Below, in pieces: positions 1 through 64,000 of a stretch of DNA of 64,000 nt. The position numbers were made by a program, and so were the translations under genes. The DNA lies in the IMG/VR virus record IMGVR_UViG_3300047373_000743, positions 10,240-74,239 of that record. One strand, written 5' to 3'. Every line of letters begins with the position of its first letter. Positions within the stretch are counted from its first letter, which is position 1. This stretch comes from a virus. The notes under the pieces are model-generated. The model was not told the DNA's origin. It worked only from the letters and a program-made list of their open reading frames with translations, and did no database searches.

Positions 1-951
1 TATGAAAACTCTTTTGCCAACGGAAAGTACTCATTTATAGTCAGAACATCGGTTTTTATTGAGTCTGGTATGATGAATGAAAACTTTAGGGGGTGGGGGT
101 TTCAAGACTTAGACTTTGTTGAAAATAGGTTGGTAAGTTGTAAAATATCTAACATAGATACACCTGCATTTCATTTGTGGCACGAACCCGCCTCACGGAA
201 ATATGTAAATGAAAATAAACTTATATACGGAAATTTCACAGAACCCAAACACACCACCACAAATACTCACCCGATAAAAAAACAAGTTTATCAACAACCG
301 TGCCCTGTGGACGATACCAGTGTGGTTCGGAACACAACAAACATTAAACAAGATATACATAAACATGAACATATAAATCACATTCATGTTACATATGAAA
401 ATTCTACTTTTTTTGATAAACACAAACCACACCTTAGTACTATTATAAAAGCAAGTGTAACAAAAAAACAGACAAGAACACTCACAGGAACACTAGACGT
501 CAAAATAATCAAGAAAAACTTTATATATTACTATCTGAAGTTCATAGTAGACAACTACCAAAGGTTAAATGGAATTATATGTTTCTCTAACGATTATTTT
601 TGTAATAATGAAACTTTATTTAACCTAAATAATCAGTTGTTGATAGAAGACTCTTTTAAATCTGACAATAAGATGACACAGAACTTTGAGTGGGTGACCA
701 AAACTACTAGAGAAAACTCAAAATCGTTCAAACCCACGCACAAGATTAAATTTATTTCAAAATCTATATCGGATGGTGGGGTGGGTGTATATTCAAAACT
801 TGGGATTTTTAAAATAAAGTCCGACTTAATAAAAAAGACCTCGGTGTCGCACTACAAAAAGATACTCGATAGCACAAGTGATTGGTCATCCAGAGAATAC
901 GAGTGGTTCTTAATCAACTTACAGAAAATATTCTTGACAGAATTCAAGTAA
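1..951 (+). CDS. Glycosyltransferase (GT2/GT7-C-like) with C-terminal extension; 5'-truncated by the window edge
   Basis: The frame is open from base 1 (YENSFANGKYSFIVRTSVFIESGMMNENFRGWGFQDLDF). GxxNExFxGWGxxDxDF followed by FHLWH matches the galactosyltransferase C-terminal motif. Confidence 0.7.
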   Translation, partial: YENSFANGKYSFIVRTSVFIESGMMNENFRGWGFQDLDFVENRLVSCKISNIDTPAFHLWHEPASRKYVNENKLIYGNFTEPKHTTTNTHPIKKQVYQQPCPVDDTSVVRNTTNIKQDIHKHEHINHIHVTYENSTFFDKHKPHLSTIIKASVTKKQTRTLTGTLDVKIIKKNFIYYYLKFIVDNYQRLNGIICFSNDYFCNNETLFNLNNQLLIEDSFKSDNKMTQNFEWVTKTTRENSKSFKPTHKIKFISKSISDGGVGVYSKLGIFKIKSDLIKKTSVSHYKKILDSTSDWSSREYEWFLINLQKIFLTEFK

Positions 952-962
952 AAATATAATAT
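934..962 (+). promoter_or_regulatory. Sigma70-type promoter
   Basis: TTGACA at 934-939; TATAAT at 955-960 or TAATAT at 957-962 (17-nt spacer); ATG at 969. Confidence 0.6.
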
Positions 963-968
963 ATCTGT

Positions 969-1637
969 ATGAATAAATATACAGAAACCCAATTAGAAGA
1001 AAACTACACATCATTCTTAAAATTCATAGAAGATACATTTTCCGGTGAACGACAAGAACGATTGTTGTATATGTATGGAACTGACGATGGGTGTCTTGGG
1101 TTGAGAGCATTAACAGCACCTGCAAGTGGCACTATACATTATCATAATTGTTATGATGGTGGTTACATTGATCATGTAATGAATGTTTGTAAGGCAGCCA
1201 GAGGTCAAAAAGTTTTGATGCAAAGCATGGGTGCGAGAATAGATTTTACAGACGATGAATTATTATTTTCTGCTCTTAACCACGACTTAGGAAAACTTGG
1301 TTCACTTGAAGGTGAGCAATATCAACCAAATGATAGTGAATGGCATGTCAAAAACCAAGGCAAAGTCTATAAAATGAATACAGATTTACACTGGATGGGT
1401 GTAACTGATCGTTCTTTATTTTTACTACAACACTTTGACATAAAATATAATCAAAAAGAATGTTTGGCAATTAAATTATCAGACGGAATGTACGATGACG
1501 CTAACATTGATTATCTAAAATCATTCAATCCAGGCAACGGTCTTAAAACAGAACTACCGAGGGTAATTCATTGGGCAGACCATATGTCATGTGTGGTGGA
1601 AAAATCACTCACCGAAGAAAACTTCAAGTTTGATTGA
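969..1637 (+). CDS. HD-domain phosphohydrolase (YhaM-like)
   Basis: APAS..YH..YDGGYIDH, LNHDLGK and HWADH motifs. Confidence 0.8.
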   Translation: MNKYTETQLEENYTSFLKFIEDTFSGERQERLLYMYGTDDGCLGLRALTAPASGTIHYHNCYDGGYIDHVMNVCKAARGQKVLMQSMGARIDFTDDELLFSALNHDLGKLGSLEGEQYQPNDSEWHVKNQGKVYKMNTDLHWMGVTDRSLFLLQHFDIKYNQKECLAIKLSDGMYDDANIDYLKSFNPGNGLKTELPRVIHWADHMSCVVEKSLTEENFKFD

Positions 1638-1657
1638 TAAGTTTTCGATTCAGTGTT

Positions 1658-1665
1658 ATATTTAT
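1658..1665 (+). promoter_or_regulatory. ATATTTAT putative late promoter box
   Basis: Recurrent intergenic motif; here upstream of the hsp20 leader. Confidence 0.6.
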
Positions 1666-1669
1666 ATTA

Positions 1670-1720
1670 TGAGCAATGCTCAAACGAGATTGCTCAACGG
1701 ATGCCCAATCTGGGGTTCGT
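1670..1720 (+). promoter_or_regulatory. Two tandem hairpins in the hsp20 5' leader
   Basis: TGAGCAAT-G-CTC-AAAC-GAG-ATTGCTCA (1670-1696) and ACGGATGCCCA-ATC-TGGGGTTCGT (1697-1720, with G-U pairs). Confidence 0.5.
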
Positions 1721-1742
1721 AACTCAAATAGGAATAAATAAA

Positions 1743-2240
1743 ATGAAAAACTACGGATTAAATAAGTCCAATGGAACAGGACTTGGTAAACACGTTCCAA
1801 ATTTAAGAGACGAATTTTTAACCCCATTCGACTCTATTTTTGACAAGATGGTCAATCAAGCATTTCCAAACTTCGGACAGGAATTCGGAGTAAACTTTTT
1901 TGGAAATAGTTCATACCCGAGAGTAAATGTTGCAGACACAAGCAAAGAAGTTAGAATCGAGGCAGAAATCGCAGGTCTTGGAAAAGAAGATGTATCTGTT
2001 GAATATGAAGATGGTATGCTTACGATTGCTGGTGACAAGAAAGTGGAAATTGAAGACCCAGACGTAAAGTATGTTTACAAAGAACTCAAGCGGTCTTCTT
2101 TTAAAAGATCATTTAAAGTTGATGACTCAACTTTAAATGTAAACAAGATTTCCGCAAAGTTTGACAACGGAATTCTAAATGTTACTATTCCAAAAAAAGA
2201 AGTAATTGAAACAAAAGCAAAAAAGGTAAAAATTCTTTAA
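1743..2240 (+). CDS. hsp20: Small heat-shock protein Hsp20 (alpha-crystallin domain)
   Basis: YPRVNV..IEAEIAGLGKEDVSV..LTIAG..SFKRSF..AKFDNGILNVTIPK. Start set at ATG 1743 after AGGA. Confidence 0.93.
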   Translation: MKNYGLNKSNGTGLGKHVPNLRDEFLTPFDSIFDKMVNQAFPNFGQEFGVNFFGNSSYPRVNVADTSKEVRIEAEIAGLGKEDVSVEYEDGMLTIAGDKKVEIEDPDVKYVYKELKRSSFKRSFKVDDSTLNVNKISAKFDNGILNVTIPKKEVIETKAKKVKIL

Positions 2241-2264
2241 ATTAAATTTCAAAAACTTGAAATT

Positions 2265-2294
2265 AAAAGGGGTAAAAAATTTTACCCCTTTTTT
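2265..2294 (+). terminator. Intrinsic terminator
   Basis: AAAAGGGGTAAAA / TTTTACCCCTTTT inverted repeat with a T tail. Confidence 0.85.
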
Positions 2295-2302
2295 ATATTT
2301 AT
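2295..2302 (+). promoter_or_regulatory. ATATTTAT putative late promoter box
   Basis: 4 nt before ATG 2307. Confidence 0.6.
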
Positions 2303-2306
2303 CAAT

Positions 2307-3065
2307 ATGAAAGAAAAAATTGCGTGTGCTTTATTCGGCCAACCAAGGCATCATTATAAAGGATTTAAAAATATTTCAAATTCATTTAACGATAGCAAAT
2401 GGGATGTAGATTTTTTTTGCCATAGTTATCAAGCAGATAAAACAGAAAAGTTCTATAAAGCATCACCGTGGAGACCAAAGGCAGGTTTGTCCACAACCAT
2501 CGAAAATACGAAATTGGAATTAAGTAAATTATACAACCCCACGCAGATTCAAATCGATCCAACTTATGTCCATAGCAACAATTCAATAAAAGACTCACTT
2601 ATTTATAATATTACAAAGCAAACACGACCGGATTTATATGATAATATAGGGAACACTTGGTCTCAAATAAATTCTCGTTCACGTGTGTGTAAACTTGTAT
2701 CGGAAAGTAAGAACAAATATAAACTTGTGGTTATGACAAGATATGACCACAGACGATCATTTACTAAAATTTTAAATACAGATTTAGACGTAAACTACAT
2801 ATACTCTGGACCTAGAAAAGATGAAAAAGCACCACTGATTTCTGATCACCTACTTATTACTGGTTTTGAAAATTTTGTAAAAATATTTGATGTAAATAAT
2901 AATTTGGAAAATATTAAAAATAATAAAAAGTTATACGAACTTTCAACGGAATTGAATACTCCATTTTTATTTAATGTAGAACAACTTATTTTACTAAATA
3001 TAATGTATCATTTCGGAAACCTAGACATTTTAAAATATAACAAAGATATTCCTGGAATACTGTAG
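2307..3065 (+). CDS. Putative glycosyltransferase-like / sugar-modifying protein
   Basis: N-terminal KIACALFGQPR, DFFCHSY and VVMTRYD resemble the 'KIALCLSGQPR...RxD' family common in phage glycosylation islands. Confidence 0.5.
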   Translation: MKEKIACALFGQPRHHYKGFKNISNSFNDSKWDVDFFCHSYQADKTEKFYKASPWRPKAGLSTTIENTKLELSKLYNPTQIQIDPTYVHSNNSIKDSLIYNITKQTRPDLYDNIGNTWSQINSRSRVCKLVSESKNKYKLVVMTRYDHRRSFTKILNTDLDVNYIYSGPRKDEKAPLISDHLLITGFENFVKIFDVNNNLENIKNNKKLYELSTELNTPFLFNVEQLILLNIMYHFGNLDILKYNKDIPGIL

Positions 3066-3099
3066 TAATAAAAAAAGAGAAATTTTTTATAATTATATT

Positions 3100-3107
3100 A
3101 TATTTAT
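3100..3107 (+). promoter_or_regulatory. ATATTTAT putative late promoter box
   Basis: Intergenic, upstream of the AAGGAG SD and ATG 3156. Confidence 0.6.
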
Positions 3108-3155
3108 ACATATAAGATTGTGGACGAATATTAGACGAAGGAGATATGTATTAAT

Positions 3156-4250
3156 ATGAATATTTTCACTGCCATTATAGGTGGGCTTGCACTTGCGGTG
3201 GCAGGAACAGCTGCTTTCTTTTCTGTTCGTGGTATAGGTCTTTTATTTGCAGGAGCAGCCATTGCAGCTATGGTAATGGCCGGTGTTTTAGAAGCAGGTA
3301 AACTTGCTATGACTTCTTTTTTATATCGTTATTGGGAAAGAATTCCAAGAATGCTTAAGTGGTATTGCACAATTGCAGTTGTTGTTTTGATAGGAATAAC
3401 CTCACTTGGTATTTATGGATTTTTAAGTGATGCTTATGATGATACTCGTTCTCGGGTGGAAATGCACGAAAGTAATATTGAAACACTAAACAAAGAAATA
3501 GATGTTATTGAGACGGAGATAGCAACACTACAAAACACAGATGTTACGGTTGAAGGAAAGAAAACAGAAACAATAGCAGGTTTTCAAAAAATTTATGACG
3601 ATTTTGTGGCAGATGGAAGAAAAAGACAAGAAGCACTTGCTAATAGAAACAAAACAGATACAGACGCAAGAACTACACGCAGACAACAATTACTTGATCG
3701 TCTTTCTGTATTAGATTCCGCAAAAACTGCCATTGAAGCAAAGGGTGGTGGATTATTTTCAAGCAGTAAAAAGAAACTCGAAGAATTAAAAGTAGCACAA
3801 CAACCAGAACGAGATTCTATCGCATCTTCATTATCATCTATTTCAGAAGAAGAAACATCCGCAACAAAACGATACAACGAATCACTTGCAAAAATAGATG
3901 AACAGATTACAGCAGAATATGATAAATTTGTGGAAAAGGTAAATGGTCTTCGTGATACAACAAATGATTTAGACAACGTATCAGTCATTGAAGACAAATA
4001 CACCAAGATAAAATCAAACCAATCAGAGATACTAAAAGAAAAAGAAGGAATTCGTGCAACTGATATAGGAAGTTTTCGTTTCATTGCAGAGTCTTTTGGT
4101 ATGCCAGTTGATCAGGTTGTCAAGTGGTTTATTATCGTTATTGTTTTAGTTTTTGACCCTGTTGCAGTCGCACTTGTGCTTGCTTACAATATTATGGTAG
4201 GTGGAAGAATGACTCTTGGAGAAGAGTTACCGAAAAAAAAAATTGGATAG
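3156..4250 (+). CDS. Membrane protein: 3 N-terminal TM helices, long coiled coil, C-terminal TM
   Basis: Hydrophobic residues about 1-90 and 325-348, heptad-rich middle, SD AAGGAG; ends at an A10 run. Confidence 0.8.
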
Positions 4251-4864
4251 ATAATTTACCATTTGCTGATAAGTTACAAAAAGAGGGTGACTTTGAAGAA
4301 GATGAAGTTGTTGTTTTATTAGAAACACCTACTCCTACTCCCGAGGAAACTCCAACACCTACTCCCGAGGAAACTCCTACTCCAACACCTACTCCCGAGG
4401 AAACTCCTACTCCAACACCTACTCCCGAGGAAACTCCTACTCCGACTCCTACTCCCGAGGAAACTCCTACTCCGACTCCTACTCCGACTCCTACTCCCGA
4501 GGAAACTCCTACACCTACTCCCGAGGAAACTCCTACTCCAACACCTACTCCCGAGGAAACTCCAACTCCTACTCCGACTCCTACTCCCGAGGAAACTCCT
4601 ACTCCGACTCCTACTCCCGAGGAAACTCCGACCACACACTCAGATGCAATTATCAAAAAAGAAGATGATAATGTGATGTCAACTCCGATGTATGATGTAA
4701 CTGACGACACAACCCCACCCGAAAATATGGGCCCATATTATGTTCCGTGGAAAAAAAGCACAATGGATTATTATAACAAAATTAAAAACACACAAGTAAA
4801 CAGTGGGTATCTAAGTGGCAGTACACTTGGTAATGTAGGTTTAAATAACGAAAAAAATAATTGA
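4241..4864 (+). CDS. -1 frame extension of the membrane protein (Pro/Thr/Glu-rich tail)
   Basis: The -1 frame is open from the A10 run (4233-4242): [36 protein letters not shown]... to the stop at 4864. There is no start codon before the repeat. Confidence 0.7.
4325..4635 (+). repeat. Coding tandem repeat (TP)nEE, 10 copies of ACTCCCGAGGAAACTCC
   Basis: Direct repeats of variable unit length, each a multiple of 6 nt. Confidence 0.95.
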
Positions 4865-4890
4865 CTTATTTAATTATCCTGTTTTACTAT
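4861..4890 (+). promoter_or_regulatory. Sigma70-type promoter
   Basis: TTGACT-18 nt-TACTAT; ATG at 4895; would drive the sigma-factor operon. Confidence 0.55.
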
Positions 4891-4894
4891 AAGT

Positions 4895-5149
4895 ATGTAT
4901 TTTATATATTGGACAATAATATCTGTACCAATCTTCCTGATTTTGGTGTATGCAATTTTAAATTTGTATAGAAAAATTAAAGTATATGAAGGTTGGATAC
5001 TTGAGATAAAAAAAGATACAGATAAACTTCAAGAGAGCATAACAGAGGTTGATTCAAAGAATATGTTTGAGCGTGATGATGAAGTTGGTGTGGTGTTTGA
5101 ACAAATAAAAGGACTGGTTGGTTCGTTTAACAAAAAGGTACAAAATTAG
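4895..5149 (+). CDS. Small membrane-anchored protein
   Basis: N-terminal TM helix followed by a short coiled coil. Confidence 0.7.
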   Translation: MYFIYWTIISVPIFLILVYAILNLYRKIKVYEGWILEIKKDTDKLQESITEVDSKNMFERDDEVGVVFEQIKGLVGSFNKKVQN

Positions 5150-5862
5150 TGAAAAAAAGAAGAGCAAAAAAGAAAAAAAATATGTATTTTACTCAAGAAA
5201 CAGAAGATGCAATAATTGAGTATAATAAAGAAGAAGATGATATGGTTATCAGAAACAGGATTTATGAAGATAAAATTAAGTATGCATTTGAAAAACTCGC
5301 AGAGAACATTTTAAACACATTTAAGTTTTCTTATTTTGAGTGTAGTCACGAAGAAGTTCAAATGGAAGTGGTTAGTAATTTGGTTTCTAATATGCACAAA
5401 TTTAAAGAAGGTAAAGGCAAGGCATTTTCATATTTTAGCATAATTGCTAAAAACTTTTTGATTCTTTATAATAATGGAAATTATAAAAAGTTTAAACGAC
5501 ACACCAGTGTCGATGATGAAGAGGTCGTATTCGAACATAAAGAACTTACATATTTTCCAGCAGAAACTGCAAGAAAAAATGAACTACGTGAATTTATGAA
5601 ATTGATGGTTGAATACTGGGACGGCCGTGTAGATACAATGTTTAAAAGAAAACCAGAGAGAGATATTGCGGCCGCAGTTATAGAAGTATTTAGACGATCA
5701 GATAACATTGAAAATTTCAATAAAAAAGCTTTATATTTGTATATACGTGAAATGACCAATTGTAAAACTCAAGCAATTACTAAAGTCATTGGCAAAATGA
5801 AAAAAACCCAAACTGATATCTACAGAGAGTATAAAGAAACGGGTGCGATAGCAACAGAATAA
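5149..5862 (+). CDS. gp55: Phage sigma factor for late transcription (T4 gp55-like)
   Basis: YFT..TEDAIIEYN, KLAENI and HKFKEGKGKAFSYFSIIAKN resemble sigma region 2 of gp55-type factors. Confidence 0.65.
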   Translation: MKKRRAKKKKNMYFTQETEDAIIEYNKEEDDMVIRNRIYEDKIKYAFEKLAENILNTFKFSYFECSHEEVQMEVVSNLVSNMHKFKEGKGKAFSYFSIIAKNFLILYNNGNYKKFKRHTSVDDEEVVFEHKELTYFPAETARKNELREFMKLMVEYWDGRVDTMFKRKPERDIAAAVIEVFRRSDNIENFNKKALYLYIREMTNCKTQAITKVIGKMKKTQTDIYREYKETGAIATE

Positions 5863-5877
5863 AAACTATGTATATGT

Positions 5878-5885
5878 ATATTTAT
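5878..5885 (+). promoter_or_regulatory. ATATTTAT putative late promoter box
   Basis: 5 nt before ATG 5891. Confidence 0.6.
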
Positions 5886-5890
5886 AATTT

Positions 5891-6307
5891 ATGGAAAATG
5901 ACACAGAAATATTTGACGGAAAAACATTTTCTTCATTGATAAAGGATATATACTTCAACTCTTCCCATAAAAAAGATCAGATAAATCAGCTAATAAAGGA
6001 CCTACATAAAATGGTCAAGGATTCGGGTAGTGCAACAGTAATAGCACCCATGATAAAAGACTATCTGGATGTGGGTATAAAAAACGATGATCAACTGGTA
6101 AAGTTGTCTGCGGTTTTACAAAGATTTATTTCAGGAGGCCCTGCATCCGAAACTGACTCCGGTGTGGGTGGTATTTTAAGTGAAGATGAGAAAAAACAGC
6201 TGTTATCTAATGTTAAAAAAGAAATTAAAACAATAAAGGGTGAAGAGGATGAGATTAATTTAAATTTAACTAAAATAAAAGATAAGTTTACATCAGATGG
6301 CCCATAG
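5891..6307 (+). CDS. Hypothetical helical protein
   Basis: Clean ORF behind a late box; overlaps the next gene. Confidence 0.7.
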   Translation: MENDTEIFDGKTFSSLIKDIYFNSSHKKDQINQLIKDLHKMVKDSGSATVIAPMIKDYLDVGIKNDDQLVKLSAVLQRFISGGPASETDSGVGGILSEDEKKQLLSNVKKEIKTIKGEEDEINLNLTKIKDKFTSDGP

Positions 6308-9300
6308 TAAATACTATAAACAATCCAATAAACGTGAGATAGAGGTATCGACACTGATGACTCAGCGTCAGATATACAACAAATCACCCGAAGGAATATT
6401 GTTTTATGAATTGGAACCGGCAATTGTTATAGATGTTATACGAGATGAAACCCATCCAATTTTTAAGGATAAAAAAAATTACCCAAAGGTAAGCACGGAA
6501 GAGTGGCCAACAAACTACAACGACTCTGATACACCCGATTACTCGTGGATAGGTAGGATTCGTGCCAGATTGATTATTGAACAAGAAACCACACCGGTTG
6601 ATGAACTGGGGTGGATAATACCCCAGGAAAACACTATACGAGAATATCCACTTGTAAACGAGTTGGTCATCGTATCTACCTATATGAATTCTCGTTATTA
6701 TACACGGAGACTTAATACTAGAAACTTTATAAATACTTCCGCTGATTATAGGTATGAACATAGATACGGAAAAACAAAAGGAATAACATCAACTACTAGT
6801 GCTAATTTAGTTGGGGCCAGAAATCCGTCTGATATAAGCAAAGAATCAAATAAGTATGGTCAGTATTTGGGTAGGTATTTTAAGGCAAATCATAAAATAA
6901 GACCACTTAAACATTTTGAGGGTGATACAATAATTGAAAGTAGGTTTGGTAGTAGTATACGGTTCGGTGGATATGAAGATAAACCCGAAATTGACAGAGG
7001 TACATCATATGGAGATGGAGAATCATATGATTCAAATTTAGGAAATCCTATGATACTAATACGGAACCGCCAGAGACCTACGGTAGACGAAGAAATAAAG
7101 TACCAATACAACATATTAGAAGATGTAAACAGAGACGGTAGTTCAGTTCAAATAACTTCTGGAAACACCGTCTCTCAATTTATTTCTACAATCTCACATT
7201 CATATGACAATATAGGATATGGTTGCATAGGGTGCCGTTCGGGAGGTTTTATGGGATTGTATAGGCTCTCTAAATCTGCCATCGGCGCAAGGAAAATTTC
7301 TAGTACAGGACAACCAAATTCGGTGGGTTCACTGAATGGAGTTGCAACACCCAATGCATCGGCAATAAAAAATACAGCATCAGCAACTACTGATCAATTA
7401 AAAACATCTACATCCGATGTGTTGGATCAGGTGTCTAGTAAGAACCCATATACAAGTATGGCCATGTCTTTAAAAAAAGGAGGTCTGGGAGCTGCAGTGG
7501 GGACAGGCATCGGAATGGCAGTTGCCGGACCAATTGGTGGTATGGTGGGTGACCGACTTGGTAAGCTCGGAGAATCGTCCTTTAAAAAGTTTATAAATGC
7601 ACCAGGTTCTCCGACATCAAACTCTAGATCACATAGAAAAAAGTTTTCAAAAAGTATAGTAAGTGGAAACTTTTCACTAAACCCTGTATATGAACGGGGG
7701 ATTATAAGTGCAGGAACTAAGGCCAAATCCGCTGCGAAAAATAGTTTACTTGGTTCATCAGCAGGTAATGCCATCTCGGCCGCAAATTCATTAGGAATTG
7801 AGATCCCAGCGGTCAACGATCTTGGAATTTCATCTGATGACAGTCCCATGTTTGCAATATTTAAATTAGCTTCATTTGGTCTAAAATCCATTTGTGCAAG
7901 TGTTGACGGAACAAGTGGTTCATCTAAGACAGAAAATAAACTCGGTTGGTTGCTTTCAATTGGAATTGATTTGACATTACTTGCTTTGTTAATGAGTTTG
8001 TTTGAAAAACTAAGAAATTTAAAATTTAATTTTGGTGGATTTGATGGGTTTAACTTAGATAACCTATTGTTTGACCTATGTGACTGGGTAAACAAACTTG
8101 AATACAAAAACACATTGGTAGATACTTTTAGAAATGAGGGTAACAAACTTCTCACCGACGCAGAATTAACAAAACAACTAGGGGATACTTTCATACAAGA
8201 CGGAACATATAATTCATTTGCAAGAAATAACACAGACTTTGACATGAACTATAAATCATTAGTTGGAGATTTAAGTGAGATACAGGACTCTGCAAAAAAC
8301 TTTGGCCAAACTAACATAGGATTGACTAAGGATGATAAGAGCATAGCTCAGGTTAAATTCGATCCACTAACTGGGTTGTTTCGAGAGAAACAAAAAACAG
8401 GTGAACCACAACCAACCCCTGTGGGTGGAACAATGGCCAATTTGTCTATAGGGGGTCCTGGTGTGTCTATCAATGACATTAAAAACTCAACAACAGGGTC
8501 ATTTAGCATAGACAAAGCAAACACACCCACACGGGGTTCATCAACCACACCTCCCACGCAGAATATACCCCAACACTTATACACCACCCCAGCTGAAAAA
8601 AATAATTTAACTAAGTTGTTGAGTCGTGAACTAACTCCTGTTCCAGATCAGGCCACAGAAACAACTTCTTTTCTATCTGGTGAGAAAATAACAAGAGAGT
8701 CGTTACGTGGAACCGTACTGGAAAACGCAGATTTAAATGCAGTATCACTACTTGATAAAGAAGACTTAGATACTTTAAAAAATACAGATGAAGTTGATGC
8801 AGCTGTAGCAAACGCGACCAACTTATATAAAGAAGAGTTTTCCAGAGAACTTGAAAAAACGGAAAAACGTATTCTAAAAAAAAGTGATTCTGGAGCCATC
8901 TTTGGAAAACAACTACCTGAGTTAACAGGGAATCAGATATTGTTAAACTCAGAGCGCATACTAATTTCATCAAAAACACAGGAAACAGGAATTTTTTCTA
9001 AAAAAAAGTTCTTTGTGACAACAGATGACGAAATAACAATGGACGCGAAAAGTCGTATTGTACTACGCAGTGATGCTCACATATCATTTGCCACTCCAAG
9101 TATTCATCTGGGGAGTTATACATCAGAGTGCCACCCGACATTGAAGGGTGATTGCACAACTGCTTGGTTAAGTGACCTATGTGGTTGGTTGTCTTCTCAC
9201 GTACACCACGACCCATATATAACAACATCAAGACCAGCCCAACAGGGTCAACTTGCAAGTTTACGTGCAAGATTGCCTACATTATTAAGTGAACGGATAT

Positions 9301-9314
9301 TTATATCTGGATAA
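6297..9314 (+). CDS. Baseplate hub/central spike (gp5/gpV-like) with a large hydrophobic insertion
   Basis: OB-fold-like N-terminus (VIDVI..GRIRARL..YPLVNELV); EGDTIIESRFGSSIRFG; beta-repeat C-terminus (QILLNSERILISSK) and an HVHH tip; lies upstream of gp25/gp6. Confidence 0.65.
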   Translation: MAHSKYYKQSNKREIEVSTLMTQRQIYNKSPEGILFYELEPAIVIDVIRDETHPIFKDKKNYPKVSTEEWPTNYNDSDTPDYSWIGRIRARLIIEQETTPVDELGWIIPQENTIREYPLVNELVIVSTYMNSRYYTRRLNTRNFINTSADYRYEHRYGKTKGITSTTSANLVGARNPSDISKESNKYGQYLGRYFKANHKIRPLKHFEGDTIIESRFGSSIRFGGYEDKPEIDRGTSYGDGESYDSNLGNPMILIRNRQRPTVDEEIKYQYNILEDVNRDGSSVQITSGNTVSQFISTISHSYDNIGYGCIGCRSGGFMGLYRLSKSAIGARKISSTGQPNSVGSLNGVATPNASAIKNTASATTDQLKTSTSDVLDQVSSKNPYTSMAMSLKKGGLGAAVGTGIGMAVAGPIGGMVGDRLGKLGESSFKKFINAPGSPTSNSRSHRKKFSKSIVSGNFSLNPVYERGIISAGTKAKSAAKNSLLGSSAGNAISAANSLGIEIPAVNDLGISSDDSPMFAIFKLASFGLKSICASVDGTSGSSKTENKLGWLLSIGIDLTLLALLMSLFEKLRNLKFNFGGFDGFNLDNLLFDLCDWVNKLEYKNTLVDTFRNEGNKLLTDAELTKQLGDTFIQDGTYNSFARNNTDFDMNYKSLVGDLSEIQDSAKNFGQTNIGLTKDDKSIAQVKFDPLTGLFREKQKTGEPQPTPVGGTMANLSIGGPGVSINDIKNSTTGSFSIDKANTPTRGSSTTPPTQNIPQHLYTTPAEKNNLTKLLSRELTPVPDQATETTSFLSGEKITRESLRGTVLENADLNAVSLLDKEDLDTLKNTDEVDAAVANATNLYKEEFSRELEKTEKRILKKSDSGAIFGKQLPELTGNQILLNSERILISSKTQETGIFSKKKFFVTTDDEITMDAKSRIVLRSDAHISFATPSIHLGSYTSECHPTLKGDCTTAWLSDLCGWLSSHVHHDPYITTSRPAQQGQLASLRARLPTLLSERIFISG

Positions 9315-9319
9315 GTTAT

Positions 9320-9333
9320 ATATTTATATTTAT
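9320..9333 (+). promoter_or_regulatory. Tandem ATATTTAT putative late boxes
   Basis: Overlapping copies at 9320 and 9326; ATG 9341. Confidence 0.6.
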
Positions 9334-9340
9334 TAAAGTT

Positions 9341-9760
9341 ATGAAAAAATCAGAATTAGTTGAAATAATAAGAGTTGCAGTTCGCAAGGAACTGAAGAGT
9401 ACTATACCGGTTATGTTAAAAGAATATATTGGCTCTGCTGGTGTTTTAAATCCAACCGAAGACATTGTTGAGGTTGCTAGAAACAAAATAAGTGTATCTA
9501 GAAAAAAACAACCAAAAAAACCACAAAAACACTATACGAATAACCTCGCTATAAATAAAATTTTAAATGAAACCGTAGGAGGTATCCCACAAGAGGGTAA
9601 TATGGTAAGTGGTGGACCACAACAAGTTAATGAATTTACGGATCATACGGGCAATGGGGTTGATATCAACAAGCTACCCGATCATGTTTCAAATGCGCTA
9701 ACACGAGATTATTCAGATGTAATGAAGTTGGTAGACGCAAAACGGGGTGGGGGTTCTTGA
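9341..9760 (+). CDS. Hypothetical virion-associated protein
   Basis: N-terminal MKKSELVEIIRVAVRKEL helix; ILNE site. Confidence 0.7.
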   Translation: MKKSELVEIIRVAVRKELKSTIPVMLKEYIGSAGVLNPTEDIVEVARNKISVSRKKQPKKPQKHYTNNLAINKILNETVGGIPQEGNMVSGGPQQVNEFTDHTGNGVDINKLPDHVSNALTRDYSDVMKLVDAKRGGGS

Positions 9761-10146
9761 TGGAAGATAGGATTCCAGTTGGGATTGTTATGCCTTATCG
9801 CAGAGGGGATTCTGGTTTTTTTAAACAGACATATTCTGATATGGAACGTGCCATCAACAATTTAAAAATGTTACTAATGACGGCAAAAGGAGAACGTCCT
9901 ATGATGCCAACATACGGAAGCGATTTACGAGAAATAATATTTGAAAATAACACAGAGGGCCTTGCCGATGATTTACTAGAAGATGCCGTAAAATCTGCTA
10001 CGGAAACATGGATGCCAGAGGTGCATATAAACTCAGTTATAACTGAACGTGACTTAAGAAACCAACCAGAGAGTGTAGTTTTAAAAATAAAGTTTTTTAT
10101 TGCTAATATTCCGGATTCTGATCAAGAATTAACCATTTCAATTTAG
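9760..10146 (+). CDS. gp25: Baseplate wedge subunit / sheath initiator (gp25-like)
   Basis: NLKMLLMTAKGERPMMPTYGSDL..IFE..WMPEV. Confidence 0.9.
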   Translation: MEDRIPVGIVMPYRRGDSGFFKQTYSDMERAINNLKMLLMTAKGERPMMPTYGSDLREIIFENNTEGLADDLLEDAVKSATETWMPEVHINSVITERDLRNQPESVVLKIKFFIANIPDSDQELTISI

Positions 10147-10148
10147 AT

Positions 10149-12131
10149 ATGACAGACATAGAAAACATTGAAAAAATAAAGACAACCTCCAGAGATATAG
10201 ATTACTTAGGAAAGGATTTTAACTCATTTCGAGCCAACTTAATTGAGTACTCAAAATCATATTTCCCAAAGACATATAAAGACTTTAGTGAAAATTCAAC
10301 AGGAATGATGTTCATTGAAATGGCAAGTTATGTGGGTGACGTTTTATCATACTATATAGATTATCAGTTCAAGGAGGGTTTTATTCAACACGCAGAAGAG
10401 CGTAAAAATGTAGTTACTCTTGCAAATTACCTTGGATATCAACCAAAGCCGGCATCAGCTGCGTTTGTAGAACTTGAAGTTTTTCAACTCGTACCTTCGG
10501 TATTAGATCAAGAAACAAGCAAAGTGGTTCCGGATTTTAGATTTTCAATGAATATACTAGCTGGTATGGAAGTTCAATCATCGGAGGCCACACCAACTAC
10601 ATTCAGAACACTGCAGGCTGTAAGCTTTATGGAGGATACAAAGGAGAGTCCACGTGAAGTTTCTGTTTTTCAAAGAGACCCAGACACCAGTGAGCCAACT
10701 TTTTATTTGTTAAAAAAGAAAACTATGGCGTCCGCTGGAACTAGAAAAGTTCGTGAGGTTATGGTCGGCCCTGCTGAAGAATATTATGAAATCGAGTTAA
10801 TAGAACCAGATGTACTTGAAATAGTCAATATTGAAGATGACCGAAAAAACAAGTATTATCAAGTACCAACATTGGCCAGTGACACAATTTTCTTACAAGA
10901 TGAAAACACCCAAAAAAGAAATCCATTTTATTCAGAGTATGCAGAATCTGTACCATATGTGTTAAAACTACTAAGAACCTCCCGTAGATTTACAACCAGA
11001 GTAAATTCTGACAATACTACTACTATTGAATTCGGTCAGGGTCGTGATAAACTTGACGATGAAATAATAATTCCAAATTTAAATAATGTGGGACGGGTAA
11101 TTGAAACTGATCGTGTATTTGAGGTTGCATACGATCCAGCTAACTTTCTTAAGACAAAGAGTTACGGAGAGGCTCCTGCCAACACAAAACTTACAGTTGA
11201 ATACTATGTAGGTGGAGGTACCCAGTCAAATATAGCATCGAATACACTTAACACTATAACAAGAATTGAATATGGTGATTCGGTCGAATATTTAGATGAG
11301 TCCGATAGAAATATATTAAATCAATTAAAATCAAGTATTCGTGTTAATAACCCCAAACCAGCGTTGGGTGGCAGAGGTCCAGAGACAACCGATGAAATTA
11401 GAAAAAATGCACTTTCTTATTTTTCTGCACAAAACCGTGCAGTTACCCGTGAGGATTATGTTGTTAGAACATATTCAATGCCAACAAAATTTGGTGCTAT
11501 AGCTAAGGCGTATGTTTCACCTGACGGAATATTAGACACACGAACTCAGTTTGAGTTTATTAATAATTTAGGGGAATCTACATCAAAGTTATCTAATACA
11601 GGTTTAACAAACGCATATGGTGAAATTAACAATCCATATGCTATTAATTTATATGTTCTGAGCTATGACAAAAACAAAAACTTAGTTTCTCCAAATGAGT
11701 TGGTCTATAAAAATTTAAGAACATACCTAAATCAGTACAAACTTTTAACTGATGGAATAAATATAACCGATGCGTTTGTAGTTAATATTGGAATTGAGAT
11801 AGAGATTGCGGTTTTTAAAACATACAATAAAATAGAAGTTTTAGACGAAGTTATATCAGACGTAAAGTCTTATTTTAATATAGATAAGTGGAGCATCGGT
11901 CAGTCAATAGAACTCAGTGAGCTGGAACTTGAAATAAGTAAAGTTAGGGGTGTTAAGTCAGCAGTAAATGTTAGAATATACAATAAAACTATTAATGATG
12001 GAAACTACTCCGACAACGAATATAATTTAGAGTCGGCCACATATAATAAAGTTATATATCCATCTGTCGATCCTTGTATTTTTGAATTGAAGTTTCCTGA
12101 CCGTGACGTAGTTGGGAGGGTGGTGGAATGA
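10149..12131 (+). CDS. gp6: Baseplate wedge subunit (gp6 / baseplate J-like)
   Basis: DFNSFRANL, YVGDVLSYYID, LGYQPK, IEFGQG, GGRGPETTDEIR and QNRAVTREDY. Confidence 0.9.
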   Translation: MTDIENIEKIKTTSRDIDYLGKDFNSFRANLIEYSKSYFPKTYKDFSENSTGMMFIEMASYVGDVLSYYIDYQFKEGFIQHAEERKNVVTLANYLGYQPKPASAAFVELEVFQLVPSVLDQETSKVVPDFRFSMNILAGMEVQSSEATPTTFRTLQAVSFMEDTKESPREVSVFQRDPDTSEPTFYLLKKKTMASAGTRKVREVMVGPAEEYYEIELIEPDVLEIVNIEDDRKNKYYQVPTLASDTIFLQDENTQKRNPFYSEYAESVPYVLKLLRTSRRFTTRVNSDNTTTIEFGQGRDKLDDEIIIPNLNNVGRVIETDRVFEVAYDPANFLKTKSYGEAPANTKLTVEYYVGGGTQSNIASNTLNTITRIEYGDSVEYLDESDRNILNQLKSSIRVNNPKPALGGRGPETTDEIRKNALSYFSAQNRAVTREDYVVRTYSMPTKFGAIAKAYVSPDGILDTRTQFEFINNLGESTSKLSNTGLTNAYGEINNPYAINLYVLSYDKNKNLVSPNELVYKNLRTYLNQYKLLTDGINITDAFVVNIGIEIEIAVFKTYNKIEVLDEVISDVKSYFNIDKWSIGQSIELSELELEISKVRGVKSAVNVRIYNKTINDGNYSDNEYNLESATYNKVIYPSVDPCIFELKFPDRDVVGRVVE

Positions 12132-13351
12132 ACACATTTATATACACAAGTTCAGACGCAACAATATATAAGCATAAAAATAACGAGGATCTAAACACTG
12201 GTTTTGATGAAATATTAGAACTGAAGAATGAGTTTTCAGAAGAAGGTGGTCATCATGTTAGTCGGTTGGTTCTAAACCACGTTATAGATGCTAACAGTGT
12301 ATCTAAAACCCCCTTGATAGACTCCGAGTTTTACCTAAACTTAAAAATAACGGAATCTAGGGAACTTGCTGGAGATTCTGAGATTGAAGTGTTTCCCTTG
12401 AAGAGACCCTGGGAAGAAGGTCATGGTAGAAAATATGATGGAGTTAACAACGGGGTCACGTGGAATCTTACATCGACCGGTGTTAGTTGGTCAACCCCCG
12501 GTGGGGATTTTTACGAAGCAGATGAGTTGGAGGCTAATTACGGAATAGAAAAAATACCCACATTCACGTTCAAAAAAAGAACATCGGACGTAGTCTTGAA
12601 CATAACAGAATATGTTAAGTTGTGGATTTCTGGTCTTGTTGAAAATAATGGTATATTAGTAAAATTTAAAAACGAAGCAATTTCGTCGTGTGGTGGTGTT
12701 AGTTTTTTCTCAAAAGATACAAATACGATATATGCTCCTTATGTTAAAACTTCTTATTATGATTATATATTTGATCCGTGTGGGTGTGAAAAAATTCCAA
12801 CTATAAAGTGCAGGTACGACTCATCTACATCTGACATGGTTATCAATACCAGTGGTTCGTTGAATGAATTAAGTGAAACATTGGGTTGTATAAGTGGTAC
12901 ACACGATACAAGTGGTTCGGTGGAACTGAATCACAACATGGAGTATTCATTTGTAACAAAAAATCCAAGTATATCATATATTTCACATGACAATTTGTCG
13001 GTATCTTTAGTTGGGTTGAAATCAAAAATTTCAGCAAAAGAGCAACTTAGAATTAAAGTGGCGGTCAGAGACAAATACCCTGTAAAAACATTTAAACCAA
13101 GTTCACGATACACACACGACAATTTTGTTGACTTTCCAATTTATTATTCTGTTATAGACGCAGATACACTTGAACGGGTTTTGGATTTCAACAAATATTC
13201 CAGGATCAGTTGTAACCACACTGGTCATTATTTTGACTTTGATTTCGGGTGTCTTGCCATCGGCCGAGTTTATTATTTTGAAATTAGAGTCGAGAGTACA
13301 AATCAAACAAAGATATATACCGACAAAATAAAGTTTGTTATAGAACGATGA
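12128..13351 (+). CDS. Baseplate/virion structural protein (DNRLRE-like domain)
   Basis: DATIY..NTG, WEEG.G, W..PGGDF, NITEYVKLW..NNGILVK; position in the baseplate operon. Confidence 0.6.
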   Translation: MNTFIYTSSDATIYKHKNNEDLNTGFDEILELKNEFSEEGGHHVSRLVLNHVIDANSVSKTPLIDSEFYLNLKITESRELAGDSEIEVFPLKRPWEEGHGRKYDGVNNGVTWNLTSTGVSWSTPGGDFYEADELEANYGIEKIPTFTFKKRTSDVVLNITEYVKLWISGLVENNGILVKFKNEAISSCGGVSFFSKDTNTIYAPYVKTSYYDYIFDPCGCEKIPTIKCRYDSSTSDMVINTSGSLNELSETLGCISGTHDTSGSVELNHNMEYSFVTKNPSISYISHDNLSVSLVGLKSKISAKEQLRIKVAVRDKYPVKTFKPSSRYTHDNFVDFPIYYSVIDADTLERVLDFNKYSRISCNHTGHYFDFDFGCLAIGRVYYFEIRVESTNQTKIYTDKIKFVIER

Positions 13352-13938
13352 AAAAAAACTTAGATTTTTTAGAAAAGTATGATTTCAACCTAGAATCATA
13401 TAACGAGTATATTTCAAAAAAAATATCCAAAGATCTTCTGGATGATTTTGGTAATTTAATACTAAGTGCAAATATAGAAGAACCAAATATTACCGAAGTT
13501 GAAAAATTCGTTTTAAAAGTTCCTGCGAAAAAGAAAAAGTTAAAAAAAACACAAGTCGAACTTTTTATGGATACTCACGTAACTGAGTTCGAGGATAAGG
13601 AGGATGAGGAGGGTGTGGCATCCGATTCCGAGGGCCCTGTAGTCGACTTAGCAGATGAAATTGACAACGAGGTCAGATCACAAATTGATCAAGAGCGTAT
13701 ATTACAGACTCAACTTGATGAAATGTCAGATATTCTAGATTCCGAGATTGAAAAGGGGGTTCACTTTCAAGAAAAATCTTCAGAAAACTTCACCGCCGCA
13801 AAAAATATTATAATATCACAAAGGATTTCTGCCGGGGAAGGAAATGTTCCATCAGACTTTAGTAACAAGTTTCCCTTTTTACCTTTGGGTGAAACAACCG
13901 AATCCGAAACGGACTCATTTCCGTTTTTGTCCGAGTAA
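13348..13938 (+). CDS. Hypothetical protein (baseplate region)
   Basis: Acidic ORF coupled to its neighbours. Confidence 0.65.
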   Translation: MKKNLDFLEKYDFNLESYNEYISKKISKDLLDDFGNLILSANIEEPNITEVEKFVLKVPAKKKKLKKTQVELFMDTHVTEFEDKEDEEGVASDSEGPVVDLADEIDNEVRSQIDQERILQTQLDEMSDILDSEIEKGVHFQEKSSENFTAAKNIIISQRISAGEGNVPSDFSNKFPFLPLGETTESETDSFPFLSE

Positions 13939-13945
13939 GTGAGAC

Positions 13946-16900
13946 ATGAGTGAATACATAAAAATGGTTAAAAGACCACCCTCTAATCAAGAATTTGATT
14001 TTCCAAGATCATCGTTGGTTTCGGAAGACTTGTATAGAATTGTGGTAAGTGACAGTGATGACAGTCCTGTTTACAACTTTGGTCGAAATCCAAAGGATAT
14101 AGCAGAGTTTTCAATTTACTCAAACGATAATAAAGTAATAAAGACAAAAATAATTAAACCAGTTGATTCGTTTAAACGAAAAACTTTTGATTTTACTGAT
14201 TATGATGGAGTAAGACGAGTGGGGTCGTTATCATTGTTTGATACAAAGTATGAGGTCACGGAGGATAATGAACTTGTATTATCTCCTACACACGAACTAA
14301 GAGAGTTGGGAGAACAAGGTGGTTCTTTTTTGGTAGGTGTATCAATGAAGCAGGAATTAATAGGATCACACGAGTCCACGTCTAAACTTCTGATTCAAGA
14401 CATCTCACCAAGTAGAACAGAGATTAAGATAATACCAAGTTCACTAAAAACAAGTCTTAGACCACTTGATGTGGCTCTTAATGCAGAATATTTAAATTAT
14501 TTCAACAAAAAAATTCCGGTTTCTCATATATTTTATGAAATACCCTCGTTACTCAGTGAAACCGAAACTAGAGTGCATGTCAAAAATTTAATTGCAAATG
14601 GGTATCTTGTAGAAAACTTAAAAGAAAGACTTTATGAGTTAGTAGACTTTTATAATTTTACATCCTTAGATGGGTTTTCACATGATTGTGATGAGGTGTA
14701 TGATGAAATAAAATCTTTGTACTTAAATACATTCTTATACAACTACAATAGTACATATACCCGCGGGGAATTTTCCAATGAATACGAAAAGTGTGTCGAC
14801 TATGTTTTAAATAAAACACCCAAATTTAAAAATACTTCAGATAAATTACATACTAAGTATAAATCACTTTATAAAGAGGTTCTCATAACGATGTTCAATT
14901 TTAATAGATTGGGTGCTTTGTTTGATGAAAAATTCGAATCATATCTATCAACCAGTATGGTATTTGAAACAGGTGAACAAATTTCTGTATTATCAACAGC
15001 TCGCAGTACAGACAACATTTCTGACTCAGATAAGCACAGACCTTTGTTATTTAAACTTCAACAGCCACTGTCACAGAGCATTAAAGTCGGTGCATCATTT
15101 CATTTGCTTGGTTTATTTTATTCCGATGACATTATACAAAGAACTATTTTGTATAAAAAAGTAAAACCAAAGTTATATAAACTTAGAAATCCTGATCTAA
15201 GTGGCATTGCTTCACAAGGTACCAGAAGTTATACATCTGAGCAGTTAAATAAAAATAAATCACAAATAGAAAAGGAGTCTTTATTAAATCTCAATTCTAC
15301 TGATCCTGGCATATTGGAGAAGATAAAAGAAGTTGAAGCTGAGTGGAGAGATGAGGTATTTGGGTCACCAATAAAAATTACAGAAGAAATATCAAATTAT
15401 TTTAACAATCAAACTGAGGACTATTATCTGTCTGTTGATTATTCCGATTTTAAAAATTTCATACGATATTCATCTGCCCGTAAACGATTGGATGTTTTTA
15501 TTTTAAAATTAACTAAAATTTCAAAATATGACAGAGAGATGGAGGAAATACGAAGAGCATATAGAGGTAGCACACCCGAGAAGTTTAGCAGACTCTCATA
15601 TGACACAGAGATCGAACGATTAAACAACGAAAAAGTACAGATTTTAAATTCACTGGACGGATACGAGAGGTTTTTATATTTTGAGGACATAACCGAACTG
15701 GCCGACTCGGCTAGGGATATAAAAATACGAATAGATGAACTAATGCAAAAAAAAATCTCACAAGGAGATTCTTCGGGTGAACTTGATTCTAAAATAAAAG
15801 AATTAGAATCAGATTTGCTATACACTTATATAAGTTGGCCAAGAGCAGAATTTAATTGTGACAATGTAGATGACTGGAGTCCAAACGCAGTTGATTACAG
15901 AGAACACGATGTTGTGTATGTGGCAGACCACATTTATATACTAGTAGGACCCGAACCGGTTAGTTCACTTGATATACCCGGTGTTAGTGATAGGTGGTCG
16001 TTATTTTGTAGTTGTGAGGAGTGTGTTGGAAAAAAAATCCCACTAAATACAACATCTTATTCATTTTTAACATCACGTGACTATTATCGTCCCATGCCAA
16101 TACCTGAGGATATGGAAGCTTTCTCAAAAACAACAGGATATACCTGGTATTCTGAAAAGGCCCGTGAAGCTGAAGCATATGATAAGCAAAACGACAATTC
16201 TTTTGCCAATAACACACCTGAATTTATTATCCGCGATCCGGACAATGAAGAATATTTTGAATTTTTATCATTTATTGGTCACCAATTTGATTTAATACAT
16301 TTGTATGTAGAGGGGGTCGGTACTATTAAAAAACCTCTTAACAACCCTGATAAAGGAATTCCAAACGAATTGGTCTCTCATATGCTTGGATATTTTGGTG
16401 GGAGTTTTGAAGGGTATGATGAAGGGGAAATAAATTCACTGGCACGTGATATTAAGACAGATGAGGAACTTGCATTTGTTAAGAAATTTAAACAAAAAAA
16501 ACACTTAGTGTGGAGACGTATACTAAATAATTTACCATATATTTTAAAAACAATAGGAACAGAAAAATCCATTCGTGCTTTGTTTAGGTGTTATGGAGTA
16601 CCAGATTATTTATTTAAAATACGAGAGTTCGGGGGAATTGAATACAACACCGAAACCAGTGATAAGGTATTGTATACATTTGATTCGTTTGACTATTTTC
16701 TTAAAATTGAAAGAGATAATCAGTATATAGAACTCGACTGGAAAACTGAAACATATCAGTCAAGGTGTGTGGAATTAAAATTTTCATTTAATGAAGATTT
16801 ATGTGACATAACATCTGATATAGAAATTTTAGCATCAAAGAAGGATCTGACGGAAAACCAATCAGTTTCCACGAATTGGAGTTTTGGGTTCACACCCGAA

Positions 16901-19900
16901 TCAACAAAAAATAACACCACCTCAGAACAACATGGTTGGGGTAGGTTTTATATTAAAATCGGCCAATTTATTACATATCTGGCAGATATAGAAGGCAATG
17001 AGATGGTATATGGATTTTCGTCAAAAGAATTTAATGTACTGATTCAGGTAGTTGAATCCGAACGATGGACCGATTCTGGAGTAGAAGCTTTTGTAAAAAG
17101 ATACTCCGATGAAGATTTAGTTTACAACGGATATTCTAAAATAGCTCTACCTCGCACAGATATAAATAATTTTCTAGGTTCACCAAAACTCATTTTCGGA
17201 AATTATTATGGTTCTAATTTTTTCGGAACACTTGATAGATTGCGAATATATACAAAACCAATTAAAGAAGTTCGGTTTGAAAACCACATAAAGTTCAATC
17301 AATCGTATGATGTGGATGACCCATATGAACTGGACGACATCTTGGTGTTTAAGGCCAATTTTGATTTTCCATATAAACTAAATGATTTATTGGGTAGTTG
17401 GGACGAAACAAAAACCGATTACATATCAGGTGACAAGGTTTTATATGGTGAGAATGTATTTGTGTATGTAGGAGTGGGTGATAACAATACCAATGGCCAA
17501 CCGGATGAATCTCCTGCGTGGGAGTTGGATCAATCTGGAGTGGAGTCTCATATACAAAACACTTCATTTAGAAAAGATTCACCTGAGTGGGCAACTGTGT
17601 ATAATTTTACTAGTGTCGACTATCCATATGACTTCGGTGGAAGTAACAAGAGAAACTTTGCCAAACTTCCCGCATACGGTTCACAGGTTTTTAATAATAG
17701 TAAAATTAGAATTGAGACTCAGACACTTGAAACTCAGTTGTCTGTGTCAAAGAGGAGTACTAAAAAAAGTGGTGATCGGTTAACAATTGATACCAACAAA
17801 CTTGGAGTTTACTTTAGTCCATCTGATTTAATTAATCATGAAATTTTAAGATTTTTTGGTGATTTCGATCTCGGAGACTATATAGGAGACCCGTCTGAGT
17901 TGTACAATGAAACTTATAGTGGATTTAATGAAATCAAAAATTTATTTTTCAAAAACGGGTTTGGTAGAATTGATTTTTCTTATTATCTATCTATTTTAGA
18001 ATCATATTTAGACCCATCTTTGTTTAAAAATATAGAAAAAATAATTCCGGCCCGTACACTATTAGTTTCTGGGTTGGTAGTAGAACCATCTTTACTTGAA
18101 AGAAGTAAAATTCAAAGACGGCCGATTGATAACGAGTTAGTGGTCTATGACGATATCCACATAAATGTAGGTATCAGAAACAAAAATATAACAGATTTGG
18201 CTAACAATAGATCTTATTATGATCTAGACAACGAAAACGCACATTGCCTGCAATTAAATATAGCACATACAACACAGACTTCAAATACATATCCATCTGA
18301 GTTTAATTCTAATGTATATGAAAATATTCCAGACGATTTAATGTATGGAATTAGTTCGTATCGTGGTACATTTTCCAATCATATAGCATCGTTTGACAAT
18401 AAGTCATATGAACGATATGTAAAAATAGATAAACAGTCACGAAAATACAATTCACTGAGAATATACGGGAGTGTGCTTAAGAATTCAAATTTGGATTGTC
18501 AAATTTTCGGAACGGTCGGGGGTTCACACAATCCTTTGTTTTATGTTCACAAAGATGTTACATTAAATGGAATTGCATTGTATGACAATCTTATATCACC
18601 GGAACAATATATAAATGATTATGCTCCGTTTTCATTTTCATTTTCTGGACACATGATATCGGGTCGTGTCCATGGCTGGGCCAACATAACTATTCAAAAC
18701 GGAACAATTAAAAACTTTATTGTAAATGGAAGGTTCGGTGGCACGCTGTTTTCTGAGTGTGATTTAAGACTTGCATCATCTCAATTCTCAGATGATATTG
18801 ATAGAATAATTTATAAAAAACAACTATCACCAGCTCCGACAAAAAGTACAGCATCGAAAACAGACTCTTTGTATACTAAGATACTTTCAAACAAGACAAC
18901 CTCTGAAATAAATTTAATCAAAATTCCAGACACAATATCTCACAGATTTTCTCTTAATATAGATAATAATACATTTTTTACATTAAGAAATAATTCAAGA
19001 CAGTATATAACCGCAGAAGGATTATATAGATGTAGGATACATATGTTTGTTGCAAGTGAGTTAACCCCACCTCCAATTTGCACATTTAACGTCAGTTGGA
19101 CACGAATAGATGACCAAACGAATAAAGAGAATGATGTTTTAAATTTTAAAAGGTCTGCCTATGATTATGTACACAATTTAAAATTATCTGAATCAACCGA
19201 TTTATCTAAAATTAAAAGTGCGTTTGAACTTCCTGAGCTGGTGGTGACTGACACAACAAAACTAACTACTTCCTATAAAAAAACCGAAGCAGAGTATTCA
19301 TGTGAAGAGAGGTCCGGTAGATATGAAGTTCCTGAAATTATTAATCGCACGAAGGTTACTTCCGAATCTAATATACTGGATGCTCATCTAGGTGATGTGA
19401 TCCACAGAAAATCATATAAAATTCCTTTTAATTTTAATCAATCACTAAAAACTGACAAAGATACACATGAGTCTGACATTAAGTTAGGTGTAAACTACGA
19501 TGGGGTTATGCTAAACATTGAGGTCACAGACTCAAACGAACTTGTGTATAAAACTAATATTTTGCAGTATAAACTAACCGATTTACACGATTTAACCAAC
19601 ATAAATTTTAGTGAAGGTGAGTTGAGTGTTGTTACGACAAATAACTTTTCGGCAACAGTCGGTGATGTAGTTTTATTAACAGATTCAGTTTGGTCTGCTG
19701 AGAGTGGTTTGTTATTTAACTTAAATGAAACTTATTATACATTTGTACACACAGAAGATGTTAATGGAACACACAAACGAATTGTCCTTTCCATACCAGA
19801 ATATATGAAAAACTGGCCAAATTCTGTTGAATATGTGGGTGGAGGGACAATACACAAGTTGCCGTCTGAAGTGGAGTATTATCATAAAATTAGAGGGGTT

Positions 19901-21691
19901 TCGTATAAACTAACCGCATCATGTTCGTATCACACCGACCCGGTCAGAGTTTCTGTGCCAAAAAAGGTAACGACCACACCTGATGTAGGGGATATGATAA
20001 ATTGTGTTTTTCGAGAAGGTGCGTTTTTATGGAAAGAGTTTGGTCTGCGTGTATTAACTAACGCAACGGTACTGAAAGTATCTCAGATAAACGATATATA
20101 CGACGAACATCACGGAGAGACAATGATTAGAGTAGAAACAGAAGAGACTATAAACGGAAATAAGTATGTCGAGTTCGTACCATCGGCGGAATATGTATAT
20201 GCGTTTTCCGTCACATCCACCCGTAATCAAAACAGAACAAACTATCAAGTGAAACTCGCGTCAAAATATAATATTCAACTTGGACCATCCCCCACACCTA
20301 TTTCTGTTCAGAAAATTTATCACAATATTTTAATAGATAACGTAATTGAACTTGAATCTCCGTTTGACTATTTTAATATAGTAGATGTAGTCCCGTCTGG
20401 AAAAAAAATATTAAACGGAAACTTAAAAACCCATAGACGATATTTTTCAACCACCAATAAACAAGAATCTAGAAAATTATCTAGATTACACTGCCGACGA
20501 TCAAGCAGTAATTTAAATAATACTATATCCCCGGACGGAATCACCGACAACTCTCCACCGATAGTGCGTACTCGTAAGTCATCTATAAAGGATGGACTTG
20601 GTGATTCGTTTTGGTATCTAGAGGACAAGACATACTCTGTTGTGTTACCGTGTGGAGTTGGTGACCGGGAGGTTCACGAAACAACCACACCAACCACTAC
20701 AATGGAAGTAATAGATGATTCTAAGTTAAATTTAGATTCTTTGGTTTTTTATTACACATTTGAGAATGTAAATCCAGATGAGACAATTGTCCATGACATG
20801 TCCGGCAATGAACGTGATGGTAATATTAATTTAGGTTTGGTGAAAACTGGAGGCCTTGGCCGGCAATATAAAAAAGTAATATCACTTGATAATAATATAA
20901 AGCCAAATCAGAATAATACAAATGCGTACATAGAGATTCCAACAAATTCCGATGTTAAAACCGATAAATGTACTATAAGTTTTTGGATAAAACCCATCGG
21001 TGAAAGTGCAGATAACTCCGGAATAGTGTTTAATAATTCTCCGGAGCAAACCACTCGTCATGGTGTAGTTATAAATCCCAATGGAAATAAGTTTTCCCTT
21101 GGATACACGTGGGCTTCCTCGGTTGATTCATACTTGGTCGATTTAAATGTAAAGTTAGAAGAAGATGCTTGGAATCATGTGTCTATTATTATATATAAAA
21201 ATGGAATTACACGTGTGTTTTTAAACAAAAAGTACGTCAAGATGTATGATTTGGGGGTTTATCACGACATGGTAATTTTTGATAAACTTGAAGTAGGTAG
21301 ATTTTCTGGTATGATAGATGACATACGATTTTATACTGACGAACTTTCATTTGGTGAAGTTGAATTGAAAACGAATGCCGGTGGCCAAGTAGCAGAGTTG
21401 TATGACACAACACGTGATTCAAATAATTTGACAACCGAACCATCAATCGAGTGTCAAGAGTTCCCCTTTTTGCGATTTTTTGAATTTGATTATTACCAAG
21501 ACCGACTTTTTACCGAGGCCTCGGTTTGGTACAACGAGAACGTCCATCGTAAAGAAGACATATCACTTGAACCTGAAATCGCAGCTAGAATGAAATACGC
21601 AATTTCCGGTGGACCAAACGAGGGTATGAAAAAATTTGCATCTGTAGAATTTATGGGAAATTTGTGTGGTCATGTAAAAGAAGCAAGTTAA
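13946..21691 (+). CDS. Very large baseplate wedge/adhesin protein (2581 aa) with LamG-like and CBM5/12-like modules
   Basis: ISPSRTEI, DFKNFIRYSSA, FIGHQFD and WRRILNNLPYILKTIGT..IRALFRCYG (wedge-like). LamG motifs TISFWIKP, WNHVSI and GMIDDIRFY. Two W..Y..D.V.Y modules. Confidence 0.7.
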   Translation: MSEYIKMVKRPPSNQEFDFPRSSLVSEDLYRIVVSDSDDSPVYNFGRNPKDIAEFSIYSNDNKVIKTKIIKPVDSFKRKTFDFTDYDGVRRVGSLSLFDTKYEVTEDNELVLSPTHELRELGEQGGSFLVGVSMKQELIGSHESTSKLLIQDISPSRTEIKIIPSSLKTSLRPLDVALNAEYLNYFNKKIPVSHIFYEIPSLLSETETRVHVKNLIANGYLVENLKERLYELVDFYNFTSLDGFSHDCDEVYDEIKSLYLNTFLYNYNSTYTRGEFSNEYEKCVDYVLNKTPKFKNTSDKLHTKYKSLYKEVLITMFNFNRLGALFDEKFESYLSTSMVFETGEQISVLSTARSTDNISDSDKHRPLLFKLQQPLSQSIKVGASFHLLGLFYSDDIIQRTILYKKVKPKLYKLRNPDLSGIASQGTRSYTSEQLNKNKSQIEKESLLNLNSTDPGILEKIKEVEAEWRDEVFGSPIKITEEISNYFNNQTEDYYLSVDYSDFKNFIRYSSARKRLDVFILKLTKISKYDREMEEIRRAYRGSTPEKFSRLSYDTEIERLNNEKVQILNSLDGYERFLYFEDITELADSARDIKIRIDELMQKKISQGDSSGELDSKIKELESDLLYTYISWPRAEFNCDNVDDWSPNAVDYREHDVVYVADHIYILVGPEPVSSLDIPGVSDRWSLFCSCEECVGKKIPLNTTSYSFLTSRDYYRPMPIPEDMEAFSKTTGYTWYSEKAREAEAYDKQNDNSFANNTPEFIIRDPDNEEYFEFLSFIGHQFDLIHLYVEGVGTIKKPLNNPDKGIPNELVSHMLGYFGGSFEGYDEGEINSLARDIKTDEELAFVKKFKQKKHLVWRRILNNLPYILKTIGTEKSIRALFRCYGVPDYLFKIREFGGIEYNTETSDKVLYTFDSFDYFLKIERDNQYIELDWKTETYQSRCVELKFSFNEDLCDITSDIEILASKKDLTENQSVSTNWSFGFTPESTKNNTTSEQHGWGRFYIKIGQFITYLADIEGNEMVYGFSSKEFNVLIQVVESERWTDSGVEAFVKRYSDEDLVYNGYSKIALPRTDINNFLGSPKLIFGNYYGSNFFGTLDRLRIYTKPIKEVRFENHIKFNQSYDVDDPYELDDILVFKANFDFPYKLNDLLGSWDETKTDYISGDKVLYGENVFVYVGVGDNNTNGQPDESPAWELDQSGVESHIQNTSFRKDSPEWATVYNFTSVDYPYDFGGSNKRNFAKLPAYGSQVFNNSKIRIETQTLETQLSVSKRSTKKSGDRLTIDTNKLGVYFSPSDLINHEILRFFGDFDLGDYIGDPSELYNETYSGFNEIKNLFFKNGFGRIDFSYYLSILESYLDPSLFKNIEKIIPARTLLVSGLVVEPSLLERSKIQRRPIDNELVVYDDIHINVGIRNKNITDLANNRSYYDLDNENAHCLQLNIAHTTQTSNTYPSEFNSNVYENIPDDLMYGISSYRGTFSNHIASFDNKSYERYVKIDKQSRKYNSLRIYGSVLKNSNLDCQIFGTVGGSHNPLFYVHKDVTLNGIALYDNLISPEQYINDYAPFSFSFSGHMISGRVHGWANITIQNGTIKNFIVNGRFGGTLFSECDLRLASSQFSDDIDRIIYKKQLSPAPTKSTASKTDSLYTKILSNKTTSEINLIKIPDTISHRFSLNIDNNTFFTLRNNSRQYITAEGLYRCRIHMFVASELTPPPICTFNVSWTRIDDQTNKENDVLNFKRSAYDYVHNLKLSESTDLSKIKSAFELPELVVTDTTKLTTSYKKTEAEYSCEERSGRYEVPEIINRTKVTSESNILDAHLGDVIHRKSYKIPFNFNQSLKTDKDTHESDIKLGVNYDGVMLNIEVTDSNELVYKTNILQYKLTDLHDLTNINFSEGELSVVTTNNFSATVGDVVLLTDSVWSAESGLLFNLNETYYTFVHTEDVNGTHKRIVLSIPEYMKNWPNSVEYVGGGTIHKLPSEVEYYHKIRGVSYKLTASCSYHTDPVRVSVPKKVTTTPDVGDMINCVFREGAFLWKEFGLRVLTNATVLKVSQINDIYDEHHGETMIRVETEETINGNKYVEFVPSAEYVYAFSVTSTRNQNRTNYQVKLASKYNIQLGPSPTPISVQKIYHNILIDNVIELESPFDYFNIVDVVPSGKKILNGNLKTHRRYFSTTNKQESRKLSRLHCRRSSSNLNNTISPDGITDNSPPIVRTRKSSIKDGLGDSFWYLEDKTYSVVLPCGVGDREVHETTTPTTTMEVIDDSKLNLDSLVFYYTFENVNPDETIVHDMSGNERDGNINLGLVKTGGLGRQYKKVISLDNNIKPNQNNTNAYIEIPTNSDVKTDKCTISFWIKPIGESADNSGIVFNNSPEQTTRHGVVINPNGNKFSLGYTWASSVDSYLVDLNVKLEEDAWNHVSIIIYKNGITRVFLNKKYVKMYDLGVYHDMVIFDKLEVGRFSGMIDDIRFYTDELSFGEVELKTNAGGQVAELYDTTRDSNNLTTEPSIECQEFPFLRFFEFDYYQDRLFTEASVWYNENVHRKEDISLEPEIAARMKYAISGGPNEGMKKFASVEFMGNLCGHVKEAS

Positions 21692-21716
21692 TTTAATAAA
21701 TTTTTCACTTATATAA

Positions 21717-21724
21717 ATATTTAT
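21717..21724 (+). promoter_or_regulatory. ATATTTAT box inside the perfect palindrome ATATAAATATTTATAT (21711-21726)
   Basis: Seen directly in the sequence. Confidence 0.55.
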
Positions 21725-21759
21725 ATACTAAAACTTATCAAAAAATATATATATTAGTA

Positions 21760-22425
21760 ATGGGTTATCTAAATAATGAAACAATCACCGTAGAGGCGGT
21801 GCTAACAAAACGAGGTCGTGAGTTGCTTGCATCTGATCGTGGGTTAAATATTACAAGTTTTGCCTTGGCCGATGATGAAATTGATTATACACTATACGAC
21901 CCAGATCATCCCGATGGTTCACAATACTTTGATTTGGCACTCAGAAACACACCTGTGTTTGAACCACTTACTGACGAAACACAATCATTGAAATATAAAC
22001 TGGTAACATTGCCCCCAGGAACACAACACATACCGGTTATTAAACTTGGTCAGCAGAGTATTACTCTTGATAAAGATTATAATGGAGTTGTTACACTGAA
22101 CCCCACTACAAACCCTGTGTATAATACCCAACTTGGCTATACTGCTGTATTATCTAATCGGGAAGTGGGTACGATTGTCGGCTCGGGAGTAGATGAGTCG
22201 GTTGGTGAGAATACTTCCATATTTCTAGGAGACACAGCAAGCACATTTGCACAGACAACTGTAGGATTAACTTTTGATTTTAGAGTAAACCCGTCCATAA
22301 CTAAAAATGTGGGGGCAAATTTAACAATTATAGGTAACGAAAGTGGTGGGTCGATAACAATACCAGTTAATGTACTCGCAGAACCACTCGAAGGGATATC
22401 AGAGTCTGGTAATATAGGATACTAA
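21760..22425 (+). CDS. Virion structural protein (tail-collar/fibre attachment N-terminal-like)
   Basis: AVLTKRGRELLA..ITSFALADDEIDY resembles the LT..G...LA..IT..A.GD start of tail-fibre attachment domains. Confidence 0.6.
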   Translation: MGYLNNETITVEAVLTKRGRELLASDRGLNITSFALADDEIDYTLYDPDHPDGSQYFDLALRNTPVFEPLTDETQSLKYKLVTLPPGTQHIPVIKLGQQSITLDKDYNGVVTLNPTTNPVYNTQLGYTAVLSNREVGTIVGSGVDESVGENTSIFLGDTASTFAQTTVGLTFDFRVNPSITKNVGANLTIIGNESGGSITIPVNVLAEPLEGISESGNIGY

Positions 22426-22426
22426 T

Positions 22427-23917
22427 ATGGCCATTTTTAAAGAATTAGATGAAACTGATAAGGTTGCCGGTAGAGTTACGTCTGTACACGATGGTTTGTT
22501 TAGTGGTGATAACCCATCCGAGATGGTAAATTTTTTCTATGATGAAGAATCACACGAAACTCCACTGGCCATGGCGTCGTCTGTAAAAGACATAGAAGAT
22601 AACTGGATCTCACCAAGGAAAGAGGATTATTATACTGATATATATCACGAAGAAGTATATGTGGCTGGACTTTTAAACCAAAACACAGAACAACAATTTT
22701 CAATATCATACGGTCATGTCAATGGGTTCGGTAGTCCGATTAAGGCGGCATTCAATAACAAAACCCCACAGATAACAAAAACTGTATATAGTCAGTATAA
22801 AAATATATTATTGAATCCTGATGATAAACGATTTACATTTACCCGTAGGGTTGATAACTCCTTTGTTGGATATGATGCTGACAGTGTTCATATTATAAAT
22901 TTTAGCACATCTCGTATGAAAGAGAGAATAGACGAGGGTAATTTTTTATTTTCTCTGGGAGTATCCGTGAACGATGATATAAATTACAAAGTATCTTTTC
23001 AAGATGCGAGTGTATTTGGAACACGACTTAGTTTTGTTGCATCATCACCACAGTTTGGTCGTGTATTTGATTTAGTTAAGGTCGGAGAATCCGACCGGTA
23101 TAACAACGATGATTCGGATGTCATAAAAATGACAACAGAACCAGAAAATTCGATTGATTCATCTGGTTTTGATATTAAATATTCACCTGTTAGTAATCTT
23201 GGATTTGGGTTAGTGTATCCAGACCTGGGTATTATTGTAATAAACACTGTAGCCATTTCTGAGCAATTGTGTGAAGGATTAGATGCAGCTGTTAAAAAAT
23301 ATGAAAAATTAAAAAATACTATACCAAGTGGTTATGTTAAAGAAGAGAATGAAGGTGCTAAATTTGCCTGGCACGGGGATGTATCTCCTTTATATTCTAC
23401 AGACTCTGGTGAACTAACTAGTGTTAATGAACTTGGTGTAGAACAGACAAATAGTGCAGAGAGTAATAATATTCACAATCCAAATACATGGTTAACGACC
23501 GACTCTAGCCAGATTCTGCTAAAACGGGCAGGTGGAGATAAAAACTATCAAAACTTTTTAAAATTGGCAACAGCTCTAAAAAAAGGAAGAAAATTTGAAT
23601 GCAGAAGTACGGAAATGATACCGTCTAAGCATTATTTTATCCGAATTAAGAACACGGATTTTAATTACAGTAACAATCCATCATTTGTATATCAGGGGTA
23701 CGAGGCCCGAACTCTTGCCACACGTGCAAATGCAGAGTTGGATAATTATTTAGGAAGAATCAGATTCGACTCCTTTGTAGATGACCCACGTGTATATATT
23801 ACAACTGTTGGTTTATACAACGATGATAACGAATTAGTGGCGGTGGCAAAACTAAGTCGACCAATTTTAAAAACTTTTGACTCAGAGGCTCTCATTAAAG
23901 TAAAATTAGATTTTTAA
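22427..23917 (+). CDS. Virion structural protein
   Basis: C-terminal FNYSNNPS..YITTVGLYNDDNELVAVAKLSRP, shared with the next gene. Confidence 0.65.
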   Translation: MAIFKELDETDKVAGRVTSVHDGLFSGDNPSEMVNFFYDEESHETPLAMASSVKDIEDNWISPRKEDYYTDIYHEEVYVAGLLNQNTEQQFSISYGHVNGFGSPIKAAFNNKTPQITKTVYSQYKNILLNPDDKRFTFTRRVDNSFVGYDADSVHIINFSTSRMKERIDEGNFLFSLGVSVNDDINYKVSFQDASVFGTRLSFVASSPQFGRVFDLVKVGESDRYNNDDSDVIKMTTEPENSIDSSGFDIKYSPVSNLGFGLVYPDLGIIVINTVAISEQLCEGLDAAVKKYEKLKNTIPSGYVKEENEGAKFAWHGDVSPLYSTDSGELTSVNELGVEQTNSAESNNIHNPNTWLTTDSSQILLKRAGGDKNYQNFLKLATALKKGRKFECRSTEMIPSKHYFIRIKNTDFNYSNNPSFVYQGYEARTLATRANAELDNYLGRIRFDSFVDDPRVYITTVGLYNDDNELVAVAKLSRPILKTFDSEALIKVKLDF

Positions 23918-23943
23918 ATTTTTTGTATTTTTTAACAAAAAAT

Positions 23944-23951
23944 ATATTTAT
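23944..23951 (+). promoter_or_regulatory. ATATTTAT putative late promoter box
   Basis: 5 nt before ATG 23957. Confidence 0.6.
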
Positions 23952-23956
23952 ATTTT

Positions 23957-26900
23957 ATGATCAAGAGACTCAAAAGTTCTGATAAAACTATTAGGCCGTT
24001 TACAACCTTTAAGTCGTGGAAACATTCAACTGTTGACAATCTTGATTCAATTGTGCTTGAGCAGCCATTATATGACTTAAAAACTCCGGATGGTGATATT
24101 ATCTATTCAAGTAAAACTTGTTTACAAATTAGTGATATATTAAAGAACGAATATGGATTGGAGTCGGATGTTTGCAAACACCCAACGATAGATTTAGATT
24201 CTGTCAAACTTGAAAAAAAAATTCATAGTAATGTTAATTATGAAAATGGTATAGTGGTTTCCCCTGAAGAAATTAACACATCCGATAGAATTGCATTCCC
24301 TATCAAAAAAACAAATGGAAAAAAAACAAATGGAACATTTTATCCATCTGACCACCCGAAGTTTGATAAAACACACGAGTTGCTGAATTGGGATGGGAGT
24401 TACCAGAGGTTAGTGTATAATAATATAAAGCACTTATTCTATAATGACTATTTTGTTGAGCATTTTGATTATACTAGAAATAAAAAGTTAAATATAAAAA
24501 ACCCACGAATGTTGTTTGGGGTGGAGAGTGCAGAATACCACGACCCCACACTGTTGGAGGATATTGACCAAGGAGACTCATACACAGGTCGAAAACTTGA
24601 ACGTCGGGTTATTGAAGACGAAATAACTGTAGTTGAAATTTCTCAAAAAAATTTTGGTGATAAAATAAAACCTGGTTCGGTTCAAATACGAGATAACAGT
24701 TCAATGTATGATACCATTGAGGTGGTGGATGATGGTTATACTAATTTAGTTACAAATACATTTACATTTTCCGACATTAACACAATTGAATTTGATGATA
24801 CCGTATGTGGGTTACATGAAAGTCACCAGTCCAACTCGTTTTCTTTTGGAAAAACAACATCTGCATATAAAGACTATTTACTTGTTGGGGCCCCGGTGAA
24901 TGTAGATATACCAGATGAATCACAATCAGGATTGGTTGTTTTATATAAAAAAGATCAAGCAACAAACAATTTTAGGTGTATTCGTAGTTTTATGTGTCCG
25001 TTTACTCAAAATGGGTTGGCACTAGAACAACGTCAGGACCACAATGACTTATTGTTCAGTGAGTTAAGTGGTGCTCTGCTCGGCAAGGACTACTCGTTGA
25101 ATGACCAATTTGGCAATGCACTAGAACTAACGGAGACTACCTGTGTAATTGGTTCACCACAGACACACATTCGGGGTACTGCATCTGAGTCAAGAACAGG
25201 CCATGTATTCGTTTATGATAAAAACAAGGGTGGGGTTGATAATTGGGGATTAGTAAACATCATCGAGGGGATTCCTGAAACCGAGTTCGGGCACTCAGTA
25301 TCCGTCCACAATGAAAAAATGGCAATTGGAGCTCCTGGTGCTATGAACGGCCGTGGTGTTGTGTATATTTTTGAAAAGAAAATACGAACCGAGGATAGTC
25401 CGTGGATTCGTCTGACCGATGTACCTGAAGGTTATAAATTCAACAAGGAGCAGAATAAGAGGATTGGGTATCCATCTGGTGAAGAGTTGGTAGCCGTAAA
25501 TAAAGATACAACCAGATGGAAAATCAATAGTGTTATACCACCTGGATCGCAACTTGGGTGTTTTCATTCTCCTGGATCAATTAACATAGATTCAATATGC
25601 GACTCTGGTAGTTATCTATCTGGTGAAATTATAACTAAAAAAACAGATGATATAATAAAACGATATAGGAGATCTGGATCATGGACTTCGGGAAGTTATG
25701 TGTCTGGAACATACGAATCTGGATGCGTTATTAATCCGGTCATTGAGTCTGGTAACTTTCTATCTGGTTGCATTGAGTCTGGTAACTTTCTATCTGGTTG
25801 CATTGAGTCTGGTAACTTTCTATCTGGTAACTTTCTATCTGGTAACTTTCTATCTGGTTGCATCGAGTCCGGAACAAACTTACACCCCACTACGGTAGAT
25901 TGGAAGGAGTTTATATCTGGGTGTATGGTCGAAGAGATATTACCTGGGGTAGAAATAACATCGGGAAGCTTAGAACCGATTTATTATAATAATTGTATAT
26001 CAGGAAGCAACGAGTTCGTGAGTGGAAGTATTTGCCCATGTGAAGTGTATACGTTTTCGGATGAAAAAATTATAGTAGAGTCTTCAATAGTTGATGAGGA
26101 ATTGGATTTTGATTCAGGATACGAACCACATGAGTACACGAATACCCCTAATTTTGCCATAGGTGACTTTACGTGGGAACTTACTGATATCATTTACGGA
26201 GACCAAACTCAGACAAACACAACCACACCACATCCGTCCACCGAAACACCAAAATTAAATGCTAAATGTGAAAGATTTGGTGAGGTTGTAAAATTGCACG
26301 AAAATTATTTATATGTATCAACCCCGTCTTCCGAAAAACAAATAGTATATGTTCATAGATACACACAGGGAGGGTGTCCAACGGAGTGGAGTGTTGTAAA
26401 CAAGATAACACGTGAGTATTTATGGTCAGCTGAAGGTGGTGAGTTCTCGTATTTCGGTACGGATTCGAGGAATGCTTCGGTTTTATACCCATACATTTAC
26501 GAAAAACCAAAAGATGCTTCAGGTCACACAGTACACAATTTTGGAATTTCACTTGATGTAAATGATAGATTCCTTGTCATAGGTGACTCCCGAGATCGTG
26601 TGTATAAAAACAATTTAATTGAAAATGAGGGTGGGGTTGTATTTGTATTTTCTTCTAATGAAAATTTACATTTCAAGTATAAGATATTTTCACAAGAAGA
26701 TAAAGAAGAGCCGGATACATTTAGATTTGGCCAGTCTGTTTCATTATATGAAACAAGCTTGGTTATTGGGTCACCTTCGATAGAAACTAGTAATATAACA
26801 TTAGACGATGCCGGCAACTTACACGCAGATGACTACTTTTTTGGAGTATCAACATCAAATCAAGAGTTTATAGAATTTGGAGATACACAACTGAATACAG

Positions 26901-28135
26901 TTCAGGGAAAAACTTATTATTTTGATTTATTAGACAATAAATATGAATCTCTAAAGACGGTAACATCCACGAAAGAGAAGATGTCAATACGAAAACAATA
27001 TGGTTATTCAGTCTCAATCACATCTGAGTTTATTTATGTAGGCTCTCCCATAATTGGGACATTTCCACACTATGGGTTGTCTACATTTGACGAAACCGTT
27101 ATAGGTGTGGGTAAATCACAAGCATTGTTTTCATATTATGATAAAACTTTATATAGTTCGGATTTTTCTCATACGAACTTATCTGGATTGGTTGGTTTAG
27201 TAACGACATACGATTCAATCACAATAACCAGTAAAAAACAACTTCAAGTGGGAAATATATTTTATAAGAACGGAATAATCGTTTTATCTGGAATAAAATC
27301 TGGATATATGAAAGACTTTATGCAGAAAAGTGGCCACTCAGGGTATGAAATCAATTTCAAAGGTATGCACACTCTACATGAAACTGAAATTCTATGCAAA
27401 GTCGAACCGAACGAGTTTAATATGAGTACCAACCCAACCTCTGTGGTGCGTGATAAAGTTCCATATGACATTAACGGGGATGGTAAATTTGATATTTTTG
27501 ATTTGATTTTTATATTCAAGTTTTTAACTGATACATCACCTGCGTCCATTCAAACTCAAGTAGAATTCACAGATACCGAACTTGAAACTGGCATATCCGT
27601 GGAGCAGGATACAATGTGGCCCAACTCAGATATATTACTAACTGAATCCGAAGATGCCATACTTAAATTTTTTGTAAACGAGTCATCTAATGTAAACAAA
27701 GACGAATATTCACTATATTTGCCGTATTTGCGACTTTTAAAAGAACGTGGCCACTTTGACATAAATAATGACGGTTTGTCAGACAGAACAGATGCAAAAT
27801 TGATACTTCGTTACTTCCGTGGAAACTCTGGAGTAGATTTGGTGGGTGGGTTATTAACACCTGGTTCAAAGAGAAGAGTTGCTGTAGATATTATTAAGTT
27901 TTTAGACGAACGAACAGGAAAGTTTAATGGGGTGGAGATTTTAAAAGACTTTGAGTCATTTAGTGATTTAAGAAAACTTATAAAAAACGGAAAAAATTTA
28001 GATTCACTGAAACCACACGCAACTACAATTGGTTTATACGATGGTCTTTCTTTGGTCGGTGTTGCTAAACTCGGCCGACCAGTTAAAATAACTAATAGTT
28101 ATCCAATAAATTTTTTAGTAAAATATGACGGTTAG
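23957..28135 (+). CDS. Virion protein with FG-GAP beta-propeller, SG pentapeptide repeats and dockerin-like Ca-binding loops
   Basis: Repeated FG.s.....l.vGaP...G.vYvf motifs; DINGDGKFDIFDL and DINNDGLSDRTDA; C-terminal TTIGLY..VAKLGRP. Confidence 0.75.
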   Translation: MIKRLKSSDKTIRPFTTFKSWKHSTVDNLDSIVLEQPLYDLKTPDGDIIYSSKTCLQISDILKNEYGLESDVCKHPTIDLDSVKLEKKIHSNVNYENGIVVSPEEINTSDRIAFPIKKTNGKKTNGTFYPSDHPKFDKTHELLNWDGSYQRLVYNNIKHLFYNDYFVEHFDYTRNKKLNIKNPRMLFGVESAEYHDPTLLEDIDQGDSYTGRKLERRVIEDEITVVEISQKNFGDKIKPGSVQIRDNSSMYDTIEVVDDGYTNLVTNTFTFSDINTIEFDDTVCGLHESHQSNSFSFGKTTSAYKDYLLVGAPVNVDIPDESQSGLVVLYKKDQATNNFRCIRSFMCPFTQNGLALEQRQDHNDLLFSELSGALLGKDYSLNDQFGNALELTETTCVIGSPQTHIRGTASESRTGHVFVYDKNKGGVDNWGLVNIIEGIPETEFGHSVSVHNEKMAIGAPGAMNGRGVVYIFEKKIRTEDSPWIRLTDVPEGYKFNKEQNKRIGYPSGEELVAVNKDTTRWKINSVIPPGSQLGCFHSPGSINIDSICDSGSYLSGEIITKKTDDIIKRYRRSGSWTSGSYVSGTYESGCVINPVIESGNFLSGCIESGNFLSGCIESGNFLSGNFLSGNFLSGCIESGTNLHPTTVDWKEFISGCMVEEILPGVEITSGSLEPIYYNNCISGSNEFVSGSICPCEVYTFSDEKIIVESSIVDEELDFDSGYEPHEYTNTPNFAIGDFTWELTDIIYGDQTQTNTTTPHPSTETPKLNAKCERFGEVVKLHENYLYVSTPSSEKQIVYVHRYTQGGCPTEWSVVNKITREYLWSAEGGEFSYFGTDSRNASVLYPYIYEKPKDASGHTVHNFGISLDVNDRFLVIGDSRDRVYKNNLIENEGGVVFVFSSNENLHFKYKIFSQEDKEEPDTFRFGQSVSLYETSLVIGSPSIETSNITLDDAGNLHADDYFFGVSTSNQEFIEFGDTQLNTVQGKTYYFDLLDNKYESLKTVTSTKEKMSIRKQYGYSVSITSEFIYVGSPIIGTFPHYGLSTFDETVIGVGKSQALFSYYDKTLYSSDFSHTNLSGLVGLVTTYDSITITSKKQLQVGNIFYKNGIIVLSGIKSGYMKDFMQKSGHSGYEINFKGMHTLHETEILCKVEPNEFNMSTNPTSVVRDKVPYDINGDGKFDIFDLIFIFKFLTDTSPASIQTQVEFTDTELETGISVEQDTMWPNSDILLTESEDAILKFFVNESSNVNKDEYSLYLPYLRLLKERGHFDINNDGLSDRTDAKLILRYFRGNSGVDLVGGLLTPGSKRRVAVDIIKFLDERTGKFNGVEILKDFESFSDLRKLIKNGKNLDSLKPHATTIGLYDGLSLVGVAKLGRPVKITNSYPINFLVKYDG
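25741..25873 (+). repeat. 30-nt/15-nt coding tandem repeat (IESGNFLSGC / NFLSG)
   Basis: CATTGAGTCTGGTAACTTTCTATCTGGTTG about 3 times, plus two extra TCTGGTAACTTTCTA units. Confidence 0.95.
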
Positions 28136-28148
28136 TTCAATGTATCTT

Positions 28149-28156
28149 ATATTTAT
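28149..28156 (+). promoter_or_regulatory. ATATTTAT putative late promoter box
   Basis: Upstream of the GGAG SD and ATG 28188. Confidence 0.6.
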
Positions 28157-28187
28157 ATTAAAATTCATACACCGGAGAAAATAAATT

Positions 28188-29012
28188 ATGGCAAAAGAAA
28201 CAATAGGTTTTAATAGTGGTGCTGATCGTGCATCAATACAAATGGGTCTTGAAGAACGATTCGCAACAGGTAGTTTGATGTTGAGTGGGGGTGGGGCCGC
28301 AAATGGACTAACCTTTGAGGCGCAACGAGATCAAGGTACTAACTTCTTCAGTTATGGAGGAACTCGTGGGAGTTCTGGTGGAGGAACATACGAAGGAGGT
28401 AGTCTTGATAATACTATAAAAGTAGGAGACACCACGGGAGCGTACGGTAAAGGAGAACCTGTGCGTAACAACATAAAACACGCATCTAATCAAGCAGAGG
28501 TGACGATATACAGAAAAGGTCCCAACGGCCGAGTAGCAGATGCAAAAGCAGACCGAACATCAATAATCCAAAATTTCATGGACGACTCAGCCGCAAAAGG
28601 CACAGCTGGTTTTAGAATTGGAATAGACCGAGGAAACTTTACAACAGGAATGCCGTCTGCAAACAAAGAACCGACTGAGTATAATGCAGATAAAACCGTA
28701 TTTAGACAATCTCAGTCAAGTGGAGGATACACCGTTCCTGGAGTAGATTCCAGTCTCGGTAAAGGCCCTGGATCAAACTTTATGAGTGATTCACCAACAG
28801 AGGGAGTCACCGTTAAAGGATTTACCCGTAGATTCGATGACGGGTTGCGGCTCACATATTCAGATTACGGAGGAGGTAACCCCAACACAGTAACCGGTCC
28901 AACGGCAGATAATAGTGCATTCCGACGTAACATGGATACTGTTTTATACGAAACCTCATTTACTGGTAAGGAAATATCATCCGAAGTAAACAACGGACGT
29001 GGTGTACTTTAA
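28188..29012 (+). CDS. Gly/Ser/Thr-rich hypothetical late protein
   Basis: Own late box and SD; low complexity; internal NFMxD..G..GF duplication. Confidence 0.7.
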   Translation: MAKETIGFNSGADRASIQMGLEERFATGSLMLSGGGAANGLTFEAQRDQGTNFFSYGGTRGSSGGGTYEGGSLDNTIKVGDTTGAYGKGEPVRNNIKHASNQAEVTIYRKGPNGRVADAKADRTSIIQNFMDDSAAKGTAGFRIGIDRGNFTTGMPSANKEPTEYNADKTVFRQSQSSGGYTVPGVDSSLGKGPGSNFMSDSPTEGVTVKGFTRRFDDGLRLTYSDYGGGNPNTVTGPTADNSAFRRNMDTVLYETSFTGKEISSEVNNGRGVL

Positions 29013-29015
29013 TAG

Positions 29016-29044
29016 TTGATTTTTTTATTTAATTGATATACCAT
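29016..29044 (+). promoter_or_regulatory. Sigma70-like promoter
   Basis: TTGATT-17 nt-TACCAT; ATG 29052; heads the RuvC-primase-nuclease operon. Confidence 0.4.
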
Positions 29045-29051
29045 ACTAGGT

Positions 29052-29582
29052 ATGTCAGAAAATCAAATTTCCCTTGGACTTGATATTAGTTCAACCGTTG
29101 TAGGATATTGTGCGTCAATTTCCAAAGAAAAAGTAATTGATGCGGGGTATATCGATATACACAAAGAATCGAGTATTAAGAATAAAGCACACGCACTTGC
29201 AAGATATCTTGACCCCCGTTCAATTGACCCACATATTATAATAGTTGAAGATTCTTTGAGTGGATTCGGAGGGGGTCGAACGAGTCAACAAACGATTGTA
29301 AAACTCGCAAAGTGCAACGCAGTAATAAGTTATGTAATAGAGGCTTTGTATGAAGTAGAAGTCAATCATGTAAATGTATCAACTTTACGCAAAGCAGTAT
29401 TAGGAAAAAGTCGTGAACAAGGAGTTGATAGTAAAACTTTTGTACGTGAACAACTTGAAAAAAAGATTGATTTAAATGAATTTATTGTCTATAATAGTAG
29501 AAAAAATTATGATAAAAGGAACTACGATATGTTGGACGCAACGGTAGCATCGCTATATCATTGGTATACTATTGACAATTGA
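29052..29582 (+). CDS. RuvC-like Holliday junction resolvase
   Basis: LGLDISSTVVG, IIVED and YDMLDA catalytic acidic motifs. Confidence 0.8.
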   Translation: MSENQISLGLDISSTVVGYCASISKEKVIDAGYIDIHKESSIKNKAHALARYLDPRSIDPHIIIVEDSLSGFGGGRTSQQTIVKLAKCNAVISYVIEALYEVEVNHVNVSTLRKAVLGKSREQGVDSKTFVREQLEKKIDLNEFIVYNSRKNYDKRNYDMLDATVASLYHWYTIDN

Positions 29583-30508
29583 TGGGGATTTCCGAGCAAA
29601 AGTTATATGCCTTGTTGCAGAAGGTGTTAGGTGAAGGTAAAATCGTCTCTAAAGACGAAGCAATGTTTGTGTGTCCGTTTTCTCATCACCGTAAACCAAA
29701 GTTAGCAGTTAATCTTACAACACAACGTTGGCAAAGTTGGATTGATACAAATGCCAAAGGTCGTAGCATTTTTTCGTTATTCAAAAGAATGCAGGTTCCA
29801 AGCAATTATTTTGCAGAGTTATCCAAAATTGTCAAACTTCCAAAAAATACCAAACTTGCAGATACTGAAGAGCAATTTGTATCATTGCCCTATGAATTTA
29901 AAAGATTGACTGAAACACATACCGATTTTTCTTATTCTAAAGCAATGAGGTATTTAAAAAATCGTGGGATTGAATCATACGATATTGAAAGATACGATAT
30001 AGGATATTGTGATAAAGGAGATTATGTGGGTCGTATCATCGTTCCTTCATTTGATGCAGACAACAAATTAAATTACTTTCTTGCAAGGGATTTTACAGGT
30101 ACTGCTTATTTGAAATACAAAAATCCACCAGTGAGCAAAGATGTGGTTGTATTCGAAAACCAAATAGATTTCTCTGAACCTTTGATTTTATGCGAAGGTG
30201 TTTTTGACGCGATGGCAATTCGCAGAAATGCAATTGCTTTACTCGGAAAAAATATTCCAAGCAAACTTAAAATGCGTTTAATAGAACATGATGTAAAGGA
30301 AGTTAGTATTGTATTAGATAATGATGCGTATAAAAACGCATTATATATATCAGAAACTTTAATGAACGATAATATAAAAGTAAAATTGGTCAGAATGGGA
30401 AATGAAGACGCAGCCGATTTGGGATTTAACAAAATTATTCATAAAATCAGAGAAACTAATCTTCTTGATTTTAGTGAATTGATGAAACAAAAATTATGCA
30501 TGAATTAA
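29582..30508 (+). CDS. DNA primase (DnaG/Toprim)
   Basis: YLKNRGI, RIIVP, KYKNP, LCEGVFDAM, ALLGK and VLDND. Confidence 0.88.
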   Translation: MGISEQKLYALLQKVLGEGKIVSKDEAMFVCPFSHHRKPKLAVNLTTQRWQSWIDTNAKGRSIFSLFKRMQVPSNYFAELSKIVKLPKNTKLADTEEQFVSLPYEFKRLTETHTDFSYSKAMRYLKNRGIESYDIERYDIGYCDKGDYVGRIIVPSFDADNKLNYFLARDFTGTAYLKYKNPPVSKDVVVFENQIDFSEPLILCEGVFDAMAIRRNAIALLGKNIPSKLKMRLIEHDVKEVSIVLDNDAYKNALYISETLMNDNIKVKLVRMGNEDAADLGFNKIIHKIRETNLLDFSELMKQKLCMN

Positions 30509-31200
30509 AAACTAATTTAAAGAATGTAGAAAAAGTATATCATTTGGCAGATATTCATATAAGAAATGTTAAACGACATACAGAATACTCGTTAGTGTTT
30601 GAAAACTTCTATAAACAGGTAAAAAAAGACAACTATGACAATGCAATAATTTTTATAGGTGGGGATATTGCTCATGCTAAGACAGAAATGAGTCCTGAGT
30701 TAATTCATCAAATATCTTCATTTTTAAGAGAGTGCTCAAAGCTCCATCCGACAATTGTAATTGCTGGTAACCACGATTGTAATCTAAATAATCCTGATCG
30801 TCTTGATGTATTATCTCCTATTATGGATATGATGGATGATGATAATCTTTTTTATCTTAAAAATAGTGGTTTATATAAAATAGGTGACGTTGCATTTGGG
30901 GTGTTTAGTATATTAGATGATCCAGAGAACTACATTTCGGGTCTGGATATAAACGATCCAAGTATTAAAACCAAAATTGCAGTTTATCATGGTGCAGTAA
31001 AACGTAGTATGACAGACATCGGGTATGTTGTCATGGGTGGTGACATTGAACTTCCTATGTTCAACGGGTATGACATTGTTATGTTGGGTGACATTCACAA
31101 ACACCAAGTATTACAGGAATATCAATCAGAACATAAATTTATTCCAGAAGATAAAGTAGATGAATATAAACTAAAGGGGTGGTGTTTAGCAGATGACTAG
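30496..31200 (+). CDS. SbcD/Mre11/gp47-like nuclease, N-terminal fragment
   Basis: Phosphoesterase motifs LADIH, GGDIAH, AGNHD, YHG and LGDIHK. The following YxGS motif is absent and lies in ORF 32118. Confidence 0.85.
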   Translation: MHELKTNLKNVEKVYHLADIHIRNVKRHTEYSLVFENFYKQVKKDNYDNAIIFIGGDIAHAKTEMSPELIHQISSFLRECSKLHPTIVIAGNHDCNLNNPDRLDVLSPIMDMMDDDNLFYLKNSGLYKIGDVAFGVFSILDDPENYISGLDINDPSIKTKIAVYHGAVKRSMTDIGYVVMGGDIELPMFNGYDIVMLGDIHKHQVLQEYQSEHKFIPEDKVDEYKLKGWCLADD

Positions 31201-32131
31201 TATATTAATCAGATGTAGAAACATTCACATCGGTGATGTTATTTTTTGTAGTAGTGTCGCAAAAAAGTTAAAAGAAAAAAATCCCAATTGTATTGTTCAC
31301 TTTGATGTTAATTATCTACAACCTATAGAGTTGTTGACAAACAACCCATACATTGATGAAGTTTACTATAAAGAAAATGCGAATATAGAGTATGATGTTG
31401 TGCATGATGTAATGAATGAAGATGTATCTACACTTAGTCCATATGAGTCAGCGGTATCTCAGTTTCAACGTATGTGTGGAATTGAAAATTTCGACGATAC
31501 CTTTGAAGTTTTTACAAATCCCCAACTTGATTATTCTATACAAAAAAGCATGGACGAGTTGACACAGATAGGAGATTGGGAATCTGACTTAGTTAAAATA
31601 GGTTATCAAGTTGATTGGGATAGAAAAAGTTTTTTATTTACTGAGGATCAGTATAATCGTGCAGAGGGTGGTGAAGACGGAACTGGATATGGAACTGGTA
31701 AAAGAAATATTTTTGATATAATAAAGTCTATGGAACTTTCACCAAAAGTTATGTTGTTTGCACTTGGTATAGAAGATACTATTTCAAAAAACTATCCATG
31801 TTTAAACTCAACAAGTAAATTTTCATTTACTGCAAGTTTAATGAAAAACTGCGATTATGTTGTGGGTGGTGAGGGGTGTCTTACTAATATATCATCTGCT
31901 CTTGGTACAAACACAATAATAACCACCGATTATATCCACCAAATGTTCGGACCAAAAGGAATATTGTGGCAACAAAATGGGGGTAGTGTAAATAATCTAG
32001 AAACAAGAATTCCGTATTTAGGACCTTGTAAATATTTTCCAAATGATAATCATGTTCACCTGAGTCCGTTTTTAACTGATTGCGAAGTAGGAGAACAAAT
32101 TTTAGAAACTGCATTAAATGGACGAAGTTAA
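31193..32131 (+). CDS. GT9-like (heptosyltransferase-fold) glycosyltransferase inserted in the nuclease gene
   Basis: HIGDVIF..KKLKEKNP..LLTNNPYIDEV; ASLMKNCDYVVGGEG..ISSALGTNTI. Confidence 0.72.
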   Translation: MTSILIRCRNIHIGDVIFCSSVAKKLKEKNPNCIVHFDVNYLQPIELLTNNPYIDEVYYKENANIEYDVVHDVMNEDVSTLSPYESAVSQFQRMCGIENFDDTFEVFTNPQLDYSIQKSMDELTQIGDWESDLVKIGYQVDWDRKSFLFTEDQYNRAEGGEDGTGYGTGKRNIFDIIKSMELSPKVMLFALGIEDTISKNYPCLNSTSKFSFTASLMKNCDYVVGGEGCLTNISSALGTNTIITTDYIHQMFGPKGILWQQNGGSVNNLETRIPYLGPCKYFPNDNHVHLSPFLTDCEVGEQILETALNGRS

Positions 32132-34721
32132 AGAAAAATATGTAAAGATAAAAAGGCATAATCAGAATAAACCAATCGTAGTTTATTCCGGAAGTATGAT
32201 TCAACAAAACCACGGTGAAAAACCGTATGGTCATGGCTATGCATTGTGGGATTTACCGACACGTGAACATACCCACCACGAAGTTCATAATGATTATGGA
32301 TATTATACAATCGAAGTGCGTGACGGAGAGTGTGTCAGTGATTTGAGTAAGTTACCAAAAAAAGCAAGACTTCGTGTAAAGGTATACAACACAACTGCAA
32401 CGGAAACAAAGGAAATAATTGCAGACATTCGCAAGCGAACAAGTATAAGTGATTTAAATGTAACAAGGTGTGATGCTATATCAGAAGCTAAAAAGTTTGA
32501 TCGTGATAATAAATTCGACTTTGGTGATATATCACTGGTTCAAGTTCAAAATGAGTTGATCGAAGATTATCTTCGTAGAAATTTTGTCGTAGAGGATGAT
32601 CAAGTTCAAACCGCACTTGATATAAACAAAGAAGTGAATGATAAGTTGGTTGTAAAGGAAGTTCTTAGGAATTGTATTTGGAAACCCAAGAAGTTTGAGT
32701 TTGGTAATATGTTCAGTTACGGAGATGCAAATGTAGTTGATTTTACTAACATGAAAAGTGTTATGGGATTGTTTGCCTCAAATGCAAGTGGTAAAAGTAG
32801 TGTAATGAGTGCATTAAGTTTTTGTTTATTTGACAAATGTGATAGAGCATTCAAAGCAGCCCATGTACTTAACACACAAACAGACTCTTTTTACTGCAAA
32901 TTAAATTTTGAAATTTCTGGAGTAAATTATTACATAGATAGAACTGCAACTACCAAAAAAAATGGTGATGTAACTGTCGTGGTTGACTTTTGGAAGCTAG
33001 ATGAAGACGGCCAACAAGTATCTCTAAACGGTGAACAACGAGCAGGAACAAATGCTTCTATTCGTGACCACGTCGGTTCATATGATGATTTTGTATTAAC
33101 AACACTGAGTTTGCAAAACAATAATGCAATTTTTATAGACAAAAGTCAAAGTGAAAGAAAGGATCTGCTTGCTCAGTTTATGGGCATTGATACATTTGAT
33201 CAACTACATTCAACCGCATCTGAAGACATCAAGGAAATTAATGCTTTGTTGAAACGATTTAATCGTGAAGATTTTGATGAAACATTATCTGAAATCCAAG
33301 AAAAACTTGATGATGTCAAAACTAGATATACTGAACAGGATAGTAAAACTAATGTGGCACTACTTGAGCAGAAACGTTTCAATAAACAATTATCAGATAA
33401 AAACTCTCAATTTAAGAATTGTTCTTTTGACGAATCATCGGTGGACATAGACAAACTTGAGTTTACTAAAAAGAACTTACAAGAGCGACTAGAAGTTGCT
33501 GAAGAAAATAGAAATGGTGAATCGGATAGAAAAAAACAATTAGTAACGAAAAGAAAAACTAAATCAACAGAGTTATCTGCGTTAGATGGTATAGAAGAAA
33601 AGTATGTTGAGGTTTTAAAAATACGTGAAGACATAACTTTGGTTGAAAAAGACTTAGCAGTTCTTCGTACTTCTGTAAATGCTAAATTAGACAAACTCAA
33701 ACACTATGATTGTCATGAGTATGATCCTGAGTGTAAGTTTTGCGTAACTAATTCAAAAAATCTTATAGAAAGTGCTTCGCAAACAAAAGAAGAACTTGAC
33801 AAAGATAAAGCAGCTGCTGATGATCTTGTAACACAAAAAAATGAATTGTTAAAAATACTAGATGAATGTAAAGATGTTGAATCAAAATATGAAAAACTAG
33901 GTGAGTTAAAATCCACAACAACTCAACTTACATATGAAATAAATGAAGCAGACTCTAAGGTGCTTGCATTATCTAGTATGATAGAATCGTTGGAAAAGGA
34001 TATTGTTATCAACGATAAAAATATAGAATCATATTACGAATGCAAGGACATCATAGAGTTTAATAAAAAACTGCAAGTAGATGTAAATGAAATTGAAACC
34101 AAACTAATTACGATAAATAATGTAGCAGATACGGAAACAGAAAAACTTCAAACTTTATTTGGTGAAGTTAAAATTGCTGAAAAAGAACACGAAGACATTT
34201 TGGCATCCATCGAGGAAGCAAAAAGTTACGAACGAAAAAAACGTGGTTACGAATTATATTTAGACGCAGTTAAACGTGACGGTATTTCATATGAACTTAT
34301 TTCCAAAACAATTCCAAGTATTGAAAGTGAAGTTAATAACATTCTTTCTCAAATTGTTGATTTTGGTATGCAACTTGAAATGGACGGAAAACACATCTAT
34401 TCAAAGATTACATATGAAGATCGTCATTGGCCTTTAGAAATGTGTAGTGGAATGGAACGTTTCATTAGCAGTATCGCAATGCGAGTAGCACTTATCAATG
34501 TAAGTAGTTTACCACGTTCCAATTTCCTTGTTATTGACGAAGGATGGGGTTCGTTAGACGGAGACAACATAAGTAGTGTATTTAATCTGTTTACCTATCT
34601 AAAAGGGCAGTTTGAGTTCATAATGGTTATAAGTCATTTGGATGTGATGAGAGATATGGTGGACGAGATTATAGAAATTCAAAAAGAAGGTTCTTTTAGT
34701 AAGATAAAATACGAAGCATAA
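32118..34721 (+). CDS. SbcD C-terminal fragment fused to SbcC/Rad50/gp46 ATPase
   Basis: YSGSMIQQNHGE..HGY..WD (SbcD end); Walker A ASNASGKSS; coiled coil; zinc hook CKFC; signature CSGME; Walker B VIDEGWGSLD; ISH. Confidence 0.9.
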   Translation: MDEVKEKYVKIKRHNQNKPIVVYSGSMIQQNHGEKPYGHGYALWDLPTREHTHHEVHNDYGYYTIEVRDGECVSDLSKLPKKARLRVKVYNTTATETKEIIADIRKRTSISDLNVTRCDAISEAKKFDRDNKFDFGDISLVQVQNELIEDYLRRNFVVEDDQVQTALDINKEVNDKLVVKEVLRNCIWKPKKFEFGNMFSYGDANVVDFTNMKSVMGLFASNASGKSSVMSALSFCLFDKCDRAFKAAHVLNTQTDSFYCKLNFEISGVNYYIDRTATTKKNGDVTVVVDFWKLDEDGQQVSLNGEQRAGTNASIRDHVGSYDDFVLTTLSLQNNNAIFIDKSQSERKDLLAQFMGIDTFDQLHSTASEDIKEINALLKRFNREDFDETLSEIQEKLDDVKTRYTEQDSKTNVALLEQKRFNKQLSDKNSQFKNCSFDESSVDIDKLEFTKKNLQERLEVAEENRNGESDRKKQLVTKRKTKSTELSALDGIEEKYVEVLKIREDITLVEKDLAVLRTSVNAKLDKLKHYDCHEYDPECKFCVTNSKNLIESASQTKEELDKDKAAADDLVTQKNELLKILDECKDVESKYEKLGELKSTTTQLTYEINEADSKVLALSSMIESLEKDIVINDKNIESYYECKDIIEFNKKLQVDVNEIETKLITINNVADTETEKLQTLFGEVKIAEKEHEDILASIEEAKSYERKKRGYELYLDAVKRDGISYELISKTIPSIESEVNNILSQIVDFGMQLEMDGKHIYSKITYEDRHWPLEMCSGMERFISSIAMRVALINVSSLPRSNFLVIDEGWGSLDGDNISSVFNLFTYLKGQFEFIMVISHLDVMRDMVDEIIEIQKEGSFSKIKYEA

Positions 34722-34736
34722 AACATATTTAGATAT

Positions 34737-34744
34737 ATATTTAT
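34737..34744 (+). promoter_or_regulatory. ATATTTAT putative late promoter box
   Basis: Heads the 34.7-41.4 kb cluster. Confidence 0.6.
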
Positions 34745-34764
34745 TATGTACCTGAAGTGTATTT

Positions 34765-35811
34765 ATGGAAAATTCCGAAGAAAACCAAGAAGCCCAAGAA
34801 GAAACCCTTATTAAAGCAGGATTGCGTAAAGGGTATTTCACACTCGTTGAAGGGGTATACGATCCTGGTATTTTGAAGGCAGTATTTTTAGCAGGTGGCC
34901 CTGGTGCAGGTAAATCAGCAGTTGTAGACACTGTTTTTAATACTACACCCGAAGTAAAGTCATTAACATCATCGGGACTAAAAATTGTCAATAGTGATAG
35001 TTCATTTGAATACCTTCTAAAAAAAGCAGGACATAGTTTAGACTTGGGTTCACTTGACGATGAAGTATTTCAGCAAATAACAAGTGATGATCCGAATTCA
35101 ATTCGGTCACGTGCCAAAAACATTATGCTTAAACAATACGAGAATTACAAGGATGGTAGATTGGGTGTAATTATTGATGGAACTGGTGATGATTATTCTA
35201 AGATTTCAAAGCAAAAGAAAGAGTTGGAAAAACTTGGTTATGATTGTTATATGGTATTTGTTAATACAACACTCGAAGTTGCACAACAACGAAATGCTTT
35301 CCGTGCAAGAAAACTTCCACGAAAAATTGTAGATACAATATGGAAAGATGTTCAAAAGAATATGGGAAAATTTCAAAGTTCCTTCAAGCAAAATTTCACG
35401 ATTATAGATAACTCAGAAGATTTAAGAAGTAAAACAAAACCAGGTAAACTTGACCTCGCTCCATTTATATTGAAAGCAACTGCAAGATTCGTTGCAAAAC
35501 CAATTCGCAATCCTATTGGTAAACAATGGATTACTTTGATGATGAAACACGATAAAATGAACAAGAGTGGTGATAAAAGAAATCGTGTTAATGAAGAACT
35601 TGATATGATATCAATGGAAAGTGTGATTCTTCCTATGGATTTAGAACGACATTTAAGTCGTTCAATTCATGTTATCAACAAGTTCAAGTTAAATGAAAAA
35701 AGAAATTTGGCAGTGCTAACTAGGTTAATTGAAAGTCTCAATTTAAATAGAAATCAAATAAACAAGTATTTTCATCAACTCAGAACTTTAAAATTTAGAG
35801 GAGAGAAATAG
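34765..35811 (+). CDS. P-loop kinase (PNK/zeta-toxin/AAA_33-like)
   Basis: FLAGGPGAGKS, VNSD, IIDGTG and FVNTTLEVAQQRNAFR. Confidence 0.78.
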   Translation: MENSEENQEAQEETLIKAGLRKGYFTLVEGVYDPGILKAVFLAGGPGAGKSAVVDTVFNTTPEVKSLTSSGLKIVNSDSSFEYLLKKAGHSLDLGSLDDEVFQQITSDDPNSIRSRAKNIMLKQYENYKDGRLGVIIDGTGDDYSKISKQKKELEKLGYDCYMVFVNTTLEVAQQRNAFRARKLPRKIVDTIWKDVQKNMGKFQSSFKQNFTIIDNSEDLRSKTKPGKLDLAPFILKATARFVAKPIRNPIGKQWITLMMKHDKMNKSGDKRNRVNEELDMISMESVILPMDLERHLSRSIHVINKFKLNEKRNLAVLTRLIESLNLNRNQINKYFHQLRTLKFRGEK

Positions 35812-36161
35812 TGTTTGATAAACTTATAGATGAGCTTATTTCGGAAGATAAGTTGGGAGAAACTTGGAAACTTGAAATGGCTCCGAATCATGCTCGGTAT
35901 AGTTTTTCGTCGTCCAAATCCGGTAATGAAAATTGGGCAAAAAAACTTGCAAATAAATTAACGCAAAAAGAAAAAGAAGATTTCAAATTCATAGGAATTT
36001 ATAGTGAAGGTGATTCAACTGAAGGCCCTATTGTAGACGGCTATATATTTCATTGTACTGAAGAGTATTTGAATAAAGCACCTCATATGCATCGTGATAA
36101 ACGCAAGGCCTGCAAACGACATCTTAAAACAGGTAAAGTAGAAGAATATCTTGAGGACTAA
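35811..36161 (+). CDS. Hypothetical protein
   Basis: GTG start overlapping the previous stop; AGAGGAG SD. Confidence 0.65.
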   Translation: MFDKLIDELISEDKLGETWKLEMAPNHARYSFSSSKSGNENWAKKLANKLTQKEKEDFKFIGIYSEGDSTEGPIVDGYIFHCTEEYLNKAPHMHRDKRKACKRHLKTGKVEEYLED

Positions 36162-36163
36162 TT

Positions 36164-36688
36164 ATGAGCATCAAAGAATACAAACGATACAAAGATGATC
36201 CATTTTGGATGAAGTCAAAATACGATGGAGTTTCTGGTGAACAAAGATTACCTGTTCAACGCAGACTGCGTAAAGGTGAAGTAAAATTTAAGAAGGGTGA
36301 TGAAATACTTTATTATCCAAAAGGAAAAGTAATATTAGTAGGAAAAAAAGCAGAACAAGCATATCGTGACTTTCAAGCAGCTGCTCAAGATGAAGATTTT
36401 TATATGTCCCAATACGAGGAGTCAAAAATGGAAAACACAAATGAAATTAAAATAACAAGTAAAGAGTATAAGAAGGCAATTGACTTTATGTCTGATATGC
36501 ACTCTAGCATTTTGAAAGCAAAGGATAAAGTAATTAGATTTTTACAAAGAAAAGGATTTGATGACATGGCAGACAAATTGTCCGGTATGTCGAGTGGTCA
36601 GTTTAATTCGTTTGTGGCAAGCAAGGTGCATGAGCAAAAACTTAGAAATCAAATTAGAACAATCCTCACAGAGTTACTTAAAAAGTAA
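36164..36688 (+). CDS. Hypothetical two-module protein
   Basis: GAGG SD; C-terminal KLRNQIRTILTELL helix. Confidence 0.7.
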   Translation: MSIKEYKRYKDDPFWMKSKYDGVSGEQRLPVQRRLRKGEVKFKKGDEILYYPKGKVILVGKKAEQAYRDFQAAAQDEDFYMSQYEESKMENTNEIKITSKEYKKAIDFMSDMHSSILKAKDKVIRFLQRKGFDDMADKLSGMSSGQFNSFVASKVHEQKLRNQIRTILTELLKK

Positions 36689-39241
36689 ATGAAAAAAGTC
36701 TCCACAGAGTTTTATGCAAACGATTTAACGGAGTTTATGTTGGATGACTTGTTACATGAAAAGTCCGATGTTAAAAAAGTAATCGGAATATATCCTGGTA
36801 GGTTTCAACCTGCCGGTCTTCATCACTATAAAACATACAAGTGGTTAGACAAACAATTTGATGAAGCTTGGGTTGCAACAAGTGATAAAACTGATACAAC
36901 AAAAAGTCCATTGAATTTTAAGGAAAAGAATATGATATGGAAAAAGCACAAAGTAAGAAATGTGGTCAAGGTTAAAAATCCATATGTATGTGCCGAGTTG
37001 CTTGAAAATTATGATCCAGAAACTACTGCGGTTGTTTATATCTTTGGAGAAAAAGATGCAGGTAGATTGAAAACAAAAAAAGTTGACGGAACACCTGGAT
37101 ACTACCAATCATATAAAAAGAATAAAAATAATTTAGAACCATATAAAAATCACGGGTATTTTATTGTTGCTCCCCATGTAAGCATCAAGGTGCTTGGCAA
37201 AGAAGTAAACGGAACATATATACGCGAACTTCTCGGTAGTCCGAAATACACAGATTCACAAAGAGTAGAAGCATTTGAGGAGTTGTTTGGTTGGTATGAT
37301 GAAAAAATTTATGTGTATTTGAAAAAGAAGTTTGCCACATTATTTGAAAATGAAGAAATCTTTGAGGGGTTTTTACACACATATCCTAAGTTTGAAGAAC
37401 TTGTTGATTCGTTTCCACAACTGTTAAACGAAATAAGTTCAATATCTGCAATGGGTGCTTCACTTGTAGATGATGGTCCAGCTGGATACTTTCCTGGAGA
37501 TTCATATGAAACTCACACTAAAAATCGCGCCGAGCAACTTGGATATGAACTACTCGATTATGTTGTCGGTAAATCTGAAAATACAAGAAACTCGGATTAC
37601 AGACATTGGGGTGATTATGCCGGACCAGTACCCTCGGTTTCTTTTTATCCCGCGGGTGATATTGATGTAGGAACTCCTACTAATCAAATTAATACGGAAA
37701 AGAGTCTCTCTGCACATGATCAATACACAAACTTCATTTCTAAAGTTGCAGAAACTGCGGGATATAAGTTAGTAGACTTTGTAGGTTCGGAGAAGTCGAT
37801 TAGAAAACAAGATAAACAAGGAGATGAAGAACTAACAGGTGGTCATACAATCGATGTAGAAAAAACAGAAGATGGAGAAAAAGAAATAGACACCGGAGTC
37901 GAGGGTCATTCGGTTAAAGAGTCGTGTGAGACGATACTCAATGAATATGCGGAATTATTGATTGAAGGAGGAGCAGCTGGTCACATGAGTCATCCATTTG
38001 ATGATAAAGATTTAACTTTTGCTGATTTAAAAGAAATGATTCGTAGGTCATTGGCAGGTGAACTTAATGTTGAAAAGGAAGTTACTGAAAAACTTGATGG
38101 TCAAAATTTAATGTTTTCTTGGAAAGATGGCAAGTTGGTCTCGGCGAGAAATCAAGGTCATTTAAAAAACGCAGGTGCAAATGCTCCAGATGTAACTGCG
38201 TTTGAAAACATTTTTGCGGATCGTCCTGAAAACATTCGTGATGCTTTCGTGAGTGCCGTCAAAGATTTAGAATCAGCAGTTTCAAAGTTATCTGATGCAC
38301 AAAAAAATAAAGTGTTTAGGGAGGGTGAACGATTCATGAACATTGAGGTTATGACACCTGCAACACAGAATGTTATTCCTCAAAATGTAGATATGTTGGT
38401 ATTTCATGGAACACAAGCATATGATTCCGCAGGAAAACCAGTTTCCGTAGATTCTGACGGAAACGATATAACAGGTGAATTAAAAGATTCTGCTCGTATG
38501 CTAAGTGGTATGCTTAAACAAATCAATGCAGATGTTCAAAGTCGTTATTCGTTGAATGCACCAATTGTAGTGGAACTCCCTAAAAGTAAAACATTTGGAG
38601 ATTCGTTTAAAAAATATTCTGCGATGCTTGACAAACTCAAAAAAGAATTTAAATTAAAAGACAACGATAAAGTAATGAAGTATCACGATGCGTGGTGGAG
38701 AAATCTTTTGAATAAGCAACAAAGCAAATTAAAAGAAATATTTCCTGCAAAGGTATATGAAGCACTTATAGGTCGTTGGGCATATAACGATAAATCAAAC
38801 AAAATTACAACGATTAGAATGGATTTATCAGAGCAACCAAAACTTCTTGCGTGGGTAAATAAATTTGAAAAAGAAGACATCGTAAAACAATTTGAAAAAA
38901 ATATGTGGCCATTTCAATTCATCTTTTTGAAACTCGGAGCAGAGGTCTTGCAAAATGTTAAAGGATTTGTAGCAGCGGGTGGAAGTGATGATATAGCAAA
39001 AGCACTCGATGCACATACTAAAACTTTAAAAGCAAAAAAGATTAGTTCGGTAGAATCTCCTGAAAAGTTTAAAAAGGATATTGCCAAACTCTTCAAAAAC
39101 CTTGATAGATTAACTGCGATTGGTGGAACAAAAGTCATCGCACCAAGTGAAGGTGTTGTATTTCAATATAAAGGTGGAACATATAAACTAACAGGAACAT
39201 TTGCTCCTATAAATCAAATTATGGGAATAATGAGGTTCTAA
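36689..39241 (+). CDS. Fusion of an HIGH-type (cytidyltransferase-like) nucleotidyltransferase, a linker and an ATP-dependent ligase-like domain
   Basis: N-terminal GIYPGRFQP..HH, SPLNFKEK, GEKDAGRL and NGTYIR. C-terminal EKLDGQN (KxDG), MNIEV, EGVVF and YKLTG. Confidence 0.72.
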   Translation: MKKVSTEFYANDLTEFMLDDLLHEKSDVKKVIGIYPGRFQPAGLHHYKTYKWLDKQFDEAWVATSDKTDTTKSPLNFKEKNMIWKKHKVRNVVKVKNPYVCAELLENYDPETTAVVYIFGEKDAGRLKTKKVDGTPGYYQSYKKNKNNLEPYKNHGYFIVAPHVSIKVLGKEVNGTYIRELLGSPKYTDSQRVEAFEELFGWYDEKIYVYLKKKFATLFENEEIFEGFLHTYPKFEELVDSFPQLLNEISSISAMGASLVDDGPAGYFPGDSYETHTKNRAEQLGYELLDYVVGKSENTRNSDYRHWGDYAGPVPSVSFYPAGDIDVGTPTNQINTEKSLSAHDQYTNFISKVAETAGYKLVDFVGSEKSIRKQDKQGDEELTGGHTIDVEKTEDGEKEIDTGVEGHSVKESCETILNEYAELLIEGGAAGHMSHPFDDKDLTFADLKEMIRRSLAGELNVEKEVTEKLDGQNLMFSWKDGKLVSARNQGHLKNAGANAPDVTAFENIFADRPENIRDAFVSAVKDLESAVSKLSDAQKNKVFREGERFMNIEVMTPATQNVIPQNVDMLVFHGTQAYDSAGKPVSVDSDGNDITGELKDSARMLSGMLKQINADVQSRYSLNAPIVVELPKSKTFGDSFKKYSAMLDKLKKEFKLKDNDKVMKYHDAWWRNLLNKQQSKLKEIFPAKVYEALIGRWAYNDKSNKITTIRMDLSEQPKLLAWVNKFEKEDIVKQFEKNMWPFQFIFLKLGAEVLQNVKGFVAAGGSDDIAKALDAHTKTLKAKKISSVESPEKFKKDIAKLFKNLDRLTAIGGTKVIAPSEGVVFQYKGGTYKLTGTFAPINQIMGIMRF

Positions 39242-39242
39242 A

Positions 39243-40661
39243 ATGAACTTAGTAGAACGAAACTTATCAAGAACTGCACGTAGAAAAATGGCACAACGTG
39301 CTAAAAAAACAGCAAAAAAACGTGCCATTAAACGAAAAGCAAGAGCAAAGCGGATGAAAACTCGTGGTCAATTAACTTCGGCGGCAGAGAAGCTAGCAAA
39401 GAATATTTTAGTTAAGAAAATGACTGGTGGTAAAAAGTATGGTCAACTTTCTATCGGACAAAAAGAGATGGTTGATAAAAAGTTAGCAAAAAAACCAGGA
39501 TTAATAAAAAAAGTAGCAAGAAAAGTTTTTCCAAAAATTAAAGCAAAAGAAAAAGATAGAATCAAAAAAGCAAGAGCATCTGTAAACGAAACTTCAAATG
39601 AAAAGCACGGAGTATTTACGATGAATCGTGGAGATGGGGAATTTAAACTATCTGCCAAATATGTTGATGGAAAACTGGTTCCGTATCGTTTCACCAAAGA
39701 ATCATCCGCAAAAAAACATTCCGACAAAGTCGGTGGAAAGGTTTTTGAAACTCCAACCGGGGGAGTTTTTTATGTAGAGTTCACTAAGTTAGATGGACCT
39801 ATAAATGAAAAGGCAACATCTAAATCCCAGCAAAGATTATTTGGAATGGTTCACGCATATAACACTGGTGACTTAGAAAAATCGGATGTAGATGACTCCT
39901 TATATTCTAAAATTGAAAAAATCGCAAGTGGTATGTCTAAAAAAGATGCAAAGAAACTTGCTAAAACAGATCATACTGATTTACCGGAGAAAGCGTCTGT
40001 GAACGAAGATGTTGAATACAAAAACGCAAATGAAATAAAGAAACAATGGAAAAAGGAATACCCAAATGATAAGTTTACTTTCAAAAAAATTCGTGCAAAA
40101 GGAAACGATTTTTTGATGGTATTATCTCCAAAGGGTGTTGAACTTGAAAAATATCAATTTGTACCAAAAACAGGATGGACTGAAATGAACGAAAACACAG
40201 ATAATGAAGAAGATTTGAAAAGTTTGAAAAGTATGTTGGATATAGCACAATTACTTAGTGATGAGAGTCCATATTTTAAGGGACGTGGTGGCAAGAAAGA
40301 ATACATCAAGATGTTAGTCCATAAAATTAAAAAGTTGTCCGAGAGTCACGAACGATTTCTTGAAATAATTAAAGTACCAATTGAAATTGGTGATACGGTT
40401 CTTGGGGGAAAATTTAAAAACAAAAAGATTGTGGTAAAAAGTATAGGTAAAAACGAAAAGGGTGACATAACTATCAACAAAAAACCTTTACTAAAATTTC
40501 GTATAACTAAACAAACTGAAAGTAAATCTAAAAAGAAAACCCCATTTTCAAAACTAGATGCCTACAAGAAAGTGCGTAAGTCAACAATGCCCAAAAGTAG
40601 ACCTATGAAAAGTAAAAAAGCATACGATAGAAAAGATTTTAAAAAGGGTAAGTATGATTAA
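39243..40661 (+). CDS. Basic multi-module putative head-internal protein
   Basis: K/R-rich N-terminus; short modules separated by VNE/INE/MNE (e.g. KATSKSQQRLFGMVHA). Confidence 0.65.
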   Translation: MNLVERNLSRTARRKMAQRAKKTAKKRAIKRKARAKRMKTRGQLTSAAEKLAKNILVKKMTGGKKYGQLSIGQKEMVDKKLAKKPGLIKKVARKVFPKIKAKEKDRIKKARASVNETSNEKHGVFTMNRGDGEFKLSAKYVDGKLVPYRFTKESSAKKHSDKVGGKVFETPTGGVFYVEFTKLDGPINEKATSKSQQRLFGMVHAYNTGDLEKSDVDDSLYSKIEKIASGMSKKDAKKLAKTDHTDLPEKASVNEDVEYKNANEIKKQWKKEYPNDKFTFKKIRAKGNDFLMVLSPKGVELEKYQFVPKTGWTEMNENTDNEEDLKSLKSMLDIAQLLSDESPYFKGRGGKKEYIKMLVHKIKKLSESHERFLEIIKVPIEIGDTVLGGKFKNKKIVVKSIGKNEKGDITINKKPLLKFRITKQTESKSKKKTPFSKLDAYKKVRKSTMPKSRPMKSKKAYDRKDFKKGKYD

Positions 40662-41010
40662 ACTCATGGATGCAGTTATCGGAACGGTGAGTGACAAAGT
40701 AACCATCTCTGTTCAAATCAATAAAACGAAACACGCAGGTGATCGTCAATCACGACATGATCATACGCAAATATCCGAGAAGGATATAATGGATGTTGCT
40801 GATAAAGCAATACCTGCTATTTCAAAAGCATTGTTGTTTGATAGAATTGATGTGGGTGATTATATCCATGTAAAAGATAAAAAAAGTGCATTAAATTTGA
40901 TCGGAATCCTTCAAGAGAAGTCTTCGTACAATCTTATGTTTGTGGTGATGACTGTTATGGTAAAATCAAACTTTGTAGCAAAACAGGGAACATATACGAT
41001 TGTTGTGTAG
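40654..41010 (+). CDS. Small protein, possible RNase-like (HAxxR...VVMTV) fold
   Basis: TKHAGDRQSRH..ISEKDI..FVVMTVM. Confidence 0.5.
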   Translation: MIKLMDAVIGTVSDKVTISVQINKTKHAGDRQSRHDHTQISEKDIMDVADKAIPAISKALLFDRIDVGDYIHVKDKKSALNLIGILQEKSSYNLMFVVMTVMVKSNFVAKQGTYTIVV

Positions 41011-41021
41011 GTAGGTGAAAC

Positions 41022-41423
41022 ATGATCAAGTTAAATGGTAACATTTATTTGGATGAGATGGAAATAGACCGAGTTGTAGGTGATACAGCAAGTCGATTCA
41101 GAACATCACATCGTGCAATTCTCCCACGTCAAATAACATACCTTGATCGTGAGTTCGTTGAAGCAATTAACGATGAAGCAAAAAACGCATCGTTATGTGC
41201 TTATTATCTGTATGGTTACGGAGAACAATACGCATCCGTTTGCAATATAATAAACGCAATTTCGGATAGATTCAGAAAAAAAGAAGAGTGTTGTAACAAG
41301 TTATATTTTATGCAATATGACTTAACAGACACCCAGCGGAAGAAGCATAGAACTCAATACGAAAACTTTTTAATAAATATTTTCCTTGAAGAGTGTATAT
41401 TAAATTTTAAAAAGTTATCATAG
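41022..41423 (+). CDS. Hypothetical protein
   Basis: AGGTG SD; clean ORF. Confidence 0.65.
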   Translation: MIKLNGNIYLDEMEIDRVVGDTASRFRTSHRAILPRQITYLDREFVEAINDEAKNASLCAYYLYGYGEQYASVCNIINAISDRFRKKEECCNKLYFMQYDLTDTQRKKHRTQYENFLINIFLEECILNFKKLS

Positions 41424-41426
41424 TAT

Positions 41427-41455
41427 TTGACAAATCATCAAAAAAATGGAATAAT
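41427..41455 (+). promoter_or_regulatory. Sigma70-type promoter
   Basis: TTGACA-17 nt-AATAAT with TG extension; ATG 41462. Confidence 0.55.
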
Positions 41456-41461
41456 AAAGTT

Positions 41462-42088
41462 ATGGCTAAAATGGATAAAGAAGATTTAAAACACGTGATT
41501 AAACGTTCACGGAAGTTGTTCAAAGGAGAGGAAATACCCAAAGTACATGGTTATGAAGGAGAAGTTGAAGAACTTGTAATCCGTCAGCCGGGTGAAGTCT
41601 GGACAGATAAAGATGGAAAAGAATGGAAACAGGTCGGCACAAACACAAAAACAAGGACCGAAACGGTAATGGACAAAATTAGAAAGTTATCAAGATCAGC
41701 ACCAAATTGTCCCAAAGAAGTTTGCACGTGTGATACCACTAAGTTTTTAGATAAAAGAATGGTAGCAATGAAAGGGTTGTGTTTTGATTGTGTACAGGAA
41801 AAAGAGCAGAAGTTAAAAGACGAAGGAAAATATGATGCGTATGAAAAAAAGACTATGCTTGAAAATGAGAAAAGTTTTTTACTAGATGCCAAGATTAAAA
41901 TGGCAGAATCAAAGCATTACATTGAAAATGATCCTCAATTTTTAAACGAAGATGGTTCACTTGAACAGTGGAATATACCAGAAAAAGGTAAGTTGATGGA
42001 AGATTTAAACTCGGATATTAAAGAAGTCGAAGATAGAATTAGTGGAATTGAAAAAGAACTTGAAGAGTTTGTTGATATAAAATTTTAA
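41462..42088 (+). CDS. Hypothetical protein with Cys cluster (putative Zn finger)
   Basis: GEVWTDKDGKEW; CPKEVCTC..CFDC. Confidence 0.7.
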   Translation: MAKMDKEDLKHVIKRSRKLFKGEEIPKVHGYEGEVEELVIRQPGEVWTDKDGKEWKQVGTNTKTRTETVMDKIRKLSRSAPNCPKEVCTCDTTKFLDKRMVAMKGLCFDCVQEKEQKLKDEGKYDAYEKKTMLENEKSFLLDAKIKMAESKHYIENDPQFLNEDGSLEQWNIPEKGKLMEDLNSDIKEVEDRISGIEKELEEFVDIKF

Positions 42089-42116
42089 AAGTTTCAACGA
42101 TACCTTGAAACTTTTT
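42087..42116 (+). terminator. Intrinsic terminator
   Basis: AAAAGTTTCAA-CGATACC-TTGAAACTTTTT. Confidence 0.65.
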
Positions 42117-42141
42117 ATATTATAGAAAATTAAATACATAT

Positions 42142-42149
42142 ATATTTAT
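42142..42149 (+). promoter_or_regulatory. ATATTTAT putative late promoter box
   Basis: 5 nt before the terminase ATG. Confidence 0.6.
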
Positions 42150-42154
42150 CCTTA

Positions 42155-43756
42155 ATGGCAGACGGACAGAAAGTGCCCTTAAGGGAAATAATAAAACAGG
42201 AATATACTGAGTGTTTGAAATCACCTTCGTACTTTATGAAAAAGTACTGCAAAATTCAACATCCAACTCTTGGCACAATTCCGTTTGCTTTATACGATTT
42301 CCAGGATAAAACATTAGAAAGTTTTCGTGACGAACAATTCAATATAGTTCTCAAAGCTAGGCAAATGGGAATTTCTACATTAGTATCTGGATATGCGTTG
42401 TGGCTAATGACATTTTTCACAGACAAATCTATTTTATGTATTGCTATTAACCAAGAAACTGCAAAGAATGTTGTTACTAAGGTAACTCATATGTCTGAGA
42501 ATTTACCAAGTTGGTTACGAAGTGAGAGTACTGAAAAAAATAAACTCAGTATGAAATTTAAAAACGGAAGCAGTATACGGGCTGCTCCTGCAACCGCAGA
42601 TGCTTCTCGTTCGTCATCTTTGAGTTTACTTATTGTGGACGAGTGTGCGTTTATTCAGAATATGGAAGATATATGGACTGCATCACAATCAACGATTACA
42701 ACAGGTGGTTGTTCTATTCTTCTTTCAACTCCAAACGGAATTGGTAACTTTTTCCACAAAACCTGGGTCGGTTCAATGGACGGATCAAACGAATTTAATC
42801 CGATCAAACTTCATTGGAATTTACATCCAGACCGGGATCAAACGTGGAGAGATGCTCAAACTAAACTACTTGGAGAAAAAGAAGCAGCTCAAGAGTGTGA
42901 TTGTGATTTTATAAGCAGTGGTCGTTCTGTGGTAGATGCAACTTTAATTGAATGGTATAAAGAAACTTTAATACGAGACCCTATCGAAAAACGAGGAGCA
43001 AATAAAGAATACTGGATATGGGAATATCCAAATCATACCAAGGATTATGTAATAGCAGCTGATGTTGCAAGGGGGGATGGACGAGACAAAAGTGCATTTC
43101 ATGTATTTGATGTAGAAAATGTCCGACAAGTTGCTGAATTCAAAGGAGAAGTAGAAACTAAAGACTTTGGGAATCTCCTTGTTGCAGTTGCAAGTGAGTT
43201 TAATGGAGCATTGCTTGTGGTAGAAAATGCCAATATAGGATGGGCTGTACTTCAGCAAATTATAGATAAAGGATATAATAATTTGTATTACACACAACGA
43301 GATTATCAGTATATAGATGAGTTTTCTCAACACACGAACAAACTTAGTCGTATGGAAAAAAATCAAGTTCCTGGTTTCACTACCTCCATAAAAACCCGAC
43401 CTTTGATTATAAGTAAAATGGAGAGTTATCTACGTGAAAAAGAAGTAGAAATATTATCCGAACGAACTATGGAAGAGCTATTCACATTTGTGTGGAGTGG
43501 ACAAAAAGCAGAAGCAATGCAAGGATACAACGATGACCTTGTTATGAGTTTGTGCATTGCATTGTGGGTTCGTGACACGGCTCTGAGGTTTAGGTCAGAG
43601 AACATAGAAACACAAAAATCATTATTTGACTATATGGGAAGTACTACGAACATGGATGCGGGTGCAAACTATAGGAATTCAGGATTACAATCAAATCCAT
43701 ATGAAATGAAGAACCCACACGGTGGAACAGAAAATTTAGACTGGTTGCTTAAATAA
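42155..43756 (+). CDS. gp17: Terminase large subunit (T4 gp17-like)
   Basis: KARQMGIST, LIVDECAF, STPNG, ADVARGDGRD and DDLVMS. Confidence 0.95.
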   Translation: MADGQKVPLREIIKQEYTECLKSPSYFMKKYCKIQHPTLGTIPFALYDFQDKTLESFRDEQFNIVLKARQMGISTLVSGYALWLMTFFTDKSILCIAINQETAKNVVTKVTHMSENLPSWLRSESTEKNKLSMKFKNGSSIRAAPATADASRSSSLSLLIVDECAFIQNMEDIWTASQSTITTGGCSILLSTPNGIGNFFHKTWVGSMDGSNEFNPIKLHWNLHPDRDQTWRDAQTKLLGEKEAAQECDCDFISSGRSVVDATLIEWYKETLIRDPIEKRGANKEYWIWEYPNHTKDYVIAADVARGDGRDKSAFHVFDVENVRQVAEFKGEVETKDFGNLLVAVASEFNGALLVVENANIGWAVLQQIIDKGYNNLYYTQRDYQYIDEFSQHTNKLSRMEKNQVPGFTTSIKTRPLIISKMESYLREKEVEILSERTMEELFTFVWSGQKAEAMQGYNDDLVMSLCIALWVRDTALRFRSENIETQKSLFDYMGSTTNMDAGANYRNSGLQSNPYEMKNPHGGTENLDWLLK

Positions 43757-43781
43757 ACAAAAAACATTAGGAGACAATAAC

Positions 43782-44390
43782 ATGAAGAAAACGCCGAATA
43801 TACTCATAGCATTGGGATTACTATTTTTTACAGGAGGTTGTGCAACACAATCATTACTACCTACCCGTGGAGTATACACGGAGTCTTCGTTTGAAACTTA
43901 TGTGCAGGTAGAAAGTGTGGTTGATAAAATCATAGTCGGAGAAACCAAGTACTCAGATTTGGTTAATATGGGTCTTGATTTGGAAAACATACCTAATGTT
44001 AAAAAACTTACATACCTTGATGTAATGAGTAAGTTTAAGTTGGATAGTCCGTCACGATTTACTTTGTTTAATAAAATAGAGTTGCCAAGTGGTGTTCTCA
44101 AAACGTTGGCTGCAAGAGAGTCCGGCCTTGCATATGAAATAAATCTAGAAAGACTTAAAAATAAACGTGAGGGAAGTGTATTTTTAGATATGCTTAATTT
44201 TAGAAAAACGGTTCATACAACAGGGTGGAATATAAGTGTGTTGATTTTGATTGTAGATGACACCGTTGAATATGTTTTGTATTCTGGTGAAAAAAATATT
44301 GATCGTTTGGAAAAGGAAAAAAATCCACTAGGACCATTTCAGGGGTTTGATGGTGGGGATATCATTGGGGCTGCAAGTGATTTACAATAA
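43782..44390 (+). CDS. Lipoprotein
   Basis: Signal peptide MKK-hydrophobic-TGGC lipobox; SD TAGGAG. Confidence 0.75.
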   Translation: MKKTPNILIALGLLFFTGGCATQSLLPTRGVYTESSFETYVQVESVVDKIIVGETKYSDLVNMGLDLENIPNVKKLTYLDVMSKFKLDSPSRFTLFNKIELPSGVLKTLAARESGLAYEINLERLKNKREGSVFLDMLNFRKTVHTTGWNISVLILIVDDTVEYVLYSGEKNIDRLEKEKNPLGPFQGFDGGDIIGAASDLQ

Positions 44391-44400
44391 TATATATTAG

Positions 44401-44429
44401 TTGACATATACATATATATTTCATACAAT
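44401..44429 (+). promoter_or_regulatory. Sigma70-type promoter upstream of portal
   Basis: TTGACA-17 nt-TACAAT. Confidence 0.65.
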
Positions 44430-44451
44430 CATACACTTATAAATTTATATT

Positions 44452-46311
44452 ATGGCAGATGACCCAACACAACAAAACAAATTCTTCGGTGCATTAAAAC
44501 GACTTTTCTCAAGTGGAGTAGTTGTTCGCAATGTAGGTGGTAAGAAACTGAAAGTAGCAGATACTGATAATTTACAATATTCAAAACGAACCCGTGATAA
44601 GTATCAACGGATGCACACTATGTATAGTGATTATGCAAGTGGTTTCAACAATCTAGGGTTTCAGGCCGCACGACTTGAGTTGTTTAGTGATTATGAAGTA
44701 ATGGATACTGATCCTATTATTTCAAGTGCATTAGACATTTATGCCGATGAATCTACTACAAAAAGTGAGTTTGGTGAAATTTTAAAAATTTCAAGTTCCG
44801 ATTCAAATGTTAAAGGTATTCTTGAAAATTTATTTTATGATATATTGAATGTTGAATTTAATTTATGGGGTTGGATTCGTAATATGTGTAAGTATGGAGA
44901 TTTTTATCTGCATCTTGAGATTGAACCTGAGTATGGAGTATTGAATGTTAAACCAATTTCAACCTACGAAATGACTCGTATAGAAGATATGGATCCTGAT
45001 AACCCACAACTCGTAATGTTCAAACAGGAAGGTACGACTAAGGCACAATACGACAATTATGAAATAGCACACTTTCGGCTGCTAGGTGACACCAATTATC
45101 TTCCTTACGGAAAGAGTATGGTAGAAGCCGCACGAAGAGGTTGGAAGCAACTTCAACTTATGGAAGATGCGATGCTCATTCATAGAATTATGAGAGCACC
45201 TGAGAAAAGAATGTTTTATATTGACATTGGTAATATTCCACCGAATGAAGTTGATAACTTTATGCAGAAGGTTATCAATAAAATGAAAAAAGTTCCATTC
45301 GTTGATGAAAAAACAGGTGACTATAATCTTAAGTTTAATTTACAAAACATGACCGAAGATTTCTTTATGCCGGTTCGTGGTGGTGACAGTGGAACTCGGA
45401 TTGAAAATTTGGGTGCTATGACTTATGATGGAACAGAAGACATTGAGTATGTCAAAAACAAAATGATGGCTGCACTTAAAGTTCCAAAAGCATTTTTAGG
45501 ATACGATGAAAGTATAACAGGTAAAGCAACTTTAGCTGCAGAAGACATTCGTTTCGCACGAACAATTGAAAGATTACAAAGAATCACGATCAGTGAGCTC
45601 ACGAAGATTGCAATTGTTCATTTGTATTCACAGGGATATAAAGATGCAAAGTTAGTAGACTTTAGTTTAAAGTTGACTAATCCATCTACAATTTTTGAAG
45701 AAGAACGGGTTAGAATTTTGTCAGAAAAATTAAGCACCGCGCGTGATATGATAGACGCAAAAATGTTTTCAAAAGATTGGGTATATGATAAAATATTTGG
45801 TCTTGCTGACGATGAAGTCAATGAAATTAGAAGTAATTTTATTGATGATGCAAAAGAATATTATAGATTAGAAAGCATTCAAAACGAAGGAAACGATCCT
45901 GCTGACCCAAATCAACCAGACGAAGAAGGAGATGATGACGGGTGGGGATTTGGTGAGTTTGATAAAATGACAGACGAAGAAAAAGAAGCAGTTCATAAAC
46001 GAAAAAAAGAAGAAAAGAAACGCAAAAACGCAGGAAACAAATATGATCATCCGGATGACAAACCGTTTGGTCGTGATTCCATTGGGGCAGATGACCGAAG
46101 AAACAACGGCCGAGATTGGGGGGATAGTCCTTTAAAATTAGAAACAGACCTGTCAAAACTTGACAAATTTCTTACAAACAAGCAAAAAGTTTCACATAAA
46201 AAGCCTACCGAAATGACCAAATTAATCTGCGAAGAAGACCCAAATACAGAGACCCCCACGACCAAAACTACACCAAGTTATTTAGACGATAAAAATATAA
46301 TAGAAAAATAA
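44452..46311 (+). CDS. gp20: Portal protein (T4 gp20-like)
   Basis: ALDIYADE, LMEDAMLIHRIMRAPEKRMFYIDIGN, EDFFMPVRG and ALKVPK. Confidence 0.95.
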   Translation: MADDPTQQNKFFGALKRLFSSGVVVRNVGGKKLKVADTDNLQYSKRTRDKYQRMHTMYSDYASGFNNLGFQAARLELFSDYEVMDTDPIISSALDIYADESTTKSEFGEILKISSSDSNVKGILENLFYDILNVEFNLWGWIRNMCKYGDFYLHLEIEPEYGVLNVKPISTYEMTRIEDMDPDNPQLVMFKQEGTTKAQYDNYEIAHFRLLGDTNYLPYGKSMVEAARRGWKQLQLMEDAMLIHRIMRAPEKRMFYIDIGNIPPNEVDNFMQKVINKMKKVPFVDEKTGDYNLKFNLQNMTEDFFMPVRGGDSGTRIENLGAMTYDGTEDIEYVKNKMMAALKVPKAFLGYDESITGKATLAAEDIRFARTIERLQRITISELTKIAIVHLYSQGYKDAKLVDFSLKLTNPSTIFEEERVRILSEKLSTARDMIDAKMFSKDWVYDKIFGLADDEVNEIRSNFIDDAKEYYRLESIQNEGNDPADPNQPDEEGDDDGWGFGEFDKMTDEEKEAVHKRKKEEKKRKNAGNKYDHPDDKPFGRDSIGADDRRNNGRDWGDSPLKLETDLSKLDKFLTNKQKVSHKKPTEMTKLICEEDPNTETPTTKTTPSYLDDKNIIEK

Positions 46312-46329
46312 TTAGTTAAAATCTATTTT

Positions 46330-46343
46330 ATATTTATATTTAT
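46330..46343 (+). promoter_or_regulatory. Tandem ATATTTAT putative late boxes
   Basis: Copies at 46330 and 46336. Confidence 0.6.
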
Positions 46344-46373
46344 ACTCGTATATATACATAAGCAAGCATTAGT

Positions 46374-47243
46374 GTGAAAAAATTAAAACATAGTAAATAC
46401 AAAAATACTGGTATATTATTTGAGTTGTTGGTACGGCAAATAACGGCCGACGTACTCGATGGCAATGATACGGCCGATGCGAATAAATTGTTAAAAAAAC
46501 ATTTTGCAGAAAATACAAGTTTAGGAAAAGAACAAAGATTATATCAGTTATTGGTTGAAGAAACTACATCTGATAAATCTCGTGCAGAGTCTTTGTTGGA
46601 AGCAGTTACTCGTAATTATAAAAAGTTATCAACAAAAGAACTTGCTTCTGCTAGATACGAGTTGGTAAAAGATATAAAAGAATCATATCCAATAAATGAT
46701 TTATTTCGTGCCAAAATTAAAAACTACAAAACATATGCAAGTATTTTTAAATTGTTTGAAAGTTATAATCCAAATGTATATTGTGATCCCACGGAGATAA
46801 TAGAGTCAACTGATACTATAATTGGAAACTTATGTACATCCCAATCAAACAAAAATGAAGTAGCTGATGTAAACGAGTACGAAAAGCAAAACGAAGATCT
46901 TAGGTTAATCACATATAAGTTGCTCGTAGATAATTTTAATAAAAAATATAGTGCATTGGATGAATCTCAACAAACACTTCTTAAAAACTACATCAATAAC
47001 ATTTCAAATACAAACAGTTTACGAGAATATATAAACAGCCAAGTTCCGTTAATTAAAACAGAGATTGAAAAATATTCTAAATTTGTAGATGATGATGTTG
47101 TAAAAATTAAGTTAAATGAGGTAGTTTCTCAATTAGATAAAACAACCGAAGGTAAAGTTGTTAAAGATTCACAGGTATCCACGTTGTTAATGAGTTATGA
47201 GTTAGTCAAGGAACTTAAACGACATGCAGACATTGGAAAATAA
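46374..47243 (+). CDS. Putative head-assembly protein
   Basis: KHSKYKNTGILFELLVRQIT; lies between portal and protease. Confidence 0.65.
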   Translation: MKKLKHSKYKNTGILFELLVRQITADVLDGNDTADANKLLKKHFAENTSLGKEQRLYQLLVEETTSDKSRAESLLEAVTRNYKKLSTKELASARYELVKDIKESYPINDLFRAKIKNYKTYASIFKLFESYNPNVYCDPTEIIESTDTIIGNLCTSQSNKNEVADVNEYEKQNEDLRLITYKLLVDNFNKKYSALDESQQTLLKNYINNISNTNSLREYINSQVPLIKTEIEKYSKFVDDDVVKIKLNEVVSQLDKTTEGKVVKDSQVSTLLMSYELVKELKRHADIGK

Positions 47244-47715
47244 ACTTAGGTCTGTAATTAGAGATATTCTCCGAGAAATTATAGAAGAATACTCAGATAT
47301 CACTGAAATAAACACAACTGCCAATATAGACGGATATCAAACTCCATATGCGTTTAGTGGTGATGATGATGACGAAGAATCTCACACAAAAAAAATAAAA
47401 TCAAGAGCAGAGGTATTTGATTTTAAATCTATTAAAAATAAAAAAGAAAATACGGTAAGTATTTCGGAAGGTAAAAGTTTATTTCATCTGTATCGTGATT
47501 CAAGTGATTATACATCCGAGCAAAAACTTGGCATCACTGTACGTGAAATAAATAAACTTTTGAGTGAGATAGATAAACTAGCTACCATTTCATCAAGATT
47601 CAAGATAGAAAAAAACATAAATAATGAAAAAATGTGGAAAACAACAAACCGATATTTAATGAAACTTGATGAAAAAATAAAAAGAATTTCAACAAAAATA
47701 AAAGAATTAAGGTAA
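47224..47715 (+). CDS. Putative prohead core/internal protein
   Basis: KLRSVIRDILREII helix; ITE and ISE sites; YQTPYAF. Confidence 0.65.
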   Translation: MQTLENKLRSVIRDILREIIEEYSDITEINTTANIDGYQTPYAFSGDDDDEESHTKKIKSRAEVFDFKSIKNKKENTVSISEGKSLFHLYRDSSDYTSEQKLGITVREINKLLSEIDKLATISSRFKIEKNINNEKMWKTTNRYLMKLDEKIKRISTKIKELR

Positions 47716-47720
47716 CCGTT

Positions 47721-48155
47721 ATGAAAAATTGTACACGACTAGATGTAGTAACTGCTAATATTAGAGAAGCTGATGATATAAAACCAAAACCATCTCCACA
47801 AAAAAACTCAGATCATATCTGGAATCTTAGAAAAAACTCCATGCCAAGTGAAGAATGGTATGTCTCAGACCAATCTTTGAAAATATCAGAAAGTATAGGA
47901 GGTGGTGAGTCAAACTTAGACGTCAGTATAGTTTATGAAAAAAAATTACAAAAATTCATAAATAAAATAGAATTTAATTTAAATCAAACCGGAGAAAAGC
48001 AACCAAGCAAACTCTCTGATAAAATAATACGTGAGTTAAATAATCTATCGTCAGCAGCCAGCGAACTTGCTCAGAGGTTATCTAAGTCCGATACACCAAC
48101 TGATCTAGTAGAAGATGTTCAAGCAGAACTACCCTCTGAAATTTCTGATGAGTGA
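47721..48155 (+). CDS. Hypothetical protein (head region)
   Basis: Clean ORF; AAGG SD. Confidence 0.6.
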   Translation: MKNCTRLDVVTANIREADDIKPKPSPQKNSDHIWNLRKNSMPSEEWYVSDQSLKISESIGGGESNLDVSIVYEKKLQKFINKIEFNLNQTGEKQPSKLSDKIIRELNNLSSAASELAQRLSKSDTPTDLVEDVQAELPSEISDE

Positions 48156-48762
48156 TCCGAGTATAGAAAAATATAAGTCTGCACTTACAAACCTTGGTGT
48201 AGCAGTTAAGTCTGCACACAAAACGAAAGAAGGAAAGCAATTATCTTCTGATTACTGGGTAGATGTCATTAAGATGTTAAAAAAAGCAAAACTTGGAATA
48301 TCGATGATGGAACTTGGAATTGATGATGAATCAGAAATATCAACTACACATGATACGTCACCTGATTCCGAGTCTAACGCAGATGATTCAAATACACCTC
48401 CAAAATCTCCACCTGATGCTACTGGTGATCCCGATAAGGACACCGATTCAAAGTTGGCTGCAATTGGTTTAAAGAAAGAATCGTATAAAAACAAACAATT
48501 TTACGACACAATGAACCACCTTGGTATATTATTATCAGAGCAGTTTGGTAAAATCAAAAAAGACGGTGCCGAGTATAGTGTGGATATTGATAGTCGTAAG
48601 TTTACAATAAAGTTTGACGATAAGTTTTTTATGGTCACCGAAGACTATAATTTTGAATTAGGTGGTACGGAAGATATTCAGAAGGTGGTTGATACATTCA
48701 CTAAATTATCGTTAGTATCACATGAAGAACTCGTAAGTGAATACAACAAAGACTTGGTTTAA
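48148..48762 (+). CDS. Hypothetical protein (head region)
   Basis: Start set at ATG 48148, overlapping the previous stop. Confidence 0.6.
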   Translation: MSDPSIEKYKSALTNLGVAVKSAHKTKEGKQLSSDYWVDVIKMLKKAKLGISMMELGIDDESEISTTHDTSPDSESNADDSNTPPKSPPDATGDPDKDTDSKLAAIGLKKESYKNKQFYDTMNHLGILLSEQFGKIKKDGAEYSVDIDSRKFTIKFDDKFFMVTEDYNFELGGTEDIQKVVDTFTKLSLVSHEELVSEYNKDLV

Positions 48763-48821
48763 TGGTTATTTCATTAAAAAAATAAATAAATCAGGATACA
48801 TATATACTTATTTATATTAAC

Positions 48822-49451
48822 ATGGCAAAAAAAGTAATAGTATCCACCCTGCCCTTCGAATTTAGTCCTGAGCAGATAAATGAAAGTATAGAAAAGAATT
48901 CTGGAAAACTGGTTGTCAGAGGAATTCTTCAAAAAGCAGCTGAGCAAAACCAAAACGGGAGAGTTTACACACGGTCTTTATTAGAACGAGAAGCAGGTAA
49001 ATATCAAGAACTGATTGATGATCGTAGAGCTCTAGGAGAACTTGACCATCCAGAGAGTAGTGTTGTTAACTTGCAAAATGTAAGTCACAATGTTACTAAA
49101 ATGTGGTGGGATGGTGATAATCTAATTGGAAATGTAGAAGTATTAGGAACTCCATCTGGTAATATTTTAAAAGAATTATTTAAGTCTGGTATCACACTTG
49201 GTATAAGTTCACGTGGAATGGGAACAACCCGTGAGAGTGAAGGAAAAACACTCGTAAACGATGATTTTGAATTGGTGGCATTTGATTTTGTTAGCAATCC
49301 ATCGACACGGGGTGCATTTCTTGAACCAGTTAATTTAAATGAATCAGTTTCATACGACAAAAAAATTGTAACATCTGGTCGTGTTTGTACACAATATTGT
49401 AAAGTAGAAGGACTTGTTCACGAAATATTAGGTGAAATCGGAGAAATGTAA
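48822..49451 (+). CDS. gp21: Prohead core protease (T4 gp21-like)
   Basis: NQNGRVY, ALGELDHP, VSH, GISSRGMG and DFVSNPST. Confidence 0.93.
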   Translation: MAKKVIVSTLPFEFSPEQINESIEKNSGKLVVRGILQKAAEQNQNGRVYTRSLLEREAGKYQELIDDRRALGELDHPESSVVNLQNVSHNVTKMWWDGDNLIGNVEVLGTPSGNILKELFKSGITLGISSRGMGTTRESEGKTLVNDDFELVAFDFVSNPSTRGAFLEPVNLNESVSYDKKIVTSGRVCTQYCKVEGLVHEILGEIGEM

Positions 49452-49912
49452 TGGGCAAAGATATTTCCAAGTTAATAAAATCAACCATTTTAGAAGTTCT
49501 AAAAGAAGAGAAACAAAAGCAACTTAATGAATTCAATCCATCAACGGGTAGGTTTGAGGATGAAGGTCTGTCATCTGAGCAAAAAAAGTTAACATCTGAA
49601 AAAATTTCTAAATTTGGTAATTATCAATCATACATCACCCATGAAGCAAAAGATACGGACATAGCAGAGGATATATGTAATATCGTTGAAAATGCGTCTA
49701 AGTATATTCTCAATGAAACAGATGATTGGTTTGATGCAATGAGTGTAAAACGTAATCTAAAAGAAATCAAAACTCTTGCTAAAGAATTTTACAAAACTGC
49801 AAACGAAAGACAAGTATACACACAACGTATGCAAAGTTTGTATGAAGATATGGGCAACATCCTAAACAGATATTTTGAAATAAACGGAGAAATTACCGAT
49901 GAACAGAAGTGA
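49451..49912 (+). CDS. Putative prohead core/internal protein
   Basis: ISKLIKSTILEVLKE helix; LNE sites; LYEDMGNILNRYFEI. Confidence 0.65.
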   Translation: MGKDISKLIKSTILEVLKEEKQKQLNEFNPSTGRFEDEGLSSEQKKLTSEKISKFGNYQSYITHEAKDTDIAEDICNIVENASKYILNETDDWFDAMSVKRNLKEIKTLAKEFYKTANERQVYTQRMQSLYEDMGNILNRYFEINGEITDEQK

Positions 49913-50630
49913 ACTTAAAAAATATGTAACAAAGATTCTGCTTGAAAAGCTCAACCAGACACCAAGTGTACACGGTAAGCTTGTTAAAAAAACACTTAGC
50001 TATCGTGGTGTGGTGAGGGAGTGTGTTGTAAGTGGAACAATTGAGGATGCAAACTCATATGCAAATGAACACAATTTATCATTTAATATTTCCGAAGATT
50101 CTCATTTTGGAGGTCATTATGTAGATGAAATGACTTCATATGAATTTCAACCAAATCCTGAATTTTATGGAGAAATGATGGAGACATCTATGTCAGCACG
50201 AGAACAACTTGCAAGAATTTGTGGAACAAACGACCAAGTACTTACAGAAGTTGATGTACAAAATACAGAAAAGTTAGTTGAATTCATTTATACAAATGAA
50301 TCTTTTTATAAAGAACGAACAAATTTGGTATTTGAGTTGATTGAAACCAAAGTTGAAAATAGACTGCACGACAGAACTCAATTTAAAAAGTTATTTGAGT
50401 ATTTGGTAAAACAATCATGTTTATTGTATACAGATGATAACATTGAATTATCTGAATCAGAACTTGAATATGCCACTAATCTAATATCTAAACGATTTTT
50501 TGACAATTATGCATCGGGTAAAGAGACCGAGGTTGAAGAAAACACTATATGTGGAAAAAAAACATTTAAAACAGGAAGTGCATTTGAGAATATGCAAAGA
50601 ATAGTATCAGGACACAATATGTTCCTATAA
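49899..50630 (+). CDS. Putative prohead core/internal protein
   Basis: MNRSELKKYVTKILLE helix; C-terminal ENMQRIVSG. Confidence 0.65.
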   Translation: MNRSELKKYVTKILLEKLNQTPSVHGKLVKKTLSYRGVVRECVVSGTIEDANSYANEHNLSFNISEDSHFGGHYVDEMTSYEFQPNPEFYGEMMETSMSAREQLARICGTNDQVLTEVDVQNTEKLVEFIYTNESFYKERTNLVFELIETKVENRLHDRTQFKKLFEYLVKQSCLLYTDDNIELSESELEYATNLISKRFFDNYASGKETEVEENTICGKKTFKTGSAFENMQRIVSGHNMFL

Positions 50631-50642
50631 GGAAATCTAAAT

Positions 50643-51149
50643 ATGAAAATTACAAAAAAAGAACTAAGAGAAGTTATTCAAGAAGTCGCAGACGAACTTG
50701 GATTATTTGAAGGTTTAACTAAAGCACAAGAAAAACTACCAGAACCACTTAAAAAAGCAATTCTTAAAAAGCAAGAGCAAGACGGAGTTTCTGATGATTC
50801 AGATGACGAAAATATCACCGAGGGAAATGCGTGGGGTCTTGCAATTAAAAAAGCAAGAGAAGAAAATCTCAAGGAATTTGAATTCAACGGAAAGAAATAC
50901 AAATTAACTGAAAAGAAAAAGAAAGTTAACGAAGAAACTGAATCCGAAGATACTGATGAGTTTGTGGGTGATGCAGAAGACGAAGTAGAAGAAGGAAACG
51001 CATTCGGTGCAGCTGTCACAAAAGCAAAAGAAGACGGAGAAAAAGAATTCGAAGTTGATGGAAAAACTTACAAGGTGACCGAAGATTGGTCGAAGATAAC
51101 ATTAGCAGAGAAACTTGATAGAATTCTTGGAAATAAACGAGTTTTGTAA
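50643..51149 (+). CDS. Putative head-internal protein with a duplicated ~30-aa module
   Basis: MKITKKELREVIQE; GNA(W/F)G.A..KA.E...KEFE..GK.YK.TE twice. Confidence 0.7.
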   Translation: MKITKKELREVIQEVADELGLFEGLTKAQEKLPEPLKKAILKKQEQDGVSDDSDDENITEGNAWGLAIKKAREENLKEFEFNGKKYKLTEKKKKVNEETESEDTDEFVGDAEDEVEEGNAFGAAVTKAKEDGEKEFEVDGKTYKVTEDWSKITLAEKLDRILGNKRVL

Positions 51150-51180
51150 AAAAATAAACTTAAAAACAACTTAAAATACA

Positions 51181-51208
51181 AAAAAAGGAAGATTTCTTCC
51201 TTTTTTTT
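51181..51208 (+). terminator. Intrinsic (possibly bidirectional) terminator
   Basis: A-run-GGAAGA-TT-TCTTCC-T8. Confidence 0.75.
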
Positions 51209-51240
51209 ATAAATTTTTATATATTTTAGGATATAAGTAT

Positions 51241-51248
51241 ATATTTAT
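51241..51248 (+). promoter_or_regulatory. ATATTTAT putative late box for the scaffold/capsid operon
   Basis: Immediately after the terminator. Confidence 0.65.
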
Positions 51249-51354
51249 TATTCAAAATGTTTTCACTTTATTGAAAACCATATTAAAGGTTTTAATTATT
51301 TGAAGTCCCACTAAAATGACTTTACCAAACTAAACATAAGAAGGATAATTAACC

Positions 51355-52671
51355 ATGAGTAAATTACTTAAAGAAGCTATTGCCGATGCGAAAGCAGTTC
51401 GCGAGACAGCTCTTGCCAATGCAAGACTTGCACTCGAAGAAGCATTCGCACCACGTTTGCAAAGTATGCTTACCAAGAAACTCAAGGAAGAAGAACTTGA
51501 CTTAGAAGACGAAGAATTAGAAGATGAAGTTTCTGATGAAGTTGAAGAAGGTTCTTACTCCGAGGATGACGAGGAAGTAGACGATGTAGTTGCTGACGAA
51601 GAAACTGATGCTGAAGAAGCACCGGTAGAAGAACCAGCAGAAGACGAAGATGAAATTGCCACCGAGGATGATCTTGAAGCAGACGTGTCTGCTGATGAAG
51701 AAGACTTGGGTGTTGACCTTGATGCAGATGTATCTGCTGACGAGGATGAAGTTACCGCCGAGGATGATCTTGAAGCAGAATTGTCACTTGATGACGAGGA
51801 AGAAGAAATTGAAGAAGATTCATTTGATTTAGAGTCTATCATAAAAGAACTTGAACAAGAACTTGATGAAGACATTGAAGATGAATCCGAAGAATCTGAA
51901 GAATCTGAAGAATCTGAAGAACTTGAAGAAAAAGTAGATTGCTATTCGGAAGAAGATGCAGAAGACTATGAAGAAGTTTCTGAAGAAAAAACTGAAGAAG
52001 TTTCTGAAGAAAAAACTGAAGAAGTTGACGAAGATATTGATTTAGAAATCGTTGAAGATAACGAAGAAGAACCAGTAGCAGAAACAACTGAAGAAGAACC
52101 AGTAGCAGAAACAACTGAAGAAGAACCGGTAGCAGAAGAAGAATCAATCGAGGAAGATGAAGAAATCAACCTTGAAGAAATTCTTAAAGAACTTGAAGAG
52201 GAATCTTCAATTGAAGAAGAAGAAACATCGGAATTGGCAGAACTTAAAACTGCAAACGAAAAGCTTCAAAAAGAAAATGATGAATACCGCAAAGTTTACA
52301 AATTTTTGCGAGGTAAGTTAAATGAAGTTAATCTTCTTAATGCAAAACTGCTTTATACAAATAAATTGTTCAAAGCACACGTATTAAACGAAGATCAAAA
52401 GTTAAAAGTCGTAGAAAGTTTTGACCTCACGAAGAATGTTCGTGAAGCAAAATTGGTATACGCAACCCTTGGTGAGAGTTTTTCAACTCACGCACCCAAA
52501 GTAAAGGAAGAAATCAAGTCTGCTCCTAAAAAAGCAAAAACTGAAAAGAATCCTCTTACAGAAGGAATTGCATCCAAGGCAATCAAATCAACAAAACCCT
52601 CCAAGAAGATTTTATCAGAAGGCAACGATCTTGCTGACCGATTTAAGAAACTTGCAGGTATACAATCATAA
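51355..52671 (+). CDS. Prohead scaffolding protein (gp22-equivalent), highly acidic
   Basis: LLKEAIADAKAVRE..LEEAF; E/D-rich centre; LNEVNLLNAKLLY; C-terminal RFKKLAGI; directly upstream of the capsid gene. Confidence 0.82.
   Translation: MSKLLKEAIADAKAVRETALANARLALEEAFAPRLQSMLTKKLKEEELDLEDEELEDEVSDEVEEGSYSEDDEEVDDVVADEETDAEEAPVEEPAEDEDEIATEDDLEADVSADEEDLGVDLDADVSADEDEVTAEDDLEAELSLDDEEEEIEEDSFDLESIIKELEQELDEDIEDESEESEESEESEELEEKVDCYSEEDAEDYEEVSEEKTEEVSEEKTEEVDEDIDLEIVEDNEEEPVAETTEEEPVAETTEEEPVAEEESIEEDEEINLEEILKELEEESSIEEEETSELAELKTANEKLQKENDEYRKVYKFLRGKLNEVNLLNAKLLYTNKLFKAHVLNEDQKLKVVESFDLTKNVREAKLVYATLGESFSTHAPKVKEEIKSAPKKAKTEKNPLTEGIASKAIKSTKPSKKILSEGNDLADRFKKLAGIQS
51880..52143 (+). repeat. 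Short coding tandem repeats in the scaffold (EES x3-4, EEVSEEKT x2, EEEPVAETT about x3)
   Basis: GAATCTGAA units plus 24-nt and 27-nt direct repeats. Confidence 0.85.
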
Positions 52672-52699
52672 CAAAATCTAAAATATAGGAAAACTTATA

Positions 52700-54148
52700 A
52701 TGAGTGAAATTAGTAAATTATTAAAGGAAAGTCACAATCCTCAACAACGTCTTATGGCAGAAACCCGTGGTTTGGTAACAAAATGGGAAAAAACCGGACT
52801 TCTTGAAGGAATTTCGACTGACACAGAAAAGAGTGGTATGTCCATTCTTTTGGAAAACCAAGCAAAGCAGTTGATCGATGAAGCATCACGCACAGGAACC
52901 GATAGTGGTTCAGAAGAATGGAGTGGAGTAGCACTTCCTCTCGTACGTCGTGTGTTCGCAGAAATCGCATCAAAGGAATTCGTTTCCGTTCAACCAATGA
53001 ACCTTCCATCAGGATTGATCTTCTACTTAGACTTCAAGTATGGTTCGGCACAATCACGTCAAGCTTCCGGAAGTCTTTTCGGTGGAACAGGTGCAACCAA
53101 GTCAACAGACGCCGCAACAGGTGGTCTTTATGGTGAAGGTCGTCATGGTTACTCAATCAATGATGTTAAAGTTTCCATTTCCAGTGGTGCAACTTGGCAA
53201 TCAGTAGCCGTAGATTCAGCTGGTGCAGTTGACGGAGATCCAGACGGAGTTCGTGCATTTAAAGTTGTAGGTGATGATGCTTCAAAAGAATCTCTTGATG
53301 CTGACGGAAAAGCACAACAAGATGGAACATTGCATTACCACAGAGCAACAACTGCTACATCACGTGGTGACTTCGAAGCAGCTGCTGACGCAGTTTCTGG
53401 TGCGGTTACTGGTTCCCAAGACGCAGGAATTCCAGAAGTTAACTTGGAACTCAAGAGTGAACCAATCGTTGCAAAGACACGTAAGTTGAAAGCAGTATGG
53501 ACACCAGAGTTGGCACAAGACCTTAATGCTTATCATAGCATTGATGCAGAAGCAGAATTGACTTCTCTTCTTTCCGAGTACGTTTCAATGGAAATTGATT
53601 TGGAAATTCTTGATATGCTTCTTGCACAAGCAGGTACTGTAGACGCAAGTGAGTTCAAAGCAGTTCCAGACGGTGGATTCACCGGTGGTGAAACACAAAG
53701 AGATCACTTCCAAAAACTTGGAACAAAGATTCAAAAGATGAGTAACAACATTCATCAATTGACTCTTCGTGGTGGTGCAAACTTCTTGGTTTGTTCTCCA
53801 CAAGTTGCTACAGTTCTTGAAAGTATCCCAGGATACGCAGCTGACACAGACGGAAATCAGTCTCAGTTCGCAATGGGTGTTTCCAAGGTTGGTGCATTAA
53901 ACAACCGTTTCCAAGTTTACAAGAACCCATACATGACAGGTGATGAAGTTCTTGTTGGATTCCGTGGAACAAACTTCCTCGAAACAGGTGCAGTTTATGC
54001 TCCGTACATTCCGTTGATCCAAACTCCTTTGGTATACGATCCGGTCAATTTTACTCCACGTCGTGGTGTAATGACCCGTTATGCCAAGAAGATGGTTCGT
54101 CCAGAATTCTACGGAAAACTCTCCGTTACAGGTACAGAGTCTCTGTAA
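52700..54148 (+). CDS. gp23: Major capsid protein (T4 gp23-like)
   Basis: KW..TGLLEG, PLVRR, VQPMNLPSGLIF, AKTRKLKAVWTPELAQDL and YAPYIPL..FTPRRGVMTRY. Confidence 0.97.
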   Translation: MSEISKLLKESHNPQQRLMAETRGLVTKWEKTGLLEGISTDTEKSGMSILLENQAKQLIDEASRTGTDSGSEEWSGVALPLVRRVFAEIASKEFVSVQPMNLPSGLIFYLDFKYGSAQSRQASGSLFGGTGATKSTDAATGGLYGEGRHGYSINDVKVSISSGATWQSVAVDSAGAVDGDPDGVRAFKVVGDDASKESLDADGKAQQDGTLHYHRATTATSRGDFEAAADAVSGAVTGSQDAGIPEVNLELKSEPIVAKTRKLKAVWTPELAQDLNAYHSIDAEAELTSLLSEYVSMEIDLEILDMLLAQAGTVDASEFKAVPDGGFTGGETQRDHFQKLGTKIQKMSNNIHQLTLRGGANFLVCSPQVATVLESIPGYAADTDGNQSQFAMGVSKVGALNNRFQVYKNPYMTGDEVLVGFRGTNFLETGAVYAPYIPLIQTPLVYDPVNFTPRRGVMTRYAKKMVRPEFYGKLSVTGTESL

Positions 54149-54173
54149 TTCTGTTTGGAATAACACAAAATTT

Positions 54174-54201
54174 AAGAGGGGTTCTTTTGAACCCCTCTTT
54201 T
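54174..54201 (+). terminator. Intrinsic terminator after the capsid gene
   Basis: AAGAGGGGTTC-TTTT-GAACCCCTCTT followed by Ts. Confidence 0.9.
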
Positions 54202-54229
54202 ATTTTATAACGATTAGTGATGCAACAAT

Positions 54230-54237
54230 ATATTTAT
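54230..54237 (+). promoter_or_regulatory. ATATTTAT putative late promoter box
   Basis: 4 nt before ATG 54242. Confidence 0.6.
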
Positions 54238-54241
54238 AGAC

Positions 54242-55618
54242 ATGGCAGACGAAGAAAACGATAATAATAGTGAACTTGAAAGAGTTAGGTGGGAAGGTGA
54301 AGTATCATCCCCCATCGGAAAAACTCCATTTGGTTTTTTTGATACAGACACAGACTTTGTTTCGTTTGCTCCACGGGCAGCTGATTGGGCTGCGAGACGA
54401 TTGGGATATCCAATTGTTGATATAGAAATGATTGATATGCAGTTTTATGCCTGCTTAGAAGAAGCAGTTTCTGAATATAGTGCTCAAATAAATCAGTTCT
54501 CTATAAAACAAAATATGTACAGTTTAAAAGGAACTTCAACCAGTGTTAATTTAACTACATCAATACTTCAAACACAACCTCTTCCGTTTTATTTAAAACT
54601 ATCAGAGGCATACGGTGCAGAAGTGGGTGCTGGTGGAAACGTAGATTGGAGAAAGGCCAGTTTACAAATAAAATCAGGAGTTCAAACATATGATTTACAA
54701 GGTTTATTTAATCAATATTATATTGATCCAAAAACTGGTGAGAAAAAAATAGAAAAAATTGAAGTTAAAAGAATTTGGCACAACCCACCACCTGCACTAA
54801 ATAGAATTTACGACCCAATGTCAAATTCTGGTATGTCACATTCAAATTTATTAAATGAGTTTAATTGGGGAGGGATGTCTCCGATAGGAACTCAATTTTT
54901 GCTCCGCCCGGTGAACGAAGATTTAATGAGGTTGCAGGCAATTGAATTTAATGAAATGGTGCGAAAAAGTGCATATGGATTTGAGGTGATAAACAATAAA
55001 TTGACTATATTACCAGTTCCACAAAAAGATTTTACGTTGTGGTTTGATTATGTATATAAACGAGAACGAGATATAGCAGCGGTTCAGGGATATGTAGATG
55101 CCGATGAATTCAATACAATGCCAAAAACACAAACCCAAGTTTCGGAAGAAACCACACAACAGGTTGTATCAACCGAAACTACAAACGGTCTCAATGACGG
55201 AACTCCGAAGAATATAAATGATGATACAGAATCAGATGCATTCCCCAAACGACCGTACGAAGGTTCACAGACATCCGTGACCGATGTAAGTAATGTTCCG
55301 TATCAATTTCATAGTTTCTCCACAATTAACGATGTGGGTAAACGTTGGATTATGAAATACTATTTGTCGTTGTGTAAAGAATTACTTGGGGCTATTCGAG
55401 CAAAATACCAAAGTATTCCTATCCCAGGAGGAGAAACTTCATTAGACGGAGATGCATTGCGTTCAGAGGCACAGCAAGAAAAAGAGCAACTTGTTACTGA
55501 GTTAAGAGAAGATTTAGAGGTTACGAGTCGCAGTACAACAAGTGAGCAACTAAATCAAGTATCTGACAATTTACAAGAAAACTTGAGAAAGGTCCCAAAT
55601 TTCTTATACATAGGTTAA
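54242..55618 (+). CDS. Neck protein / head-tail adaptor (gp13-like)
   Basis: RRLGYPIVDIEM..CLEEAV; WIMKY..KELLG.IRAKY..IPGG..LDGDAL. Confidence 0.8.
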   Translation: MADEENDNNSELERVRWEGEVSSPIGKTPFGFFDTDTDFVSFAPRAADWAARRLGYPIVDIEMIDMQFYACLEEAVSEYSAQINQFSIKQNMYSLKGTSTSVNLTTSILQTQPLPFYLKLSEAYGAEVGAGGNVDWRKASLQIKSGVQTYDLQGLFNQYYIDPKTGEKKIEKIEVKRIWHNPPPALNRIYDPMSNSGMSHSNLLNEFNWGGMSPIGTQFLLRPVNEDLMRLQAIEFNEMVRKSAYGFEVINNKLTILPVPQKDFTLWFDYVYKRERDIAAVQGYVDADEFNTMPKTQTQVSEETTQQVVSTETTNGLNDGTPKNINDDTESDAFPKRPYEGSQTSVTDVSNVPYQFHSFSTINDVGKRWIMKYYLSLCKELLGAIRAKYQSIPIPGGETSLDGDALRSEAQQEKEQLVTELREDLEVTSRSTTSEQLNQVSDNLQENLRKVPNFLYIG

Positions 55619-55619
55619 G

Positions 55620-56084
55620 ATGGATTCATTCGGAAGATATTACAGTAGACGTGATGTTAGACTTATGAATAGTATCAATGGAGAGTTGATGCGTGATATA
55701 ATTGAACAAACGGTTGTTATATATAAAATAAATCCAAACGAAACCCAAACCAATGTTTACGATGAGGCAATAACAAAGTATTATTACTCCGGAGTAGAAA
55801 CAACTTGCTTAGTAGAAACCGACCCACAAAGTACTTTATATGAGGGATTTGGTCCTGATGTTAAAAAAGGAACACTATTTAGATTTCACCAAAAATTATG
55901 TGAGATAAAAGAAGTTTATCCCGAAGTGGGTGATATAGTTGCATGGGAACAAGCATATTTTGAATTGTCAAATATAGTTGAAAATCAATTTTTAGGTGGC
56001 CAACCAGAGAAAAATTATAGTTTAATTTGCAACGCACACATGACTCGTTTGAGTAAACTCAACATTACAGAGAGGCAACGATAG
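55620..56084 (+). CDS. Head-closure/neck protein (gp14-like)
   Basis: NVYDEA..YPEVGDIV..YFE; gene position. Confidence 0.65.
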   Translation: MDSFGRYYSRRDVRLMNSINGELMRDIIEQTVVIYKINPNETQTNVYDEAITKYYYSGVETTCLVETDPQSTLYEGFGPDVKKGTLFRFHQKLCEIKEVYPEVGDIVAWEQAYFELSNIVENQFLGGQPEKNYSLICNAHMTRLSKLNITERQR

Positions 56085-57313
56085 TGGACTATAAAAATGT
56101 AAGCAATCCGTTTATTACTCTTAAAAAATTAGGTGGGGATGGAGTTGAAAAAGAATTCAAGGCACAACTTAACACAGTACCACCTGGTATAGATTATGAT
56201 GATTCTAGGTCTGGTATGAAAAAACCTGATCACTCTTTAAAGTCCGATAATCGTGCTTTGAAAACAAAGGCCAGTGATAATGACGGTTCATTTAAAAAAT
56301 ATTCGGTTACGTTGACCGATGTAGATAATGTATTGTATGAGTATTTTACTAAAGTAATTGACCCACAAGTAGTTGGTCCGGACGGAGATGCGATTCAAGT
56401 TCCGGTGCGACACGCTTCTCCGGAAAGATGGGCAGCTATACAACGAGATGGAGTGTTGAGAGACAGAAAGGGTCAGTTACAAAGACCCATGATTATATTC
56501 ACCCGGTCAGGGTTAGAAAAAAACAATGAACTTGTTACATTTAATAAATACTTGACAATGCCATTCGTTAAAAAGTTTGATAAGTATAATATGTACGACA
56601 AGTTTAGTGCAATGTCAGGAGTTAAACCATCATACGAAATTCATAATATAACGTTTCCTGACCATGTTGTACTATCTTATGAATTTACTATAATTACAGA
56701 ATTTGTAGAGCAAATGAACTCGGTTGTTGAAACAATAAACTTCGCAAGTGATGATTACTGGGGTGACCCAAAAAGATTTAAATTTAGAGCATCAGTTCAG
56801 AATTTTTCAAATACAATTGAAGTACCAAGTGACGATGATAGAATCGTGAGTACCTCATTTTCACTAACTGTAAATGCACATTTACTTCCTGAAATATTTG
56901 ATAGTAAGACAACTACTCAGCGGGGTTTAAGCAAACGGAAGGCTGTATTTAACTGGGAAGGTGTGAGTGAGTCCTCGGACGGCCATATAGAAAAACTACC
57001 TTGTTCCAGGAATTCTTTTATATTGCATAGAAAGCAGAGAATTTTATATTTAAATGATTCTTCTGTGAATTATAGAATAGAAACTTGGAACGATGAGAGT
57101 TATTACGAAATTTCTTTGCTGGACGAAGAGTTTTGTATTTCATTTGAGGTATCTGATGACGGAGACGAATATATTATGTGGGATATAAAAAATAAACCAC
57201 ATAGACTAAATCGTGGAGATACTTTTGAAGTGCAGTTGTCCGGTAAACACAATGCGATGTTGAAGGTCAGTGATCACACTTCTATGTTATTGGAAATATA
57301 TTTTACGAAATAA
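56084..57313 (+). CDS. Tail terminator / sheath stabiliser (gp15-like)
   Basis: VPVRHASPERW..RPMI..LSYEFTI..QMNSVVE. Confidence 0.7.
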   Translation: MDYKNVSNPFITLKKLGGDGVEKEFKAQLNTVPPGIDYDDSRSGMKKPDHSLKSDNRALKTKASDNDGSFKKYSVTLTDVDNVLYEYFTKVIDPQVVGPDGDAIQVPVRHASPERWAAIQRDGVLRDRKGQLQRPMIIFTRSGLEKNNELVTFNKYLTMPFVKKFDKYNMYDKFSAMSGVKPSYEIHNITFPDHVVLSYEFTIITEFVEQMNSVVETINFASDDYWGDPKRFKFRASVQNFSNTIEVPSDDDRIVSTSFSLTVNAHLLPEIFDSKTTTQRGLSKRKAVFNWEGVSESSDGHIEKLPCSRNSFILHRKQRILYLNDSSVNYRIETWNDESYYEISLLDEEFCISFEVSDDGDEYIMWDIKNKPHRLNRGDTFEVQLSGKHNAMLKVSDHTSMLLEIYFTK

Positions 57314-57349
57314 ATTGATTTATCTTTAAAATAAGTGTATCATTTATTT

Positions 57350-57622
57350 ATGAAAAAAGAAAACAACTTAACAAATGATGAAATGTCAGAAATATCCAAG
57401 CTCAACGGAGAATATCAATCTGTTGTATTTTCCATAGGAGAACTTGGATTAAAGAAAACACAGTTGCAAAAAGAACTGAATCGAATTAACGAAGATGAAT
57501 CAGAGCTATTAGATGTATTTGATACGATGAAAACAAAAGAATCTGACTTTATAACTAGACTTGAATCAAAATATGGTCCGGGTAGTTTAGATGCCACATC
57601 TGGAAAATATATTTCGGTTTAA
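57350..57622 (+). CDS. Small coiled-coil protein
   Basis: C-terminal KYGPGSLD..SGKY; preceded by TTGATT-17 nt-TATCAT. Confidence 0.65.
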   Translation: MKKENNLTNDEMSEISKLNGEYQSVVFSIGELGLKKTQLQKELNRINEDESELLDVFDTMKTKESDFITRLESKYGPGSLDATSGKYISV

Positions 57623-57666
57623 TTCCAAAAAAAATAGTAAATATAAGTTTTTGAGATTTTTTTCTA

Positions 57667-57674
57667 ATATTTAT
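57667..57674 (+). promoter_or_regulatory. ATATTTAT putative late box for the tail sheath gene
   Basis: Intergenic; TAGGAG SD downstream. Confidence 0.6.
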
Positions 57675-57742
57675 GAAAAAAGTCAACAACAAGATTTTTC
57701 GTATATTATAACCCATAAATTAAAAATAGGAGACAACCCAAG

Positions 57743-60217
57743 ATGGCAGAAAGAGTAGTAAGCCCAGCAGTATTTACCAACGAGGTAGATCAATCGTTCC
57801 TTGCCCAAGGAATATCCCAAATAGGTGGAGCAATTGTAGGTCCGTTTGATCGTGGCCCGGCATTTTCCCCAACCGTAGTAAGATCTCAAGCACAACTTGA
57901 AGATTTATTCGGTGCACCTGACGGAAAATATTATCAACCTTGGGTGGCACGTGAGTATTTAAAGCACCAAGGTGTAGTTACCATCGTAAGAGTTGGTTCA
58001 CTTGGAGGTTATGTTCAGGATAGTCCAGCCTTAATTAAAGCAACGGCTCAGATTGATTCTGGTACATATGAAGCAGGTGATGAATTTGTCATAGGCATTC
58101 TTGCGAATACATTTAGAAATACCGATTCCGATGTTAAATATGACGGATTTCCAGGTGCAGTCATCACAGATGGTTTGATTGGAGTTGACAAGTCAACTGC
58201 AACAATTTCAATTGATGATTCAGATTCAACAGAGATGATCTCCAACGAGTTTTCAATTGATCCTTCTAGTCCGGATAGCATTCACAATATATTTGGTAGA
58301 GCAGCTCAGAAAAATTCCAAAAGTGCATATCTGTACTCATACTTTGAAGATACAGCTCGTGAAGTTTACGAGGCAGCCGCAGGTGGTTTGGAGTTTCAAC
58401 TTAGTGTAGAAGCTTCAAGTACAGGTGCCGATTCTCCGATGAACTTTGAATTTGAAGAAATTTCAGAAGCCACCACACCTATGATACAATCTCAACTTAT
58501 AAGTGGTGCCAGATATGATCTGTTTAAGGTTGTTACACGCAACATGGGAACACTTGCAAATACAGAAATTAAAATTGGTCTGTATAATATCAAAACTCCT
58601 GGGTCACTGCAAGGTACAGACTACGGAACATTCAGTTTGATTGTAAGACGATTTGGTGACAATGATAAAAACCAAGAAGTTTTGGAAAATTATGATAATC
58701 TTACTTTAGACCCAACGAGTCCTCAATATCTTCCACGTGTCATTGGTGATCGTAGAGTTGAAGTTAATTCTGCCGGTAAAATTATAGAACACGGTGACTA
58801 TGGAAATCAAAGTAATTGGATTCGCATTCAAATGCCAAATGATGCATATGCACCTGCAAATGCAATGCCATATGGTTACGGCCCTTACATGTCTCCACTT
58901 GCTGGCATTAATGTTCCAGAACCTGCGTGGAGTTATGCTTCTCATTATAAGAAGAACTCTGGTCGTTATTTCAACGGAACGGTTTTCAACGAAGAGAGTC
59001 CAGATGGTCTGTTGAAAGTACCTCAGTCATCACGGAATACACTGGAATTGTTTAAACCAATTCCACCGAGAGCAGGAACTGCCGGAAATGGATTCTTCTT
59101 GGATGAGGCAGGTACATATACAAGTCTTGATCCAATTCCTGGACTTGAAGAGTCAGATTATGTAGCTCATAGTACACCTGGTATTGATTCTCATATGGGT
59201 GATTCAAGTGACTATGATAATGTTCGCAAACGAAGATTTCTAGTTGGTTTTCAGGGTGGGTTTGACGGAAAGTCACCAACTCATCCAATTCGTTTAGGTG
59301 CGGATATAACAAACACGAATGTCCAAGGTCTTAATTGCAGTGATCCTGCAAGTGAGGGTACTCAGGGTTACATCAAAGCATTCGCTGCTCTTAGTAACCA
59401 AGATGAGTTTGATATTAACTTACTTGTAACTCCTGGGTTGTCATTAGATTTACATAGAAATGTTATAAATCGTGGTGTCGACTTGTGTGAGACACGTGAA
59501 GATACATTCTACATTCTTGATGCTGTAGGTGCGGCCAAGAATCCGGGTGGGGTTAGTTCTGCTGTAACTGAAGTATCTACACTCGATTCTAACTATGCGG
59601 CCACATACTATCCGTGGGTAAAGGTTATTGATCCTGCTACAAATAGAATTATGCCATTCCCACCAAGTGCGGTTATGCCAGCAGTATTCGCTGCAAACGA
59701 TAAGGTATCGGCCGAGTGGTTCGCACCTGCAGGTTTGAATCGTGGTGGAATAGAAAAGGCTGTTGGTGTTATGGATCGTCTTAACTTCGCAGAACGAGAT
59801 GAACTTTATGAAGGTAAAGTAAATCCGATTGCCGCTTTTCCTGGTCAAGGAATTGTTGCATTCGGTCAAAAAACTCTCCAACGTCGTTCCTCGGCACTCG
59901 ACAGAATTAACGTACGTCGTTTGATGATTGCTCTCAAGAAGTTTATCGCAAGTACCGCAAGGTTCTTGATCTTCGAACAAAACGTAACTGCAACAAGAAA
60001 TCGTTTCCTCGGTATAGTAAATCCATACCTTGAAAGTGTCCAGCAAAGAAATGGTTTGTATGCATATCGTGTTGTAATGGACGAATCAAACAATACACCT
60101 GATCTTATTGACAGAAACATTCTATATGGTCAAGTGTTCTTGCAACCTGCGAAAGCAATTGAGTTTGTTATTCTTGATTTCAATCTTACACCAACTGGTG
60201 CAAGTTTTGAGGGGTAA
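57743..60217 (+). CDS. gp18: Tail sheath protein (gp18-like)
   Basis: VSPAVF..E.D, GPF.RGP, YYPWV, WFAPAGLNRG, FGQKTL, DRINVRRL and DESNNT. Confidence 0.96.
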   Translation: MAERVVSPAVFTNEVDQSFLAQGISQIGGAIVGPFDRGPAFSPTVVRSQAQLEDLFGAPDGKYYQPWVAREYLKHQGVVTIVRVGSLGGYVQDSPALIKATAQIDSGTYEAGDEFVIGILANTFRNTDSDVKYDGFPGAVITDGLIGVDKSTATISIDDSDSTEMISNEFSIDPSSPDSIHNIFGRAAQKNSKSAYLYSYFEDTAREVYEAAAGGLEFQLSVEASSTGADSPMNFEFEEISEATTPMIQSQLISGARYDLFKVVTRNMGTLANTEIKIGLYNIKTPGSLQGTDYGTFSLIVRRFGDNDKNQEVLENYDNLTLDPTSPQYLPRVIGDRRVEVNSAGKIIEHGDYGNQSNWIRIQMPNDAYAPANAMPYGYGPYMSPLAGINVPEPAWSYASHYKKNSGRYFNGTVFNEESPDGLLKVPQSSRNTLELFKPIPPRAGTAGNGFFLDEAGTYTSLDPIPGLEESDYVAHSTPGIDSHMGDSSDYDNVRKRRFLVGFQGGFDGKSPTHPIRLGADITNTNVQGLNCSDPASEGTQGYIKAFAALSNQDEFDINLLVTPGLSLDLHRNVINRGVDLCETREDTFYILDAVGAAKNPGGVSSAVTEVSTLDSNYAATYYPWVKVIDPATNRIMPFPPSAVMPAVFAANDKVSAEWFAPAGLNRGGIEKAVGVMDRLNFAERDELYEGKVNPIAAFPGQGIVAFGQKTLQRRSSALDRINVRRLMIALKKFIASTARFLIFEQNVTATRNRFLGIVNPYLESVQQRNGLYAYRVVMDESNNTPDLIDRNILYGQVFLQPAKAIEFVILDFNLTPTGASFEG

Positions 60218-60240
60218 CTCGTAAAAATTGTTTAAATTTA

Positions 60241-60272
60241 AAAGACCCTCACTTTGGTGAGGGTCTTTTTTT
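60241..60272 (+). terminator. Intrinsic terminator
   Basis: AAAGACCCTCAC-TTTG-GTGAGGGTCTTT followed by a T tail. Confidence 0.92.
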
Positions 60273-60280
60273 GTATTGAT

Positions 60281-60288
60281 ATATATTT
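60281..60288 (+). promoter_or_regulatory. ATATTTAT putative late promoter box
   Basis: 9 nt before ATG 60298. Confidence 0.6.
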
Positions 60289-60297
60289 ATTAAAGGT

Positions 60298-61002
60298 ATG
60301 TCGGAAATAAAATTAACAGAGATATTAACTGAACTTCAATACGATGAGTTTGTTTTGTTTGTTAACAGGTACAAGTTAAACGAGCAATATCATGTTGTAA
60401 ACGAAATTGTTATACCATCAAGACTCAAAAAGATTTGGGGATTTATCAAAGAACTTGGAAAAAAAGTATCTTTAAAGATGGTTGATTTAGTGAAGTTATT
60501 TTTGAATAAAACAGTATTCAAGTTTTTTGCTAAAATAAAGTTTAGTATGGAATGGTTGTTTAAACTTGTCAAGAAGGGATTTAAAGCATACAAAGATGTA
60601 ATAAAGGCAATTGGTGAATATCTCGCAAGTACCAAGATAGGAAAGTGGACAGAAGATAAACTTAAAGATTTAGATGCATTTTTGGCCAAACATCCTAAGA
60701 CTAAAAGAATCGCAGGTATGGCAGTTGCGGGTATTCTAATTTACATTTGGTTGAATATGACATTCACGGGTAACGCAGACTACGACTTTGACATGACTGA
60801 TATGATTCTTGCACTTGGTGGTGGGTTCACTTTATCAACATTATTTGCAGGTCCTGAGGGAATGGCATTATTAACATTATTTGCGACTGGTGTAATTGGT
60901 TTATCGTTTCCTTGGCCAGGTCCACAACATTTTCAGTTTATAGGAGCTGTGTTATATGGATCGGCAAAATTAGTAGGAAAAAAATTAAGGAAAGATAAAT
61001 AA
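60298..61002 (+). CDS. Membrane-type protein with amphipathic N-half and hydrophobic C-half
   Basis: IKLTEILTE leader; hydrophobic segments IAGMAVAGILIYIWL and MALLTLFATGVIGL. Confidence 0.7.
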   Translation: MSEIKLTEILTELQYDEFVLFVNRYKLNEQYHVVNEIVIPSRLKKIWGFIKELGKKVSLKMVDLVKLFLNKTVFKFFAKIKFSMEWLFKLVKKGFKAYKDVIKAIGEYLASTKIGKWTEDKLKDLDAFLAKHPKTKRIAGMAVAGILIYIWLNMTFTGNADYDFDMTDMILALGGGFTLSTLFAGPEGMALLTLFATGVIGLSFPWPGPQHFQFIGAVLYGSAKLVGKKLRKDK

Positions 61003-61084
61003 ATATATTTTTTAATGAAGTGTATATTTATCATTGTTAGTTAAACATTTTTTAAAAAAAAAGATTTTTTGGAAAATTGAAAAC

Positions 61085-61092
61085 ATATTTAT
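61085..61092 (+). promoter_or_regulatory. ATATTTAT putative late box (second copy at 61024-61031)
   Basis: Upstream of the tail tube SD GGAG. Confidence 0.6.
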
Positions 61093-61130
61093 GACAAGAT
61101 AAACTTAATAAAACTGGAGACAATAATACT

Positions 61131-61622
61131 ATGGCAGACTTAATCAACGCAAACGAAATGTTCTTTACTGCATTTGAACCGAAGACTTCTAATCGTTTCA
61201 TTATGTACGTAGACGGAATTCCCGCTTATTTGGTAAAGGGTATGTCCCGACCAACATTAGCAATCGATGTTAACACACTCGATCACATTAATATCAAACG
61301 CAAAGTTCGTGCTGGTAAAGCAGAATGGCAAGATATTACAATGACACTTTACGATCCAGTTGTACCAAGTGCGGCTCAAGCAACAATGGAATGGGTTCGT
61401 CTTTCACATGAATCAGTTACCGGAAGAAACGGATATGCTGACTTCTATAAGAAAGACCTTGTTTTCAATATGCTTGGTCCTGTTGGTGACAAAGTTGAAG
61501 AGTGGAAAATCAAAGGTGCATTCATTAACAATGCAACATTTGGTACTCTTGACTGGTCAACTGGTGATCCAATGACCGTTGAATTGACACTTTCTTACGA
61601 TTACGCAATTCTTCAGTACTAA
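61131..61622 (+). CDS. gp19: Tail tube protein (gp19-like)
   Basis: FEPK..NRF, GKAEWQDITMTLYD, MEW, YKKD, EEWKIKGAF and LTLSYDYA. Confidence 0.92.
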   Translation: MADLINANEMFFTAFEPKTSNRFIMYVDGIPAYLVKGMSRPTLAIDVNTLDHINIKRKVRAGKAEWQDITMTLYDPVVPSAAQATMEWVRLSHESVTGRNGYADFYKKDLVFNMLGPVGDKVEEWKIKGAFINNATFGTLDWSTGDPMTVELTLSYDYAILQY

Positions 61623-61641
61623 TCAATTAGTTCCAGTTTTC

Positions 61642-61675
61642 AAAAAAAAAAACTTCCTTCGGGAAGTTTTTTTTT
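61642..61675 (+). terminator. Intrinsic (bidirectional) terminator with a cUUCGg loop
   Basis: A11-CTTCC-TTCG-GGAAG-T9. Confidence 0.9.
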
Positions 61676-61698
61676 GTTTGTATATATTTATCAATATA

Positions 61699-62040
61699 AT
61701 GAAGTCTGAAAAATTAAAAACACAAATACTTGATATTTTTGAAGAAATACAAACAGATAAGCAAGTAGAATTACAACTTGAGGGATTGAGTGGTGCATAC
61801 GCAAAACTTGCCAAATTCTTGCTTCAGCAAGTAAAAGTTGGAAAGTTTCTAAGAAACTACGACATAGACGATTCATCGGGTAGAATGGTATTCCAAACCG
61901 GAAGTGGTAAGAAAATAGTTTTCAATGACATGAAACTTGGTGTTACTGCAAATAAGACTTGGAAAGGAAGAAAAGACAACGAGTTTTTTGATTATACGGA
62001 TCACAAAAAAATATTAAGTTTTTCTCTTGCAGATATTTAA
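61699..62040 (+). CDS. Hypothetical protein with targeting-like helix
   Basis: Late box at 61684-61691; MKSEKLKTQILDIFEEI..LQLE-G. Confidence 0.65.
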   Translation: MKSEKLKTQILDIFEEIQTDKQVELQLEGLSGAYAKLAKFLLQQVKVGKFLRNYDIDDSSGRMVFQTGSGKKIVFNDMKLGVTANKTWKGRKDNEFFDYTDHKKILSFSLADI

Positions 62041-62074
62041 TAAATAAAATATCACAATTATTGAAATAAAATAT

Positions 62075-62103
62075 TTGACATCAAATATATATTTATATAC
62101 ATT
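62075..62103 (+). promoter_or_regulatory. Sigma70 promoter (TTGACA-17 nt-TACATT) with an embedded ATATTTAT box (62089-62096)
   Basis: Seen directly in the sequence. Confidence 0.55.
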
Positions 62104-62137
62104 ATGTGTGTATATTAAAATTTAAAAGGTTACAACT

Positions 62138-63058
62138 ATGGCAGAAGACAATCCACAATTACCACCAGAAGTGCAACAAGCACTTAAAAATGATGCAGCT
62201 AAGTCAGCATCATCAAATCCAAAAACGCAACGGACTCAGCAAGAACCAACTGCGTCTCACCAAACTGATCAAGTTCAGACTGTTCAGTATCCAAGTGAGG
62301 TGGTTGATTTACCAAGTCAAGGTTGGTTTTATGATCCCACCTCTCCACTTGCAAGTGGTAAAGTTGATATCAAGTACATGACTGCACGTGAAGAAGATAT
62401 TCTTACTAGTCAAAATCTTATTAAAAAAGGTGTAGTGCTTGATAAGTTGCTTGAAGCACTTATTGTATCACCTGGAGTAAAACTCGATGATATTCTCACG
62501 GGTGACAAAAATGCAATTTTCATAGCTGCTCGTATTCTTGCTTATGGTAAAGACTATAAGATTAAGTTCAAAGACCCATCAAATGGTGAAGATGTTGAAG
62601 ACACTGTTGATCTTACTAAACTAGAAAACAAAGAGTTTGATTTTGAGCAACATAATCGTGGACAAAATTTATTTGAATTTGAACTTCCATATAGTAAACG
62701 AAAAATTCATTGGAGTATGTTGACCCATGCTGATGAACGAACCATTGATCAGGAACTTAAATCAATGAAAAAGTTTTCACGTGATAAAAATCAATCAAGT
62801 GAAGTTACAACTCGTTTAAAGTATGTAATTAAAGCACTTGACGGAAACGAAGATAAGGCTGCAATCAAGAAGTTTGTTGATCAAGAGTTACTTGCGAGGG
62901 ATAGTCTTTCTTTTCCCTTCCGCCCGAGTATAAAGTCTCTCTGCACGAAGAGATTTTTAATCTCTCTTATTACAGTCAAGGAGCGTTTTCTCAGGATATC
63001 GCATATAACTTACCAATTTATCTGCGTAGGTTTTATGCAAGAAAACTTGTCGATGTAA
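62138..63058 (+). CDS. Baseplate hub assembly / tail assembly chaperone (gp26-like); C-terminus after about 62914 doubtful
   Basis: VDLPSQG..Y, KYMTAREEDIL, GDKNAIFIAARILAYG, FELP and LARDS. Confidence 0.78.
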   Translation: MAEDNPQLPPEVQQALKNDAAKSASSNPKTQRTQQEPTASHQTDQVQTVQYPSEVVDLPSQGWFYDPTSPLASGKVDIKYMTAREEDILTSQNLIKKGVVLDKLLEALIVSPGVKLDDILTGDKNAIFIAARILAYGKDYKIKFKDPSNGEDVEDTVDLTKLENKEFDFEQHNRGQNLFEFELPYSKRKIHWSMLTHADERTIDQELKSMKKFSRDKNQSSEVTTRLKYVIKALDGNEDKAAIKKFVDQELLARDSLSFPFRPSIKSLCTKRFLISLITVKERFLRISHITYQFICVGFMQENLSM

Positions 63059-63147
63059 AAAACAAAGAAAACGAACAAATAAAGAAGGCACGACAAGACG
63101 CAAAGACAAAGTCTGCAAGCAAGCCTTCAAAACGTCCGTATAAATAA
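62905..63147 (+). CDS. Start-less out-of-frame chaperone partner ORF (gp51/lambda T-like)
   Basis: SFFSLPPEYKVSLHEEIFNLSYYSQGAFSQDIAYNLPIYLRRFYARKLVDVKNKENEQIKK...; no in-frame ATG/GTG/TTG; preceded by TAG at 62902. Confidence 0.75.
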   Translation, partial: SFFSLPPEYKVSLHEEIFNLSYYSQGAFSQDIAYNLPIYLRRFYARKLVDVKNKENEQIKKARQDAKTKSASKPSKRPYK

Positions 63148-63255
63148 ACAAGTTTATTTGGTTTAACTATTGCAACTAATATAAATTAGTTGTGAAGCAA
63201 AATCGTGTTGATTCATATTTATATGCGTATATCTGTATATAAAGGAATTTACATT

Positions 63256-63534
63256 ATGAAAAAAATAATCAAGAACACAGAGTCCAAGAAACTTGTAACT
63301 GAATTTATTGTCAAGTTTGCTAAAGCATTATTGGGTAATAAAGCAAAAGTGATTACCAAGACAATGGCAAAAGATCCTGGTTTAAAAGATGCGTTCGAAC
63401 GATATGCAAAAGAATCAATTAGATTTCAAAAGCATATTGAGAAAAACTACGGAGCAAAAACACCAGAAGAACTTACAACGTCAATAGAACGAGCAAAGCA
63501 ACTAGCTAAAAGTGAGAGGAATACCAAGGAGTAG
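63256..63534 (+). CDS. Hypothetical basic protein
   Basis: Late box at 63215-63222; SD AAAGGA; LVTE site. Confidence 0.65.
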   Translation: MKKIIKNTESKKLVTEFIVKFAKALLGNKAKVITKTMAKDPGLKDAFERYAKESIRFQKHIEKNYGAKTPEELTTSIERAKQLAKSERNTKE

Positions 63535-63537
63535 TAA

Positions 63538-64000
63538 ATGCCACCTGAGTCTCCAGTTAATGAAGAAGAATTAAACGAGCTTCTTGAACAATTTAAAGAA
63601 GCAAATGCTACTTTATATCAACAACTTATTTCAGTAACTGGTGCCAATGACGAAAGTTTAAAAAACTTTATTGCACAAATTGCAAAAAATGAAAAATTAA
63701 ATGCAGACAGTGTAAAAAATATTTTAACTGCAACGGCAGATTCTGATGAGAGTGTTCAAACTTATCTTGATAATTTTGTAAACAATTTCGAACAAGTAAC
63801 CAATAATTCACAAGAACAAATAACTAACATTCTTTCAGGATTTGGGTCACAAACTGCTTCTTTCCAGAAAAACCTAGAAAGATTGCAAGCAAAAGGTCAC
63901 GATTTATCAAAGGCAACTGAGGCTGGTATTGGAAATTTGAATAAACTGCTTACTAGTTTATCAAACACATATTCAATAATGGCACAAGTTCAAGGTGATA
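63538..64000 (+). CDS. Probable tape measure protein, N-terminus (runs off the window)
   Basis: SD AAGGAG; helical N/Q/A-rich frame MPPESPVNEEELNELLEQF... open to the end; follows tube and chaperone genes. Confidence 0.55.
   Translation, partial: MPPESPVNEEELNELLEQFKEANATLYQQLISVTGANDESLKNFIAQIAKNEKLNADSVKNILTATADSDESVQTYLDNFVNNFEQVTNNSQEQITNILSGFGSQTASFQKNLERLQAKGHDLSKATEAGIGNLNKLLTSLSNTYSIMAQVQGD

What the first reader, a model, noticed from the sequence alone, without database searches (positions are those of the whole stretch)
30496..34721. SbcD/gp47 nuclease split inside its catalytic domain by a glycosyltransferase gene, with complementary terminal peptides
Seen: ORF 30496 carries the phosphoesterase motifs up to GDIHK and then ends ...EYQSEHKFIPEDKVDEYKLKGWCLADD. 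ORF 32118 starts MDEVKEKYVKIKRHNQNKPIV and supplies the missing YSGS..QQNHGE motif before running into a complete Rad50/gp46 ATPase. A GT9-like gene sits between them, overlapping both (8 and 14 nt), which implies translational coupling. Known: in SbcD/Mre11 only about 10 residues separate GHxH from YxGS, and split phage enzymes that reassemble non-covalently exist (e.g. Aeh1 NrdA interrupted by mobE). Inference: the extra peptides form one small beta-alpha-beta + beta domain (EHKFIP/helix/GWCL plus VKIKR) whose hairpin loop is the break point. They would act as a non-splicing reassembly clasp that turns a core gene into a cargo-gene landing site. The passenger here is a glycosyltransferase rather than a homing endonuclease.
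Basis: partly seen in the sequence, partly recalled or inferred. Interest (0 to 1): 0.8.

Follow-up and report, generated by a model that had tools for sequence, protein, structure and literature searches.

The report
Fractured phage SbcD-SbcC nuclease holding glycosyltransferase
A marine phage's fused SbcD-SbcC (Mre11-Rad50) repair nuclease is broken in two at a known hot spot for selfish homing-endonuclease genes, but here the gap holds a sugar-transferase gene, and short conserved peptides at the break probably help the two pieces reassemble.

Summary
ORFs N (30496-31200), M (31193-32131) and C (32118-34721) exist with 8-nt and 14-nt overlaps, in the same order in all of about 45 related IMG/VR contigs.

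- **Ancestral form:** the family is normally one fused SbcD-SbcC ORF of about 1050 aa with a short hairpin after GDIH.
- **Split alleles:** they are widespread. All carry a conserved ~25-aa tail (E-x5-Y-x3-GW) and a 9-14-aa head (K-I-K-I-x-R/K). Almost all unsplit alleles lack both.
- **Mobility:** split and unsplit alleles interleave on the tree. One 97%-identical pair differs almost only next to the insert.
- **Occupants elsewhere:** Vsr/DUF559-like, TnsA-like, HNH-like (by eye) or LAGLIDADG endonuclease genes, unknown ORFs, or nothing.
- **Occupant here:** M has a GT-B fold closest to GT9. Its distant homologues lie in phage sugar-biosynthesis clusters.
- **Tail and head:** both are under purifying selection and lie in the predicted N-C interface.

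This is not new in kind. Dassa et al. 2009 described one SbcD-like locus split by a Vsr-like endonuclease with 25+9 extra residues. Crona et al. 2011 showed that such tails are essential in split NrdA.

New here are the non-nuclease cargo, the scale, the co-conversion signature and a re-fused allele. I file it as a new variant of a known kind.

The parts
30496..31200 (+). N fragment: SbcD/Mre11-type phosphoesterase core with motifs I-V (all metal ligands), 234 aa
   Evidence: ORF. Pfam PF00149 and phrog_100. Profile hits to solved SbcD/Mre11 structures. Motif coordinates. dN/dS 0.08.
31123..31197 (+). Tail peptide (N residues 210-234), absent from unsplit alleles; invariant E218, Y224, G228, W229
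   Evidence: Alignments. Unsplit junctions. dN/dS 0.09. Residues 205-218, 221, 224, 227-232 and 234 lie in the predicted interface.
31193..32131 (+). M: passenger gene, GT-B fold glycosyltransferase-like protein closest to GT9, 312 aa; overlaps N by 8 nt and C by 14 nt
   Evidence: ORF. Conserved alignment. AF2 model with pLDDT 78. Foldseek GT9 hits. Distant homologues in sugar clusters.
32118..34721 (+). C fragment: head peptide, rest of the SbcD nuclease and capping domain, and a complete SbcC/Rad50 ATPase, 867 aa
   Evidence: ORF. phrog_77 (E 1.4e-44). Motifs. The unsplit profile aligns across the junction to SbcD 7dog.
32118..32159 (+). Head peptide (C residues 1-14), absent from unsplit alleles; K-I/V-K-I/V-x-R/K core
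   Evidence: Alignment. Heads of other split lineages. dN/dS 0.20. Residues 6-28 lie in the predicted interface.
32160..32612 (+). Remaining SbcD part: second hairpin strand, YSGS, QQNHGE, last core strands and capping domain (C residues 15 to about 165)
   Evidence: Aligned to unsplit relatives. Lowest-error contacts are N 12-16 with C 41-46 and N 194-197 with C 21-23.
32613..34718 (+). SbcC/Rad50 part: Walker A 32781-32801, zinc hook CKFC 33732-33743, signature 34446-34463, Walker B/D-loop 34530-34559

Best explanation
The locus encodes a two-piece SbcD-SbcC (Mre11-Rad50) nuclease derived from a single fused gene. A free-standing homing-endonuclease gene invaded the DNA that encodes the beta-hairpin after phosphoesterase motif V. 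The mobile segment brought coding sequence for a ~25-aa C-terminal tail on the upstream piece and a 9-14-aa N-terminal head on the downstream piece. N holds all metal ligands. C supplies the last core strands, the capping domain and the Rad50 ATPase. The two pieces reassemble without splicing by rebuilding the phosphoesterase fold, and the tail and head probably pack together as a small strand-helix-strand unit that stabilises the junction. In the ancestor of this marine phage clade the endonuclease gene was replaced by M, a GT9-like GT-B glycosyltransferase taken from a phage sugar-modification gene set. M is now fixed between the halves, with ATGA-type overlaps that suggest coupled translation.

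Shown: the anatomy, the conservation, the distribution, the interleaved phylogeny and the fold of M. Inferred: non-covalent assembly, the clasp role of the peptides, replacement of a nuclease gene by M, and translational coupling.
For: (1) The unsplit fused ORF of about 1050 aa is the common form. All 80 best loci are unsplit, as is Microcystis phage Mel-JY01.
(2) The tail occurs in 98 of 120 short homologues. A tail-motif scan found 47 further split loci. Their heads were not part of the search pattern, yet all read M-x-K-K-I-K-I-x-R/K-K.
(3) The collected alleles were 233 unsplit with a short loop, 143 split and 2 unsplit with the insert, the last two being one contig fetched twice.
(4) The N-core tree needs 16-17 changes between split and unsplit, at least 8 of them forced by starred branches. 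P0069 (split) and L053 (unsplit) are 97% identical over 195 aa, and 5 of the 6 differences lie in the last 15 residues before the insert, as expected from co-conversion during homing.
(5) Occupants at the same site:
- Vsr/DUF559 (L277, above the Pfam cut-off)
- TnsA-like (L273, above the cut-off)
- LAGLIDADG (L335, above the cut-off)
- DUF7487 (L347 above the cut-off; L282 and L300 below)
- homing-endonuclease PHROGs (L131, L277)
- phrog_12224 of unknown function (L348)
- nothing, with only 3-80 nt between stop and start (L279, L298, L311, L346 and others)
(6) dN/dS is 0.09 for the tail and 0.20 for the head, against 0.08 for the N core and 0.05 for C.
(7) Complex model of N with C residues 1-170: ipSAE 0.89, best of 3 controls 0.00. 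This mark was reached by 58 of 80 solved complexes and 2 of 110 mismatched pairs; the counts hold only roughly because my own alignments were used. The runs agree in at least 86% of contacts and the partner's pLDDT is at least 74. The interface includes tail residues 205-234 and head residues 6-18. These are halves of one known fold, so the pass may reflect likeness to solved Mre11/SbcD structures.
(8) M: AF2 pLDDT 78 and Foldseek top hits to GT9 enzymes. Homologues at 35-39% identity lie among PfkB kinase, NAD-dependent epimerase, GT2 and GT7-like genes.
(9) No Rfam family matches. RNA-library contigs show no joint that skips M, and one contig runs unbroken across the N/M junction.
Against: No experiment shows that N and C bind or that the nuclease is active. 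The complex score could come from memory of solved Mre11 folds. The model of the contiguous insert (L050) is low-confidence across the insert (pLDDT 46-52), so the clasp's fold is not established. In split Aeh1 NrdA the tails were not needed for heterodimer formation but for higher-order assembly (section heading), so 'clasp' may be too simple. No intermediate holds both M and a nuclease gene, so replacement is inferred, not seen. The sampling of split and unsplit alleles was shaped by my search patterns. RNA libraries can contain DNA, so one search is weak evidence.
Confidence: 0.7

Rival explanations
1. The tail and head have no assembly role. They are what the mobile DNA needed to supply a stop codon, a ribosome-binding site and a start codon, and to destroy the endonuclease's target site (self-immunity). 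The two halves associate only through the split phosphoesterase fold.
For: The lowest-error contacts of the complex model are core strands (N 12-16 with C 41-46, N 194-197 with C 21-23), not the peptides. In L050 a TnsA-like endonuclease gene lies just upstream of an unsplit gene that keeps the insert, which fits an immunity role for the insert. The insert is modelled with low confidence.
Against: The tail has dN/dS 0.09, as low as the catalytic core. E218, Y224, G228 and W229 are invariant across lineages whose cores are only 36-45% identical. Heads are alike in lineages with different or no passengers. The peptides persist where no endonuclease gene remains. In NrdA, analogous tails are essential (PMC3045599).
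Confidence: 0.17
2. M's position is adaptive, not opportunistic. The glycosyltransferase works with the nuclease, for example by modifying phage DNA or the enzyme itself, and being nested in the operon ensures co-expression.
For: The N-M-C order and both overlaps are kept in all of about 45 related contigs. M is well conserved, with 71% mean column identity.
Against: Distant M homologues lie in sugar-nucleotide and glycan gene clusters, not next to nucleases. The same site holds selfish nuclease genes, unknown ORFs or nothing in other lineages. M's divergence is uncoupled from that of C (Spearman -0.01, against 0.62 for N versus C), so M has been exchanged independently.
Confidence: 0.08
3. 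One polypeptide is restored at the RNA or ribosome level: M lies in a self-splicing intron, or the ribosome bypasses it.
For: Endonuclease genes often live in group I introns. Vsr-like genes occur in recA introns (PMC2677866).
Against: No Rfam match at E up to 1 except one chance-level sRNA hit. M overlaps both neighbours, leaving no non-coding intron core. The tail and head evolve as coding sequence. Passenger-less alleles have only 3-15 nt between stop and start. No skipping joint is seen in four RNA libraries, and one contig crosses the N/M junction unspliced. Known bypasses skip tens of bases, not 936 (PMC2677866 discussion).
Confidence: 0.03
4. The tail and head are a degenerate split intein that still ligates N and C by protein trans-splicing.
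For: Most 'fractured genes' of Dassa et al. carry split inteins around the same endonuclease family. The window's head contains ...RHN, which resembles an intein C-terminus.
Against: Together the peptides have about 39 residues, far below an intein fold. HN is not conserved (RLN or RHC in clade relatives; absent in other lineages). The following residue is Q/A/P, not C/S/T. Dassa et al. themselves found no intein in their SbcD-like locus.
Confidence: 0.02

Closest known systems
[quoted passage not shown]
   Same: An SbcD-like gene broken in two with a gene in between and no intein. There are 25 extra C-terminal residues on the upstream ORF and 9 extra N-terminal residues on the downstream ORF, flanked by consecutive conserved SbcD motifs. 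The intervening ORF overlaps the downstream part. The endonuclease-bearing relatives found here (L277, L295, L347 and others) are the same kind of locus.
   Different: In the window the intervening gene is a GT-B glycosyltransferase-like gene, not a Vsr-like endonuclease, and it overlaps both neighbours. The paper had one locus and gave the extra residues no role. Here there are more than 90 loci, at least three further nuclease types, empty sites, a re-fused allele and evidence of repeated gain or loss.
Split NrdA of Aeromonas phage Aeh1 with mobE (Friedrich et al. 2007; Crona et al. 2011, NAR 39:1381, PMC3045599)
   Same: An essential phage enzyme is fragmented inside a catalytic domain by a free-standing endonuclease gene. 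Unique C- and N-terminal tails arose with the insertion. The authors predicted that such tails exist in other fragmented genes.
   Different: The enzyme, the tails and the endonuclease (HNH MobE) are different. In NrdA the need for the tails was shown biochemically. Here it is inferred from conservation and a model. The SbcD tail/head pair is conserved across many divergent lineages, which was not known for NrdA.
Mre11/Rad50 (SbcD/SbcC) fusion proteins of Mimivirus R555 and aquatic viruses (Yoshida, Claverie, Ogata 2011, PMC3175470)
   Same: Nuclease and ATPase lie in one polypeptide, and such fusions are abundant in aquatic viral metagenomes. The unsplit relatives here are such fusions.
   Different: Whether this phage family is the R555 lineage was not tested. 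The window's gene is a fusion that has been re-split at a different place, inside the nuclease domain.
GT9 heptosyltransferases (WaaC, WaaF, TibC; PDB 2gt1, 1psw, 4rap, 3tov)
   Same: The predicted two-Rossmann GT-B fold of M matches these best (Foldseek E 7e-9 to 7e-6). Distant M homologues lie beside a PfkB sugar kinase and NAD-dependent epimerases.
   Different: There is no Pfam Glyco_transf_9 hit, sequence identity to the structures is 9-14%, and TM-scores are only 0.45-0.57. Donor, acceptor and catalytic residues are unknown.

Membership tests
SbcD/Mre11 nuclease (calcineurin-like phosphoesterase) | Five phosphoesterase motifs carrying the metal ligands | tested here: met
   All five lie in N: DIH 19-21, GDIAH 56-60, GNHD 91-94, H165, GDIH 198-201. 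PF00149 scores 32.7 bits against a cut-off of 21.5. The profile hits SbcD/Mre11 structures at E 6e-9.
SbcD/Mre11 nuclease (calcineurin-like phosphoesterase) | Contiguous nuclease and capping domain in one chain | tested here: not met
   The chain is broken between motif V and YSGS; the rest lies in C residues 15 to about 165. The locus is therefore a split member.
SbcC/Rad50 ATPase | Walker A, coiled coil with CxxC zinc hook, signature motif, Walker B/D-loop | tested here: met
   NASGKSS 222-228, CKFC 539-542, SGMERF 777-782, VIDEGWGSLD 805-814. phrog_77 E 1.4e-44. Pfam SMC_N scores 27.6 bits, below its cut-off of 40.
Fractured gene sensu Dassa et al. 2009 | Conserved enzyme gene broken in two with a free-standing gene between the halves | tested here: met
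Fractured gene sensu Dassa et al. 2009 | The intervening gene is a homing endonuclease | tested here: not met
   M has a GT-B fold and matches no nuclease family. The feature is met in relatives of other lineages.
Fractured gene sensu Dassa et al. 2009 | Split intein halves flank the break | tested here: not met
   About 25 + 14 residues only, no conserved HN plus C/S/T, no N-terminal Cys/Ser block. The same was reported for their SbcD-like exception.
Tail-assisted assembly of a fragmented enzyme (Aeh1 NrdA type, Crona et al. 2011) | Tails are unique to the split allele and absent from intact homologues | tested here: met
   Unsplit junctions lack them. All split alleles found have them, although the set was selected by the tail motif.
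Tail-assisted assembly of a fragmented enzyme (Aeh1 NrdA type, Crona et al. 2011) | Tails are required for activity or assembly | not testable with these tools
   Only indirect support: dN/dS 0.09 and 0.20 and the interface in the model.
GT9 glycosyltransferase (heptosyltransferase) | GT-B fold with closest structural neighbours in GT9 | tested here: met
   Foldseek hits to 3tov, 1psw and 2gt1 with probability 1.00 and E 7e-9 to 1e-6.
GT9 glycosyltransferase (heptosyltransferase) | Sequence membership in the Pfam Glyco_transf_9 model | tested here: not met
   No Pfam family at E up to 0.01. The M profile against PDB sequences gives 3tov at E 0.22.
GT9 glycosyltransferase (heptosyltransferase) | Use of ADP-heptose as donor | not testable with these tools
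   Context only: distant homologues lie next to a PfkB kinase and epimerases. No such genes lie in the 74-kb record.
Group I/II intron | Ribozyme core detectable around the inserted ORF | tested here: not met
   Rfam scan of 30000-35000 at E up to 1 gave no intron family. No non-coding space is left.

The most novel reading that the evidence does not exclude
The tail/head pair is a portable heterodimerising module carried by the mobile DNA. It travels with the endonuclease gene by co-conversion and makes breakage of an essential gene harmless. This leaves a permanent neutral slot inside the gene that later hosts unrelated cargo, such as the glycosyltransferase here or phrog_12224 in L348, and that can be exchanged by recombination between the conserved halves. 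It would be a third, protein-level route beside introns and inteins by which selfish DNA neutralises its insertion. The module would also be a natural split-protein assembly tag.
Probability: 0.4. Interest if true: 0.7.

Novelty: new variant of a known kind. Interest (0 to 1): 0.55.

Why it matters
Genes fractured by homing endonucleases are known, and one SbcD-like case with the same extra residues was printed in 2009. It was a single metagenomic locus with no follow-up.

This window and its relatives show three things:
- The SbcD split is a large, mobile and old system with a conserved pair of junction peptides.
- Several nuclease classes that share one DNA-binding module compete for the same site.
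- The slot can be emptied, re-fused in frame, or taken over by an ordinary metabolic gene.

That gives a natural series for testing how a broken essential enzyme is reassembled without splicing. It offers a candidate short peptide pair for engineered split proteins. It is also an example of how a selfish element's scar becomes a place where phages store and swap cargo genes.

Tried and rejected
A short motif with gap notation was accepted.
- **Phage-collection searches.** blastn and tblastn against the phage collection gave almost nothing for the locus or for M. Only Mel-JY01 and one 484-kb uncultured phage hold relatives of N.
- **Mixed alignment.** An alignment of the unsplit allele with separate N and C fragments misplaced the tails and heads and was not used for folding.
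- **DUF7210 lead.** 31 of the 78 motif hits are not SbcD. A few are small phage proteins with a head-like strand followed by a tail-like motif, and one matches Pfam DUF7210 below its cut-off (E 9e-5). The SbcD tails and the L050 insert give no DUF7210 hit. Those proteins were picked by the motif itself, so this remains a lead only.
- **Sugar-nucleotide genes.** No sugar-nucleotide genes lie in the 74-kb record. That record is only about 37% complete, so this shows nothing.
- **RNA libraries.** Contigs cover the stretch only in patches. Uncovered parts are no evidence.
- **Rejected readings.** Intein, intron and bypass readings were considered and rejected, as set out under the rival explanations.

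Full report
**1. Observation**

One search lists three + strand ORFs: N 30496-31200 (234 aa), M 31193-32131 (312 aa) and C 32118-34721 (867 aa). N's stop overlaps M's start by 8 nt, and M's stop overlaps C's start by 14 nt.

N matches Pfam Metallophos (32.7 bits, cut-off 21.5) and phrog_100 'SbcD-like'. It holds all five phosphoesterase motifs up to GDIH at residues 198-201.

C begins with a 14-residue peptide, then the second hairpin strand, YSGS and QQNHGE. From about residue 166 it matches phrog_77 'SbcC-like' (E 1.4e-44). It has Walker A, a CKFC zinc hook, the signature motif and Walker B.

M has no Pfam or PHROG hit. GC content is even across the three genes.

**2. The arrangement is real and inherited**

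Two IMG/VR scans returned 48 loci. Every locus that holds the region has N, M and C in the same order, in the same relative frames and with the same overlaps. Identities to the window are 66-100% for N, 50-97% for M and 70-99% for C. Fourteen DNA runs from many studies hold half or more of the stretch. Misassembly is excluded.

M is a well-conserved gene with 71% mean column identity.

**3. What the unbroken gene looks like**

Homologues of N of up to 410 aa include unsplit proteins that read straight from GDIHKRQ through a short loop into YAGS...QQNHGE, and on into the SbcC N-terminus (P0102, P0113, P0119).

All 80 best IMG/VR loci found with a family alignment encode one ORF of about 1050 aa. 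More than 585 candidate loci exist. The cultured Microcystis phage Mel-JY01 has the same single ORF.

A profile of these proteins aligns across the junction to solved SbcD (7dog), where about ten residues separate the motif-V histidine from YSGS. So the ancestral state is a fused SbcD-SbcC with a short hairpin. Such Mre11/Rad50 fusions are known from aquatic viruses (PMC3175470).

**4. The extra peptides go with the split**

Of 120 short homologues, 98 end soon after GDIH with a tail of the form QEY-x-EE-x-h-E-h-D/N-E-x5-Y-h-x2-G-W. A scan of IMG/VR for a short degenerate version of this motif gave 78 hits, of which 47 follow GDIH in an SbcD N fragment.

The downstream fragments were not part of the pattern. 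All of them start with M-x-K-K-I-K-I/L-x-R/K-K-P just before Y-x-G-S.

In the window clade the tail reads E-H-R/K-F-I-P-E-x-K-x-D-x-Y-K-L-x-G-W and the head reads M-E-D-K-E-x-Y-I/V-K-I/V-K-R-H-N. E218, Y224, G228 and W229 are invariant across all lineages aligned, although their cores are only 36-45% identical to the window's.

Among all alleles collected, 233 were unsplit with a short loop, 143 were split and 2 were unsplit with the insert. Those two are one contig fetched twice (L050 = L129). It carries a tail-like and a head-like segment contiguously, about 40 residues in all.

Within the window clade, dN/dS is 0.09 for the tail and 0.20 for the head. It is 0.08 for the N core and 0.05 for the rest of C. 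Codons shared with M were left out, and dS is near saturation.

**5. The split is mobile**

On a tree of N cores (84 rows, junction excluded), split and unsplit alleles are interleaved. The tree needs 16-17 changes of state, and at least 8 are forced by starred branches.

The clearest pair is P0069 (split) and L053 (unsplit). They are 97% identical over 195 residues. Five of the six differences lie in the last 15 residues before the insert, where P0069 reads like other split lineages. This is what co-conversion of flanking sequence during endonuclease-driven homing would leave.

**6. What sits in the gap elsewhere**

In a 484-kb uncultured phage (LR756508) the gap holds a 305-aa zinc-finger protein with a TnsA-like PD-(D/E)xK domain, PF08722 above its cut-off.

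Among the 47 loci plus this one, 30 passengers form one BLAST cluster through shared Cys-rich/NUMOD-type N-termini. Their C-terminal nuclease domains differ:
- Vsr/DUF559 (L277 above the cut-off; L295, L347 and others)
- TnsA-like (L273, L285, L306, L315, L343)
- an HNH-like motif seen by eye only (L309, L336)

Other occupants are:
- a LAGLIDADG enzyme in L335 (above the cut-off)
- a phrog_12224 protein of unknown function in L348
- an unknown ORF in L296
- a 46-aa Vsr-like remnant in L303

Thirteen loci have no passenger. In some, the stop and start are only 3-15 nt apart (L279/L308/L332, L298, L311/L349). In others the genes overlap (L291, L346), and in others a 226-336-nt non-coding gap remains (L314, L328, L307).

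The site is therefore first of all a homing-endonuclease target. The endonuclease gene can be lost while the split and its peptides stay.

**7. The passenger here**

An AlphaFold2 model of M from 16 homologues has mean pLDDT 78 and pTM 0.79, with two Rossmann-like halves. Foldseek against the PDB ranks a GT9 enzyme from Veillonella (3tov, E 7e-9) first, then WaaF, WaaC and TibC. More distant GT-B enzymes follow. TM-scores are 0.45-0.57, as expected when the two lobes are hinged differently. At the sequence level the link is weak (3tov E 0.22).

The M family has 133 clusters, all unnamed. Members at 35-39% identity lie in other phage contigs inside sugar clusters. Their neighbours are a PfkB kinase, two NAD-dependent epimerase/dehydratases, GT2 and GT7-like transferases and a cupin.

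More complete relatives of the window phage (130-170 kb, 65-84% complete) have an epimerase and GT2 genes 40-50 kb away from the SbcD locus. So M is a glycosyltransferase of a phage glycan toolkit that has come to lie in the SbcD gap. Its donor and acceptor are unknown.

Within the clade, M's divergence is uncoupled from that of C (Spearman -0.01; N versus C 0.62). M of L032/L033 is 79-81% identical to the M of the window, L002, L004 and L015, while N and C are 65-71% identical. This points to exchange of M between lineages.

**8. Do the pieces fit together**

The complex prediction used N with C residues 1-170, each supplied as a 24-row alignment.
- The score was ipSAE 0.89, and the best of 3 controls scored 0.00.
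- The mark was reached by 58 of 80 solved complexes and 2 of 110 mismatched pairs. These counts hold only roughly, because my own alignments were used.
- The runs agree in at least 86% of contacts, and the partner's pLDDT is at least 74.

The lowest-error contacts rebuild the phosphoesterase sheet: N 12-16 with C 41-46, and N 194-197 with C 21-23. The interface also includes tail residues 205-218, 221, 224, 227-232 and 234, and head residues 6-18.

These are halves of a fold with solved structures, so the pass shows likeness and does not show binding.

A model of the contiguous L050 allele puts a strand (208-212), a helix (216-223), the GW, a short helix and a strand (241-245) in the insert. 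The pLDDT there is only 46-52.

**9. Alternatives**

Rfam finds no intron, and there is no non-coding room for one. The peptides evolve as protein. Passenger-less alleles leave no space for an intron or a bypass element.

Four RNA libraries show no joint skipping M. One 240-nt contig with no mismatch crosses the N/M junction (31020-31259). This is weak evidence, since RNA libraries can contain DNA.

A split intein is excluded by size and by the lack of the conserved junction residues.

**10. What is known already**

Dassa et al. 2009 (PMC2677866) searched GOS data for Vsr-like endonuclease genes inside coding regions. [quoted passage not shown] It had no intein. [quoted passage not shown] That is this system.

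Crona et al. 2011 (PMC3045599) showed that tails created by the mobE insertion are essential for the split Aeh1 NrdA. They suggested this may be a general way to neutralise gene fragmentation.

**11. What is new**

- A non-nuclease cargo gene is fixed in the gap in a whole marine phage clade.
- The split occurs in at least about 90 IMG/VR loci and about 100 protein clusters.
- The tail/head pair is conserved.
- Several nuclease classes on a shared DNA-binding module use one site.
- Empty sites and a re-fused allele exist.
- A co-conversion signature is visible between a near-identical split and unsplit pair.

**12. Verdict**

I file the locus as a new variant of a known kind, with interest 0.55.

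Noticed in passing
L050:6131-6955 and L050:6962-10255: In the only unsplit allele that keeps the insert, a 274-aa zinc-finger/TnsA-like endonuclease gene of the same family as the passengers lies immediately upstream of the SbcD-SbcC gene, between it and the primase gene. This suggests the endonuclease moved out, or the halves re-fused, with the insert perhaps acting as target-site immunity.
   Followed up: partly
L282, L285/L290/L351, L306/L340, L315, L327, L343: In several lineages the downstream fragment is only 72-76 aa (head, YxGS-equivalent, QQNFGE, then a stop) and is followed by unrelated genes. The same split, tail, head and endonuclease therefore also occur where the C piece is tiny and not fused to SbcC.
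   Followed up: no
L352-L360: Phage sugar-biosynthesis clusters hold M-like GT-B genes, a PfkB kinase with a heptose-kinase-like N-terminus (by eye), two NAD-dependent epimerases, a cupin, GT2 and GT7-like transferases and methyltransferase-like ORFs.
   Followed up: partly
L286:900-1100, L299:1264-1518, L338:10451-10636, L316:2962-3198: Small phage proteins of 60-85 aa start with a head-like basic strand (MKIKL, MKVYK) and continue into a tail-like E-h-x-E-x5-Y-h-x2-GW motif. L286 matches Pfam DUF7210 below its cut-off (E 9e-5). This could be the autonomous domain from which the clasp derives, in permuted order. The proteins were picked by the motif, and the SbcD tails give no DUF7210 hit.
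   Followed up: partly
window 31193-32131 versus 30496-31200 and 32118-34721, across L001-L048: M's pairwise identities do not follow those of its flanks. L032/L033 share an M that is 79-81% identical to those of the window, L002, L004 and L015, but N and C that are only 65-71% identical. This points to recombination that swaps M between lineages, with the conserved halves as boundaries.
   Followed up: partly
P0092: A 292-aa metagenomic protein joins an SbcD N core, just after GDIHKQQ, to a peptide-deformylase-like C-terminus (Pfam PF01327 precomputed). The contig is only 965 bases, so this is either a chimeric assembly or another event at the same hot spot.
   Followed up: no
window 34765-35811: The ORF just downstream of C is a 348-aa P-loop kinase-like protein (Pfam Zeta_toxin E 1e-11, AAA_33; phrog_12810).
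   Followed up: no
window 1653-2240: A phage-encoded Hsp20/alpha-crystallin family protein (PF00011, E 1e-18).
   Followed up: no
window 29052-30508: A RuvC-like resolvase (phrog_159) and a DnaG-type primase (phrog_47, Toprim) lie directly upstream. The primase stop overlaps the N start by 13 nt. The primase-SbcD order is kept in LR756508, L050 and Mel-JY01.
   Followed up: partly

Follow-up and report, generated by a model that had tools for sequence, protein, structure and literature searches.

Putative leader helices and shuffled modules joined at a head-protease motif in an uncultured marine T4-like phage and its relatives

IMGVR_UViG_3300047373_000743 is an uncultured marine T4-like phage. 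The window analysed here, a stretch of 64,000 nucleotides of that record, contains the genes listed in Table 1, which are named by the position of their first nucleotide; an arrow marks the putative cut after Glu. An enzyme block, from 34765 onward, directly adjoins the packaging genes. The motif TATATTTAT, which resembles the T4 late promoter (motif alone), is found 14-30 nt 5' of 34765 (where it lies at 30 nt), 42155, 44452, 46374, 48822 and 9341. Flavobacterium phage immuto and Microcystis phage Mel-JY01 are cultured relatives; a literature search found no paper on the cultured relatives and no proteome of a relative.

Table 1. Genes of the window discussed in the text.
Position	Strand	Product	Basis or features
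9341..9760	+	139-aa protein, baseplate region	own late-promoter-like motif; N-terminal helix nt 9341-9424
34765..35811	+	P-loop kinase (Zeta-toxin / AAA_33 type)	Pfam and PHROG matches
35811..36161	+	116-aa protein, leader D-E-L-I-S-E↓D-K-L-G-E↓	leader nt 35811-35861, conserved across 39 loci
36164..36688	+	174-aa protein, conserved C-terminal amphipathic helix	helix nt 36632-36685
36689..39241	+	two-enzyme protein	leader aa 1-24 ending LHE24↓; HIGH-motif nucleotidyltransferase aa 25-220
39243..40661	+	multi-module basic protein	DUF3008 match; homology breakpoints 187, 317, 427
46374..47243	+	universally conserved 289-aa gene, portal gene to 47224 interval, without leader	found in 82 loci
47224..47715	+	core head gene	in 81 related loci, usually immediately 5' of protease
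47721..48762	+	two variable head-module ORFs, 47721 and 48115	comparison with relatives
48822..49451	+	gp21-type prohead protease (Peptidase S77)	PF03420 1e-27; phrog_207 4.5e-54
49451..49912	+	conserved head-module protein	leader aa 1-19 (nt 49451-49507)
49899..50630	+	head-module protein, leader S-E-L-K-K-Y-V-T-K-I-L-L-E16↓	leader nt 49899-49946
50643..51149	+	tandem-module precursor (candidate)	leader aa 1-23, LFE↓G
51355..52671	+	acidic scaffold protein, gp22 position	position; conserved N-terminus LLKEAIADAKAVRE
52700..54148	+	gp23-type major capsid protein	PF07068 1.7e-83; 31% identity to T4 gp23
60298..61002	+	234-aa protein, short N-terminal helix, Gly-rich hydrophobic C-terminal half	module shared with giant ORFs

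The initial annotation had taken gene 48822 for a gp21-type protease, and both the PF03420 match and an identity of 34% to T4 gp21 bear this out. The protein has a conserved [IV]NE↓S near residue 21 and a conserved VNLNE174↓S followed by a C-terminal tail of ~35 aa, with NLNE↓S aligned to T4 EITE↓S. In the capsid protein, 52700, the predicted propeptide (aa 1-61, nt 52700-52882) ends Q-L-I-D-E↓A-S-R-T-G, and the site reads LIDE↓[ASG]S.TG in each of 21 distinct orthologs. LIDE61↓A lies 20 aa ahead of the first gp23-aligned residue, and this end of the propeptide, an L/I-x-Glu, is the cleavage site to be expected from sequence. T4 gp23 is cut at FLTE65↓A and the cut rule of T4 gp21 is L/I-X-E (PMC9026906), a rule matched by the [LIVM]xE of the leaders and junctions described below. 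The scaffold protein, 51355, contains 31 [LIV]xE sites and two internal leader-like helices (aa 155-172 and 265-282, both matrix matches). The 'SKLLKE' said to be common to scaffold and capsid is indeed so in the close subclade, but not beyond it.

Several small proteins of the head module carry a putative leader. The helix of 47224 occupies aa 1-28 (nt 47224-47307) and ends ITE28↓INTTAN, and the leader and its [LIVM]xE are invariant throughout the 60 distinct orthologs; a second conserved site is ISE82↓GK, the second junction appearing as VNE↓GKYH. The leader and LLE16 of 49899 are kept in all 13 orthologs. For 49451 the type of leader varies among orthologs, distant ones having a short K-L-K-x-L-L-K-E leader, and homologs of 48115 in relatives are fused to the DUF3008-like module of 39243. 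The candidate precursor 50643 contains a basic module A, present once, and a basic helix-hairpin module B, present twice, with an acidic spacer ahead of each B module that ends ITE60↓G or VEE117↓G. In an AlphaFold2 model (pLDDT 56) the spacers are disordered and the modules folded. Across the family (18 homologs) there are 1-3 A units and 2-3 B units, [LIV]xE↓G stands before every unit, and E23, E60 and E117 are invariant. An HMM of the 47224 family gave no match to T4 gp67, gp68 or gp22, and 47224, 49451, 49899 and 50643 have no detectable homology to gp67 or gp68. It may be that these small proteins act in assembly or in the core and are degraded, not injected.

The initial annotation had listed similar helices on many late ORFs. 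All of the peptides and [LIV]xE sites that it quoted are present in the ORFs named, and its observation is partly confirmed: the N-terminal helix is kept in orthologs of 47224, 49451, 49899, 50643, 9341 and 35811, but several other listed members find no such support. For example, a homolog of 40654 has the segment internally and without the site, and 61699 has no homologs that could be found. The C-terminal amphipathic helix noted in 36164 is conserved. In 9341 the N-terminal helix is the most conserved part of the protein and is kept down to 30% overall identity. A search for the helix across the genome, using a scoring matrix trained only on distant 47224 orthologs and scanned over 22,982 windows, did place the N-termini of 9341 (the second-best match in the proteome), 49451 and 50643 in the top 7, together with that of TerL; the leader of 49899 scores lower (rank ~25). 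The share of ORFs with an N-terminal match to the matrix is 11% in the head cluster and 3% in the flanks; the expected share is 1.6%.

The leader is not a single motif. In the subclade of 3300047373_000743 it is predicted to be a long helix of 16-28 aa, found on 5-6 families within the window; in other phages, a distant clade, it takes a 10-residue form, M-I-K-L-K-x-L-L-x-E. This short leader stands on 59 of 266 portal-to-scaffold ORFs (22%) versus 1.6% of ORFs elsewhere, is carried by at least 10 unrelated families, and is found at 2 of 187,045 internal positions. Many unrelated late proteins of this phage have a short, putatively cleavable leader helix, as do those of hundreds of relatives.

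It could be supposed that these shared N-termini serve some other purpose, such as an A/T-rich translation-initiation region, a DNA-level cassette junction for gene shuffling, or membrane or chaperone targeting. The leader codons are in fact more A/T-rich and more uniform than background (same codon 0.66 vs 0.51 expected), and the cluster genes are tightly packed, their stop and start codons overlapping. However, leader Leu is drawn from six codons and the P1 Glu is GAA or GAG at background frequency, indicating that selection works at the level of the peptide. The leader is also restricted to the head cluster and absent from gene starts generally, always ends in the protease motif, and shares that motif with internal junctions far from start codons. 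With these points weighed, another purpose for the leaders is very improbable.

In the enzyme block, the kinase 34765 opens with a 29-aa segment (nt 34765-34851) that ends LVE29↓GVYDPG, and in relatives the kinase domain is internal to ~1,300-aa ORFs, after INE↓G or VNE↓G. In 36689, the AlphaFold2 model gives the nucleotidyltransferase a fold that weakly resembles NaMN/NMN adenylyltransferases; a low-confidence linker follows, and then LIE426↓GGAAGH opens a ligase-like domain, named from its KLDG motif only. E24 is conserved at 90% or more, E426 without exception. Relatives of 36689 have insertions between the [LI]KE↓ and LIE↓ sites and, in 24 of the 24 shown, a leader ending [LIVM]xE 5-6 aa before KKVIGIYPGRFQP. 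The next gene, 39243, encodes a protein that starts very basic; INE189↓ is followed by a DUF3008-like module and MNE317↓ by an acidic one, and an SH3-like module and a basic tail complete it. The VNE116 site previously proposed for it is not conserved. In other phages these modules lie between protease and scaffold, as leader-bearing genes, or inside giant ORFs. Likewise, aa 49-206 of 60298 share 38% identity (E 1e-25) with internal segments of giant ORFs of two relatives (L063 189-3836 and L061 37-3387).

Comparison with relatives reveals extensive shuffling of these parts. There, ~1,300-aa ORFs combine the kinase, the two enzyme domains of 36689 and pieces of 39243 in permuted order, the joints being LTE↓, LSE↓, VIE↓, INE↓, IKE↓ or LIE↓, and the giant fusions start with a leader-like helix ending LTE↓. 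The modules of 39243 and 60298 move among the block 5' of TerL, the head cluster and the giant ORFs. Each of the three enzyme domains begins right after an invariant or nearly invariant [LIVM]xE, whether at the gene start or within a fusion. Many of the joints between modules that relatives have fused and permuted, and that this phage encodes separately, carry the same putative cut motif. Shuffled modules (kinase, NMNAT-like enzyme, small basic peptides) joined at what appears to be the cutting motif of the head protease occur in this phage and hundreds of relatives.

The earlier suggestion that [LIV]xE lies at domain boundaries can be assessed at homology breakpoints. [LIVM]xE is found at 42.5% of 393 breakpoints versus 17.7% expected (2.4-fold), with a sharp peak 2-4 residues into the shared segment, and the control motifs LxD, LxK, LxQ and LxN are flat. 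P1' is G, A or S in 51% vs 21% (odds ratio 3.9). When the breakpoints are collapsed to module families the excess shrinks (0.31 vs 0.18), and some families have none. The motif stands at the starts of the kinase, nucleotidyltransferase, ligase-like, APRVPRK, GPDD and DUF3008 modules, but IPSPSRK and PAAYSSTEAK, both well-supported modules, never have it, and it is missing from others too.

One might attribute all of this to composition, the Lys/Glu/Leu/Ile-rich proteins of an A+T-rich phage yielding amphipathic helices and [LIV]xE by chance. The motif occurs about once per 50 aa in the window, as chance would have it; N-terminal windows as a class are no more similar to one another than internal windows are; and the weaker examples of the initial annotation fail. 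Raw density does not single out the enzymes: the candidates total 94 sites vs 57.7 expected from shuffles, but 34765, 36689 and 39243 have no excess over shuffles, and the coiled-coil Rad50-like 32118 is also enriched (z = 2.1). Raw [LIV]xE density in the window is non-discriminating, and the pattern rises above chance only when relatives are compared, as it does for leaders and breakpoints. There, the near-absence of the short leader from internal positions, the position-specific breakpoint enrichment and the invariance of sites across 30-99% identity make coincidence barely credible. A reading by chance only is contradicted by the conservation of the 47224 leader, the breakpoint enrichment and the short-leader distribution.

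A more serious alternative confines the system to the prohead core. Only the small portal-to-scaffold proteins (47224, 49451, 49899, 50643) would then be core or assembly proteins with propeptides, like T4 gp67/gp68, mostly degraded and expelled, and the kinase, the nucleotidyltransferase/ligase-like protein and 39243 would be ordinary cytoplasmic late proteins whose [LIVM]xE reflects linker or helix-end composition. The lack of motif excess in the enzymes and the motif-free module starts speak for it, as do conserved [LIVM]xE sites in TerL and portal. We also know of no phage head cargo enzyme of the kinase, nucleotidyltransferase or ligase-like families. In T4, moreover, most of the core protein leaves the head (PMC9026906). 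However, the position of the three enzyme domains right after their sites, the flat controls, the leader-bearing 39243 modules between protease and scaffold, the leader-like opening of the giant fusions, and the late-promoter-like motif and location of the enzyme block beside the packaging genes are all at odds with it. We judge this alternative unlikely, though it is the one with most in its favour.

The reading that we consider probable is T4-type prohead assembly with protease 48822, scaffold 51355 and capsid protein 52700, in which late proteins with an amphipathic leader ending [LIVM]-x-Glu are targeted to the prohead and cut by the protease, and multi-module precursors are split. It builds on established observations, namely the protease family, the conserved capsid propeptide site, leaders specific to N-termini and the head cluster, module shuffling, and motif enrichment at module starts. 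Leader-core binding, packaging, cleavage at each site and what then becomes of the products (kept in the head, expelled or injected) are steps that we infer. By analogy with T4, the leader would bind the scaffolding core and the protein would be incorporated in the prohead, after which 48822 would cut behind the Glu and remove the leader. Multi-module proteins (the 50643 family, 39243, the two-enzyme 36689 and the ~1,300-aa fusions of relatives) would be cut between modules at the same motif. Since the cut motif also lies between modules, a single targeted precursor could be the source of multiple small basic peptides, or of distinct enzymes, within the head. The initial annotation's interpretation, a portable helix and cut site loading polyproteins into the head, is partly supported; the portable N-terminal leaders ending [LIVM]xE, and the motif at many module junctions, are a real genomic 'grammar'.

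With leaders on unrelated late proteins and modules joined at the protease motif, the system looks like an enlarged, modular version of T4 capsid loading. T4 IPI, IPII, IPIII and Alt, with their capsid targeting sequence and gp21, involve the same protease family and the same L/I-x-Glu rule, and there too short N-terminal leaders ending at the cut site are common to unrelated proteins. The 10-residue leader of relatives equals the T4 sequence in length, and the T4 internal-protein genes are late, as the genes here may be, to judge by the promoter-like motif. In contrast, no sequence similarity links the leaders here to the T4 capsid targeting sequence, the helix of the subclade is longer, and many more families bear a leader. 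Alt shows that T4 cargo can be an enzyme (PMC9026906); among the cargo proposed here are a P-loop kinase, an NMNAT-like nucleotidyltransferase and a ligase-like domain. Similar to the head-module proteins here, T4 gp22, gp67 and gp68 are helical, acidic or mixed, have several L/I-x-E sites, and are encoded between the portal and capsid genes beside the protease. To our knowledge, a motif joining modules within long multi-module proteins and tandem-repeat precursors has not been described for T4. T4 prohead core proteins are cut into peptides (PMC9026906), as is predicted for the proteins here. The 50643 family differs in having basic mini-modules, predicted to fold, that are arrayed in tandem in variable number with acidic spacers between them.

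Other systems offer partial parallels. In phiKZ, 201phi2-1 and SPN3US, gp21-like proteases process head, inner-body and ejection proteins; many head proteins have propeptides that are removed after the Glu of a three-residue motif, several cuts are made in long propeptides, and much protein is packaged and ejected (PMC9026906, PMC10052503). However, S/A-x-E or A-x-E takes the place of [LIVM]-x-E there, and the proteins have N-terminal propeptides, not chains of shuffled enzyme modules; the word 'polyprotein' is absent from both papers. The polyproteins of RNA viruses and retroviruses likewise combine several modules in one ORF, with short motifs matching the virus's own protease, but they belong to another realm, use another protease and yield replication proteins rather than virion cargo, and cleavage here is presumed. 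The system appears to be a variant of the T4 capsid-targeting-sequence and gp21 system, and one that we read as new.

More tentatively, and with some doubt, a large uncultured marine T4-like group may use polyprotein cargo, in which leader-tagged chains of P-loop kinase, NMNAT-like adenylyltransferase, ligase-like domain, membrane-active module and tandem small basic peptides are loaded into the prohead, cut by the protease and delivered with the DNA. As the joints would be protease sites, modules could be freely shuffled, making for an evolvable cargo-loading platform. The T4 capsid targeting sequence is a textbook curiosity of a few internal proteins. If the reading is true, the principle would be widespread in marine phages and would also cover precursors of several enzymes or of tandem peptides that the head protease cuts. 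Its leader-and-site cassettes would offer a natural means of loading foreign proteins in phage heads. A large number of proteins that otherwise lack annotation would also be marked, by sequence alone, as probable cargo of the virion; enzymes related to NAD or RNA are among those that could act as first-minute effectors.

From the window alone, the shared amphipathic helix and [LIV]xE cut sites proposed in the initial annotation form a weak pattern. All the peptides quoted there are present in the sequence. The motif is expected about once per 50 aa, and the candidate set holds 94 copies against 57.7 expected from shuffles, an excess confined to the small helical head proteins (z = 2.5-3.3); no excess over shuffles is found in the P-loop kinase 34765 (open reading frames, or ORFs, are named by start coordinate), the nucleotidyltransferase and ligase-like protein 36689 or the multi-module basic protein 39243. 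Raw motif density does not discriminate, since helical proteins are generally enriched and the enzymes here are not, and a Rad50-like coiled coil also reaches z = 2.1 against shuffles. Neither does single-site conservation in orthologs, as TerL and portal also have conserved sites. All-pairwise similarity of N-terminal 24-mers shows no global excess over internal windows. The core of the pattern is confirmed once comparative data, which it needs, are added. ORFs 40654 and 61699 and the VNE116 site of 39243 fail as members, and the SKLLKE start ascribed to both scaffold and capsid protein is common to the two within the close subclade but not beyond it.

The phage is a distant T4-like myophage. 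The window covers 64 kb of a 74-kb contig with about 34% G+C, and every real gene lies on the plus strand. The capsid protein 52700 matches PF07068 (1.7e-83) and shares 55% identity with the capsid proteins of Flavobacterium phage immuto and an uncultured 484-kb phage, and 51% with the one from Microcystis phage Mel-JY01. Searches of PHROGs and Pfam gave no match for 47224, 47721, 48115, 49451, 49899, 50643 or the scaffold. The 289-aa product of 46374, which begins K-L-K-H-S-K-x-K-N-T-G-I-L-F-E-L-L, matches no known family and lacks an equivalent in the T4 gene order 20-67-68-21. The lipoprotein-like gene is kept in 19 close loci; its location between TerL and portal is odd for an envelope protein. 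Directly upstream of TerL in nearly all loci is a 174-208-aa protein with paired Cys motifs (41462-42088), for which no family match was found and which could be the small terminase subunit. In distant clades the scaffold gene is directly preceded by one for a very basic 61-75-aa protein, which carries a ribosomal protein S21 annotation in Mel-JY01 and was not seen in the window.

A motif, TATATTTAT, recurs upstream of structural genes and resembles the T4 late promoter, TATAAATA. It precedes the ATG of 9341, 34765, 42155, 44452, 46374, 48822, 54242, 60298 and others, mostly by 14-15 nt, with distances otherwise of 14-30 nt and up to ~46 nt at 46329. Judging from its positions, 34765-42088 looks like one late unit adjoining the packaging genes, and the motif could serve to delimit the late regulon in this group of phages.

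Positions of the head gene cluster, the late-promoter-like motif and selected features of related loci
Feature	Position	Strand	Remarks
Late-promoter-like motif TATATTTAT	9319, 34736, 42141, 44438, 46329, 48809, 54229, 60282, others		
TerL	42155	+	First in head cluster
Lipoprotein-like gene	43782-44390	+	Signal peptide and Cys; between TerL and portal
Portal	44452	+	After 43782
289-aa gene	46374-47243	+	Between portal and 47224; kept universally (82 loci)
Head cluster ORFs	47224, 47721, 48115	+	Between 46374 and protease
gp21-type protease	48822	+	PF03420 (1e-27); 34% identity to T4 gp21
Head cluster ORFs	49451, 49899, 50643	+	Between protease and scaffold
Acidic scaffold	51355	+	After 50643
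Capsid protein	52700	+	Last in head cluster, after scaffold
Very basic 61-75-aa proteins	L044:14134-14322, L063:14641-14826, L030:12554-12739, L002:17188-17415		L002 is Mel-JY01
Split ligase-like domain	L077:3651-3884		Small ORF
Split ligase-like domain	L077:3-2741		Large ORF

A protease-based scan supplied 80 IMG/VR loci (protease identity 62-99%, out of >580 matches). Within these data 47224 is a core gene, found in 81 loci and usually directly upstream of the protease. In all 60 distinct sequences its N terminus is an amphipathic helix faced with Lys, Arg and Glu, after which come an invariant [LIVM]-x-E and then a conserved segment, (A/V/I)-(S/N)-x-T...TPYAF. The site in most clades, E-L-E-E/A-S-V-T-G (a slash marks the predicted cut after Glu), resembles the invariant capsid propeptide site, Q-L-I-D-E/A-S-R-T-G. 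The 47224 family HMM does not match T4 gp67, gp68 or gp22, and homolog searches returned unnamed metagenome proteins only.

A position matrix built solely from distant 47224 orthologs was scanned over 22,982 windows of the contig proteome. The three top matches are a scaffold-internal helix, the 9341 N terminus and 47224 itself, followed by the N termini of 49451 and TerL (the latter probably a false positive), another scaffold helix and the N terminus of 50643; 49899 ranks about 25th. Across all loci, 11% of the non-core ORFs lying from portal to scaffold have an N-terminal match, compared with 3% in the regions before TerL and after the capsid gene and 1.6% expected from internal windows. 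The leaders of 49451, 49899, 50643, 9341 and 35811 are kept in orthologs, that of 9341 down to 30% overall identity, and the C-terminal helix of 36164 is likewise conserved.

In more distant clades, many unrelated small head-cluster ORFs start M-I-K-L-K-x-[LI]-[LIM]-x-E, a short leader as long as the capsid targeting sequence of T4. Searching with a loose regular expression places it in the N-terminal 18 aa of 59 of 266 non-redundant head-cluster ORFs (22%) against 1.6-1.7% of other ORFs, and matches 2 of 187,045 internal windows. It precedes at least 10 unrelated mature sequences. The leader is exchangeable, since the long helix that 49451 orthologs have in this subclade is replaced by the short leader in those of other subclades. 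A DNA-level cassette as the explanation for the leader is largely rejected on codon diversity: six codons serve for Leu, and GAA and GAG usage at the P1 Glu matches the background. The leader codons show some extra A/T bias, which is usual at gene starts. Codon use argues for selection on the leader peptide.

The clearest case of modules jointed at such sites is the 50643 family. Its members are built from a leader ending L-F-E/G, one to three copies of a 22-aa basic unit and two to three copies of a ~30-aa basic unit, and in all homologs every copy is preceded by an acidic spacer ending [LIV]-x-E/G; E23, E60 and E117 of 50643 are invariant. A low-confidence AlphaFold2 model (pLDDT 56) has a leader helix, helix-hairpin mini-modules and spacers without order, which would leave the sites accessible.

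Of the two sites in 36689, E426 is invariant and E24 is conserved to at least 90%. A 20-25-aa leader ending [LIVM]xE lies 5-6 residues before the K-K-V-I-G-I-Y-P-G-R-F-Q-P core in 24 of 24 relatives shown. In the model, a helix (6-22) is followed by a confident domain (28-220), a low-confidence region (220-435) and a moderate C-terminal domain. Foldseek matches the first of these domains weakly (E ~2e-3) to NaMN/NMN and phosphopantetheine adenylyltransferases and names no other domain, so the ligase label comes from the K-L-D-G motif; a PDB sequence search gave no match. In some relatives (L077, also L067, L073 and L080) the first ~50 ligase-like residues, including KLDG, are encoded apart, in a 77-82-aa ORF that has a leader of its own ending LNE/, and the rest of the domain continues in the large ORF behind a further LNE/G; the domain thus looks split. 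In the close relative L088, a Cys-rich module is added at the N terminus of the nucleotidyltransferase and ligase-like protein (1152 aa, after the 36164 homolog), a further case of module gain.

Four elements occur joined in one ORF (1,100-1,300 aa) in distant relatives: the kinase, the SH3-like and DUF3008-like pieces of 39243, the nucleotidyltransferase and the ligase-like domain of 36689. Module order varies between phages, and in pairwise maps the shared segments start at the motif itself, with differing upstream contexts. For instance, the APRVPRK module follows LTE/, LSE/ or VIE/; the kinase start GVNDPG (LVE29/GVYDPG in the window) follows INE/ or VNE/; the nucleotidyltransferase follows IKE/, LNE/ or LKE/; and GGAYGH follows LIE/, LNE/ or LILE/. 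Extra modules are inserted directly after [LI]KE/, one of which, in two relatives, is the hydrophobic half of 60298 (38% identity, E 1e-25).

An unbiased test used 393 internal homology-start breakpoints in 421 non-redundant mosaic proteins, with the scaffold, the 50643 family and core genes excluded. [LIVM]xE lies at 42.5% of breakpoints against 17.7% expected, a 2.4-fold excess; the controls [LIVM]xD, xK, xQ, xN, [DE]xE and [STAG]xE give ratios of 0.7-1.2, and Ex[LIVM] and [KR]xE give 1.7. Within the shared segment, the P1 Glu is found most often 2 and 4 residues in (45 and 39 cases, background ~8), and LxD and LxK are flat across positions. P1' is G, A or S at 51% of junction-associated sites versus 21% (odds ratio 3.9, p = 4e-14), with a preference for Asn at P2. 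When the breakpoints are grouped into 99 module-start families, the signal shrinks to 0.31 against 0.18. The site is present in 73-100% of contexts for the families with most members, namely the ligase-like, 47224 site 1, nucleotidyltransferase, GPDD, APRVPRK and kinase starts; IPSPSRK, PAAYSSTEAK and some other starts never do, so the grammar is frequent, not universal. The leader-plus-site grammar and the shuffling of modules at the motif are real.

The T4 protease gp21 cleaves behind L/I-X-E; the N-terminal 10 residues of IPIII are enough for packaging, Alt loses 7 residues and gp23 65, and gp22, gp67 and gp68 of the core are processed to peptides (PMC9026906). Many head proteins of phiKZ-like phages are processed at S/A-x-E (PMC9026906, PMC10052503), unlike the [LIVM]xE of this phage, and 47224 differs from T4 gp67 and gp68 in lacking detectable homology to either. 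Neither a proteome for immuto or Mel-JY01 nor a previous account of multi-module precursors or polyproteins jointed at prohead-protease sites in phage heads turned up in literature searches. In the uncultured 484-kb phage LR756508, several ORFs distant from the head genes begin with a long helix of the K-L-R-K-I-I-R-E-E-I type, so in jumbo relatives the leader may label scattered cargo genes. A review has already put forward the targeting sequence as one way in which T4-like phages could load diverse proteins (PMC9026906). The cargo-system interpretation as a whole is partly supported; that leader-bearing and module proteins would be packaged, cleaved, released and injected is inferred by analogy.
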